Origin: Chiloscyllium plagiosum
Taxonomy: Eukaryota
Length of the DNA stretch: 64,000 nt
NCBI RefSeq assembly: GCF_004010195.1
Contig: NC_057715.1
Location: 63,906,563-63,970,562 of the forward strand
Direction of reading: 5' to 3'
Position 1 is the stretch's first letter; the number at the start of each line of letters is the position of its first letter. The notes beneath the pieces are model-generated. The model did no database searches. It saw nothing but the letters and a program-made list of their open reading frames with translations, and was not told the DNA's origin. Position numbers and translations under genes: made by a program. Positions 1 to 64,000 of the stretch are shown here, in pieces.

Positions 1-1389
1 TTTATCCTATTGGTGAGCTGTGGGGTGGGGTCAAACTCCCTCTTTTGGTAGGTGTTTGTATCTGCAAGTAGTTGTTGTGCTTTTTGGATGTAATCAGATT
101 TATCTAGGATGACCGTCATTCTGCCTTTATCTGCTGGTAGTATGATTATGTTCTTATCGTTTCTTAGTGATTTCAGTGCTTCCCTCTCCTTGGTGTTGAG
201 GTTATGTGTTTGTCTTTTCCTTGTTATCAGGGGTACGATACTTTGTCTCACTGTTTGTTGTGTCTCTTCTGTCAGTCCATTGTTCCTGAGTGTGCATTCT
301 AGTGCTGCTAGGAAGTCTGCTGTCTTGGCGTCCCTGTGGTTGTAGTTGAGTCCCTTGGCCAGTATTGTTCTTTCCGTGTCTGTGAGCTGTCTGTGGGAGA
401 GGTTTTTAACCCAGGTGTGTGTTGTGGTGTCCTCTTTGTTGTGTGTTAGTTTGGCCATTTTTTCGTTTAGTGCCGTTTTTTTGCGGTGTGTGGTCCTGTT
501 CTGTCCTATGGTGACAGCCTGTTCTATGGTCCGGGTCCATTCCTGATTCATGGTTTTTGAAATTAATGACTTTTGGTGCGCAATTTCTTGTCTGTATCTG
601 TGAAGTCGGTTGTGAGCGTCTGTAATCATTATCTGGATCATCCTGAGTCCATTCTGTCTGGCTGTGTCTCTGGCTTGTGGATTGTTGACTGGTGGTCTGT
701 ATCTGACACTTGGTGGAAGGATTTGATTCTTTCGGCATTGATGCAGGAACCGGAGTTGTTCGTATGTGGCGCTTAGGCGGTTAGCGCAGGATTCCCATTT
801 CCTGGCTTGTCGTAGCGACTCTCGCCCCTAGGTGTTCAAAGTTTGTGAGAAGATTTGTAGCTCGGGTGCTCGTTGCTATAGTTCTGTTTGCCGAGCTGGA
901 AGTTTTTATTGCAAACGTTTCATCCCCTGTTTAGGTGACATCCTCAGTGCTTGGGAGCCTCCTGTGAAGCGCTTCTGTGGTGTTTCCTCCGGCATTTATA
1001 GTGGCCTGTCCCTGCCGCTTCCGGTTGTCAGTTTCAGCTGTCCGCTGTAGTGGCCGGTATATTGGGTCCAGGTCGATGTGCTTGTTGATGGAGTTTGTGG
1101 ATGAGTGCCATGCTTCTATGAATTCCCTAGAAACCAGGGAATTCCTAGAAGCATGGCACTCATCCACAAACTCCATCAACAAACACATAGACCTGGACCC
1201 AACATACCAGCCACTACAGTGGACAGCTGAAACTGACAACCGGAAGCGGCAGGGACAGGCCACTATAAATGCCAGAGGAAACACCACAGAAGCGCTTCAC
1301 AGGAGGCTCCCAAGCACTGAGGATGTCACCTGGGCAGGGGACGAAACGTTTGCAACAAAAACTTCCAGCTCGGCGAACAGAACCACAGC
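1..1389 (-). mobile_element. Penelope-like element family A (Poseidon-like): ORF N-terminus plus inverted pLTR pair
   Basis: Minus-strand frame open from 827 to the window edge: FLHQCRKNQILP...KNLSHRQLT...LAKGLNY...EREALKSLRNDKNIIILPADKGRMTVILD (PLE DKG motif). Inverted arms of about 250 bp (~873-1127 and ~1137-1389) encode the GIY-YIG C-terminus REFLEAWHS. Confidence 0.9.
1314..1353 (+). ncRNA. Minimal type I hammerhead ribozyme motif (PLE family A)
   Basis: gca-CTGAGGA-t-[gtcacct gggc aggggac]-GAAACGTT-tgc: core boxes, stem II, palindromic ACGT stem III, gca/tgc stem I. Antisense twin at 911-950. Confidence 0.8.
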
Positions 1390-1992
1390 TGCCCTAAATC
1401 TATCATCCCGCAATTTAAAACTGTCTCCTCATGTTAGCCTTCACCATCCAAGGAAAAAAGCTTCACTGTCCACCCTTTCTAACTCTCATTATCTTATATG
1501 CCTCGATTACATCACCTCTCAACCTTCTTCTCTCCAATGAAAAGAGCCTCAGTTCCCTCAGCCTTTCCTTGTAAGACCTTCCTTCTATACCAGGCAACAT
1601 TCTAGTAAATCTCCTCTGAACCCTTTCCAAAGTTTCTATATACTTCCTATATTGCGGTGACCAGAACTGTACACAATACCCCATGTGCGGCCTTACCAGT
1701 GTCTTGTACAGCTGCGGCATGATCTCGTGGCTCTGAAACTCAATCCCCCTACCAATAAATGCCAACACACCATATGCCTTCTTAACAACCCTGTCAACCT
1801 GGATGGCAACTTTCAGGGATTTATGCACCTGATCTCTCTGTTCATCTACACTGCCAAGTATTTTACCATTAGCCCAGTACTGTGAATTCTTGTTACTTCT
1901 TTCAGAGTGAACTACCTCACACCTTTCCGCCTTAAACTCCATTTGCCACTTCTCAGTCCAGCTTTGCATCTTATCTATGTTCCTCTGTAACC
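1390..1992 (-). mobile_element. CR1/HER1 LINE ORF2 3' fragment
   Basis: WTEKWQMEF...LYKTLVRPHMGYCVQFWSP...LERVQRRFTRMLPG...LFSLERRRLRGD. Confidence 0.93.
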
Positions 1993-2446
1993 CTAGTCAA
2001 GTCAGCTTGATTAGAGTATCTTACCCCTTGCCAAAATCTATGAAGTTTCTCCAATATCTTGAAAAGGAAAGCATCACAATGTAATACCTGTTCTTAAGCT
2101 ACACCTCCATGGTTATGTCAGAAAAATAAGACCTGGTACAGCTGCTCCTCTGTATTTAGAATGTGTGTATGAATGAGAGAGGTGAGGATTTACCCTCCAT
2201 TTATTCTTATCTTTATATAGCAGATGTTATATAAATTTATATCCATTGAAGAACTTTGACTTTGGTGGGTAAAAGTAATAAGGTATTCCTGTAACTAGGT
2301 ATTTATTGCTATAGTGTATTGCTTGTATTCTTCTAGTACTAAGGTTTAATTTCAGCAGCCTTAGCCTGCTGCCTGCTCTAATACAGAATCCTTTGTTAGT
2401 TGATGAATTACTTGGGTATTCCAGTAATATTGTCATATCACTGCTG

Positions 2447-2463
2447 TGACGTCAGCATACGTG
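2447..2463 (+). promoter_or_regulatory. Candidate CRE (TGACGTCA) plus adjacent TACGTG bHLH-PAS/HRE-like site
   Basis: Motif match only; no functional evidence. Confidence 0.3.
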
Positions 2464-3219
2464 AGAATTAAAACAAACTTACCTTTTCAGACATGCTTAC
2501 ACAGCTAATTAGAATGAAAAATACACTGCAGTCAGCACTGAACATTTTTGTGTCTGTGTTAGATTGAAACCTGGTACGAAGACGTCCAATTTAGAGAGAA
2601 GATTCCTATACTCGGACAGCAATAGAAACCTAAGATCATTCTGTTTAGATGATGTAGAGGCACTTCCAAAACTGCACAAAGCAGACAGTAGCCATATTCA
2701 AATATGTTAACTTTTGTTTAGAATCCAACTGAAAATTAATCTATTCTCAAAATAATAGATGTGGGGTTTGCTTTGATTTGGACAAATACATCTACATGCA
2801 GCATGGTTAATGGCTTCTAAAATAGCTCATAGTGGCAATCTGTTTCCAACAAGGATGGGATGATTCCTCCTAAAAGAACACACTAATTTTCCACAGTTAG
2901 CACATAAAAGAAAATATTGTCTGTATAGAGAAAATTATGGATGATCGTTTTACTGATAGAATGTAAACCGCAAAAAGTCACAGTTCTTGCCTTGGTTTTT
3001 ATGGTTGAAACCAAGCCCTAGACTGATGACTGAATGCTACTTGGATTGCCTTTCTATCAGTCACTGGAAGCAGATATCTCCAGTTCAGGGTAACATCAAC
3101 ATTTCAAAGGACTTGTATGAGCAGGGGCTGGTCCTGTACTTTTTTCTTTAATGTATCTTTTATTCATATACCTTGTGTCCTATTTGATGTTGATTGTATT
3201 TTCTTATGTTTTAATTTAG

Positions 3220-3368
3220 GGCTTCACGTAATAAGTCTGAGAAAAAGAGACGTGATCAGTTTAATGTCCTCATCAAAGAACTCAGTGTCATGCTTCCCGG
3301 CAGTATCCGTAAGCTGGACAAGTCTACAGTGTTGCAGAAGACAATTGACTTTTTACAAAAACACAATG
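3220..3368 (+). CDS. NPAS2: NPAS2 exon (~human exon 3), bHLH domain
   Basis: tttag|G...AATG|gtaag, 149 nt; (R)[49 protein letters not shown]. Confidence 0.97.
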
Positions 3369-4822
3369 GTAAGATAAGCTGAGGTGAATACTTAACACAT
3401 TTTAATACATTTTGAAGTCATCCCTTTTTTGCTAATTAATTGGGCACCATGTGTAATGTACACAATTTGTGGAGGTTACTGGGCCAGGTTGAATACTTGA
3501 ACTGAACTGAATTAACTGGCCCCCATGAAGTGAAACCCTACCTGGGTTGAATGTCTATTTCAACCCTGAATGATTGTTGTACACCTCTTATGAAAAGGCA
3601 CTAGCAAAGGATTTCCAGCATGTTGTTTGAAGCAAGAAGTCTTATTGTCTATTGAGAAAAGCCTTAAGCAAAAGAAAATAATATATTTTTAAAAATGAAA
3701 TTGAAGGAGGGGAAAATATTGGCCTGGAGTTTCGTTTAGTCTACATTTTATTGGGTGCAGTTCCTATGATATGGCCTAGCTAGCACAAAAGATTTCAGAA
3801 TTATAAGTTGCATTCTGCACAAGTTGAGTTTCCACAGTTTTTGGGTTACTAGAGGGAAGGCTCTAATCACAAAACTGGTTATATCCTAGGATGAATTAGT
3901 CACCATCTGGAGTTTCTCTTAATTGCACTTGTTTACAGGCCTCAAGGTACTGGTCCATTAATAGATGCATTTTAAAGGCTTTGAATGATTTTAATTTGAT
4001 AATATTTCTCTGGGACTGACTGCTAAACCCCAATCAAACTTGAAAAGGGCTTTGTCTATTTTTAAATAATGTTTTTAATAATGTAAAATAAGGTTATATA
4101 CAGGTGGTTGAAATGTTATTTTTGGTGATAAATCCAATTTCAACTGCCATTAATCAAAGCATTTGAAGTTACCAGTTTTTAAAAATATTTTCAGAAATAC
4201 TTCTTCAGCATTGTCCAATTTTATTTCCTCACTGCAAATGAATTCAAATGGAAACCTAGGGAGTGGGAATGTGCCAGAATGACCAATTACATCCTTTGTG
4301 GGATGTCTGCCACATTGTGTCTTTCAATCTATAAGTATAGTTGTTAGGCTTTTACATTAATTTAACATTTCCATTTTTTTTCTGTATCTAAATTTAACTG
4401 GTTAGTTAACTCTTAAAGGAGTACAGTACTACAGTTTCTATTAATATAAGTAATTAGAAAGGGTTTCATGAAATAGATTTAGATTTCAATTATGACTTGA
4501 GCACCCTGCATGACTCATTCAGTGAATGTTATGATCAAACAAGAAATGATTGACTGGTTACGTATCAGACCAAATGCGAAGAACTAGGAGGTAGTAGCTC
4601 TTTAATTGCATAGGCTATAGTTATCTACAAGACTGTGTATATTATTATTGGTATGGTTTTATGTGGCAATGATAAAGTGGATATTTACTTTAAAAAAGAT
4701 GAAATCTAAAGTGACTTAAAAAATACATTTCTCTTTACTATGAGCCAAATCATTCTAGTAATGGCCATCGCCAGTAGCCACTATTCCTTTCTCCTTTCCT
4801 TGCTCTGGACCTCTGCATTTCT

Positions 4823-5036
4823 GGGAGAAAGTGAGCACTGCAGATGCTGGAAATCAGAGTTGAGACTGTGGTGCTGGAAAAATGCAACAGGTCAAGCAGC
4901 ATCCAAGGAGCAGGAGAATTGATGTTTCGGGCATAAGCCCTTCACTTGGTGATGAAGGGCTTATGCTTAAAACATCGATTCTCCTGCTCCTTGGATGTTG
5001 CCCCACCTGCTGTGCTTTTCCAGCACCACACTCTCG
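4823..5036. mobile_element. Fold-back PLE family B insertion (older)
   Basis: Inverted arms centred near 4947; flanked by the short direct repeat gcatttct. Confidence 0.8.
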
Positions 5037-5586
5037 AGCCTGGCATTTCTAGCCCAGACCTCCAAACTGAAGTGCAAACATACTTGTTCTCGGAATCTTC
5101 CAGAACGGGATGGGTAATGGAGGCCAAGTCATGTTTTCATTTTACGGCACTAGCTGCTGTATTTGGGATTTAGAGATTTCAATGGCACATTGGCAAGCTA
5201 CAGAGAACAGATGTGTCTAAAATAATTGGGTGAGGGAGGAGGATGGCAAGTTTTTGAGGGGCTAAAGTGGCAAATTAGTTGGTGAGAGGGTACAATAAAG
5301 AGTGGATGAGGGGCTTGGTTGGTAGATAAGTGGATGAAGGACCTCAGTGAAAGGTGAGAGGAGAAGGTGTAGATTGACAGTAGATGAAAGAATAAGATCT
5401 CATGACTTCATTATTTGTCTTATAACACTGAGTTTATGCTAATTGCAAGGATTTTATGCTGCCCTGCTTTTGCTGAATGATATTTTTTTGTAATACACTT
5501 AAAATATAAGAAGCAAATAATACACTAGGGCAACGTTAATGAAATTGTTACCATAAAATACTAAAGCTGAACATATTACATTTTAG

Positions 5587-5678
5587 AAACTTCAGCACAG
5601 AAAGAGACAAGTATCATCCAACAAAACTGGAAACCTTCATTTTTGAGCAATGAGGAATTTACACAACTGATGTTAGAG
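5587..5678 (+). CDS. NPAS2: NPAS2 exon (~4)
   Basis: ttttag|...GAG|gtaact, 92 nt; (E)[30 protein letters not shown]. Confidence 0.96.
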
Positions 5679-5832
5679 GTAACTAAGGAAAATTTACTTC
5701 AAGAATAGTACTGTATTAACTTGCTTCATGTATTTCTAACTAAACATTTGATTGAAGTGCTTAAGAATGCTTTAATTACAAATTTATCATTGGTGTGAGA
5801 ATCTCTCAAACCAATGAATGATACAAGTAAAA

Positions 5833-6055
5833 ACAGAAAGAGCTGCTGATGCTGTAAATCAGAAACAAAAGCAGAGATTGCTGGAAAAGCTCAGCAGGTC
5901 TGACAGCATATGTGAAAAGAAACCAAAGTTAACATTTCAGGTCTGGTGACCCTTCCCAGTTCTGAGGAAGGGTCACCGAACCTGAAATGTTAACATTGAC
6001 TTCTCTTCACAGATGCTGACAGACCTGCTGAGCTTTTCCAGCAATCTCTGTTTTT
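5833..6055. mobile_element. Fold-back PLE family D insertion
   Basis: Inverted arms centred near 5958; decayed hammerhead ctgagga-a-gggtc..aacct-gaaatgtt (5959-5994); flanking repeat acaagtaaa. Confidence 0.8.
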
Positions 6056-7242
6056 GAACAGCACAAGTAAATTGTTGAGACCAGAAGAGGTGCTTAGGAT
6101 TTCTCATCTACCCTCTTGCGGCTGTCTGGATTCAAGCTGAAATTACTGCAATATCCCATCATTCTGAGGATTGATATATGTTTGCATGACATTGTGCTGA
6201 CTGCTGCAAAATATAATCTGACAACAACAGAATTGATTGTGCATTTGATTTGGGATAAGGCCATCAGTTTACAACATGTCAGCTTAGACAATAATAAATT
6301 ACCAATTGAATATAATTTTGTTGAATGTGCAATTTTGAAAAGTTTTTGTTTAATAAGCAATTTCTTTACATTTTATGAATTGTATAATATCACTGTGGTC
6401 CTCAAGCCATATAAAGCTGAAGTTTCCTTTGGAGTTTGAGAACTTGATGTTGGGACCAAGTGAGAGTCCTGAACCTGTGGTCGCCAGCAATGTATCTGCC
6501 AATGCATCTTCCTGGAGTTAGTCTCCTAGTCTGTCTATTCATTCGCTGTCTTCTTAAGGACAGTGGGCTTTCGTTGCTGCAGTCCCAATTACAGGACAAC
6601 AGATCAGGAGCCACAACAACCCCACCAGGAGAAGTGGACATTGTAGAGGCAGAACAGACACCACGAATGCACCTCAGTATGGAAGTGCTTTCAGAGCCAT
6701 ACATAAAATGCAAAAATGGTGAGGGCTGAAGTTGGTATGCTCCCTCTTTTCTGATATTCCCCCGACACTCCCCCTGCCACTCCACACACAGCCAAGAGGA
6801 AACTCCTCACGATTAATAAAGTGGGCCTCAGATGCAGCTTTCCTAGCCATTGGTTCTGTCATTAGGGCATGGAGTCTCCAAGGCCCTCTTTATCACTCCA
6901 CACAAGCGGCATTGATTGAGCTGATGGCCTCCATGCAGCAAGATGCTGCTCCAGCATTGATAAGATACTGGCATCAAGGCAAAATTCAAGCTAATTGAGA
7001 GCTTAATCATTTAAATGCATTATTACTTCTTAGATGTGGACTGTCCACCTCATTCACTGCCCTACCCAGAAAAGATCTCTGATGGTGGAAATGTAAAAAG
7101 GACCTATCCCAAAAAGACTGTCCTTTATTTTCTGTGTACCTCACCCTCTACTCAACTTCTACCTACTTTCCCAATCTTTTCCAAACCCCTTACCCTCCAA
7201 CCCCCTTGGGCTAAAAGAATGCAGCCTTATATTTATGCACAG

Positions 7243-7463
7243 GGAGAAAGTGAGGACTGCAGATGCTGAAGATCAGAGCTGAAAAATGTGTTGCTGGAAA
7301 AGCGCAGCAGGTCAGGCAGCATCCAAGGAGCAGGAGAATCGACATTTCGGGCATAAGCCCTTCTTCAGGATTGCTGAAGAAGGGCTTATGCCTGAAGCGT
7401 TGATTCTCCTGCTCCTTGGATGCTGCCTGATCTGCTGCGCTTTTCCAGCAACACATTTTTCAG
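7243..7463. mobile_element. Fold-back PLE family B insertion
   Basis: Inverted arms meeting at ttcttcag-gattg-ctgaagaa; 17-bp TSD cttatatttatgcacag (7226-7242, 7464-7480). Confidence 0.9.
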
Positions 7464-7533
7464 CTTATATTTATGCACAGTCTGATATGTTGGAACCCAC
7501 TGATGGCTAATGTTATTATTCTATTCTTTCTAG

Positions 7534-7638
<105 letters not shown>

Positions 7639-7884
7639 TAAAACTAATAAGAATGTTTTAACTCAGGTGATTTTAATGAAACATATATGATTCTGAGGGG
7701 GCTTAAATTAGAGGCTGAGAGGGAAGTCCCCCTCATGGGAGAATCCAGAACTGGGAGGTGAGGGAAGGGGTGGGGTTCAAAATAAGGGGTCTACCATTTA
7801 AGGTTGAGGTGAGGACAAATTTTGTTAATGGTTCAACCATCTTTATCCACTACCTCCCTCGGTAAGTTAAACCACCCAGTCAAA

Positions 7885-8516
7885 GTTAAAATCACGCAAC
7901 ACCAGGTTATACTCCGACAGATTTATTTGGAATCACTACCTTTCGGAGCACTGCTGCTTCATCAGGTGGTTGTGGAGTATAACATCGTAGAATACAGAAT
8001 TTATAGCAAAAGTTTACAGTGTGATGTAGCTGAAATTATATAAAAAGAAAAAGACCTGGATTGTTTGTTAAGTCTCATGTTTAGATTGGGAATGTTGGTT
8101 TCAGTTCTTTCATATGTAAATTCCAGAACTTTCTTCAAGTTAAGTTCTCAAGTGAACTTTAACAATCGGTGCCATGTTGGCTCAAATAATACATTGAAGG
8201 TGTGCACTGCCCTTTGTGTGGCTTTTAAGTTCTTGAACTTACATGCAGAAGAACTGAAACCAATATGCTCATTCTAAAGATGAGAGACTTAACAAACAAT
8301 CCAGGTCTTTTTAGATATATTATTTTCGTTACATCACACTGTAAACCTTTGCTATAAATTCTGTGTCCTACGACCTTATCCTCCACAACCACCTGATGGA
8401 GGAGCATGCTCTGAAAGTTACTGCTTCCATATAAACTTGTTGGACTATAACCTGATGTTGTGTGATTTTTAACTTTGTACACCCCAGTCCAACATTGGCA
8501 CCTCCAAATCCTGACT
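7885..8516. mobile_element. Fold-back PLE family C insertion
   Basis: Inverted arms of about 250-330 bp with decayed hammerhead motifs; TSD acccagtcaaa (7874-7884, 8517-8527). Confidence 0.85.
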
Positions 8517-9759
8517 ACCCAGTCAAATTCACCATCAACTTAACACCTCAACTAAGAAATTTCCAATTATTAGAAGAACTTACTCAGCTTTAACCATATC
8601 ATGTACAATCAAAGAGATTTATAACAAGTCTCTTCTACTTTAAATTTATGCACAAAGTTTAAATCCACTTTAAAAAACAATTGCATTTCTACTCCGATTT
8701 AAAGAAAACTGTATTCTTAATCTCATATAGTTTCTTTAGATGTCTTTGTCTCAACTTTTCAAAAAGGGAAATTCTATTAGAACACAACTCTTTCATATCT
8801 TAAGATGACTACTCTGTGTGTACGTGTGTTGCCTTATAATTGTCTCTGTGACTGGGTAAATAGGCTTTCATTGTTTGTTATTTGTCCACATAATAAGTAA
8901 TATAATTTTGCTTACACTGTTTCTTTCATAAATTCTTATGGATCAATGAGTCATCCCTTCTGGCTTCTGTCACAGATGCTTGGCTACCCTCATGTTTTTC
9001 AACATTTCTTTTACTCGTTTCTTGGCACTTATTCAAATGCTGTGTATAATGCATTCTGTTTGTAATAATTTCTATTAACTTAATTAACAACTTAATTTTT
9101 GTCATTGAATTGGTCAATTCCTTTACATTTTCTTCCTTTAAGTGAACCATATTGTAATTCTGTCCCCCATTGAGCAGTGGAGGCTGGGTCATTGAGCTAT
9201 ATTCGAGGCCAAGCCAAATAGTTTGATTGACAGGGGATTGAAAGGATTTGGGGATAGAAAGAAAAATCATATCTAGTGCCTCAATCTGATCAGCCATGGT
9301 CTTTATGGATGGCAGAGGACAGTCAAGGACCTAATCTTGCTAGTAATTTGTATGTTCATTAAACAGATACTGCAGTAATTCAAAATTCAAATGTTGCAAT
9401 GTTCATTTTAAAATACACCAGCTTGACAATTTAAGAGAACAAAATATGAAAATGTGTCATTTTTATTTTTGTATCAGATTTTAAATGCAGAAATGATATC
9501 GCAACATGGGTTTCTCAGCTTACCAAGCATCCCTTCTCAGAATTCAGAGCATATATGTAATTCTTATTGCTTAGAAGTTTACAAGATCATTATTGATAAG
9601 TAATGCAAAATAAACAAATTCACAGCAATCTTAATAAATACACATAATGCCTTTCTAATAAAGATTTGGGCAAACATCCTGCTGGTTTCTGTTTGCTTTT
9701 ATAAACTAATTTCAAATTTGTGTGCTTGCTTTCAAAATTGAAGTAGTGACTGGTGATTT

Positions 9760-10735
9760 ACATTCTCATACACTCACACATACACTCACACTCATACATA
9801 CACATGCACCCACTCACAGACCTATACCCTTTAGATTAGATTAGATTAGATTACTTACAGTGTGGAAGCAGGCCCTTCGGCCCAACAAGTCCACACCGAC
9901 CCGCCGAAGTGCAACCCACCCAGACCCATTCCCCTACATTTACCCCTTCATCTAACACTACGGGCAATTTAACTTGGCCAATTCACCTAACCTGCACATT
10001 TTTGGACTGTGGGAGGAAACCGGAGCATCCGGAGGAAACCCACGCAGACACGGGGAGAACGTGCAAACTCCACACAGAGAGTCGCCTGAGGCGGGAATTG
10101 AACCCGGGTCTCTGGCGCTGAGGCAGCAGTGCTAACCACTGTGCTACCGTGCCGCCCACAAACCACCTTTACATTCAAACCACCTCCCCCCCCCCCCCCC
10201 CCCCCACATACACACACAGACACCCACATAAGTTTGTGGGGTGAATTTGTACTTGCAAAATTACATCTTGTTTTACTGAAAAACTGTATAAATCCATGTA
10301 AGATTCTGTAAATCCATGTTTTAGATTAGAATCAGTCTGACCATTGTGGCACAGACACAGTCTCACACAGGGCACCTCACACCTTCAATGCATTATCAGG
10401 GCCAACATGACACCAATTATTAAAGTTCACTTGAGAATAACTTTAAAAAAGTACTGCGATTTACATATGAAAGAACTGAAACCAACATGTTCAGTACAAA
10501 AGATGAGAGGCTTAACACACAATCCAGGTCTTTTTCAGATATGTAATTTCAGTTGCATCACACTGTAAACTTCTACTATAAATTCTGTGCCTTACGATCT
10601 TATACTCCACAACCACCTGATGAAGGAGCAGCGCTCCAAAAGCTAGTGCTTCCAAATAAACCTGTTGGACTATAAGCTGGTGTTGTGTGATTTTTAAACT
10701 TTGTACACCCCAGTCCAACACCGGCATTTTATCAT
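9760..10735 (+). mobile_element. PLE family C 3' fragment with CA-rich tract, interrupted by a SINE
   Basis: Same 3' end as the 7885 and 11202 elements; hammerhead-like ctgatga-a-ggagc agc gctcc-aaaagcta near 10617 (core G mutated). Confidence 0.75.
9832..10157 (-). mobile_element. HE1-like tRNA-derived V-SINE
   Basis: tRNA head with A/B boxes (gggcggcacggtagcacagtgg...gggttcaattccc), V-domain gtttgcacgttctccccgtgtctgcgtgggtttcc, (tctaa)n tail. Confidence 0.9.
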
Positions 10736-11254
10736 ACTTCTCAAACTCTACATCTCGGAATAAAGGAACATAAGGAGCAGGTGTTGGCCTTTCAGCTCCT
10801 TGAGCATGTCTTCTGCAATTCATCTTCAGTTCATTTACATGCCTTTGGCTCTTACCTCTTTTCATCCTTACACAAATCTAACAATCTCAGTATCGAAAGC
10901 TCAGTACTGTTGAATCTGTGCTACAGTCCCTTCAAGACCAGTTTATTGTTTCTGATGTGCAATATCGGAAACTAAACACAGCACCCCATTGCGATTCTGG
11001 CCAAAGTTCAATACAACCAAGGCACAATGTGCTGCCTGTAATATCATAAAATTAATGTAAATCATGATGTTGTGATTGATCACATGACTCTAATGTTAGT
11101 AAGAGAGAATAATCCAGTTTAAAACCTTTCTCTTCACTCAGCTCATTCTAGAGGTAACTTCAGAGAGTGGTGTTTGAGGACCCATTATATACAGATGTAC
11201 AAAGTTAAAAATCACACAACACCAGGTTAGAGTCAACAGGTTTAATTGGAAGCA

Positions 11255-11289
11255 CACTAACTTTCGGAGCGTCGCTCCTTCATCAGGTG
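11255..11289 (-). ncRNA. Minimal hammerhead motif (family C), antisense
   Basis: Reverse complement: cac-CTGATGA-a-[ggagc gac gctcc]-GAAAGTTA-gtg. Confidence 0.7.
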
Positions 11290-11309
11290 ATAGTGGAGGG
11301 CTCCTCTAC

Positions 11310-11344
11310 CACCTGATGAAGGAGCAACGCTCTGAAAGCTAGTG
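11310..11344 (+). ncRNA. Minimal hammerhead motif (family C), sense
   Basis: cac-CTGATGA-a-[ggagc aac gctct]-GAAAGCTA-gtg; palindromic AGCT stem III. Confidence 0.75.
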
Positions 11345-12308
11345 TGCTTCCAATTAAACCTGTTGGACTATAACCTGGTGTTGTGTGATTTTTAACTTGT
11401 ACACCCCAGTCCAACACCAACATCTCCAAATCACGACTATACAGATGTACATAGAGGACTGTTACAAAGTTAAAGACCCTTACTTAGAGATAAGGAATAA
11501 GAAGCCTCAGGCACAGTTACGTGCAGACAACCACAGCCCATGATAATCTATCTCAATGTGCAGATTCCAGTATTGACTTAAAGCATAAGATAAAAAAAGG
11601 TGGTAGTGAGGATAAGAGCCAGGATCTGAAGTTAAAACAGAGTCCAAGGAATACAGCTGAAGAGGGAAAATTAAAAGGCAGAAAAAAACCTCCGAGGACT
11701 TTGAATATGGGGCAGGAAGTTTCCAAAGGACAGGGAAAAGAAATTTGGATGACCGCAAAGAGAAGCAAGAAACTATAATATTGGGTAGAATCAAAACATA
11801 GAATCAGAAAACTTCAACAGTAAGAGGGGAAACTAGCTTACTCACCCAGATCAGCCAGGTACAATAATTCATGGGGATTGCAACTCTCGTACACACATGA
11901 CCATCATCTCAAACATTTGATAACCAGGAAGTCCCAAATGACACCAGACATAGGATCTGGGAAAAAAGACAGCTTCAGTGCTATAGAACAGCTTCAGACT
12001 TACATGCGCTTTCAAGTCAGCAGACTTTTATATGTCAAAGCTCCAACAGCAGATGTTCTGGTAACACAAAACATGAAAACGTATGACAGATTATGATGCA
12101 TTGATTGAAGCATCTTACACACAATTAGTATTAGTGCAATAGAAAGGGATGATATAAATTCAGGAAATCAGATGTAGAAGCGGTTTGGATAGAGGTGAGA
12201 AATGATAAAGACAAATCACTTGTGGGAAGAGTGTGCAAATCCCCTAACAGAAACCGTACAGTATATGTATATGAAGAAACAATGGAAGCTTGTCAAAAAG
12301 ACACAGTA

Positions 12309-12522
12309 AGCAAAAGTGAGGACTGCAGGTGCTGGAAATCAGAGTCTAGATTAGAATGGTGCTGGAAAAGGACAGCAAGTCAGGCAGCATCCAAGGAGTA
12401 GGAAAATCGACGTTTCGGGCAAAAGCCCAGTCCTGATGAAGGACTTTTGCCTGAAACGTCGATTTTATACTCCTCAGATGCTGCCTGACCTGCTGTGCTT
12501 TTCCAGCACCACTCTAATCTAG
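12309..12522. mobile_element. Fold-back PLE family B insertion inside a CR1 endonuclease fragment
   Basis: Inverted arms centred near 12431; TSD aaagac(a/g)cagta; host reads VEAVWIEVRNDK...VIMQDFNLH across the insertion. Confidence 0.85.
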
Positions 12523-13708
12523 AAAGACGCAGTAGTAATTATGCAGGATTTTAATCTACATGCTTGCTGCTAATTTGTATACTTGTATACTTAACTCCAA
12601 TAGACATTTATGGTATAATATGCAAGATTTAATCAGCAATTTTACCATTTCAGAAAAACAGTAGAAGCCTTTTTACTGGACTTAGATCATCTAGGAAAAT
12701 GTTATGGGCACAGAGCTTGGAGGATGAATCAGTTTGAGACAGTGCAGTAGCCAGTATGAGAGATGAGAAGTTATGAGATATTCCCCAATCCTAGGAGAAT
12801 TTAATGTTGGAACAGGAATCCAATTCGATACACTGACAGAAATCAGATCCATAATTAGTCAGTACTTGGGAAGACATTTGGGATTCTTCTGACGCAATGA
12901 AATGGAAAGGCACAATTGCAACTTTGTTACCCTCCCAGCCTTCCAAAATGTCAAAAGAAAAGAAATCATTGGGATTGACTACATGAGATTGTACAAGAAG
13001 TGGCTCCAAAAAAAAATCTCAATGTCAGCTGAAGAACAACTGAGGAGCTGAGTGCTATACCTGTAGCCAGTTGTGTTTCAATAATAATGAACATTAATAG
13101 CATCTCCATCACTTCAAAAATAAAGGAAGGCTCTTACAAAAGGAAACTTGCCAGAGAAATGAAAATCATACAAGAATAAGAAGTTTTAAATTTGCAAAGC
13201 AAAATGTGAAGACAGTATTTCTAAGGGATATCAAGAAGAACAGATTCTGGACTATTCCTGAAGGTACAAGGATTCAAACAAGAAGTGAAATTTGGCACAG
13301 GAATAACTTGTTAATGCTGAAAGACAGCTTGTTTTGAAGTCTGTGAAAGTCAGACCAGCTAACATAAAACTCCATGGTCCAGGAGGCACAGATTTTCATG
13401 TGCATGGGCAAATCGCCTCTAAGATTAGTCACAGAGAACAAAGTGTCACTGAAATACTAAATATAATGTGGAATCAGAATACATGTATTCATCTAGGTCA
13501 CTTATAGAAAGTAGTTACAATAACTCATAATGAAAATGGGAGAGAATTTCAGGAAAAGTTTCCAAAACTTTTTAAAGCTTTAAACAAACTGAAGTGGATG
13601 TAACAACTTACTCTGCTAAAAGGTACTAAACCGATCTGCATTTACATTCCCAGGAAAATTCCTCATCCTTTGGTGGGAAAAGTAAAATCTCAGTTAGACA
13701 GATTGAAA

Positions 13709-13803
13709 TAGTCAGGCAGGAGGCTGGAAGAACATAGCAAGGCAGGCAGTATCAGGAGATAGAAAAGTTGATGTTTCGGGTATAACGTTTCATTAGGACT
13801 CCT
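13709..13803 (-). mobile_element. Short PLE-type 3' fragment inserted in Gypsy RT
   Basis: Resembles the family B/D 3' end (gatgtttcggg...ttcattag); flanked by gattgaaa repeats. Confidence 0.6.
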
Positions 13804-15642
13804 GATTGAAAGTAGAGCCGTAATGTCAGAGACGGAGCCAACACAGTGGTGCACAGAGTCAGTAACTGTTCCCAAGACAAGTGGAGAACTAAGATTGTGT
13901 GTGGAACTCACTCAGTTAAATTAATGGAGGCAGAAGTGCAGACCATTCAATTTCATTCGTCAATGATGATTTAGCAAAACATCTCAGAACTGGATGCTAA
14001 AGGAGGTGCTGGCAGATATCCTTAGACCAAGGTTGTTGATTGCATTTATTACACCATTTGGGTGATATTAATTCAAACCATCTGTATTTGTTTATGTTTG
14101 TTCTCAATGACTACAAAGCGAATGATTTCATTAAAATTCCAACAAGGCTACAGGAAAGGTTAGCAATGGGTTTGTTTCATTTTAGAGGAAAGATGTGTTT
14201 GGTTCTTGATGACTATTAGTCAAAATGGATTGAAGTCATATAACTTAATTCCACTACAACAGACTCAGTGATTGTAGCTCTAAAAAAGGTCTTTGAGATG
14301 AAATTTCCTTCACAGTGGACCTCAATTCATTAATAAAAGTTTAAGCAAGCTCACTTTGGAGGCAGCCATCAGCAAATTGAAAAGATGTCCACTCTATTAT
14401 CAGTCAAACAGAGAGGCTAATAGAGCCATCAAATAGTCACTGATGTATAAGAATCCTGATGGAAATGAGCTCTGTCCTGTTACAGAACGATGCCATTGAA
14501 TAATGAATACCTACAAGTGGACTTGTTAAAGAGAAGAAAGTTAAAAACAGATTCACCAGTTTTAAAACAAAATCTCTTAACACCAAGGGAGGGCAAAACA
14601 ATTCGAGAAAAGCCACAGCAAAAAGCAACAGATGGTGCAACTTGATTTTGTCAACCTTAAAGCCAGACTGGGAGTCTAGTTAAGGGAGAGAAGGTCAGAA
14701 TCTACTATTAACAGACAAACAGATCAAACTAGATGCTATATCACCAGAATGCCTGAAGAGTATGTGGGACAGCCATCCTACACTACATCAGACAGAACTC
14801 AGAATGATACAGCCATTCCAGACAGGCACAACACAATCACCCAAGAGCTGAAATAAGTGAAAGTAAACTAGTGAACTAGTGTAGATAATGAAGAGAGACA
14901 TTTAGGGGATGATGTGGTATAATGCAATGTATATAAATCATGATAATATAACTGATCACATGACTCTGAATCAGTAAGGGAGAAGACTAGGGGAAAGACA
15001 CTAGTCGAGAATAAGCATGTGAAGAGGCTAATGGACTAGTCTCAAGAGCTGTATTTGAAAACTTACTATGTCCATATGTAAATAAAGGAATGTTATTTAC
15101 ATATGGAGTTGAAGAGCCTTACTCAACAATAGGGATCAACAGCCTCAGGAACAGTGTTTGTGCTCACACCCACAGCCCAAATCACTCCAGGCTGGAATCT
15201 CCTCCAACAATTGCCTGTGCATTGATTTTTCAGTTATGCTCAACAGAATTTTAATATTCTAATCTGAAGACAACTGTAAAATATGTGTAAATGTGATCCC
15301 ACCATTTATTTTCTCAAAGCATCCAAATAGTTTTTCAAGCTGTACTTTATGTCTTTGATCACTGCTCTTCTATAAATGTTTCATTTTTATCCTTCATACG
15401 ATTGCTGTCAATGTATTGGCTAATAAATTATAAAGCTTTACATGATTATGAAATATTTCAAATTCTCCTGATCTTGGATTTAACATTGCCATTTTCAAAC
15501 CATTAAACTTAGATATTCAGCACCATTCCACTTTCAATAAGCAAGGACATCAAGCTATCATAACAGAGTTTTCAGGATGATTTATTAACTAACAGTATTA
15601 TTATACCAAAACTGACTGTGTCTTTTCTTGTCTTTCTTCTAG

Positions 15643-15763
15643 TCTGATGTTATCGATCAGAATTTATTAAACTTCCTCCCTGAACAGGAGCATGAAGAAA
15701 TATTTAAACTGCTGTCCTCTCACACATTAGTGACAGATGCTGTTTTGCCACACTATTTAAACT
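15643..15763 (+). CDS. NPAS2: NPAS2 exon (~6), PAS-A
   Basis: tctag|...T|gtgagt, 121 nt; [40 protein letters not shown]. Confidence 0.96.
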
Positions 15764-17633
15764 GTGAGTTTCCTTGTACATAAAAGATTATGTAACCTGT
15801 TATTTTAGTATTTTAATCCCTTCAATGTGAGCGTATAGCATTTCGTAAATTAAACCTCAAACTGTACTGCAAATAAAAAAGGATGTTGAGAATGCTCATA
15901 AAGGTTATATTTAAAAAGATTAATATTCCATATGGCTGAAGATGTCACTGAAATAGAACAAGAAAGATTATGAAGAAACGTGAAGATGAAAACATTGAAA
16001 TCCATTTATTGGGGTCCAGATATAAAGTGCTATTTGTCAAAAATGATACAACCATTCTAGATTAGTTTCAGAATGTTGGAAGTGAGAATATGAGAATAAC
16101 CTTTTATGGTGTGAAAATAATACATAAGATGCCAACATCAGTAGAGGTAAAATAATACATAAGGAATAGTATTCAAGAAATGAAAGAAAATGCCTCGATA
16201 GTAAATGGATGAGAAGTAAAATTTTCAACCCAGAGTTAAGTACCAAATTTACATACTGCTAAATCAGAACCAGCAAAGTGCCTATGGGCTGGTTTGATGG
16301 AATTGCAGACTGGATCGTATTGCTGCTGCCAGGAGACAAATGCAATGGTTTCAGCTTTGTTGAATTTGAGCTGAAAGGCTTTAATCCCAGTCAGCACTTA
16401 ACTTTTTTATAGGATTGCTCAGGAATAGCCTTAGCATAGTCAAGTGACCACAGGCCCAGAATTGGACATTCTAAATTAACCCATAGCTGGAGAAATTGGG
16501 CCTGACAGCAAATTGGCCAAACTAAATAGCAGCCATCAGCTGTCGGCTACAGAGAACAGTGGAAACTAAGATCAAAGAGTTTTCAAAGTTTGGAGAAAAT
16601 CCAGTTACAACCAGCCCAATGGTTGTGTATTGAAATATCTATCAAACGTTTTGGCACCTTGACTTCCAGCCAGTGTCTGAGAATGTGCACTTTATACCTC
16701 CCCCACATAGCAATAGTGAAGGATGTTGATGGAACCCATTGGATGCTTTGAATCCCACTCATTATCCCATTGGCCAAAGGCCACAAAATATTCAGGAAGG
16801 TCAAGGGCATGGGTATAAAAATGCACAACTCGAAGCCACCTCCTTGGCAAAGACTCACAGCAAGATTCTTGGTAGAAGATGGTGTGGCAACTGGAGAAGA
16901 CATGGGAGAAAATTCACGCTGACCTGAGAGACCCACCTTCATCGAAGAGAGTTAGCCCCATTTCGGAGAGGATTCCAATGGCCCAGCCCAAACACATGGA
17001 TTGTTGTGGACTGTATTTTTCTTAGACAGATGGAGCTAGATAGAGTCAAAATTGTGGGGATTTGCTGACTTGGTGTTTTTAATAAGAAATATTTTGTCTA
17101 TAAAATTTTGAATTGAACTATAAACTATATGAGTCCTTTTGTTCACATCACCAACAAGAACGCTTGGGTAAAGTGTTAATACATAAATTGATCCAAGTGT
17201 CCAAAGTACAAACAACAGTGGATTTGACGGCGGTGCAGAATGTTAGAATTGAGTGTCACAAGTACATATATTGAATTCAGCCTTTGTGTTTGTTGATTGT
17301 GACCGAAATAGATAACATATAAATGATGAACAGAGGGTATCCTATGTTAGAGAATTATGGAATCACTGAAAGTGTCTGAGGATATAGAGGGTGAAGCAGA
17401 AAACCTTCAGGCCTAATATTCCTTTGTCTGCTGCCAAGGGAGCACTCAGTTCCCAGAGGGTGGAGAGAAGGAAGGGAAGACAGAGTCCCATTGTGTGTGT
17501 TTCCCAACCTGATAGAATTCCAGGGCTTCCACAAAGAATTGAATTTGGATCCATACCTACAATCAAACCGAAGTAAGAGTGGGTGATCCTGTACCGTAAG
17601 CCTCAGTTTATTATGCTTCTTTATCAGGGTTTG

Positions 17634-17722
17634 TGAAGGGCTTATGCCCGAAACGTCAATTCTCCTGTTCCCTGGATGCTGCCTGACCTGCTGTGTTTTT
17701 CCAGCAACACATTTTCAGCTCT
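17634..17722 (+). mobile_element. Single-arm PLE family B fragment
   Basis: gaagggcttatgcccgaaacgtca...tgctgcctgacctgctg...acattttcagctct. Confidence 0.85.
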
Positions 17723-18784
17723 ATCTTGACACCCCAAGCAGCTGACAGGACACTCATTACTGGACCCATCTCAGCTGGCAGCTGTTTGAAGGGTAAAGGC
17801 AGTAAGCTCAACAGGACAAAACAAATGAATGGCTAAGTGTGTTTCTTAACTACCCAGTTGATTTTCAGACTAGGCATCTGCTGGCTTCTGAGTATCAGTC
17901 ATGACCCAATTGTACCACAGTTGTCACTGAGTCAGAGATTGTACCTTCATGTTCTACTCCAAATGTTACAGATTAACATTTCAGTGTGGGATGAAATGAA
18001 TACTACTATGCCAAATATTATAATACAGTTTCACATCTTGATAACAGCTTTGCATCTTGTTTAGCATCCCCCCCGCCCCCATTCTATGTTTTTCACATGT
18101 CCGCCTTTTATTGCAGAATCTAGAATCATGCATCTGCCATTTTCCCTTACTGAGAAATGGTGGAAAGGGCAAATAATTAGGTGAGCTAGCATCAGGGAGA
18201 TGTCCACCCCCTTCCAACCACCTCAGAAATTAATGCCTGGGCAGAAAGACCAATGGTTGGCCAAATAAAAGCCTCATCCAGATATCGGTCTGATGTGCTG
18301 TGTTCTTGGCAGGCAGGAAATGTGGCAGCCCTCCTGACTGCTAAAACAAACCAGCCTGTCTGCCAGGTTCCAGGGCAGGACTCCAATCTGGGAGGGAGTT
18401 AGAAGCATGGATTAGGGTGGAGGTGGATGGCCACTGAAAGCCATCTACCTGCCCTTGCCTCTGACCTGCAACTCCCCTCTCTCCATGATTCCTATTCTGA
18501 AGTTCCCATTCCTGGAAAGTATCTTACCTTACCAGTTGTTCCAGCAATTCAGTGTTGCTGTGCAGACAGTAGGCTTGGCCTCTGCTTGGAGTGGCTGTAA
18601 GTCCCTGATTGGTGAAGAGCTGGGTGATTACTTAAATATATGATAGGTGTCTCATTTGGAAGGCTTTCTCATTATTGATGGTCGGAGTATCCCATTCGTA
18701 ATGAGCCTATCTCTACACTGTAATTTAAAATTGGAAAAACCCAGCTGCGGTAGGAGGCATTTCAGCTTGTTGTGTCAATTGTGA

Positions 18785-19322
18785 TTTTCTGAGGGAGCAA
18801 TACACTTGACTCTGTGCTCTCTGGTCTTTTCCCTGGGATGCGCACTGAGACAAATATTGACTGTGCCCGGAAGACCAACAACTTGGTGGAAGATGCTGTT
18901 TGGTTTGCCCAAAACATGTTGGTCTTCCAATGCAAAGCGTTGGCCTTGACTGAGTGTTGCAGACTGGCACATTCCAAGATCCAGGGCTATGTGCTGAGGG
19001 AGGCACGGAAGCCTGGGGCAGCTGCTGGCAAAGCACAGTGAGGAAAGACCATGGCCTACGGACTTTCTGCCAAAGTACAATAGGGATCTGTTCAGTTCTC
19101 AGATAAACACACACACACACACACACTCATTGCCTCAACTGTATGCAATTAGTGTCCTGCATGAATAGGAAATGCGTTTGGTTTTTGCAAATGCAGGGAA
19201 TGTCAGATTCCAATGTTTATTTTTCTTGATATGCAAAAGACTGTACAGAACTGCTTTAGTACCTGTGTATGTACATAAAGATCTTTTATGAATAAAATAT
19301 ATTTTTGCAAGAAAGAAAAAAA
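18785..19322 (+). mobile_element. Tx1/L1-clade LINE 3' fragment
   Basis: LFPGMRTETNIDCARKTNNLVEDAVW is homologous to the C-terminal part of the next copy; aataaa plus A-rich tail. Confidence 0.75.
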
Positions 19323-21259
19323 TCACTCCTGAGTGCAGTTTACAAAATCCTATCTAAGGTCATCACCAACTGTGTCAGATCTACTCTGGGATCGGTGATT
19401 CACCCCGACCAAACCTGTGCTGTACCCGGCAGGAAGATCTCTGAGGGCCTCACCCTCCTCAGGGACATGATCGCCTACACAGGACAGGGGGGTGAACACC
19501 TATCTCATCAGCCTGGACCAGGAGAAGATCTTTGATGGGATATCTATACCTACATGTGCTGTCCAGAATGGGCTTTGGGGAGGGAATCCATATTTGGATC
19601 CAACTGCTCTGCACCAATATCATGAGTGCAGTCTCATTCAGTGGGTAGGAATCAGAAAGCTCCTCGATAAGATAAGGCAGGGCTGCCCATTCTCTTCTGC
19701 CTTGTTTGTGTGTTGTACGGAGCCATTTGCTGAGTCCATCAGGAAGGATACAAGCCTGAGTGGGGTGACTATTTCCAGGCAGTGGAGGCCTGCAGGTCAA
19801 AGCCTCCCTGTACATGGATGATGTTACAGTTTTCTGCTCTGATCTGCTCTCAGTGTACAGTCTCAGGAGAATCTGCATTCAATTTAAACTGGCCTCGGGA
19901 GCCAAGGTAAATCAAGGTAAGAGTGAGGCCATGTTCTTTGGGAACTGGGCCGACCAATCCATTATCCCCTTCACTGTCAGGACAGATTACCTGAAGGTGC
20001 TGGGAATATGGTTCAGAGGGGCCAGAATGTGTGCCAAAACTTTGGAGGAGCATATCACCAAGGTGAGGCAGAAACTGGGCAGATGGAAACACTGCTTCCT
20101 CTCCACTGTGGGTAAAATCCAGTCATCAGGTGTAAGATACTCTTGGAGTTGTTGTATGTGGCATGAGTTTGGCCTATTCCCCAAGCTATGACCACTATAG
20201 TCATCTGAGTCAGCTTCCACACCATGTGAAAGCTCTAGATAAGGCAGGGGGGAGAATGTACCAATGCCGCCCTCATCCTGATTGTCACTTTTGTGCATGG
20301 CTGCATTCAGCTGTGTGTAGACCCTTGGTACGCAAACACCAAATCTCACTACATACTGAAGTTCTACTTGTACCAGGTGTTGTGAAGGATAGGCTGGGCT
20401 TGTTACCATGGAGTGCTCCAAGTAGTTGGATCATTCTTCTTAGCCTGGAGAAATTTACAAAGAGAAATACCTTTGAACACAAGCCCATCAGGAAGTGGTC
20501 AGCACATAGTGTCCTCGAGACCCTGTGGAAAAGGAGAGGGCAATTCCTGTCAGGCAATTCCTGTTCCCTGAGCAGACTGACAACGTCATTTGGCAGAATG
20601 GCCTGGTCTCTGTGCACCACTGCACACGGCCCTTGAAGCGGCTGAGCTGGTGAAGAGGCTGTCACTCATCTCCTTCTGGAATGTGGCTTTGTAGAGAAGG
20701 TCTGGAGAGAGATGTGGTGGTTTTTGTCGAGATTTGTCCCAAACAGCTTTGTGACACAGAACTCTGTGCTCTATGATCTGTTACCTGAGACGTGCACCAA
20801 GACAAACATTGACTGCACCTGGAAGACCATCAACTCGGTGAAAGACACTGTTTGGTCTGCCTGACATTTGTTAGTCTTCCAGTACAGAGACAGAGTGTGG
20901 CAGACTGGCACATTCCAAAGTCCATGACAATGTGTTGACAGACACACTGAAGCTTGGGGAACCTACCACTAAGGCGCAGTGAGGAAAGACCACATTGCCT
21001 TCCTGCCAAAGTACAAGTGTTTGTTCAGTTGTGAGATCACTGCATTGCCTCAAATTATTTTCTTCCTGCATGAGTTAAAAATGCCCTTGTTATTTGCAAT
21101 TGTGTGGTAGCTCCATGGGATGACAAATTCCAAGGTACTTTTTGGGTTTCTTTATCCTTGTTGGTAAGATTGTACAGAACAGAATAACAACCTTTTCATA
21201 TGTATTTATAGATGAAGTTTTTTATGAATAAAGTATATTTTTGCAATTAAAAAAATAAA
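19323..21259 (+). mobile_element. Tx1/L1-clade LINE, 5'-truncated and frameshifted
   Basis: SLLSAVYKILSKV...IHPDQTCAVPGRKI, ISLDQEKIFD, RQGCPFS, YMDDVTVF, ASGAKVN..KSE, LKVLGIWF; aataaa plus A-rich tail. Confidence 0.88.
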
Positions 21260-21664
21260 CCTAATGCTACTGCCTCATCTTCTCCCCATAGCTCTATACC
21301 CTTTCTTCCTTTTCATATAATCCATTTTCCTCTTGGATGCTTTTTTGATGCTTTCCACATTCTCAGGCAGATTATTCCAGATCCTCACCACTCACTGCAT
21401 AAAACATATTTTTTTTTTGTCACCATTGCTTATTTTGCCACTTACCTTAAATCTGCGCCCTCTTATTCCTTCCAAAAATGGGAACCGTTTCTCCCTGTTT
21501 ACTCTGTGCACCACTCATTATTTTGACTAATTCTATCAAATCTCCTCTTAAACTTCTCTTCAAGAATAATAGTCCGATCTAACTAAACAGTAGAAGATGT
21601 CCATTCCTGGAACCAGTCTTTTCTACAACGTCTGAATGTGTTCAGGAAAATTTTCTTTATCAAT

Positions 21665-23910
21665 ATGTAAATGTTCCTATTGGAAAAGGAGCAAAATTTG
21701 ACCTTCTCTTGGGCAATAAGACAGGGCAAGTGACTGAAGTTTTACTGGGGAACACTTGGGACTAGTGATCATAATACTATTAGTTTTAAAATATGATTTG
21801 GAGATGCCGGTGTTGGCTTAAAATAGTTTTGGGAAAGGATAAGTCTTCCATAAAAGTTAAAGTTCTTAATTGGAGTAAGGCAAATTTTAAGGGTATAAAA
21901 TAAGAACTTTCAAAAGTTGATTGGGGTAGAATGTTTGCAGGCAAAGAGATGACTGACAAGTAGGAAGCCTTCAAAAGTGTGAGAGCAAGAATTCAGAGGC
22001 ATTGTGCTTCTGTTAGAGTGAAAGGCAAGGCAGTCAGATTAGGGAACAATGGATGAATAAAAATATTGAGGTTCTAGTCAAGAATAAAAAAGAAATGTAT
22101 ATTAGAGATAGTCAACTGGGATCAACTGAATCTCTTGAAGAGTAAAAAGATTGTATAGGCACTCTTAAGAAGGACATCAAGAAGGTAGAAAGGGGATAGC
22201 CTTGTCAAATAAGGTTAAAGATAATCCAAAAAGATTCTACAAATATATTAAGAAAAAGGGAGCAACTAGAGAGCAATTAGGACCCCTAAAAGATCATCAA
22301 AGTTGTCTTTGTGTTGAACCTCAGGAGATGGGAGAAATATTAAATGAATATTTCTCATCAGATTTTGCTGTTAGAAAGAAATGGAGGCTAGAGAACTCCG
22401 GGAAATAAATAGTGATGTTTTGAAAATAGTTCACATTATACAAAAGGAAGTGCTAGCGGTCTTAGAAAACGTAAAGGTGGATAAATCTCCGGGACCTGAT
22501 CAAGTGTATCCCAGGACATTGTGGTAAATTAGGGAGGAAACTGCAGGGCTCCTCGCAGAAATATCTGTATCATCTATAAACACGGGTGAAGTACTGGAGG
22601 ACTGGAGGGTGGCTAATGTTGTGCCATTATTTAAGAAGGATTGTAAGGAGAAGCCTGGAAACTCTACACCTGTGAGTCTGACATTGGTGGTGGTTAAGTT
22701 GTTGGAGGTGATTCTGAAAGTTAGGATTAACATGCATTTGGAGAGGCAAGGATTGATTAGGGATAGTCAGCATGATTTTATGCAAGGAAAATCGTGTCTC
22801 ACAAACTTGACTGAGTTTTTTAATGAAGTAACCAAAATGATTGATGCAGGCTAATTAGTAAAGTTAGATAACGTAGGATTCAGGGTGAGATTGCCAGCTG
22901 GATACAAAATTGGCTTTCTAGTAGGAGACAGAGAGTGGTGGTAGAGGAGGGTTGTTTTTCAGACTGGAGGCCTATGACCAGTGGTATTCCACAGGGATCG
23001 GTACTGGGTCCATTTTTGTTTGTCATCTATATAAGTGATTTGGATAAGAATGTAGGAGGCATGGTTAATAAGTTTGCAGCTGACACTAAATTTGGTGATA
23101 TAGTGGACAGTGAATAAGCTTATTTAAACAATCTTTATCAATTTGATCAATAGGCTGAGGAGTGGCAGATGGAGTTTAATTTGGATAAATGTAATGTATT
23201 GCAGTTTGGTAATATAAACAAGGAAGAACTTATACAATTTATGGTAGGGCCCTGGGTAGTGTTGTAGAGCAGAGAGACCTAGGGGTTCAAGTACATAATT
23301 CTTTGAAATTTGCATCACAGGTAGAGTGGGTGGTTAAGAAAGCATTTAGGGCACTTGGTTTCATTATTCAGACAATTGAGTATAGGAGTTATGACATCAT
23401 ATTGAGGTTGTACAGGACATTGGTGAGGCCTGTTCTGGAGAGGGTTCAGAAAACATTTTCCAGGATGTTGCCAGGAAAGGAGGGTCTGAAATATAAAAAT
23501 AGACTGGAAAGGCTGGGACTTTTTTCACTGGAGTGTAGGAGGTTGAGGGGTGACAGTACTGAGGCTTATAAAATCATGAGGGGCATAGATAAGGTGAATG
23601 ACAGGGTTACTTTCCCTCGGATAGGGGAGTTCAAAACTAGGGGGCATATTTTTAAGGTGAGAGGAGAAAGATTTAACAAGGATATCAGGGGCAACCTTTT
23701 TACACAGAGAGTGGTTCGTGTGTGGAATAAACTGCTGAAGAAAGTGATGGATGTAGGTATATGTTCAAAAGACATTTCGATATGTACATGAATAAGAAGT
23801 ATTTGGAGGGATATAGGCCAAGCACAGGCAGGTGGGAATAGTTTAGTTTGGGAAAATGTTCGGCATGGACCGAAGGGTCTGTTTCCATGCAGTGTGACTA
23901 TATCACTCTG
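21665..23910 (+). mobile_element. CR1/HER1 LINE ORF2 fragment with 3' UTR
   Basis: NPKRFYKY, ANVVPLFKK, KSCLTNL, SGIPQGSVLGP, KFAADTK, RRLRGD; many stops. Confidence 0.92.
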
Positions 23911-24707
23911 TAATGTCTTCACAGCCTTACTGAAGTACAGAACTAGACCCAGTGCTCCAGGTTGAGACCTAATACGTATTTTATAAAAGTTTAACAGAGG
24001 TTTGCCAACATCAGACATCAGTTTTTCAATTTTGCACATAAAGTCAATTTTTAACAAATCGCAAACAGTTTATTCTGAATATTATATCTTTTAAATTCGT
24101 TCCCCGAAATGCTAGTTTGCCTTTGCATGGTGCATCCTCAGTTGAATTCTGCTTACTTTGGCAGAAGTGCAGTTCACAGAACCACCACGAGTGGGATTCC
24201 ACAGTGCCCATTGCGAAGGACACAGACCCTGCCTGAAATCCTGAGGAAGGAATATTTAGTGAGAGCAGACTTCCGGCTGCTCATTGCAAAATTTCAAAGA
24301 CAACCTTCCATTCTGATGGGTGGCAAGAAAAGTTAAAGATCGCTAAGGGTAGGTTGCCCCTTATTGTAAACACAGAATTCCTTGACTAGCCTGAGCCCTC
24401 CCATAGACTTGCCCTTAAACAGTGAATATATTTCTCGAAAGTGGTCAGAAAGCTCAACTGCCCACTCTTCTCTGTCCAGAGTGTATGATAATTGGGTTGG
24501 AAAACTAGTGAAGCTATTATCTCATAAATTGCAGCTGATTCTGACTCCCCACCAATCCCTAACCTCACACTTCTGTCCAATCCTCTATGCTGCCCATATG
24601 GTGTCCTGGCTCCCAACAATAATATTAATATTGTACATATATCTGGAAAGCAAGAATATACAATTGCCTAACTTTCATTTAAGCAAGTATGTAATGTTTT
24701 TATCTAG

Positions 24708-24821
24708 CTGAGAACTGCTTTGAATTTTCTTGTCACTTGCTGCGAGGGACATTGGACCCAGAGGAATCTCCTACCTATGAATATCTACGATTTGTGGGAA
24801 ATTTCCAGTCATATGACAGTG
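24708..24821 (+). CDS. NPAS2: NPAS2 exon (~7)
   Basis: tctag|...G|gtgagt, 114 nt; (S)[37 protein letters not shown]. Confidence 0.96.
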
Positions 24822-25719
24822 GTGAGTATTGAAATTTAGTCCAGATCTATTATGTGAGACTAAGGGCTTAAAAATTGGTTTGCATAACATGTATTCTATA
24901 TTACATAAGAACACACAAATTAGATAAGTAAATAGTTTAAAGAGTGGAACTGAAGAAAGAAAGATTAATTCACAATAAGTAAATCACTAAGCCACATAAC
25001 CATTTTTTTTTCACAAATGTCCCATTCTAGGAATTATTAGTGGATAAAATTAAAGCAAAATCTGAAGTACCAACAGAAAATCATGGCAATACCCAGAAAG
25101 AGAGAGAAATAGAATTAAGGTTCTCGACTTGAATTACTTAAAACTCATTCAGTTACGCAGTTAAAATTGGTGTTTCAATGTGATGGGCCTCTGTCAGAAA
25201 AGGTGAGAGATGTAATATGATTTGATACAGAGGCCAGCAGAGAAGAGCTCAAAAGAACATTAGGGAAGATCACTGATCAAGGAAAGGAAGAAGAAGCTAA
25301 ATGAGAGATGGCAGTGAAAGGCAGAAGGAGATGATAATGCAACATGTAAAGCCAACAAAAGATAGAGCTAAATGAGATGTAAATAGGAATAGCAGAACAT
25401 CATCAATTCCTGGATGAAAAATCAGGGACTGAAGCTTGCACCATAAATTGTTGAATTCAGTATTGGGTCTGGAAGTGTTTTGAAATGCTTAGTTGAATGT
25501 GAAGGTACTATTCCTTCAGCCCATGTTCAGTTTAATTGAAACAATATAGTAGACTGAGGAAGAGGCCAGAAGCAGAGAGTGGGACAGCGAATTAATATGT
25601 CAAACATCCAGAACCTCAGGGTCATGCCTGAACTAAATGCAGGTAATTCAAAATAATCTATGTATAGTCGCCCCACTGTAACGTATAAGTCTTACTTTAC
25701 TTAGACAGTCTTTCAGGGA

Positions 25720-26185
25720 AGAAAGGACTGTTGTACGAAGAGCAATTGAATAGCTTGAGCTTGTATTCATTGGAGTTCAAAAAGGTTGGAGGGGCATCTG
25801 ATAGAGGTATATAAAATGCTAAAGGGGATTGATAAGATGGACTTTGAACAGATGTTCCCCCTCGTGGGACAGTCTCGAACTAACAGTCGTTGTCATAGAG
25901 TGATGAAGTAGATTCAAAACTGAGATGAGGAGAAACTACTTCTCTCAGAGGGTTGTGAAACTGTCAAACTCACTGCCCCAGAGAGCAGTGGAGGCAGAAT
26001 TATCAACAGATTCAAGGAAGAAATAGATATGTTCCTGGTGAAAAGTGAGATAAAGGGCTATGGGGAGCAGGCAGGAAAGTGGAGTTGAGACCAGGATAAG
26101 ATTAGCCATGATCATGTTAAATGGCAGAGTGGTCTCGAAGGGCTGAATTGCCTACTCCCACTCCTAATTCCTAAATTCCTATGTT
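25720..26185 (+). mobile_element. CR1 LINE 3' fragment
   Basis: LYSLEFKKVG..DLIEVYKMLKGID, YFSQRVVK, typical 3' UTR ending cctatgtt. Confidence 0.8.
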
Positions 26186-26434
26186 GTATCTTCTGCACTT
26201 GCAGAATCTCTAGAGTCTGCCTTTCTAGTGCGATATGATGTACTCAGGGTGGAACTAGTGATGTCTAGGATATTAGCTGTAAGATACAAATATGTCAAGT
26301 TGTTGCTTGACAGCTTTCCCAATTTTGGCATAAGATCTAGATCTTAGTAAAGGAGAAAGCCACAGGTCAACTGAGTTATCATTTCTGGTGCTGAGGTCAA
26401 TCTGGAAGTTCAGCTCAGCACTATTCTTTATTGA

Positions 26435-26631
26435 GGTAAAAACAATGACTGCAGATGCTGGAAACCAGATTCTGGATCAGTGGTGCTGGAAGAGCACAGC
26501 AATTCAGGCAGCATCCGAGGACAGGCAAAATCGACGTTTCGGGCAAAAGCCCTTTTGCCCGAAACGTCGATTTTGCCTGTCCTCGGATGCTGCCTGAATT
26601 GCTGTGCTCTTCCAGCACCACTGATCCAGAA
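26435..26631. mobile_element. Fold-back PLE family B variant with a perfect 80-bp stem
   Basis: 26470-26549 is the exact reverse complement of 26552-26631; 15-bp TSD actattctttattga (26420-26434, 26632-26646). Confidence 0.92.
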
Positions 26632-28377
26632 ACTATTCTTTATTGACTTTTCTGTGATGAATTGGCTTTTTCTCCAACTTTCCTTCCTTCCATTATGTCA
26701 TAGCTCCTGCTTTAAGTCCTGTTTCCTAACAGGGATTCATTAGGTGTGTGTTAATGGTAGAGTTGTGAATCCTACAGCATTTGGCTCATAGTACTGCACT
26801 GTCCCTGGCTGAGACTTGATGCTTTTCAATATTGCAGTACATGAGTAATAGAGATTGTGACTGAGAACAGCATGTTTACTATTAATATTTGCCTACAAAT
26901 TACTATGCCAATATAGGTGTATGCAGTATGGGTGTACTTTGGTTAATAATTTTTAAACAGACAGATGTTATGCATTAAGAAAATTTACTAACTTGACCTG
27001 GAAAAAAGTACTTGGCTAAGCAGTGTTGTGCCAAATAAAAGATTTGCTTGTTTTACTGGATTGTACAGAAAAGAAACGTAATCCTGATAAAATTCCACAT
27101 TCAGAATCCTGGAGAGATGCATATATTTAGATGTACATAAACCATGGAAACACTCATTGTCTGTCAGAGATACTTACTGAGAGCAGACTTTCAAAAAATG
27201 TGGTCATGTTCCAAATAGGTCAACGTCAGTGGTAGAAGATTTGAAATGTTGTTTTGAAAACTAAGCATAAAGGGAATATTGACATTGCAAATTGATACAC
27301 AAGGTGTAATATTCCAGGCTAGCAGGGGACATCTAGGAGGTGGGAGGCCTTGAAGATCAGTGGAATTGTTATCAGGACTGATAACCGACATCTTCCCATT
27401 TGTGTGCAGAAAGTTCAGGGTGGTACACGACTGACTTTTCCACTCACCTCCACTTAATACACTTGAATGGTCAATTAACAATATTTAAGATCCTTCCTAC
27501 CTGCATTGCAATTTTCCTTAGCTGCAGCCAGATAACTGACTGGCAGCCTACCAGCCATTAGGTCTCTGCAGACTGCATGTCAGGTGATGGGGTTGGCCTC
27601 AAGCTTCATTCAGTTCTACATGACTGAAGGCATGGACATGAGCAAGAACAAGTTGTTGACGACCTCCTTTCTCTGACTTCGATGGCCTCCCTGCCCCTGT
27701 GACCCTCACTACATGGGGTACACCCTTAAATAATAGTTATCTTTCTCATTGGTTCACTGCTTGATCCTGGGACTGTGAGGAGTTGCAGTACTGGCAGCAG
27801 CCACCACCTCTCCTGTGATGCTGCGGAGTGATAGATTTACTAGTCTCCAATTTGCAAACAATTGTCCTGCTCAAGTCTGTGTGCATTTAATGCAACCTCA
27901 ACTCAAAAATAAATTCTGTTTTAGAGAATTCATACACTTAAAATGATAAAACTTATTCTAGTTGGTGTAAGGAAGGGGATTCAATAACAAAATCCATTTG
28001 GAATTTGGGATGTATGACCAATTTGTAAAGCACTTTTAATTACAGATTCTTTCATTGCCTAATGTGCACTATGAATAATATGACCAGATGTAATTCAAAT
28101 TGATGATCATGTGTGTGCACCCGAACGCAGCCTAGTGTTACTTAACAATTGATAGATTATTTACCAAAATTTGTCAGCTTCATTGACCACTTTTAAAGAA
28201 ATGGAATCCTGGCAAAATTCCACAGTAAGGATCCTGTAGAAATGCATATATTTCGATGCATATATACAATAGAAACATTCATAATTAGTCTTTGTATAGA
28301 ATATGTTAATAGATTGCTTATTACAGACTGGTATAAACCACTGTTTGAAATGTTCTTTTTCTTCTTTCTAATTGTAG

Positions 28378-28496
28378 TGCCTAGTTCATCTTGCAATGGT
28401 TTTGAAGGTTCTGTTCAAAGGACACTTCAAACAACAGTACATGAACAGATGTGTTTTGTAGCAACCGTCCGTCTAGCAACACCTCAATTTATAAAG
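28378..28496 (+). CDS. NPAS2: NPAS2 exon (~8)
   Basis: ttgtag|...AAG|gttagt, 119 nt; (V)[39 protein letters not shown]. Confidence 0.96.
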
Positions 28497-29382
28497 GTTA
28501 GTACATATGGACAGTGAAAATAGATCACACCAGAGTACCAATCTCCCAGGAATTGATTCCTGAACTGCAACCAACAGGCTAGAGAACACTGAATATTGGC
28601 TCCTGATTGAAATTAGACTGGTGAATGGTAGATTCTTGCTGTATCATCCTAGCCTGTTCATTGAAAAAAGTCAATTTAAATTTCATGAAGGTCTTCGAAC
28701 AATGCAATAGGCAATCAGGAGGAGGCTAAGCAGAGCAAGACTTCTGGACATTCCAAGTCACTTATACTTCAGCTTTAGCCACTTTGTCAGGTGCTGCATT
28801 TCTCTGGTGGACCATGCACAGATACACTGTCTGACACCTAGATGTATATTTTACAAGTGGTATCAATACATTTGTAGGAGGCACTTTTTAAAATTTGTTT
28901 ATTAATTAAAATTAAATAGCATGACTTTTTTACATGGTTCTTATTTTCTAATGCTTTTGAATTTTTTGTAAACTTGTTAAATGTAAGTAAAATTCTGAAT
29001 TTTAATCTAAATTGTGAACCAAGTAATGGCCTTCAGGTGATTATTAATTTCAATTTACATTCAACAGTATTTTTAATATATATGACATCCTCAGTAAGTA
29101 ATGAAAGAAGAATTGAATGCTGAGCTGGAGAGAGTTTAAATAGATAGATAAATAACTTGGATGTACAGGTTTTTGAAGGATGGGAAGTGAGGTAGAGAGG
29201 TATACTGGCAGTCAGAGAATTTTAAAGATAAAGTAATTAATGCGACCAGAGGGAAAGAGAACTTATTGATGATGGAGAAGCAAAGTAAGAGGGTAATAAA
29301 CAGATGGCCAGAGTTGGAAAAGTGACAGAAGGGGAAGTGAGCCTTGTCAAGATAAAGTTGAGCAATCAGAGAGTGAGGTACT

Positions 29383-29735
29383 GGGCAGCAGGGCAGCTCA
29401 GCAATTAGCCCTGCTGCCTCACAGTGCCAGGGGCATTGGTTTGATTCCAGCCTCAGGTGACAGTCTACATGGAGTTTGCACATTCTCCCTCTGTCTGCAT
29501 GGGTTTCGGCTGGATGCTCCAGTTGCCTCCCACAGTCCAAAGATGTGCAGGTTAGGTGGATTTGCCATACTAAATTGCCAATAGTGTCCAAGAATGTACA
29601 GGCTAGATGGATGAGCCATGGGAACTGTGAGGTTACAGGGATTGAGTAGGATGTTGGGTCTAGGTGTGATGCTCTTCAGAGGGTTGGTGCAGACTCAATG
29701 GGCTGCATGGCCTCTTTCCATTCTGTACGGATCCA
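29383..29735 (+). mobile_element. HE1-like V-SINE (diverged)
   Basis: tRNA head plus ggagtttgcacattctccct...cccacagtccaaagatgtgcaggttagg. Confidence 0.85.
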
Positions 29736-30659
29736 ATGAATCATTGTACAGGGCAGAATCTAGGTTTTAGACAAATTTGAGTTTATGGAGGGGGATGAGG
29801 GGAAGCCAGTGATGAAAATATTGGAATAATAGGGATTTGAGGTGAGAAAAACATGAATGAGAGTTTTTCTGCTTTAGGTACAGATGATGAGATCAGTAAT
29901 AATGAAGCAGCTTCTTCCAGCGTTAATTTTCCACATTTTGGATCCAATGTCAAGTTACTCCCAGGTCAGCTATATCCCAGAACAAACTGCACAGAATGAG
30001 GTAGATCTTCATTTTGTGTGATCATGAAAATTGGTGATAGCAAGTCACAGCTTGATTTTCATCTCTGCTGGTTCCATTGAAATCATTGAACTATCTGCTT
30101 TGGATGTTTTCCCACATAATTTTGCGTGTGTTTTCTATAGGGAATGGCTTTATCTAATAGCTCATGTCTCTGTGGGACAAAATTTGTGATCATTATATGT
30201 TGTTTAAAATAGTTATAGCTACCAGTGGTTTGAAGATGGGGAGGTCTCATAAACTACATAGTCTGCCCACTGCCTTCCCAGTGTCCCTCAAACAGTTTCC
30301 CATGTTATGGAGGACAGTGGATGTGTCAAGCAGGCCAACCACCTTTGGGACAGTCAAGACCCGTAAGTGGCTCTTCAGTGCATCATCCAACCCCACACAC
30401 TATTATGGCATAGGAGGCCTCTGACAAACTGGCCATAGTCTTCCCTGGGTAAGAGATGTTCCCTGTCCCCAGTGCAGGCACCCCATCCATTGCCGGCCAC
30501 CACAAAAGCCATACCCCTGACATTACCTTTCCACAGCCTCTCAAATCCTCTCCCAGCCACCAAATCCTGCATTCGGCCCATTGTGCCTACACCGGCTGTA
30601 TTATCTAATCCAGCTCTATTATCGTACCAATTTCCTGAATTTCCCCATATTCCAGTACA

Positions 30660-31372
30660 CCATTATAATTTTAAAAATCCAATGCCCTCTTGAATTCTTC
30701 AGTTGAACCTGTCCCCATCACATTTCCAGGCAGTGCATTCCATGCCCTAACTGCCCACCGTGTGCAATTTTTTTTTTCTCAATTCACCCTTGCTTTATTT
30801 ACATGTCACTTTAAATCTATGCTCTCGTTCTTATTTCATTTGGAAGCAGAAACAATTTCACTCTCTCGACGCTGCTGAGTTGCTCATGATTTTGAAAACC
30901 TCAATCAGATTTCCTCTCAACCATCTTCTCTTTAGGGAGAAAAGTCCCAAGTTCTCCAGTCTATCCTCATAGTTAAGATTCTCATATTTGGAACATTTAC
31001 AGTAAATCACTTCTGCACTTGCTCCAATACATTCACAACTTCTCTATAATGTGGTGCCCACACTGAACACAATATCCATCTGAGGTTTAAGAAGTGTCTT
31101 ATATAGGTTCAGCATGCCCTTGCTCTTGTTCTCTACGCTCTTATAAATAAAACCAAGAACACTATATGCTTTATTAGCTGCTCTCTCCACCTGATTGTGA
31201 CCTTCAATGATCTGGGCACATATGGTCCCTCTTCTCCTGCACCCCCTGTAGAATTATACCCCCTATTTCATAGTGTTGTTCAATGTTCTGCCAACCAAAG
31301 TGTATCACCTCACATTACTCGGCGTTGAACATCACCTGCCACTTATCTGCGTATTCCAAGTTGTCTATGTCC
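30660..31372 (-). mobile_element. Old CR1 LINE 3' fragment
   Basis: Reverse-strand similarity to the other CR1 copies (tggcaggtgatgttcaac, tatattgtgttcagtgtggg). Confidence 0.7.
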
Positions 31373-32240
31373 CATTATAATTGGGGCCTGCCAGCCAGGC
31401 CCTGCTGATAAACCAGACATGCTTTCAGTCTGAACTTCCTATCTTTCTTGGGTTGTCTGTTGTCTAGCTGTAGCCACAGCTTAAATCTGGTACTTTTGAA
31501 AGCACAGAAGCTCTCTAAGACAAGACCTCCTCCCAATATGGTGCAGAGGTCTTGCCTTGAGACAATTAATGTCCCAGTGAGTGGGCTTTCCTATTTGAGA
31601 TCCCAGTTGACTATTTTAGGGGAGGGGGAGATGGGAATGTGGTGCTCTGTAAAATCCAGCCTCAGGTAAAGACTACTGTAAAAACATTAACTTCAGTGAA
31701 CTGAGTAAAAATTTGGCTCAGGTAGATTGGTATCAAAAATTAATAGACAAAACAGTAATTAAATAATGGTCCTCAAAAAGATGGTCACGTATAGAGTAGG
31801 CACATTCCCATGGCACAGGAAAGAAAGGTTTTCAAGGCTAGAGCTGACTAAACATGTCGAGGATAAAAATGAGAGGGAAAAAGCAGGCTTGTGACAATTG
31901 GAAGGCTTATGATGCATCAGAAAACCAAACTGAACATAGAAAGTGCAGAGGAGATCCAAGAAAATGTACATAATAGGAATAGAGAGAGTATGAGAATAGA
32001 TTAGCAAGTGACATAGAGGTCAGACAAAAGTATTTTCTAAGTACAAATGTGGTAAAAAGATAGCCAAAGGAAGAGCAGGCCTATTTAGGGACCAGAAAAA
32101 GATATCTTCTGGAGACAGAGGGCATGGCTGAGATACAAAATGATTACTTTGCAACTATTTAGTACAATGAATTTTGAAGTTATGTGTTTTGATGCATTTT
32201 TGTAGGAAAGACGAAATGCAGCAAAATGAACTAAATGCTG

Positions 32241-32355
32241 GATAAAAGCAAATTGGGCTTTGACAAAGGGTCAGTTAGACTCGAAACGTCAGCTCTTTTC
32301 TATCCTTACAGATGCTGCCAGACCTGCTGAGATTTTCCAGCATTTTCTCTTTTGG
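32241..32355 (+). mobile_element. PLE family D-like 3' fragment
   Basis: agggtcagttagactcgaaacgtcag...gatgctgccagacctgctgag; flanking repeat tgaactaaat(g/a)ctg. Confidence 0.7.
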
Positions 32356-32828
32356 TGAACTAAATACTGTAGTTTTAAAGGGTCTGGAAGAACGGAGTGA
32401 GATCTGGGGGGAAATGTACATGAAACTATGAAGGTATAAGATGGAAAGTATGTTGCAAAAGAAAATGGCATCCTTCACTTTGTTAATAGAGGAATAGAGT
32501 GCAGAAACAAAGATGTTTCTGTGTTACTGCTAATGAGCCAAGGGCCAAAATGATGCCACATGACCAGCAATGGCATGCTGGGTTAAGGATGTGTAGATAG
32601 TTGAGATTTTCACATAAATTGTACCTATGCTATCAATCCAGTATTAAAGAGGTAATTCTATGTTAAGGAAAAAATATATAAGAATATGATAGTTTTAATA
32701 AAGCTAACTGGTTAGGCCTCAGCTGGAGTATTATGTTCAGTTCTAGACTCAATATTTTAGAAAGGATGTCCAGAACTTGGTAAAGGTGCAAAAGTGTTTT
32801 ATTAGAATGGTACCAAGTTTTAGGGACT

Positions 32829-33372
32829 TTCTTTGTTGTGGTTCTGTTCGCCGAGCTGGGAATTTATGTTGCAGACTTTTCGTCCCCTGTCTAGGTGACA
32901 TCCTCAGTGCTTGGGAGTCTCCTGTGAAGCGCTTCTATGATCTTTCCTTCGGCATTTGTAGTGGTTTGTATCTGCCGCTTCCGGTTGTCAGTCCCAGCTG
33001 TCCGCTGCAGTGGCCGGTATATTGGGTCCAGGTCGATGTGTTTATTGATTGCATCTGTGGATGAGTGCCATGCCTCTAAGAATTTCCTGGCTGTTCTCTA
33101 TTTGGCTTCTCCTATAATAGTAGTGTTGTCCCAGTCGAACTCATATACCGGCCACTGCAGCGGACAGCTGGAACTGACAACCGGAAGCGGCAGATACAAA
33201 TCACTATAAATGCCGGAGGAAACATCACAGAAGTGCTTCACAGGAGACTCCCAAGCACTGAGGATGTCACCTAAACAGGGGACGAAACGTTTGCAACACA
33301 AATTCCCAGCTCGGCGAACAGAACCACAACAACGAGCACCCGAGCTACAAATCTTCTCCCAAACTTTGAACA
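32829..33372. mobile_element. Fold-back PLE family A insertion within a CR1 fragment
   Basis: Left arm (minus) carries GIY-YIG C-terminal FDWDNTTII...FLEAWHS; right arm (plus) ends aaactttgaaca; 10-bp TSD tttagggact (32819-32828, 33373-33382). Confidence 0.9.
33255..33294 (+). ncRNA. Minimal hammerhead motif (family A), sense
   Basis: gca-CTGAGGA-t-[gtcacct aaac aggggac]-GAAACGTT-tgc. Confidence 0.8.
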
Positions 33373-33789
33373 TTTAGGGACTAGAGAAGCTGAGGTTATT
33401 CTCCCGAGAGCAGAGAAGGTTAACAGGATATTTATTTTTAGCTTTGATAGAGTAAATAAAGAAAAAAAACTTAATTTAGTGACAGAACAGTTGGTAATGA
33501 GAGGACAGAGATTTCAGATAATTGGTAAAAGAACAAATGATGACTCAAAAAAAAATTTTTACAGTGCAAGTTATTCAATCTGTACACTGAAGAAATATTC
33601 AATGAATTAGCTGTGCTTCCAGGTGTAAAATTAAGACAGAAGAACATAACAAGCTTATAATATTCTGACAGTATTAGAAGAGGCAGTACAAAATAGCATA
33701 GATCAAGTAAAATATAGAATTTAGAATAATGTTTGAATATGAACACCAAAAAGAGAAAAGAAATGATGGTTAGATGGAGTATGTTAGAA

Positions 33790-34390
33790 TAAATTAGGGT
33801 GACGTTTGAATTATGTGGTGTTTCACTGGACCAAGTAAATAAGTTGGCTATTCAGGACAAATACCAACAGAAGGTGACAGGTATGATGCAAAAGTTAAAA
33901 GAAGAATGGAGGTAGCCAGAACTAATTTTTTTAAAGATAAAGAATATGTTAACAACAATAATACTTAAGATGGTAACAAGGAAAATAATTCATAAAAGTG
34001 TACATTCTATCTGTCCAATTTCCTGTATAGCTCCGACACCTTGTCAAAAATTATAGGTCTCTGGAAAAAGATAAGTTTTCTTGAAATCTGGATGCTTAAC
34101 TGTATGCTAACAATTCCAAATACAGAACATTAGTCAAATGAAGAAGTATTTAAAAGTACAAGAGGAAAAAGAACTTTAAGAAGATGACATCCAGAAAATA
34201 AATTGTCAGTATTTTGGACATTTAATCAGAGCTGAAAAGCTGCAGAGAATTCTTTCAGAAAGCAGTGTGGAGAATAGCAGAAAGAGGGATCAATCTAGGA
34301 GTAGTTGGATGGCAGATCGCATGGAGTGGTTGTTGATTGGCTGCAGTGAATATGTGAGGATGGAACAGTGTGGCACACCGTGATAACATA
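33790..34390 (+). mobile_element. Decayed RTE-clade LINE 3' fragment
   Basis: VKRRMEVARTNF, LEIWMLNCMLTIP, SNEEV, YFGHLIR, RSSWMAD resemble RTE C-terminal motifs. Confidence 0.65.
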
Positions 34391-34938
34391 TCTCCTGGCA
34401 GAAATAGCTACATGCAGCAACAGAATTGTTGTGATCTAGGATGTAATATCCGAAAGACTGGTCAGAATCAAATTCAATAATAATGGCCAAATTTAAATAG
34501 ATAAGAAATTGAAAGAAAATATTTTACAGAGCTACAGGAAGAGAACAAAGGAGTGTGATTAATTGAACACCTCTATCAGAAACCTAGCACAGGCAAAATG
34601 GGTCTTTTTTTGTGCAGAATCATTCTATGATTCTGTGCAGTGGAAAGCTAAGGAGTAACTGTTGCCTGTGAATGCGAAAATTTGCTGTTTACTCAACAAT
34701 GAAACCTTTATTCTTAAACTTGTAAGGAAGAGCACAATCGATTATGCCACACAATGATATCAATCAATTATTTACTTTCTATATTTATTCTGAATATTAA
34801 AAAGGGAAAGATTTGTCAATGAACCGTATTTATTATTAAAGCACATTGATTTGCAAAGCTTGAAATGTAGCATTAAAATCTGTTCTGTATAAAATCTACC
34901 ACTGTTAACCATATTTACAATACTTTATTTCAACACAG

Positions 34939-35021
34939 GAGATGTGCATAATAGAGGAGCCTTTGGAAGAATTTACCTCTAGACATAGCTTGGAGTGGAA
35001 GTTTTTATTTCTAGATCACAG
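34939..35021 (+). CDS. NPAS2: NPAS2 exon (~9), PAS-B
   Basis: cacag|...AG|gttagt, 83 nt; [27 protein letters not shown](R). Confidence 0.97.
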
Positions 35022-35194
35022 GTTAGTGAGAATTTTTTTGTGATTAAAGCAGAACTTACCAGTGTCATGTTACCAACTTGTTTTAAGCGTAAGAAGTAGT
35101 TATATAAGCAATGTCTGCTCCTAGAAGGAAAAAGAGTGCTTTATTTCTATTTCCATTTTGCTACATCAAATATTAATTTGAATATTGTTACAGT

Positions 35195-35560
35195 ATTAAA
35201 GGGGTGCAGGAACAGAGAAACCTTGGATTTTACTTACATAAATATTTAAAGGTGATAGGACCAGTTGATGAGGACGTTAAAAGGCGCACAGATTCCTTGG
35301 GTTGACAAATACAGGTTTTGAATACTAAATCAAGGAGGTTATACTGTGTCCGTACAAACCAATGAATAGGCTTCAGCAGTGTTAATATGCCCTATTCTAT
35401 ATCCCATACATCAGGAAAGATGTCTAGGCCTTGAAGAATGGGCAAAGGAAATTTACCAGAATGTTACCAGAGATGAGGCACCTCAATATGGGGAAAGGTA
35501 AAGTAAGCTGAGATTTTTTTGAAGACCAAGAAAGGTTAATGGGAGATTTGTTGGTGGTTT
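35195..35560 (+). mobile_element. Old CR1 fragment
   Basis: VQEQRNLG, RKDV*ALKNGQRKFTRMLP motifs. Confidence 0.7.
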
Positions 35561-37325
35561 TAATAGCAAACATAAGAAGAAATGGCTTCCACTGAGGGGT
35601 GCGCGCATTTTAGAAATCATCAGCAGCACACATGCAATTTTCTAATATGTGGCAGGGTGGCCTGTTTTTTTCAGACAAATTGTTGAGTTTGGTGCATAAC
35701 TTGCTACATCAAGAGATGTTTACTCCTTATCTTCATCAGTGACTTTGATGTTGTGTTGCTTTTCATTTTATAATGACACTCTCTCTGTGGTTAATTCCCC
35801 ATAGTGTTCAAGTCAGAGCAAATGTGGATAGTAATGGATACTGGGAAAATTAATGCAGTATGTTTCAACATCTCAAAAGGCAACACTAAGGGAACACTTT
35901 TGTCAACTAACCTCTGCTTTGTGATCTGAAAATTCTTTAATAATATCATGGTTTCCTCACTTACAAGTTTCAGCTCACTATGATGACAATTGCCACCTTC
36001 CCTTCACTAGAACAGGGTTTGTTCCCTAGAATGTAGATGGAAGAATAGAGGCATCAATATATTTGACCCTATTTTGCTTTATTTATGACAATAGGCTTCA
36101 AACTATCTTATCTACCCAGTAATGAGAGATCACAGCTATTCCTCAAGCAGGCTGCTAAGAAAAGCTTTCTTATGTATCTGGAAGTGTGAACATCCACAGA
36201 CCAAAGGCAAGAAGACTGGAGTCCATAATGACAACAAGTGCCTCCAGTCAGTATCTAATGAGAGACATACTTATGCCTTCAGAAACCATGGTTAGAGCAG
36301 TTTTTTGTTGTCATAAAGACAGACAAAGTTTGCTAGGAATACAGCTGCAATGCTTCATTTCATCATTCTGTACCATTTGAAAGAATCTGCATCAATCCTA
36401 GTTGTAGAGTGTAGTCTCCACTCCTACCTGTGAAATGCAATCCTAAATAATGTGGACGTCAACAACCTGTTTAGTGTGCACAGCAACACACATATTAAGC
36501 TGTGAAGAATATATGCCTAATCGCTTGGCATCTGAGTACATTTCTTCAAGTGCTTTCTTACATTCAAAAACCAACAAAATTATAGTCATAATAAATATTG
36601 CAGATAATTCCAACCACATTCTAATTGGATATCATGCAATAAACAATGAATGGCAACTTCTGTTTAATTGTAATTACTTGGGATTTTATAAAACTATCTT
36701 GAATAGGTGAATGTTTAAATGAAGATTTTATACTGTACTATATCAAAATGTTCACACCTTGTCAAACTTTTCATTTTAAAGTTGGTTAGTCTATCTACAT
36801 GTGATTCTTATTCATACAATTAATGGTTGTACTTATGTAATGGAATTTGTTACCTTGTCCCAGTTCTTTTTGACAAATGATCAGATTGTTGTTCCTGAGG
36901 CAGGTACACAGCATTGGGAAATTGCCCAGCTTCAGGAGAGACTGTCCTGACTGGCTAGATCTTTGTTCTGTGGGCTAGGAATACTTGGGGTGAGGGGCGT
37001 GACCATGGAAATAGTTCTGAAGTGATCTTGTTATCTGCTCTGTATTGAGACAGACTATATAAATGTTTTAATAAAAGCAGTTAGGACTCTAATCTCCACA
37101 GCCCTTGCCCCACCCAGACCCCATCCATACCAATGCAAGCCCCAACCCACTGTGAAGGCACCTCAGATCTTCTATGTCAACCTAAGCCCCTCAACCCCCT
37201 CACTTCCCTCCCTTACACACTCAATGCCAATTCACCAAATACATTCATGAGTTGACCTCACGTGCCATGCTGAGATGAAAATAAAACAAAGTTTGAAGTA
37301 TCAGTTGCAAAGTTCACTATACTAA

Positions 37326-37629
37326 AGATTAGATTACTTACTTACAGTGTGGAAACAGGCCCTTCAGCCCAACAAGTCCACACTGACCCTCTGAAGAGCA
37401 ACCCACCTAGACCCATTCCCCTACATTTACCCCTTCACCTAACACTACAGGCAATTTAGCATGGCCAATTCACCTAACCTGCACATCTTTGGACTATGGG
37501 AGGAAACCCACGCAGACAAAGGGAGAATGAGCAAACTCCACACATAGAGTCGCCTGAGGCGGGAATTGAACTCGCGTCTCTGGCGCTGTGAGGCAGCAGT
37601 GCTAACCACTGTGTCACCGTGTTGCCCAC
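37326..37629 (-). mobile_element. HE1-like V-SINE
   Basis: Near-colinear with 9832-10157, with an internal deletion. Confidence 0.9.
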
Positions 37630-38307
37630 ACTTGTTGATAAAAGACCATTCAATACATTTAAACCTCTTCAAGACCTTAACCACTCATAAAAACAAACAT
37701 TCATATCCCCACATAAAAAGCAGCCAATCCCTTAGTAGTTCTGCAAATCTGTTAATCAAACTGTGAAATTACAGCCTCCCCCACCCAATGTGATAATTAT
37801 TGGTGTGGACGCAGTCAAGAAGTAATAATACTCTACGGATCATGCCAACAAACTATTATCAAAATCTGTAGAACTAGTTTTTTTTCAACTTAGAGACAAT
37901 TCAGGCATTAAAAAAGTAGGGATTCAAATGACATGACAGCTTCACAATTTCATAGACTTGAACTCCCTTTTACATACAATCATGTCTGCTCTTAAAAACT
38001 GTAAACCACACACTATAGGAAACAAATCTCACTCCTGTTTGCTTTTACCCATACACCCCACTGCCTTGGCCCCACCATTCCCACCAGATGAAGACTAAAT
38101 CTATGGAAATGGGAGAGGGACCTCCAATCTGGGCAACCAAGTTTCTTCAACCTTCTGAAAATTCTCATCATTGTATAGACATTCAATTCAATTAATTAAG
38201 TTTGTTTGATTCATTTTCAGGCACTTTGTGTTTTCTGTACAAACAGTTTAATAGTTGCAAGTAAGTTCTGCTTACATTTTGTAGTTAAATATTCTTTCTA
38301 ACTGCAG

Positions 38308-38414
38308 GGCTCCACCGATCATTGGTTATTTGCCTTTTGAAGTCCTTGGTACATCAGGTTATGATTATTACCACGTGGATGATCTGGAACAGCTCGCCAG
38401 GTGCCATCAACAAT
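38308..38414 (+). CDS. NPAS2: NPAS2 exon (~10), PAS-B
   Basis: tgcag|...T|gtatgt, 107 nt; [35 protein letters not shown]. Confidence 0.97.
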
Positions 38415-41384
38415 GTATGTACTATTCAGGGGGAGAAAAATGCTAAGAATTTTCAAAAATATTTGGAATTAATCTAATGGTACAGAAAATCATGTAACTC
38501 TTTCACATCTAAAAATGGACAACAGAATTCTTAAAACATTACAAATATGCTTAACATATAGTGTCGAATAAAAAATATTTGAAACCTCCTGAGCCAGAAT
38601 AAATCAAGTACTGTTAATTAACTGCAAGTAATCTTAGTTTTGGTTCAGTTACATCTAATTTCATCAATCTCCGACTTCCAGTGGTGAGTCACATTAACAA
38701 GGAGTACTTGTCAGGAGCCACTTCTACAAGTATTGTGTCTTGAACTCCAATCAATGCTGCTTTTAAGTGCAGTCCCCTTGATAAGCAAGGAACATTAGTA
38801 AATTTTCTCTACAATGTTTATTTTAGAAAATATTTGAGCAATGTTTTCTCTACAATGTGAAAGCATTCTAAACTGCCTTTTCCTCTGTAAAGTTGATTGC
38901 AGCCAATTAACGTTAGTAACTCTTTTATTTCACATCTATATTATACAAATGTAGTTAGGCTGTATATAGCACCTGAAAGTTATGTGCACTAAAATTAACA
39001 CTCAAAAAGTAATTTTGCGGTTCAGTAAAAACAAGATGTGATTTATTATTTCTGTATTTTTCATTTCAAATTGAATAACAATAAGCCTTTAATAATGCAC
39101 ACCACATTGTTTAACACTAATTACCATCAATTATCACATGATCCTTTGTTAAAGGAGAATGAAAATTGTGGAAAATACCTTTTGTTCACAGTTTTGACTA
39201 GTTATTGAAACAAATTATATGCAGTATATATCCAAAATATAAATGTTTTAGTTGATATTTCTTCATTATTGCAACTGCCAGGTTGAGTCCCTTTTGCTGC
39301 CAGGCAACCCCAAAGATATTATCAATTGCCTCAATTGAAAGCAATAAGAGCCCCACTTTAAGATTAGCCTGAGAGCCATACAAAGCTAATATACACTGGA
39401 TTCTGGGAAAATAAACCATTAATTAGTGAGGGACCATGCTTCTTAACTAGAATGTTCTCACAGATGGGGTCCTCAGATCAGCTCTCTGCTACGTTGGGTT
39501 AAAGATTTTCTTTCATTGCTGTAAAACACGATGATTGTATTACTGTGAAGATGTAAGATCTATTTCATTTAATGTGGAGTCAAGGGATAACATACCTTTA
39601 CTCTAAGAATAGCTATTTAGTATCTGTGGAAGGATGATGTCAGAGTGGTATCAGATCACATAGAACTGGAGTCTGAGATTGTAAATTCCAGAAGATGCTC
39701 TCCCTTATTTTGCTTATTGTTATGTTTAATTTAGCGATGTTGTTCTGATTGTTTTCTTGCTATTGACACAGTAATGTACTTGAATGTGAAGAAAGGTTGA
39801 AATTCCTTGGAAAATCCCAAAATCTATCAATATGGGTTAATTAAAAGAACCATTTACTTAGCTAACTAAAATGATACTTCGAGAAGCCTTCTTTTATTCT
39901 CTAGAGAAACAGGGTCACAAGAATTCTTATCAAGTCAGGTCATGTTGAATCTTATCACTGAATTAAAATGTGTTAACATTGAGGTAACAACATAGTAAAA
40001 TATGTAAAGTTCAAAATGACCATAACTACAGAACTGATTATAGAATCTAAAGTCAGATATGGGCTTGTTACAAAACGTAACTAAAATAAATTTGGCATAT
40101 AGCTGTGTCTTTGAGTAAAAGTAATTTTATCTTTTAGTATCTTCACACAGTAGCCTAAATTCAGATTAGGTGAGCCATAAAAGCAAGTTGTTGTGTTTGT
40201 TTACTTGATCTGAGGTCCCTTCCATGTAGTTCACAGGAATGCATGCATTCAAAGACAAAGGGCCACATGTGTTTTTTATTGTTTTTTTTAAGTGAAACCA
40301 AATATAACAGAGTTAACAACTCACTCACTTTCTAAGTACACAGCCAAACTATTACTATTAATTGGAACATAAACTGAAGCTTACAGCTTACATTAACACT
40401 CCAAAGAATTTAACTTTAAATTCCACATTGGCAGTTTGAGAAGTTAAATATAAAGAAAGGGTACAATTACTAAAAATGAGATTTGCCATAAAGCCTATCA
40501 GGCTCACCAATATCCTTTAGGAAATGAATTCTTCCATCCCTATGATCATACAAAAATATTTTATTCAGGGAGACCCAAACTCTACAGGAAGGAGATTCAT
40601 TCACCCTGACTTGGGGCAGCGAGGCCAAGATCTGCCCTCATTCAGATGAAGATGGATGAAGCACAGAATTCATCTATCTACTTCTGAATGACTGTGGTGC
40701 ACGTTCCTACACATCCACTGCTGTTTTCCTCAACTAAAAGCTCCCATGAGCTCTGCCCTTAGCAGGATATGCCAACAATGTGAAACAAGTTGCCTGATAG
40801 TTCTTAAAGACAGACTGTCATTTAACAGGAAGATGGGAAAAGTTGTGCTGCAATGGAAGTTTTTGCAATTGAGTGCTAGGGCACAATGTGGCACTGGGTG
40901 CTTTAGTAGTGCAGCTGGGAAGAAAGGCCGGGGACATCTGGGCCACCCTCATAAGGAAAGAGAGCAGGTGAATGATAGGTCAACTTGTGGAGTCTAGACC
41001 CAAGGACATAGCAATAGTGCCATGTGGTAGTCTAATGACAGTAGATGGTGGTCAAGGTCAGGGATGACATTTTGACATGACTTATCCTACATACCACAAA
41101 CGTATTGTGTCACGCAGTTCAGTGCACAACAGCACCATCATTTAGCCAGCCACACTTCTTGGCACTCAGGACTCATGCCTAACTATCAGACACTCCATCT
41201 TACTCTCTCACGTTGCCAACCTTGTATCCCTCTTTTATTGCCTCCATATATCTCCAAATTAAGCCATGGCTAATATATCACCAAAATACAGGGTTAAACA
41301 ATTCATGGCTCCTCAAGATATTTTTTAAAAGACACATCTTTTAAAAAAGTTTTTTCATTTTTGTGTATAATAGTGACCTGCTAA

Positions 41385-41564
<180 letters not shown>

Positions 41565-42334
41565 TAGGAGAACATTAATTGACTGGAAGGTGTAATAATG
41601 ATGGAGAAAATTCCTTTGGGTGTTACATCTAATAAACATCATAAGCAGGTAGAATTTTTACAGTTAAGATATTTCCAGTGAAGTTGCATACCAATTATTT
41701 TAATAGTTTTTCAAAGTTTTTGAATTTGGTAGAAATGCTGAACAGAGGGAAACTATGCTCACAATATCCATAACACAGAGACCAGAATACATCCTATGCC
41801 CGGTGATTCATGATAAAATAATTATTAATAATATTGAAATTATTCAAAATATGGGGTCAAAATAACCAAAAATCTCCAAATACATCTAATTACAGTTGAA
41901 ATAAGCAAGTCTGTAACTAAAAATGTTAAGGAATATTCACTTTGCAAAGTAAGTAGCAACAAAACCACACTGCCAACTTCCAGTGTAGCAGATATCATTG
42001 TAGATGCAAAATTGAATGTTAGAGGTACATAACACAGAGTTAGTTGTGCAGCAAACTGACTGTGTCTTGTCCTCTGATGTTCAAGGACACCTGATTCTCA
42101 GCAGTTGGTTTTTTTTCAAGGTTGCTTATCAGTAGATGTAACCTGGTGAAATTGCTTGACTTAACCAGAGCATGGGAAGGCATCAGTCATGTTAAATGTT
42201 TTTTAGTAACTTGTTATTTACAATATTTTTTGGATTATTTTCCTCTTTGTTTTTCTTGTCATAGACTATGTGTTGGTATCTGTGCAGAAAGCAACTTTGC
42301 ACAGTGGAATGCAATTTGCCTTTAGTCAAGGAGC

Positions 42335-42540
42335 ATTCAGCACTAGTTAGCTCAGTTGGCTGGATGGTTGGTATGTGATGCTGATAGAACGGGTTCAATT
42401 CCCAAACCAGCTGAGATCACCAGAAGCCCTGCTTTCTCAACTTGACTCTGAGGCTTGGGGGCCCACAGGTTAAGCCCACTACCAGTCATCTCTCTCCAGT
42501 GAGAGAGCAGCCTCAGAGACTGTGGCAACATTAATAACTT
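42335..42540 (+). mobile_element. tRNA-derived SINE (different family)
   Basis: A box tagctcagttgg and B box gggttcaattccc followed by a non-tRNA body. Confidence 0.6.
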
Positions 42541-42799
42541 CTGAGCCTTCAAAACAAAAGAATATGCTCTTTCTATGTTGCCTTCCATATCTGCCAACTG
42601 AATGGAGTTATCGACTTGAATGATAGGTAGTGCTGGAATTAAAACTCATGGCTTCTGACTATAAAACAATCAATAAATCACTTGAGTTGATAGGATAATT
42701 TATGATTTGTATAATGATTCCAGAACCCAAGTTAAATGCATATTCAGTCTTATTTTCATTGAATTTTCTTTTCATTGATATTTTACAAAATTACTCCAG

Positions 42800-42884
42800 C
42801 TATGCAGAAGTTCGAGCACAGCGTCGAAAAGACATCTGTTTGGATGATAGCTGTACAGAAGTTGTTGGTTCTTCATTGCTTAAG
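42800..42884 (+). CDS. NPAS2: NPAS2 exon (~12)
   Basis: tccag|...AAG|gtaata, 85 nt; YAEVRAQRRKDICLDDSCTEVVGSSLLK. Confidence 0.94.
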
Positions 42885-43101
42885 GTAATAAGAAAGATTC
42901 GTCTATTCACATTTCTGGGAATGCTTTAAATGCCTGTTATTGCGAAAGATTCTGTAGCCATTTATTAAGGCTAATGTTAAGAAATTTAATATTATTTGCG
43001 AACGTATTGAAAACAATCACAGTTAATCTTGCAGGTGGTGCAATGGAAAATAACAATTTGCTCATACCTGTCATACATTCTACTGTTATTGTTCTGTACA
43101 G

Positions 43102-43222
43102 GGACATGACTTAAGAATTGATACACAGCAGCACGTTGAAGTGCTCCCTGGCACTCCATCACCTTCTTCTTCATCTCGGAGTTCACACAAATCATCTCAT
43201 ACCTCGGTGTCAGAATCTGCAT
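43102..43222 (+). CDS. NPAS2: NPAS2 exon (~13), Ser-rich
   Basis: tacag|...T|gtaggt, 121 nt; GHDLRIDTQQHVEVLPGTPSPSSSSRSSHKSSHTSVSESA (conserved SSRSSHKSSHT motif). Confidence 0.92.
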
Positions 43223-43502
43223 GTAGGTGTCTTTATTTTCATGTTAACTTTGGAAAGCTTATGAGATAAGTTTTCCATTTTGCTGCATTAGCTTTGGAAA
43301 ATATCCATAAAGTAAAATTCGCAAAATGCTTCAAATAGATGATCATGATGTTTCTCTTACATTGATTTTTTTCCTCATTAATTAGTTAATTTCAACAATC
43401 AATGTATTAATCTGGTTCTGCTCATTTAGAAATTGTGTGTTGTAGCTTGTAGAAATTGTGACTATCCTATAAATTAAACCCAATGTCAAATTTCTTTCTC
43501 AG

Positions 43503-43609
43503 CAACACAAAGCAAACTACTTTCAGAGATCAGTGCTCCATCCTTGCAGGCAAAAGCAGCAGTACAACAAGATGTAGGAATTCAGCAGCATCCACCCAGC
43601 AGCAACCAG
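43503..43609 (+). CDS. NPAS2: NPAS2 exon (~14)
   Basis: ctcag|...CAG|gtagag, 107 nt, phases fit neighbours; (S)TQSKLLSEISAPSLQAKAAVQQDVGIQQHPPSSNQ. Confidence 0.85.
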
Positions 43610-44722
43610 GTAGAGATTTGCTTAATGTAATCACTCAACATGCTGATAAATTATTGTTTTCAGAAAGCATTTAAGAAAGTACTGATAAGTAATGAAGTAA
43701 TCCATTGTCACCAGAAGCAATCATTTTAAAATGACCAAATTTAAATTGCTGGAGTGATAGAAGAATTTGCACAATTAGAGATGTTTTGCTGAATTCATGG
43801 TTAAAAGTGTATCCGAACCTTCATGGACTGAGAACTTTTTTTTTTGACATTATCTTTGGCGCCAGGAGAAGGACTGTTAGATTACACAAGAAAAGTTTAA
43901 ATATCTCTTTTTATTTGTTTGGCGAAAGCCTCCTACAAACTCCCACCTCATAATTTAGACAAATGAAACCAACTCCTTTTTTTTGCTACTTGCCAGTTAT
44001 CTCATGCCACTTGACATCTGTACTCCCACCCAGCAGATGCTACTGGATTTGGGCCGCCAACTAACACAGATGATGTCTGGAATTTAAAATGTCCCTGGCT
44101 ACATTCTGAAAAATAAGTGGAGTTTGCTGATCACCACTGCCTTCACCCACCTAATTCCCACCACAAGTTGAAATCAGGGCGTAATTTTAAAACTTTTCTC
44201 AGAGTATCTTTGGAACTTACTACTTCAAAAGGCAGTGGAAGCAAAGTCTTTCAATAGGCAGTGGAAGAAAAATTCATGATAAACAAGTGGGCAGAAGAGT
44301 ATTGGGATAGGTAGCAGTGTGAAGAAATCAGAGCAGCCATGATCATAGTGATTAATGCAAGAGGATTAAAGGCCAAGTGCCTCCAAATTCGCATATTTGC
44401 ATAGAAGTTCATACATATCGAATTACACAGGCACAATGTAATTACATAACGTGAAATAAAAATGATTGTGGTTTCAGAATAATGAGATTATAAAACTAAA
44501 CTGTTGTTATTTGAAAATAATGAATCTTTTATTTTCTGTATTAATTTCTGTTCCAGAAATCTTATATTTTTCTGTCAGTTCATAAATAATTATTTCAGAT
44601 TCATGACCTGCCAATTTACATTTTCCCATTGTTCCTGCAAACTACACACTGCGCTTGACACAAATTGGTTTCTATGGAAATTCTTCACTATACTGGATGA
44701 AATAGGTGAATGCTGTTATAGT

Positions 44723-45882
44723 CGAAAATGTGTTGCTGGAAAAGCGCAGCAGGTCAGGCAGCATCCAAGGAGCAGGGGAATCGACGTTTCGGGCATGAGC
44801 CCTTCTTCAGGAATGAGGAAAGTGTGTCCAGCAGGCTAAGATAAAAGGTAGGGAGGAGGGACTTGGGGGAGGGGCGTTGGAAATGCGATAGATGTTTCAG
44901 AGAATACCTCTGGGACACCCGGACCAACCAACCCAACCACCCCGTGGCTCAACACTTCAACTCCCCNNNNNNNNNNNNNNNNNNNNNNNNNNNNNNNNNN
45001 NNNNNNNNNNNNNNNNNNNNNNNNNNNNNNNNNNNNNNNNNNNNNNNNNNNNNNNNNNNNNNNNNNNNNNNNNNNNNNNNNNNNNNNNNNNNNNNNNNNN
45101 NNNNNNNNNNNNNNNNNNNNNNNNNNNNNNNNNNNNNNNNNNNNNNNNNNNNNNNNNNNNNNNNNNNNNNNNNNNNNNNNNNNNNNNNNNNNNNNNNNNN
45201 NNNNNNNNNNNNNNNNNNNNNNNNNNNNNNNNNNNNNNNNNNNNNNNNNNNNNNNNNNNNNNNNNNNNNNNNNNNNNNNNNNNNNNNNNNNNNNNNNNNN
45301 NNNNNNNNNNNNNNNNNNNNNNNNNNNNNNNNNNNNNNNNNNNNNNNNNNNNNNNNNNNNNNNNNNNNNNNNNNNNNNNNNNNNNNNNNNNNNNNNNNNN
45401 NNNNNNNNTGGTGGAAATGACGGCGGATGATACGTTGTATATGGAGGTTGGTAGGGTGGTAGGTGAGGACTAGTGGGGTTCTGTCCTGGTGGCGGTTGGA
45501 GGGGCGGGGCTCAAGGGCGGAGGAGCGGGAAGTGGAGGAGATGCGGTGGAGGGCATCGTCGATCACGTCTGGGGGAAATTGCGGTCTTTGAAGAAGGAGG
45601 CCCTCTGGGTGGTATGGTATTGGAACTGGTCCTCCTGGGAGCAGATGCGGCAGAGACAAAGTAATTGGGAATATGGGATGGCGTTTTTACAGGGGGCAGG
45701 GTGGGAGGAGGTGTAGTCTAGGTAGCTGTGGGAGTCGGTTGATTCGGTCGCCCGAGATAGAAATGGCTCATGCCCGAAACGTCGATTCTCCTGCTCCTTG
45801 GATGTTGCCTGACCTGCTGCGCTTTTCCAGCAACACATTTTCGGCTCTGATCTCCAGCATTTGCAGTCCTCACTTTCTCCTC
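44723..45882. mobile_element. Rearranged PLE family B element (Neptune-like) spanning an assembly gap
   Basis: Inverted family B ends. Minus-strand RT C-terminal YLDYTSSHP..CKNAIPYSQ..RICS and PLVLTYHP; plus-strand GIY-YIG-like FREYL...PVAQHFNS. TSD gaatgctgttat(a/c)gt (44708-44722, 45883-45897). Intact antisense hammerhead at 44779-44814. Confidence 0.85.
44967..45408. other. Assembly gap (442 N)
   Basis: Run of n characters. Confidence 1.
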
Positions 45883-45944
45883 GAATGCTGTTATCGTGGC
45901 TTGCTCTAGTCCAATTTGGTCATTTCTTGTTCAATTTTCTTTTC

Positions 45945-46290
45945 TTTATTCATTCACGGGATGTTGGTATCATTAGCTAAGTAGGATTTATTGCTCATCA
46001 CTAATTGCCCAAAGGGCACTTAAGAGTCAACCATATTGCTGTGGGTCTGGAGTCACATGTAGACCAAATCAAGTAAGAACAACAATTTCCTTCCCTTAAG
46101 GACATTAGGGAAGCAGATGCGTTTTTCCTACAAACCGCAATGGATTCATGGTCATCATTAGACTTTTAATTCCAGGTTTTTTAACTAAATTCAAATTCCA
46201 CCATCTGCCATGGCAAGATATGAACCTGGGTCCCCAGAACATTACCTAGGTCTCCAGGTTAACAGTCCAGAGAGAATACCAACTAACTGT
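45945..46290 (-). mobile_element. SacSINE1-like DeuSINE
   Basis: Deu-domain-like taagagtcaaccatattgctgtgggtctggagtcacatgtag...tccttcccttaaggacattag; tRNA-like head at the right end. Confidence 0.75.
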
Positions 46291-46306
46291 AACCTTTCTT
46301 TTGTAG

Positions 46307-46396
46307 TCCTTAATATCGGAGCCATCTATTGATCTACTATCACAGGGGTTGATGCCCCAGGCTACTGTGGTTAGTCAGCCTGCATCAATGGCACAG
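46307..46396 (+). CDS. NPAS2: NPAS2 exon (~15)
   Basis: ttttgtag|...CAG|gttaga, 90 nt; SLISEPSIDLLSQGLMPQATVVSQPASMAQ (ends MAQ as recalled for human). Confidence 0.87.
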
Positions 46397-48233
46397 GTTA
46401 GAATATAAATAACTTCCTTTATTTTTATGATTATCTTTTCTTCCATTTCCCTAAAATCTGGTTTAGAATCTTCAAACAAATTGACAAACAAGACAGACAG
46501 GAATTAACAAAGCATGTCTAATGATACTTTCAAATTTAGGATTTTAATAAATATTTGTTTGATATTTTTTGTTTGCTCTATTCTCTGCCTTGACTTTGTT
46601 ATTGTGAGAGTGTGTAAGTAATGTCCTTCCTGTCTCTTCCAGAGATTTTATTTTGCCACCTATCAGTTATTAAGTTCTGTGACTTTTTTGAGTTTATTTC
46701 TTCAATTCCTGTGTGGATTACCTAACCTGTATGTGGACAGGATCCTAAATGTCCTATTTTAAAATGTGATTGCACTTAGTGGCGTATCACAATGGAATAC
46801 CAGTACACCTTTAATTTTCTGTTTCAATTTTCTCTTTAAAAAGTCTGTATTTGCTGGAGTTCCTTATTTGCAGACTTATTTGGACTTAAAGAAATCCAAA
46901 ATGGTATTTTTTTGAGACTATTGACTGCAAGTTTGTATCCTTTCGGTAGGGACTGGCCAATTGTTTTCCTGTTGTTAAGTTCCATAAGGGTTGGGGAAGA
47001 ATACTTCCGAGAATACCTCACTGGGTGACAGTGAGGGGGACAGGGAGGAAGCAGCCAGTGCAGGGACCCCCTGCGGCTGTTCCCCTCAATAAATCTTCTA
47101 TTCTATAAATCTATAAACCATGCCATTCACAAATAAGATCATTTAAACTAGTTAGACAGTTCATGGAGAGCTCACAGATTAACATTTTGCGTAACCTGCA
47201 CACTGGGCCGTGCAGAACAGGTGCTTGGAGAGAGCAACATAGCAGCGGTTATGCCCATCCCATGATATTTGGTGGGTCCCATGGGAGGGAGAATCGCCCG
47301 GAGACAGTGGCAAATAGGTGCTATCACTGTGCACACATTGTAGGGACAGTGATGACTACTCACTCAGGCAATGAAGGGAACATCACACCCCTAGTATCAT
47401 AAGCAGAAAAGATCAGGAAACAGGCTTCCAGACTCAATTGCCTCAACCATTGAAGAAATTTGTCACAACTTACCTTCGATGCAAAGGATGGGAACTGGTG
47501 AATGAATTTGGTGAAAGCACCAGTTTTCTGAAGGACATCATTTGAAAGGCAGAGGTGGTTGTGTGTATCATTTGGTATTTTTGGTGCTCTGGAAGAATAT
47601 TAAAGCAAAGAGCATAGATGGCCGATGAGTGAATATGATAGCGGATAACCTATTGTCTCTGGATGTGGAGATATAATTGAAGAAGCCATCTCAAACCATG
47701 AATTAGTTTCTAGTGACACTGCTAGAGAGAGCTCATCAGACAAACCTGAAGCTGAACAAGGAAACATTGCAAGAGAAGATGGCTGTAATCAAGTGCATCG
47801 TTAATATACTGATAGCGAAAGAACTTTGTCCTGATCCTTATTAAGTGTGAGTTGCAGAGAGATGCAGCAACAAACAGATGTGAAGGTAGTTAAATCATTT
47901 GAAAGATCTTAGATAACTAAATTCTTGCACAATTTGCTGTCAAAGTGTGAACTTTTCTCAGAAGTTCAATGCAAAGGATTTGGGCAAATGATCAAGAAAT
48001 GATCCTTAAGTTGGTTTCCTGATTTTGAAAGGATAATCTGCCCTGTTTTCCATCATTGTATTTATGCAACTCTGAATGGTAGAAACTTTAATTAACTATG
48101 AATAGTTCTGAAACAAAAATCTTGTGGATGCTGCATTTAGGTTGATAATTGCATTTAGCCATGACTGTTCATACTAAACTGTAGCGAATTTACTGTTCAG
48201 CATTTGTAAAAATACCTGTTGTTATACGTCCAG

Positions 48234-48380
48234 TTCCCAGCACAGTTTGACGTGATTCAGTCTCTAAAGGATCAGCTTGAACAACGTACACGCATTCTGC
48301 AAGCAAATATCACATGGCAGCAAGAAGAACTCCAAAAAATTCAGGAGCAACTTTGCATGGTGGATGACTCAAATTTACAG
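48234..48380 (+). CDS. NPAS2: NPAS2 exon (~16), CLOCK-exon-19-like coiled coil
   Basis: tccag|...CAG|gtaaga, 147 nt; [49 protein letters not shown]. Confidence 0.96.
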
Positions 48381-48871
48381 GTAAGAGTACAGAATGAATT
48401 CTTGAAATGTATTGGCAAATCAGTAATAGATTGGAAGCTTCAGGGTTTAAGTTTATGATCAAAAGGTATTCAGGCCTTTCCTATTCAAGATCCATTTTTT
48501 GTCCAAATTCTGAAAAACAAAGTAAAATAACATTAATAACTATTTGAAAGTCAGAACAGAATAATTTCCCTGTGAGTGGAGCTTCTCAGGTGCTTCAGCA
48601 TCCGTTGAAAATAATGAAGACTGAAAAATTATTGCATAAACTGCCAAATGAACTGTCAGGAAGTATGACCCTGACTTTCTGAGAGTTTGACCTTGAACAC
48701 CTAGCTATCGGAATACAGGCTTCATGCTGGAACCTCAGATTAATTGGTGCAGTTGTATTTATGCAGGTAAAGGTCAGATATCATTAAGATTTGGTGTGTT
48801 CTAAGCCATCTGAAAGTCACACTCAGGATGTTTTCAGTAAATTGCCAGCAAAATATTGCCCAGACCTTTAG

Positions 48872-49650
48872 AGGGCTGATGCGTGGCAAGTAATATTTCT
48901 ACCATACAAATATCGGGCAACAACCATTTTAAGTAAGAGACAATCTGACCAGCACCCCTTGACATTCTATGGTGTTATCATCCCCCGCTATCAACATCCT
49001 TGAGGTTATCATCGACCAGAAACTCAACTGGACTTGCCACATAAATACAGTGGCTACAAGAGAAGACCAGAGGCTAGGAATCCTGCAGTGAGTATTTCAC
49101 CTAGCGACTCTTCAAAGTCAATCCACCATCCACAAGGCACAAGTCAGAACTGTGTTAGAATACTCCCCACTTACCTGGATGGGTGCAGCTCCAACAACAC
49201 ACCGCACCATTCAGAACACGCAGTGCATTTGATTGATACCACATCCACAAGCATCCACTTGCTCCACCACTGACACTCAGTAGCAGCAGTGTGTACTATC
49301 TGTGAGATGTATTGCAGAAATTCATTATAGACTGTTAGGCAGCACCTTCCAAAGCCCACAGCCACTTTCATCTAAAAGGATAAGGGCAGTTTTTACATGG
49401 GAAAATCACCACTTGCAAGTTCCCCTCCAAGCCACTCACCTTCCTGACTTGGAAACAGATCATTATTCCTTCACTGTCTCTGGGTCAAAAACCTGGAATT
49501 CCCTCCCTAAGGGCATTGTGGGTTAACCTTCAGCATGTGGACTGCAATAGTTCAAAATGGCAGCTCACCACCGCCTTCTGAAGGGCAACTAGGGATGGAC
49601 AATAAATGCTGGCTAGCCAGCAACACCCATATCCCACAAATGAATAAAAC
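48872..49650 (+). mobile_element. CR1/L2-group LINE 3' fragment
   Basis: ADAWQVIF, INILEVIIDQKLNWTCHI, TIHKAQVRTVLEYSPLTW; 3' tail related to the DeuSINE tail. Confidence 0.75.
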
Positions 49651-49654
49651 AAAC

Positions 49655-50130
49655 ATTTTGCTGAAACTAAACAAGACACTAGTTAGACCACACCTGGAAT
49701 ACCATGAACAGTTTTGGTTCCCTTTGTAAGGAAACATATATTGACATTAGAGGCAATCCAGAGTAGTCACCCTAGGCTGATCCTGCGTACATACGATTGT
49801 CTTATGAGGAGAGGTTGAGTGGCTTAGACCTGTACTCATTGGAGTTTAGAAGAATGAGAGAAGACCTGACTGAAACATACCAAATTGTTTTGGGATTTGA
49901 CAGGAGAGATTTGGAGAGGTTCCTTCCCCTTGTGGGAGAGTTGAGGCAAGAGGGCATAAACTCAGATTAGGGAGTTGCCCAATTAGAACATAGGTGAGGA
50001 GGAATTTCATTTCTCAGAAGGTGATGAACTGTAAATTTCATTATTGTGGAGGGCTATATAGGCTATGTTGCTAAGTATATTCACAGCTAAGGTAGAGAGA
50101 CTTGTAATCAGCAAGAGAATCAAGGCTCTT
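49655..50130 (+). mobile_element. CR1 LINE 3' fragment
   Basis: KLNKTLVRPHLEYHEQFW, LYSLEFRRMREDLTETY. Confidence 0.85.
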
Positions 50131-50276
50131 AGTCATTTTCTGCCACTTTTTATATTCCGGCCAATCATCTTTGTGTGATTATATGATTTTTTTTCCTGCA
50201 GTTTTCTTAACTTCTTGTTAGCTCCTTAACTTCCTCCCCTTTGAAATTTTCTTCGCAGCAGGAATACTTTTCCTTT

Positions 50277-50735
50277 GTTCTATCATGGGATGTGGGTGTC
50301 ACTGTAAATGCCAGCATTTTTTACCTTTCCCTGATTGTCCTTGAACTAAGTGACCTATTGGCCCAATTGAGAGGACAGTTAAAAGTTGACCACATTGTGG
50401 GTTCGGAGTCACATGTAGGTCAGACGGGATAAGGATGACATATTTGCTTCCCCAGGACATTCGTTAACTGGACGGGCTTTTTTCCCAGCAGTCATCCTTG
50501 ATTACATGGTCACCATTAGGCTAATTTGTTTTAATTCCCAGATTTTGTTGAATTTGGATTTGACCATCTGTCCCCCTTGAGTTTTTTTATTCTCTTGCAG
50601 GATGTGGATGTTATTGGCTGGGCAGAATGTTACTTATCCCTAGTTGCCCTTGAGGAGTTGGTGAGGAACATTAGTCTGGAACTCTGGATTACTAGTCCAG
50701 AGTACACTAGTATATTGCCAGTATGCCATCACCTT
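50277..50735 (-). mobile_element. SacSINE1-like DeuSINE pieces
   Basis: Similar to 45945-46290 (ggagtcacatgtagg, ctctggattactagtccag). Confidence 0.65.
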
Positions 50736-51462
50736 CACTGAAATATCCACTGCATCTGCTTTTCGACGGATGTATCCCCTAGCCTAGTGTCCCAATTCAC
50801 TTCAGATAGATCAGTTTTCATGCCTGCAGTGTTTCCCATATTATTTATCCTGACCTCCCAATCAAGAGATTTGAATTTGAAATTTCAAAATAAATTAATC
50901 TATATTCAATCTCTGAACTCAACTTACCCCTCTGTTGTCATAGGGATGGGTAAATCAGAGTGGATCCTTGAAAAGGAATTAGGGAAATTGTCTACTGGAA
51001 TTTTCCAGAAAGTTTTGGGGTTTGGAACTTTGTAAATTTGTAAACCCTGAGTTCAGCAGGCAGATGAAGTTAACCTCCCCTATGAGCAGAAAAGGAACAA
51101 TTGATGTGAAGCAGAGGGCTGTTAGGCTGTTTCTGAACTGGAGTTCTCAGTAAGAATAAAGTGAAGCCTTAAGTTGGAGCTGAGAAATCTGTGGTCATCA
51201 GATTGGAAAAAATTTGGACGATTGTTTCACTGAAAGCGAGTGGAAGGATCCCCATGAGATTTCATTCCTTAGAGAATATCAAGAATACTGAGAAGAAAAA
51301 AAAATCAGATGGAACTTTGGAGAACTGAGGCTGACATTTGAGTTAATCCCAGGAAAGGTTTCTGGCTTCTTATTAAGCTTTTGTAGGTTCAAAAGCTTTT
51401 AAGGGGGAGTTGCAAGGAAAAAGGGAAGGTTCAGTTGAGAATATTAGACAAAAGCAAATGTG

Positions 51463-51683
51463 ATTGTGCTTTATTATCTACCATACTCATCCAGACAAGT
51501 AAAGAGTATTCTATCTCACTCCTGATGTGTGCCTTGTGATACATGTAATTTCTTCAACAAAAACTTTCAGCTCGGCGAACAGAACCACAGCATTGTGCTT
51601 TATTATCTACCATACTCATCCAGACAAGTAAAGAGTATTCTATCTCACTCCTGATGTGTGCCTTGTGATACATGTAATTTCTT
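51463..51683 (+). repeat. Perfect 92-bp direct duplication enclosing a 37-bp PLE family A fragment
   Basis: 51463-51554 is identical to 51592-51683; insert 51555-51591 matches 1353-1389 at 36/37. Confidence 0.95.
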
Positions 51684-52334
51684 GTGATTTTCACAGGGTG
51701 ACACTGTGTCTGGATTGAACGCAGTTATATTATTGAAGTTTCTGAATCTAGTCATTAGGGGGTAGCATGCAAACAGGCAGTGAGGGATCTTGTGATGCAA
51801 TGGTACTGTCCCTACCTCTGACCTAGGAGGAATAGGTTTAATTCCCACCTGCTCTAGAGGTGTGGCTAATGTCTTTGAACAGGTTGATTAGAAAATCTGG
51901 CAGGAACGCAGTAGAAAACTTCACTTTCTCAGTGACAGGTTTTTTTTAATCATCCGTGATTATAGTGTATGAAATTGCAAACCAGTTTTACAGACACATG
52001 TTTATAATTCTTTTACACATGGCACACAGGGGAAGTGTATAACCTGAGAAACTAGAATCTTACCCCACAGACATATAACAAAAGTTACTATCTTAGCTGA
52101 CTTGTTAATATCAGTAACAGCACTGTGAAGTGTGCTTACACCATATGGACTGCAGTGCTTCAAGAAGGAAGCTTACCATCAGCTTGTCAAAGGAATTTAG
52201 AAATGGTTAAGAATTGCTGGCTGTGATTCTCACATTTCATAAATGGAATACAAAATTCAAATAGAATTTAAGATCTAAAAATCAGAAACAAACTGTTGAA
52301 CATCTTTTTTAAAGCTTGCTTTTCCTCCTTTCAG

Positions 52335-52454
52335 TTATTGCTGCAGCAGCCAACGTCTATCAGCCTGAGTCCATTACAGTATCAAGAATCACAGCAGCAA
52401 AAGCAGCAACAACTGGGTCTTATTGCGCATGAGCATGATCTCCCCAATAAACAG
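52335..52454 (+). CDS. NPAS2: NPAS2 exon (~17), Q-rich
   Basis: ctttcag|...CAG|gtacca, 120 nt; LLLQQPTSISLSPLQYQESQQQKQQQLGLIAHEHDLPNKQ. The donor is weak, but it is the in-frame GT before a stop. Confidence 0.78.
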
Positions 52455-52794
52455 GTACCAATAGGATCAACATAATAGCGCCAAGCATACTCACAAACCA
52501 ACAAAATTATTAGTTTTGAAAGTGAAAACATAAAATGTTGGAAACACCATATCAGATCCATCATTATAGTGGGCTCTGCATTAGGAATGGGAAACTGGAA
52601 GCTAAGTGGTAAGTCAGGGCTGAACAAACCAATAAAACAGTGAACTCATTTAGACTAATGATTTTGCTTGGCATAGGCCATGTAAGAATTCTTCCCATCA
52701 AATAAAGCAAATAAAATGCAGTTAGTGAAGGTGAGTATGTGTAATTTTACAAGATATTATGAGAGGAATTTATTGATGGTGGTCTGGAGGATGT

Positions 52795-52956
52795 GCCAAT
52801 CCACCTAACTCATGGAGGAAACTGGAGCACCTGAAGGAAACCCACATAGGCACAGGGAGAATTTGCAAACTCCAATTTGCAAACCTGAGATTGGAATTGA
52901 GCCCAGGTCCCTGGTGCTGTGAGGTAGCAGTGCTAACCACTGAGCTACCATGCCAC
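52795..52956 (-). mobile_element. Partial HE1-like SINE
   Basis: gaggaaactggagcacctgaaggaaacccac...gcagtgctaaccactgagctacc. Confidence 0.8.
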
Positions 52957-53419
52957 CTCTAGTTAAACTCACCCCTTTAAAGATTCACAAGTTTTTCACA
53001 AGCAACCATATTACATGAGGTGATCTTAGAGTGCTTGTGATGAATAGAATTGATGCATGTAAGGGAAAACTAGCTAACCCCATTGAGGAGAAAGGAATTG
53101 AGGAATCAACCCATGCTTAACTGTAAGAGGAGGTTTGCCTGGAGCATTAACAAACAGCTTAACTCTGTTGTAAAATTTGGAGTAATTCTATACTATAGAT
53201 ATACAAATGAGCTAATCCACAAGCTTCTGGAAGATTCAGCTTTCTGAGCATAGTCAGGTGCAAATACAACATGAAATTTTGGGAGATGACTATCTAGGTC
53301 TCTAGTAAGGCTGATACAAATGTTTGATGCATTTCACACTAAACAGGTTTTTATTTGCTAAACGGAATATTTGGACTTTGATCTTTCTGCTCAACAAGAT
53401 GTTTTTAATGTTTTTGTAG

Positions 53420-53601
53420 AATGCTAAAATGATACATGCTGGATGTGTGGTACAGACCTCAATGCCCAATATTTCCTCTGCAAGCCTGGCATTACATTTC
53501 AGCAGTCCTGTGATGTTCTCTCAGGCCCCGTCAATGGCAATCCAAAGTGATGGCACCATTGGTCATTCAGGTCTCAACTTTGGTCATGACAGGCAACTAA
53601 G
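53420..53601 (+). CDS. NPAS2: NPAS2 exon (~18)
   Basis: ttttgtag|...AG|gtagta, 182 nt, open frame ending LNFGHDRQL(R). Confidence 0.85.
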
Positions 53602-53729
53602 GTAGTAGCAATTTTGTTTCATAAATTACAATCAAATGTATGAATAACAAGCTTAAAGAATTACCTTTAGGAAGATATTTCTTATCTATATGAATTATCT
53701 ATCAGAAAAAACATGAATTTTAGCAATTT

Positions 53730-54512
53730 AAATAGCAGCAGTTACAAGCGGTGTTCCGCAAGGATCTGTTTTGGGACCATTGCTGTTTGTCATTTTTATA
53801 AATGACCTGGAGGAGGGGCTAGAAGGTTGGGTGAGCAAGTTTGCGGATGATACGAAAGTTGGTGGAGTTGTTGCCAGTGAGGAAGGATGTGTCAGGTTAC
53901 AGTGGGATATAGATAAGCTGCAGAGCTGGGCAGAAAGGTGGCAAATGGAGTTCAATGTAGCTAAGTGTGAGGTGATTCACTTTGGTAAGAGTAACAAAAA
54001 GATGGGGTACTGGGCTAATGGTCGGATACTTGGTAGTGTGGATGAGCAGAGGGATCTTGGTGTCCATGTACACAGATCTCTGAAAGTTGCCACCCAGGTA
54101 AATAGTGCGGTGAAGAAGGCACATGGCGTACTGGCTTTTATTGGTAGAGGAATTGAGTTCCGGATTCCTGAGGTCATGTTGTAGTTGTATAAGACTCTGG
54201 TGCGGCCGCACCTGGAGTATTGTGTGCAGTTTTGGTCGCCATACTACAGGAAGGATGTGGAGGCATTGGAACGGGTGCAGAGGAGGTTTACCAGGATGTT
54301 GCCTGGTATGGAAGGAAAATCGTATGAGGAAAGACTGAGGCACTTGGGGCTGTTTTCACTAGAGTGGTGGACTCTCCCACTTTATGGGCATTTAAATGGG
54401 CATTGGATAGGCATACGGAGGATAGTGAGCTAGTGTAGGTTAGGTGGGCTTGGATCGGCGCAACATTGAGGGCCAAAGGGCCTGTACTGCTCTGTATTTC
54501 TCTATGTTCTAA
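53730..54512 (+). mobile_element. Young CR1/HER1 LINE 3' fragment with internal deletion
   Basis: SGVPQGSVLGPLLFVIFINDL...KFADDTK...LVRPHLEYCVQFWSP. Confidence 0.93.
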
Positions 54513-56470
54513 TTAGAATGTTTCCCTTTTACTTCTGGAAGAAAAGCTTTAATCATTAACCTCATTGGTTTCAGTGCCAATTTTCACTGATTGAGGCTTA
54601 ATAGCATAAAACAGACCTATGTTTCAGGGAAAGTTGGCAATCTCAGTAAATATAAGGCCAAGTTTGCAACTTGAAAGAAAAACATTCACTGTTGCACCAG
54701 AAGTGATTGTTGTGCCATTTCAGACATGATGCTGAGGAAAATAAAAGAGTGTTTTATGTTATATCTGATTGCTCTATCTGTCTTCTGTGAATGATTGATG
54801 CTGATATATTGACTAAAAAACGAAAGTAATTTTCTGTTACGTTAAGTCAATTATCAAATAATTGTGAAGGGAAAACATGAATTGAGTTTTACTTTTAGGA
54901 ACAAAGGAACAGTGAGACAGAATGCCTAGTCACCTTCTAATGCCATTGATTACAATAACTGATGGGTTCCAGGCATGTTCTATGTTGCCAGTGGGCAGCT
55001 CACAAATGCAAGGGATTGAAATCCAGTGATCTTGCTTCACAAGAGCTGCAACAGCTTTCAACTCAGGGAGCTTAAAGAGGGAGAAGTGTCTCTCCCTGCA
55101 ATCATTGCAAATGTTGGCAGAAAGATCTGTAACGTTGACCAGTGGAAATCAAAGCATTTATCACCACTATGCTGCGCCACATCAATTTTTGGGAACTCAA
55201 TAACAGGAGCAGGGATGCCAGGTTCCCACTGGCATTTACTTAGAGTGGGTGGGGAAAATGCAATCGGAATGTGGCAGACTTAGGTGTGGAATTGGAAATT
55301 GAGTTGACGTGGCAAAGAACTCAATATCTCTCTTCGTCTACAACCCTGACCACTTTCAGGCAGTGTAACAAAGGACCATCCAGGCTTCCATGTTTCTCCT
55401 GTTTTGCTAGTCAACAAAGAATTGTTCATTGTTAACATATAAAAAATGTCAATTGCTAACAGTGAAATGCTGTTTTTGGAATGCTGGTGGTACAGTGACA
55501 ATTCAATCAATATATTCTGGATATTTGTATTTAACTTTTCATTTCCTATCCTGAAGTTGTTGTGCCATTTTGTGTGAAGAACAATAATCTATACTGCCAC
55601 AAATCTGATATTCTATCAATTCTAATATAGTAAAAATTAATGTAGTATCGTGAATTAGGACACTTTGAGTTTTCTACAGCACTTATTATTTTACTACACC
55701 ATGCATCAAATAGTATAGTAGAGAAGAGGGGCAAGTTAAATAGTCAAAGCAGGCAAGAGCAAGACAGAAAATGAGGTTAGACTGATAAATTAAAATACAT
55801 TTATTTCAATGCACAAGACCTGCAAGGTAAGTTAGATGAACTTAGGGCATAATTGTAAACAAGAAACTAGGATATCATAGCTATCACAGAAATATGGCTC
55901 AGGGAGGGACAGGACTGGCAGCTTAATGTTCCAGGATATAGTTGTAATAAGAAGGATAGAAAGGGGGCAAGACAGGAGCGGGAGTTGCATTTTTGGTTAG
56001 GGATAACATTACAGCCGAATGTTATTCCTGCGAGAATGTCCAGTGTGTTAAGGGCTTGGATGGAGAGGAAGTTGTGTATGAAAATGTTTTTTTATTCTAT
56101 CCATGGATGTACCTACTAGAGAAGGAGCACTACTTGACCTTCTCCTGGGAAATAAGGCTAGACAAATAACTGAGGTGTCAGTGGGGAAGCATTTTGGGGC
56201 CACTGATCATAATTCTATTCATTTTAAAACAGTTATGGAAAATGATAGACCTGATCTAAAAGTTAAAGTTCTAAACTGGAGTAATGCCAATTTTGAAGGC
56301 ATTAGGCAGGAACTTTCAAAAGTTGTTTGGGAGAGGATACACCAAGGTGGTTGGAAAACTAGAGGCCTTCAAAAATTAGGTAACAAGAGTTCAGAGACAG
56401 TATGTTCCTGTTAGTGCAAAGGGCAAGGCTGGTAGGTGTAGGGAATGCTGGATGACTAGGAAAACTGAGG

Positions 56471-56689
56471 AGAAAATGTGTTGCTGGAAAAGCGCAGCAG
56501 GTCAGGCAGCATCCAAGGAACAGGAGAATCGACGTTTCGGGCATAAGCCCTTCTTCAGGAATGCCTGAAGAAGGGCTTATGCCTGAAACATCGATTCTCC
56601 TGTTCCTTGGATGCTGCCTGACCTGCTGCGCTTTTCCAGCAACACATTTTCAGCTCTGATCTCCAGCATCTGCAGCCCTCACTTTCTCT
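56471..56689. mobile_element. Fold-back PLE family B insertion nested in CR1
   Basis: Arms meet at ttcttcagg-aatg-cctgaagaa; 15-bp TSD ctaggaaaactgagg (56456-56470, 56690-56704). Confidence 0.92.
56527..56562 (-). ncRNA. Minimal hammerhead motif (family B), antisense, intact core
   Basis: Reverse complement: attc-CTGAAGA-a-[gggc ttat gccc]-GAAACGTC-gatt. Confidence 0.8.
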
Positions 56690-59049
56690 CTAGGAAAACT
56701 GAGGCTCTGGTCAAGAAAAAGGAGGCATATGATGGGATCGAGTGAATCCCTAGAGGAGTATAGGGGCAGTAGGAGTATACTTAAAAGGGAAATTCGGAGG
56801 GCAAAAAGGGAACATGAGATAGCTTTGGCAACAAGAGTTAAGGAGACTCCAAAGAGATTCTACAAATACTTTAAGGGGAAAAGAGTAACTGTGGAATGAA
56901 TAGGGGCCCTTAAAGATCAACAAGGCCATCTAAGTGTGGAACCACAGGAGATAGGTGAGATATTAAATTTATATTTTGCGTCAATATTTACTGTGGAGAA
57001 GGACATGGAAGCTAGAGAACTTGGGAGAGGTAAATAGCAAGGTCTTGAAAAGTGTCCATATTATGGCAGAGGAGGTATTGGATGTCTTAAAACACATAAA
57101 GATGGATAAATCCCCAGGACCTGATCAGGTGTACCTCAGAACTTTATTGGAAGTTCGAGAAGAGATTGCTGGGCCCCTTGCTGAGACATTTGTATCGTTG
57201 GTAACAACAGGTGAGGTGCTGGAAGACTGGATGTTAGCTAATATGCTGCCATTATCTAAGATAGGTGATAAGGAAAAGCCAGAGAACCATAGACCAGTGA
57301 GCCTGATGTCAATGGTGAGTAAGTTGTTGGAGGGGATTCTGTGGGATAGGATTTACATGCATTTGGAAAGACAGTGACTGATTAGAGATAGTCAATATGA
57401 CTTTGTGCGTGGGAAATTGTGTCTCACTAACTTGACTGAGTTTTTTGAAGAAGTAACAAAGAAGATTAATGAAGGTAGAATGGTAGTTGCTGTCTATATG
57501 AACTTCAGAAAGGCATTCGACTAGGTTCCACATGATAGGCTGGTTAGCAAGGTTAGATCGCATGGAATCCAGAGGGAGCCAGCCAATTAGATACAAAATT
57601 GGCTTGAAGGTAGGAGACAGTGGGTGGTGATGGAGTGTTTTTTTTCAGACTGGAGGCCTGTGACCAGTGATGTGTCACAAGGACCAGTGGTGGTCCTCTG
57701 CTTTCCGTCATTTAGATATGAGGTATGGAAGTAAGTTTGTAGATGACACCAAAATAAATCATGTAATGGATTGTGAAGATGTTTATCTCAGAGTACAATG
57801 GAACATTAATCAGATGGGCCAATGAGCTGAGGAGTGGCAGATGGAGTTTAATATAGATAAATGTGAGGTGCTGCATTTTGATAAGGCAAATCGGAACAGG
57901 ACTTATACAGTTAATGGTAGGGCCTTGGGAGTGTTGCGGAACAAAGAAACCTAAGGCTGCAGATGCATAGTTCCTTGAAAGTGGAGTTGCAGGTGGACAG
58001 GTTGGTAAGGAAAACAATTGGCACACTTGCCTTTATTGGTCAGCGCTTTGATTATAGCAGTTTGGAGGTCATGTTACGTCGGTACAGGACAGTGGGGAGG
58101 CTATAAGCTGGTGGTACAACGATAACATTTAAAAGGCATCTGAATGGGTATATGAACAGGAGGGGTTTAGAGGGATATGGGCCAAATGCTGGAAAATGGG
58201 ACTAGATTAGTTTTGGATATCTAGTCAGAATGGACGAGTTGAACCGAAGGGTCTGTTTCCATCCTGTATAACTCTATGACTCTATGAAGAATATATGAAC
58301 TGAATAAAGATTTCTGTATCAGCAGCCAACTGAAATTCATTCTGATATACTTGGAGACGGTTTCACTATAATCAAACTCGAAACACTGATTGTTTAAGTG
58401 ATTGGGCCAGAATTGTTTGTCAGAATTGTTGTGTAGTTAATGGTGGTCACTGTTATTTCTGCATAACTAGTGCAGCAACTTAGTAGAGAAGCAAATGTGC
58501 AGCTAGCTACAAATATTGAAAGGTGCCTTGTCACTATTAACTTTACAAAAACAATATTTCTGCCTCACTTTTGAAATGCATTGAAAATTGATGCAGTTGT
58601 TTTATTTGCAAATTAGGTACAAAATAAAGTTATTGCAAAGATTTTGGACCAGTAATTACAAATTAAAATATCCTTCTTGCCTAGACAAAATACAAGCGTG
58701 CAGCTTAATTTCTTCAAACTGTTGAAGATTTTAAAAATACCAAGTTTATTTTTTTCATTAGCTTTCCCTTTCTGTCTCTTTTTCTTTCTAAATCCAATTG
58801 TTTCCTTCCTTTCTTTAATCCTCTTTCTGTATCTGATTTGACATTGAGTTTGCCTGCACTAATTTACATTACTATCTCAGTCCTTGTGTCGTTTATTTCA
58901 CTACCTTTCATTTGGATTGATTGAGGACACACATTTCCATCTCCAGTTCACTTAATTCCCAAGTGCATATTGTTTTCCACTATGCTGCCATCAGCTTGCA
59001 CTTCCATCACTTGTGATGCAAAACCTAAATGCACACGAGATTGGAGACG

Positions 59050-59470
59050 TAATGCCGCCAAGACTGTGCCCACCAAGACTGAGCCTTTCCCAAGAGCCTA
59101 TAACAGATCTTTCTGCAGTGATGACGGACAAGGTGAGCTCCAGTTTTATTGGGTGGTCACCATGGCCCAGAATTTCTATGCACCTTACACAATCCAGGAT
59201 TCCATTGGAGGCATTTGTGGTATTTCCCAAACAGCCACACATTACTGCATCAGAGTGGTAGTGGAGTTCCTATTAAGAAAGGTCAGACAGTACATATACT
59301 GTCAAACTGCTGAATGGCCATCAAGCTGAGCGAACCTGAGGAATATGCATAATCGCTGGACTCCCCCAGATGCGAGATATCATGGGACATATGTTTGTGG
59401 CCATCAAGGTTTACGCAGAACAGCTAGGAGACTTCATTCACCAGAAGAAATTCCATTCCATCAGCATTTC
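59050..59470 (+). mobile_element. PIF/Harbinger transposase remnant
   Basis: VTMAQNFYA...IGGICGISQTATHYCIRVV and IAGLPQMRDIMGHMFVAIK...FIHQKKFHSISI resemble HARBI1-type motifs; frameshifted, catalytic D lost. Confidence 0.7.
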
Positions 59471-60268
59471 AATTGCTTTGCACCATTGGCACTTATGTGC
59501 TCATTATCCTTGCGACTTGCACCTACACACAGGCACTCCCACTTATTTCCAGAAATGCTATAAGGCAGCTCAAATTTAATTCAGCAGTCAGGTTCAGATT
59601 TAAGTTCCTTGTAGAAGGTTCATGTTTAATGTCTACTTTATCTGTTTATAATGAAGGTTTTAAAGAGAATTTTAATTAAGGAGAGACTACAAGAAAAATT
59701 CCACGGAGCAATGTGAATTAATGCCATGTGAATTCCATAACATATTTTTATTGTAATGTGCTAAAAGCACCCTGCACCAGAAAAACAGAACTTGCAAAGT
59801 GAGAATTGGAAAGCTGCCGTAACAATTGCAGCTGATGTTTTGCGAAGGCTGGGCCAAGGATGCCTATGAATAGATTTGTAAGTCAGTCTATTTCTGACAT
59901 GAAATCCTGGAAGAAAAATCTGCATTCTACAAATGTTACCTCAGCTGCATTATTATGTTAAGATGGGGTTCTCACTGTTTCTGAAAGTAACTTTCTGAGA
60001 CAGATGTTTTGTCCATTGATGTAGATTGTGTAAATAATTTTCATCCATGATTCTGGTCAACAACTACTATTTATGGGGCATAACCAATGTGATCATTTAT
60101 CTACTGCAACATGGTGATATAACATCCTTTAAAAATAAACTGCACTCTGAATGGGGCTTAACTTCAGACTTAGATATATCATATTCACATTAAGGTTACC
60201 AGTCTCATAAATGTAATCCTCTGACATCTGTAGACTTGCAGGGAATACTTTAGAAAGTAGGTATGCAG

Positions 60269-60413
60269 GGAGAAAGCGAGGACTGCAGATGCTGGAGATC
60301 AGAGCTGAAAATGTGTTGCTGGAAAAGCGCAGCAGGTCAGGCAGCATCCAAGGAGCAGGAGAATCGACGTTTCGGGCATGAGCCCTTCTTCAGGAAGAAG
60401 GGCTCATGCCCAA
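60269..60413. mobile_element. Asymmetric fold-back PLE family B insertion
   Basis: Long minus arm with intact hammerhead core (60366-60393) plus an 18-nt inverted stub gaagaagggctcatgccc; 15-bp TSD aaagtaggtatgcag (60254-60268, 60414-60428). Confidence 0.9.
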
Positions 60414-60554
60414 AAAGTAGGTATGCAGCACATATATTGCTTTTAAGCACAATTCATTGATCAGTTGTGATAGATATTATATACAAGCTGGATTGTAGTA
60501 AATGCTAATGTGAAAATGTGAGTTTTTTTCATGGTTTGCATTTTTCTTTTTAAG

Positions 60555-60647
60555 GATGCTGCTCAGTCAACCCATTCAACCATTGATGCCTCTTACGTGC
60601 CACAACAGACAACCCACAGAATTCACTCCCACTGGACAACAAGCTAA
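60555..60647 (+). CDS. NPAS2: NPAS2 exon (~19)
   Basis: ttttaag|...AA|gtatgt, 93 nt; (R)MLLSQPIQPLMPLTCHNRQPTEFTPTGQQA. Confidence 0.92.
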   Translation, partial: DAAQSTHSTIDASYVPQQTTHRIHSHWTTS

Positions 60648-61924
60648 GTATGTCAAAACTATTTAGGGATCTAAATGCCACAGTTCTCTTCATTGTAAAA
60701 TTTTCTTTGTTATGGTTCCAAACATTCACATGTGGCAATCCCAAGTTTAATTTACAGGATACGCATGTAATTTAACAAAATTATATGTCATTTTACATTA
60801 ACTCAAAGTGATAAAGTATTATATATTGTGGATGGAAAGACCCATTTTACCTAATTCAACACTCTTCATTGGTGGAACAGACAAATTTGCTCTACTTATC
60901 AAGTTCAAAATATTTCAATTTGAAGAAATCAAATCCCATAAGTCTTAAAATATTGTTGATTTATTGGTTTAAATTTGTTTTCTGGTGTTGTCAATGTTTT
61001 TTCTACATATTCTCCTGAGGATGCATTTTATAGTCTTGAGCATGCTTACACTGGGGTGGTGGTGGGGGTTGGGGGGGGGGGGGAGCGGAGCACATACAAT
61101 ACAAGGTATGTCCAGTCTACCACCTTCCAAGTTGTCCCTTTACTGCAGTAACTAATGAGTACCAAAATCAGCCATCTATCCACCCATGTTTAGATTAATA
61201 ATTAATGGCTAATTGACCTTGTTATCAAACCATCATAAAGTTGGCATAGGCAGGAGTGAGTCATCCAGTGTTTTAGCCCAAATCGAAAAAAGGCAAGAAG
61301 AATGGGGTGCATATCAATCATGGGGGGTCTGTGTACATCAAGGGCAACCCTGATTGAAAAATGTTATCCACCCATCATTCCTTTCTGCTTCCCCTCCAAA
61401 ACTTACCCTCCACAACCCATCTTGCCCAACTCCAGACCCTACTCACTAAGCCCAACGCACCTGGCTCTTTGTCCATTTTTATCATGGGCCTCCTTGCAGA
61501 CCTGGCAATGAACACTTCCAGATTCTGCTGCTGCTTGGACTGTTGGAATCACCAGACCTAGATGTTATGCTTCCTCCCATAGAGGTGTGTAAGTCCCACT
61601 TTCTCCTCATTCAGGTCTCCTTGTTTCAGGTGCATTGACACCTGGCAATTTTTCTGCCTGGCGGGGAAATGCATACTTCCATTTCACTGACAAAAATCAT
61701 TCCTATGAGCAGATTCTGCATTCTTTATGTTCAGGTACTTGACCATAGCGCCGACTGTCTTGTTGTACAAAAGTAAGATCTGGAAATGTAGTTGTGATTC
61801 CTTCTATGCCCTCAAAGGTACTTCTCTAATCTTCTAAAACACAAGCTGCCAAAGATTTCAGTGCAATTACAGTACATACAAATGAATAAACTGTTTTATT
61901 TTACAATTAGCAAGATTATGCAAT

Positions 61925-64000
61925 CGACAATAATAGGGGATTTCAACTTCCCAATGCTAACTGGGATAGATAAAGTGTTAAAGTCTCATAGAGGGTGCAA
62001 TTTGTTTCATCTATCCAGGAGAGCGTTTGAAATTAGCATATAGAAACTCCCACCAAAGACAGGGCAGCGCTGGAACTAATTTGAGAGAGTAAAGTTGGTC
62101 AACTGTTAGAAGTGATCACACTTAGTAAGATTTAAGGTAGTCATTAAAAAGGACAAAAATAGACTAGAAATAAAGATTTTTAAATTGGGGAAGGCTGATA
62201 TTAATATGATTAGACAGGACCTGGCCATTATGGCCTGGGAGCTGCTGCCTGTAGGAAAATCTACATTGGAGAAGTGAGAGTCATTCAAAAAAGAAATAGT
62301 GGAAGGGCAGGGCCAACATATTCCTGTAAAGGTGAAGAATAGAACTAAAAATTTCAGAGAACCCTGAATATCAAGGAATGTTCAAGGAAAAAAAGTGAGT
62401 CTTATTGTAGATAACCATCAGAATACCAAAAGCCCTAGAAAGTACAGACAGTTACTTAAAAATTAAATTAGACAAACAAAGTTGGGATGAGGGGAGGTGC
62501 ATGAAAAAACAGTGCCAGATAAAATAAAGGACTCTCGAAAGGCATTTTGTAGATATAATAGGAGCCAGAAGATGATCATGGAAAGAGGAGAACCTATTAT
62601 GGACATAATCAGAAAACCAAAGGTGGAGCTGGAAGATGTAGGTGAGGTTTAAATTAATGCTTTACATCTGTATTCGCAACAGAGAAGGACAAGGTAGGTA
62701 TAGAAATCAGGGAAGAATACTGTGATACACATTAACAATTTACAATTGAGAGGGAGGGGATATTATCATGGTTTTAACATGCCTAAAATTAGATAAGTCC
62801 CAGGCCTGGATGAATTGTATCCCAAGATGCTGAGGGAATCAAGGAACACGATTTCAGAAGTTAACTTGCAAATCCTCTCTGGGCACAGGAGTGGTGCCAG
62901 AGGATTGGAGGACAACTAATGTGGTACCATACAAGGATAGTAGGAATGAACCCAGGGAACTGTAGGCCAGTGAGTCTAAAATCAGTGGTGGGCAAACTAT
63001 TAGAATCAATTTCCACTTGGAGAGACAAGGATTAATCAAGGATAGTCAGCATGGCTTTCTCAACAGGAAATCATGTGTGACAGGTTTGATTGAGTTTTTT
63101 TGAAGAGATGACGAGATGTGTGGATGAGGGCAATAAAGTGGATTTAGTCTACATGAGCTTCAGTAAACCTGGCAATGTCTCACATGCAAGACTGATCAAG
63201 AAGGTAACTGTCTATGGGATCCAGGGCAATTTGGCAAATTGAATCCAAAATTAGCTCTGTGACAGGAGGCGGAGGATAATGGCTGAAAGTTATTGTTTTA
63301 TGACAAGAAGCCTGGGTTCAATGGCATATTGTAGGGTTTGGTGTTGGGTCCCTTACTGTTTGTTGTGTACATTAATGATCTAGTCATGAATGTAAAATGT
63401 TTGATCAGTGTATTTGCAGATGACACAAAAATTGGTGGTTAGTAAATAGTGAGGAAAAAAGCCTTAAACTACAGGATGATATAGATTGGTTGGTCAAATG
63501 GGCTAAACAGAGGCAAATGGAATTTAATCCTGAAAAGTGTGAGGTGACTCATTTTGGGAGGATCAATAGACAATTGAGTATACAATGAGTGCAAAGATCA
63601 TATGCACAGAGGATCAGAGGGTCCTTAGTGTGCATGTCCACAGATCCTTAAAGGCAACAGGACAGGTAGATGGTTAAATGAGGCATACGGCGTATTTTCT
63701 TTTCATATAATAGATATTGAATATAAGGAGCTTTTTAAGAGTTTAGCTAGGCCATAGCTGGAGTGCAGTTCTGAATGCTACACTATATGAAGGATGGTGC
63801 AAAGAAAATTCACCATTATGTGATCTAGGTTGCAACATTTCAGCTATGAAGAGACTAGACTGACTGGGTTTGTTTTGCTGAGATCAGAGAAAGCTGAGGA
63901 GGGATCTGATTGAGATATATAAAGTTATGAGGGGCATAGATAGAGCAGACAGGAAGAAACCTTTCCCCTTAGAGGGTCAGTAGCAGGGAGCATAGACTTA
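61925..64000 (+). mobile_element. Older CR1 LINE ORF2, decayed, running off the window
   Basis: IIGDFNFP, SQHGFLNRKSC, VLGPLLFVVYINDL, FADDTKIG, QMEFNPEKC. Confidence 0.9.

Follow-up and report, generated by a model that had tools for sequence, protein, structure and literature searches.

The closest described counterpart of the sequences studied here is the insertion unit of EN+ Penelope-like elements, in which an inverted, 5'-truncated pLTR, a one-sided tail of 30-40 bp and a TSD occur together (example, Pen2a_Av, PMC3846280; general scheme, PMC8557442; D. virilis Penelope, PMC2377424). The pLTRs of these elements carry a minimal type-I hammerhead with an extra base before helix II and a palindromic helix III (PMC4209133). 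The formation of their tandem and inverted structures has been called unresolved (PMC8557442), and antisense self-priming, the one mechanistic proposal that we found (PMC3846280), predates the in vitro data. According to the excerpted report of those data (PMC11167929), the anole Poseidon protein cuts and extends both target strands, initiates reverse transcription at two positions that delimit the tail, and has been predicted to form a dimer; the start site was the same for both strands and had no homology to the cut DNA.

This study revealed that the inverted insertions in the window, which is the whole 64-kb stretch of DNA analysed, are real and very common stumps of Penelope-like elements. 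Their layout of inverted pLTR, one-sided tail and TSD is already published: as in the Penelope-like unit, one arm is inverted head to head, a single TSD surrounds the whole and the tail is found on one side (31 bp in Pen2a_Av, about 36 here). The hairpins are this known unit in an extremely 5'-truncated form. About 11 insertions had been announced in a list that holds 12 positions. Inverted repeats are present at all 12, and ten of these sites are stand-alone head-to-head hairpins with TSDs of 9-17 bp (Table 1). The direct repeats, first described as 10-17 bp long, were found at all ten, the shortest being the 9 bp at 5833.

Two sites proved not to be short hairpins. The site at 873-1389 belongs to a long family-A element, the full-length form of the published unit, and represents its 5' end, where an inverted pLTR adjoins a direct one; the ORF runs leftwards off the window, and its continuation, an N gap and the 3' pLTR were found there (locus L277). 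The right copy of its 13-bp TSD lies at 1389-1401 and the partner about 1.83 kb left of the window, so that the TSD spans about 3.2 kb, including a 1.5-kb N gap. The site at 44723 holds a complex insertion of 1.16 kb, in which one TSD encloses ORF pieces and a gap of 442 N. Among the true hairpins, the tail-less arm reaches further upstream in the C hairpin at 7885, and at 32829 it includes an additional 120 nt of the ORF end compared with its tailed partner, with 2 nt of central microhomology. The arms at 26435 are 99% complementary and share 3 nt of central microhomology.

Table 1. Penelope-like features in the 64-kb window (positions within the window)
Feature	Position	Strand	Details
N-terminal ORF part, long family-A Penelope-like element	1..832	-	275-aa open frame 3-827
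Direct 5' pLTR with tail, 873 element	833..1128	-	start 296 nt from tail end
Inverted tail-less pLTR, 873 element	1134..1388	+	
Old B-lineage hairpin (4823)	4815..5052		tailed arm 4824-4944 (-), tail-less arm 4950-5037 (+)
TSD of 4823 hairpin	4815-4824 / 5043-5052		10 bp, 1 mismatch; under TSD score cut-off
D hairpin, old relative of B (5833)	5823..6071		tailed arm 5828-5965 (-), tail-less arm to 6056 (+); 9-bp TSD
Young B hairpin (7243)	7226..7480		tailed arm 7243-7373 (-), tail-less arm 7370-7465 (+); 17-bp TSD
C hairpin (7885)	7874..8527		tail-less arm 7881-8218 (-), tailed arm 8249-8510 (+); 11-bp TSD
C hairpin (11202)	11188..11451		tail-less arm 11196-11298 (-), tailed arm 11301-11433 (+); 14-bp TSD
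Older B-lineage hairpin (12309)	12297..12534		tailed arm 12313-12428 (-), tail-less arm 12431-12524 (+); 12-bp TSD, 1 mismatch
B2 hairpin (26435)	26420..26646		tailed arm 26435-26554 (-), tail-less arm 26552-26634 (+); 15-bp TSD
A hairpin (32829)	32819..33382		tail-less arm 32830-33144 (-), tailed arm 33143-33372 (+); 10-bp TSD
Complex B insertion (44723)	44708..45897		tail-less arm (-), endonuclease fragment (+), N gap, RT-thumb fragment (-), tailed arm 45762-45880 (+)
TSD of 44723 complex B insertion			15 bp, 1 mismatch
Young B hairpin (56471)	56456..56704		tail-less arm to 56563 (-), tailed arm 56561-56688 (+); 15-bp TSD
Example hammerhead motif, arm inner end	56564..56595	+	predicted; CUGANGA, extra base, helix II, GAAA, palindromic helix III
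Young B hairpin (60269)	60254..60428		tailed arm 60269-60396 (-), inverted arm 25 nt; 15-bp TSD

The Penelope-like origin proposed for these insertions is supported by the pLTR, hammerhead motif, one-sided tail, inverted pLTR and TSD, of which the 30-40 bp tail, inverted pLTR and TSD are those of EN+ Penelope-like elements. The 873 element has a pLTR that overlaps the ORF start and is repeated at the 3' end, and pLTR-ORF junctions of B2 were found at loci L127 and L278-L290. Lineage B shows a 416-aa frame (locus L202) with matches to RVT_1 (E 0.008) and GIY-YIG (E 2.6e-4), both below the Pfam cut-offs, and lineage C a weakly scoring Pfam match to RVT_1 (E 0.001, locus L263). For the pieces of lineage A, the Pfam search gave no relevant match and inspection by eye a GIY-YIG-like motif. 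The order of RT followed by GIY-YIG is that of an EN+ Penelope-like ORF, at weak scores. Instead of the four dissimilar families originally distinguished, there are three lineages, because alignments at 73-81% identity unite B, the B variant at 26435 and D; A may belong to the Poseidon clade and B, D and C to the Neptune clade, labels that follow motif resemblance. Nor are the hairpins all non-coding, since the ORF end is part of the A arms.

The hairpins were counted in a 1.6-Mb grid of the genome, 59.6 kb of which is N, with TSDs called at a score of at least 9 and shuffled flanks as the control. TSDs were found at 85 of 186 tailed ends and at 5 of 556 shuffled flanks. Simple hairpins make up 58 of the 85 TSD-flanked tailed insertions, or 58 of 98 once 13 tail-less solo arms are added, and are thus the commonest TSD-verified short product, in line with the dominance claimed for them; TSD-flanked solo arms comprised 14 tailed and 13 tail-less copies. 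In contrast to the published unit, the majority of TSD-verified insertions (median 210 bp) lack an ORF between their arms, and the median TSD length, as called, is 14 bp versus 8-10 in the rotifer examples. A short hairpin as the majority product was not found in the literature. Adjacent arms on opposite strands stood head to head in 118 cases and tail to tail in 5. The density is about 66 hairpin palindromes per Mb, and roughly 2e5 copies are extrapolated for the genome. Apart from AT-richness (65% AT), no target motif could be recognised.

The two arms of a hairpin are strictly paired. Among the 86 classifiable pairs of the 118 in the grid, 82 were mixed, none tail/tail and 4 tail-less/tail-less, whereas independent choice would predict 42.9, 19.5 and 23.5 (P=3e-17); at targeted loci, 2 of 52 pairs were tail/tail, both without a TSD. 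The tail-less arm ends about 36 nt inside the tail end (33-38 nt in 19 of 22 B copies), which confirms the one-sided tail and the shortfall of ~30-40 nt predicted for the other arm, except at 60269, where the short arm lacks about 98 nt. None of the 51 confidently assigned hairpins (of 69) mixed subfamilies, and arm alleles at three non-CpG sites were concordant in 80 of 81 cases versus 62% when permuted. As only 8 of 83 rare alleles were common to both arms, the arms have not been wholesale-converted. One TSD spans both arms and the arms match the same subfamily. The proposal of one insertion event per hairpin is supported.

In L1 twin priming, two target 3' ends prime the element RNA, which gives a 5' inversion inside one TSD with arms that cover different parts of the RNA. 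Here, by contrast, one segment is present in both arms and it is the element that sets the position of the second start; L1-type twin priming was rejected because of this overlap. Non-LTR retrozymes are likewise short, non-coding, pLTR-derived and equipped with a type-I hammerhead, but form head-to-tail tandems (bioRxiv 10.64898/2026.07.22.740005); this assignment was also rejected, as the 118 pairs here are head to head and made once per site.

The overlap of the short arm with the TSD, 6 nt at 11202 and 4 nt at 7885, was confirmed. Among 37 B hairpins, 27 tail-less and 24 tail ends could be anchored, and outer microhomology of at least 1 nt was present at 22 and 17 of these (P=0.005 for the tail ends), against a null of 0.425 that allows for TSD over-calling; the tail-end value rests on 3 inferred nt beyond the B tail. 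The microhomology is therefore present, but not confined to the short arm. In A, C and B2 (n=7 each) outer microhomology did not reach significance.

Taken with the junction scars described below, the pairing and the subfamily match make priming from both nicks with head-to-head joining, as originally suggested, the best model: the hairpins are probably extremely 5'-truncated single insertions of endonuclease-bearing Penelope-like retrotransposons, in which both strands of a staggered cut primed a cDNA and the two cDNAs were joined head to head. The endonuclease would make a nick in each strand, offset by about 12-15 nt, which provides two 3' ends, and one complex would start one cDNA at each of two element initiation sites with 1-3 nt of primer-template pairing. 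Both cDNAs would copy the same RNA segment, from one RNA with displacement or from two sister RNAs (fixed insertions fit both alike), and in B and C most would terminate where the hammerhead begins on its 5' side, which is likely the RNA 5' end. The free cDNA ends would then anneal in trans and be filled in, probably by host microhomology-mediated end joining. Loss of one cDNA would leave a solo arm, and a long cDNA on one side the textbook element with its 5' inverted pLTR. These steps were deduced from fixed insertions. Poseidon of Anolis carolinensis is the same in that both strands are cut and extended and two internal RT starts bound the tail (excerpted report, PMC11167929). The excerpted text leaves inverted pLTRs without explanation, whereas in the genome a tailed arm is strictly paired with a tail-less one and matches of 1-3 nt occur; both the strict pairing and the primer pairing are drawn from the genome only, because the in vitro starts are equal on the two strands and non-homologous (PMC11167929).

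The alternative that survives best, though we consider it unlikely, also begins with double priming, but without a long overlap: the longer cDNA would snap back in cis and serve as its own template, and the sense strand so made would anneal to the shorter cDNA from the other nick. It explains the tail pairing, allele concordance and central microhomology equally well and gives the same final product. In the 58 grid hairpins the tail-less arm was longer at the inner end in 33, the tailed arm in 11, and 14 were within 3 nt, which favours snap-back; this bias vanishes in a strict parse of 52 young copies (21, 18 and 13), a set that takes in loci chosen for a long tailed arm. Since the tail-less arm is sometimes longer, a single fold-back from the tailed cDNA cannot explain the hairpins. 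The centres of 26 of the 52 hairpins contain insertions, some of which resemble repeated local re-priming, as snap-back would allow, and for 5 of the 10 insertions that measure at least 5 nt, a better match was found in nearby sequence than for shuffles (P<=0.02). Microhomology of at least 2 nt was found at 14 of the 26 insertion-free centres versus about 0.13 expected (P=8e-7). Snap-back is permitted by 17 of these 26 junctions, but the other 9 imply a loop of only 1-2 nt, which makes snap-back in cis awkward, 6 of the 26 are without microhomology, and the same central microhomology pair is used whichever arm is longer.

A further, improbable alternative is the published proposal for head-to-head junctions with palindromes, in which antisense RNA primes itself and the resulting hairpin intermediate is resolved into the target by the endonuclease, leaving the tail on one side (PMC3846280; PMC8557442 for the tail). 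It predicts arms from the same source, but requires antisense transcripts with variable 3' ends and a paired junction owned by one arm, yet half of the centres carry insertions and either arm may be the longer. The raised microhomology at the two outer ends points to priming by the target on either side, and the later in vitro work, in its excerpted form, ties the tail to two RT starts on sense RNA (PMC11167929).

It is very improbable that the hairpin is itself a mobile non-autonomous unit, whether MITE-like or retro-copied whole. The very high copy number would suit such a unit, as would two recurrent junction pairs in the 58 grid hairpins and five recurrent end-pairs among the 52 strictly parsed ones. 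However, the central junctions of 56 of the 58 were distinct, and the members of each recurrent grid pair have different tail-less ends and are distinguished by diagnostic sites. On the recurrence check proposed originally, this points to formation at insertion, although a 1.6-Mb sample could miss rare whole-hairpin copies. A MITE or self-mobile hairpin, with its uniform junction and ends, was rejected on these distinct junctions and the asymmetric ends. No one-strand A>G excess and no overall ADAR scar was found in 95 hairpins (56 A>G versus 50 T>C; largest single skew 7 versus 1).

Assembly artefacts or two neighbouring independent insertions can be dismissed almost entirely: many N gaps lie inside elements and no contig crossed a hairpin centre with 31 letters on each side, but one TSD surrounds both arms, head-to-head pairs far outnumber tail-to-tail ones, young B arms differ by 4% with independent mutations, both flank-into-arm contigs of the 7243 outer ends occur in runs X1 (organism A) and X10 (organism B), and both ends of the 4823 and 7885 hairpins in run X14 (organism C). 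No empty orthologous site for window positions 4500-9700 was seen among the listed joints and pieces of four runs; repeat contigs dominated that listing, so that such sites may exist.

Returning to double priming with head-to-head joining, the inner ends may indicate where the cDNAs stopped. The minimal type-I hammerhead motif is present in all six references, with a palindromic helix III in five; the C majority has AAAA in place of GAAA. As the whole motif was found on at least one arm in 38 of 58 hairpins, "ribozyme-bearing" holds as a statement about a motif predicted from sequence. For transcripts of a complete hairpin, the predicted fold is a single long duplex in place of the hammerhead, and an Rfam search returned no hammerhead, only sub-threshold miRNA matches caused by the hairpins. 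Of 128 inner ends, 82 fall in the interval from -10 to +12 around the CUGA core, and the 23 nt that follow contain 5. Hammerhead cleavage was rejected as their source, because only 3 fall within 1 nt of the predicted cut; the excerpted Poseidon report likewise describes cleavage as not needed, and places the ORF start within hammerhead helix II, as in the B lineage here (PMC11167929). The pile-up at the hammerhead 5' edge may mark the 5' end of the RNA, but a block to RT at this point would produce an identical pattern. None of the 10 ORF-continuing B2 copies not limited by N (of 13) extends past 130 nt from the tail end, and L127 behaves likewise. This boundary fits an RNA 5' end, an RT block also being possible since only two copies reach it. 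Family A showed no hammerhead pile-up (1 of 31 tail-less arms at 115-127); its tail-less arms cluster at 188-190 (5) and at 298-310 (5). The second cluster is close to where the long copy has its 5' end, which gives weak support to an RNA 5' end.

A more specific version is put forward tentatively: one dimer would use a single RNA to prime at both nicks, in two registers separated by about 36 nt, the two RTs would copy the same segment and run off the mRNA 5' end immediately upstream of the hammerhead in a strong-stop-like manner, and joining would be of the polymerase-theta type. If true, coordinated double target-primed reverse transcription would explain tail, inverted pLTR and stumps class-wide, and the extrapolated copies would be a fossil read-out of a single cycle. 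The stumps likely record how this poorly understood class integrates. Their counts separate the models by strict pairing, independent inner ends and end-joining scars. At their density, such palindromes could be misread as MITEs or miRNA precursors, and intronic hairpins are predicted to form dsRNA. The window itself is rich in them, with 10 TSD-flanked tailed ends versus a grid mean of 4.0 per 64 kb (resampling P=0.0045).

This analysis revealed that the hairpin, two element 3'-end arms lying head to head within one TSD, is the commonest TSD-verified short product of these Penelope-like lineages, because 58 of 85 TSD-flanked tailed insertions in a genome sample were simple hairpins; long insertions are under-sampled there owing to gaps and 10-kb edges. 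Of the others, 5 had an inverted arm that was short or irregular, 14 were solos (single arms) and 8 were complex insertions. The sample, or grid, consisted of 160 pieces, each 10 kb long and set at fixed positions along 40 large contigs (1.54 Mb without N), and families A-D account for 115 of its 165 local inverted repeats. Its 197 tail-bearing ends, which keep the terminal ~36 nt, were reduced to 186 by removing 11 adjoining N. An upstream inverted arm was present at 101 of these and a TSD score of at least 9 at 85, against 5 of 556 shuffled pairs. The predictions of a dominant hairpin, for short products, and of genome-wide TSD enrichment were both borne out in the sample. Among unpaired tail-less arms, 13 of 118 had a TSD. 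The hairpin insert has a median of 210 bp and the called TSD of 14 bp; extrapolation would give ~2.3e5 per genome. One genomic locus (G000:C13:66598689-66599992) carries five pLTR-ORF junction matches, four at ~250-260 bp spacing, possibly a head-to-tail, retrozyme-like array.

Within the window, hairpin density is ~2.5 times the sample average. Self-BLAST and a repeat finder recovered inverted repeats at all 12 predicted positions, of which 10 are stand-alone hairpins with direct repeats of 9-17 bp at their borders. The remaining two are not short hairpins (see table); the element at 873 continues beyond the window through an N gap to a 3' pLTR and a 13-bp TSD partner in the neighbouring stretch, ~3.2 kb in total. 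The four supposedly dissimilar families become three lineages, as B, the 26435 variant and D are homologous.

Features in the window other than stand-alone hairpins
Position	Feature	Detail
873-1389	5' end of long element	inverted tail-less arm, direct pLTR with tail, then 275-aa open frame leaving the window
3221-3367	CLOCK/NPAS2-type bHLH-PAS gene exon	best PDB match CLOCK bHLH, E 1e-21
5371-5508	absent from one contig of run X10	
~7536-7625	CLOCK/NPAS2-type bHLH-PAS gene exon	
after 8988	19 additional bases	runs X1, X7, X14
10191-10727, 13723-13798, 17635-17726, 51555-51592	unpaired same-family pieces	TSD established for none
32266-32356	solo tail-less D arm	14-bp direct repeat, one mismatch; ~20 bases 5' of arm of unexplained origin
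44723	complex insertion	ORF fragments on either side of 442-N gap
49569-50663	weak inverted repeat	different repeat family

With regard to element identity, a natural B copy matches RT and GIY-YIG in a single frame, both below Pfam cut-offs, and a C copy matches RT weakly; family A pieces gave no relevant Pfam match. Going by motif resemblance, the clades would be Poseidon and Neptune. In all six references, a putative minimal type-I hammerhead motif of the sort described in PMC4209133 lies 115-133 nt from the end of the tail. The B-lineage reading frame begins within helix II, as in an anole element, and its hydrophobic, cysteine-rich N-terminus looks signal peptide-like by eye. In the B, Bo and B2 references, the hammerhead core is preceded, at a distance of 20-30 nt, by a splice acceptor-like pyrimidine tract ending in AG; the B inner-end pile-up lies elsewhere. 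In D. virilis, an intron terminates at hammerhead helix I (PMC4209133).

The hairpins represent a known class with a known layout, as a short, dominant variant of the Penelope-like unit. Hairpin statistics make coordinated priming from both nicks, after which the two cDNAs would be end-joined, the probable origin over all four rivals. Among 118 head-to-head grid pairs, 86 had both outer ends (those at the target) classifiable: 82 were tail/tail-less, none tail/tail and 4, old and without TSD, tail-less/tail-less (P=3e-17 against independent choice). The B tail-less end lies 33-38 nt inside the tail end in 19 of 22. Outer ends of B hairpins match the element continuation in 22/27 tail-less and 17/24 tail ends, against a null of 0.425 that allows for over-called TSD length; no such excess was seen in A, C and B2, with too few copies. 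PMC11167929 describes cleavage and extension of both strands and a tail bounded by two RT starts, and predicts a dimer.

No mixed-subfamily hairpin was found among 51; diagnostic alleles agree between arms at 80/81, and rare alleles are common to both at 8/83. Inner ends, at the hairpin centre, are longer on either arm: tail-less longer in 33 of 58 grid hairpins, tailed in 11, similar in 14; 21, 18 and 13 in a strict parse (n=52; 4 of 56 skipped, targeted loci included). A single fold-back from a tailed cDNA is therefore ruled out for most hairpins. Centres in the strict set bear insertions in 26/52; in the other 26, microhomology of at least 2 nt occurs in 14 (P=8e-7) and the implied loop is <3 nt in 9. 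Among the longer insertions, half are copies of sequence close by. These features of the centres resemble polymerase-theta joining. Of 128 B, D and C inner ends, 82 lie at the hammerhead 5' edge, 5 just beyond and 3 at the predicted cleavage site, and B2 copies continuing into the ORF never start further upstream than this pile-up, which plausibly marks the RNA 5' end. Family A differs: the inner ends of its tail-less arms are concentrated at two other places, 188-190 and 298-310 nt inward of the tail end (5 of 31 at each).

Snap-back, in which a longer cDNA folds back in cis and copies itself, is the most serious rival, though an unlikely one. Antisense self-priming was proposed in PMC3846280, which gives an inverted pLTR, a 31-bp tail and TSDs of 8-10 bp; we consider it improbable here. 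PMC8557442 treats the layout as a general one whose origin is undefined, PMC2377424 notes an internal promoter as well as frequent inverted repeats, and PMC9977147 finds Chlamys insertions to be very short, with a median of 128 bp. In titles and abstracts, with subscription journals and Repbase reports outside the search, no paper described Penelope hairpins that stand alone and form the majority of products, or a double-priming model.

A hairpin that is itself mobile is very improbable: junctions are distinct in 56/58 grid hairpins, which answers the original prediction's question of recurrent or unique junctions in favour of formation at each insertion. Both recurrent pairs have their junctions at microhomologies of 3 nt, and the members of each pair can be told apart at diagnostic sites. 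In the strict set five end-pairs recur, one microhomology serving with either arm longer. An artefact is scarcely credible, and the hairpins are real: for several hairpins within 4500-9700, independent runs of three organisms (A, B and C) gave contigs that pass from flank into arm at each of the two outer ends. For that interval, no contig of these runs spans a centre under the rule that the tool applies, and none of the joints listed is an empty site.

A strand-skew test of 95 hairpins gave no overall A>G excess. The greatest skew was in the C hairpin L117, with 7 T>C against 1 A>G, and may reflect editing or chance. Hairpins 4823, 5833 and 7243 lie between the two CLOCK/NPAS2-type exons, and a PAS-like exon of this gene was recognised by translation.
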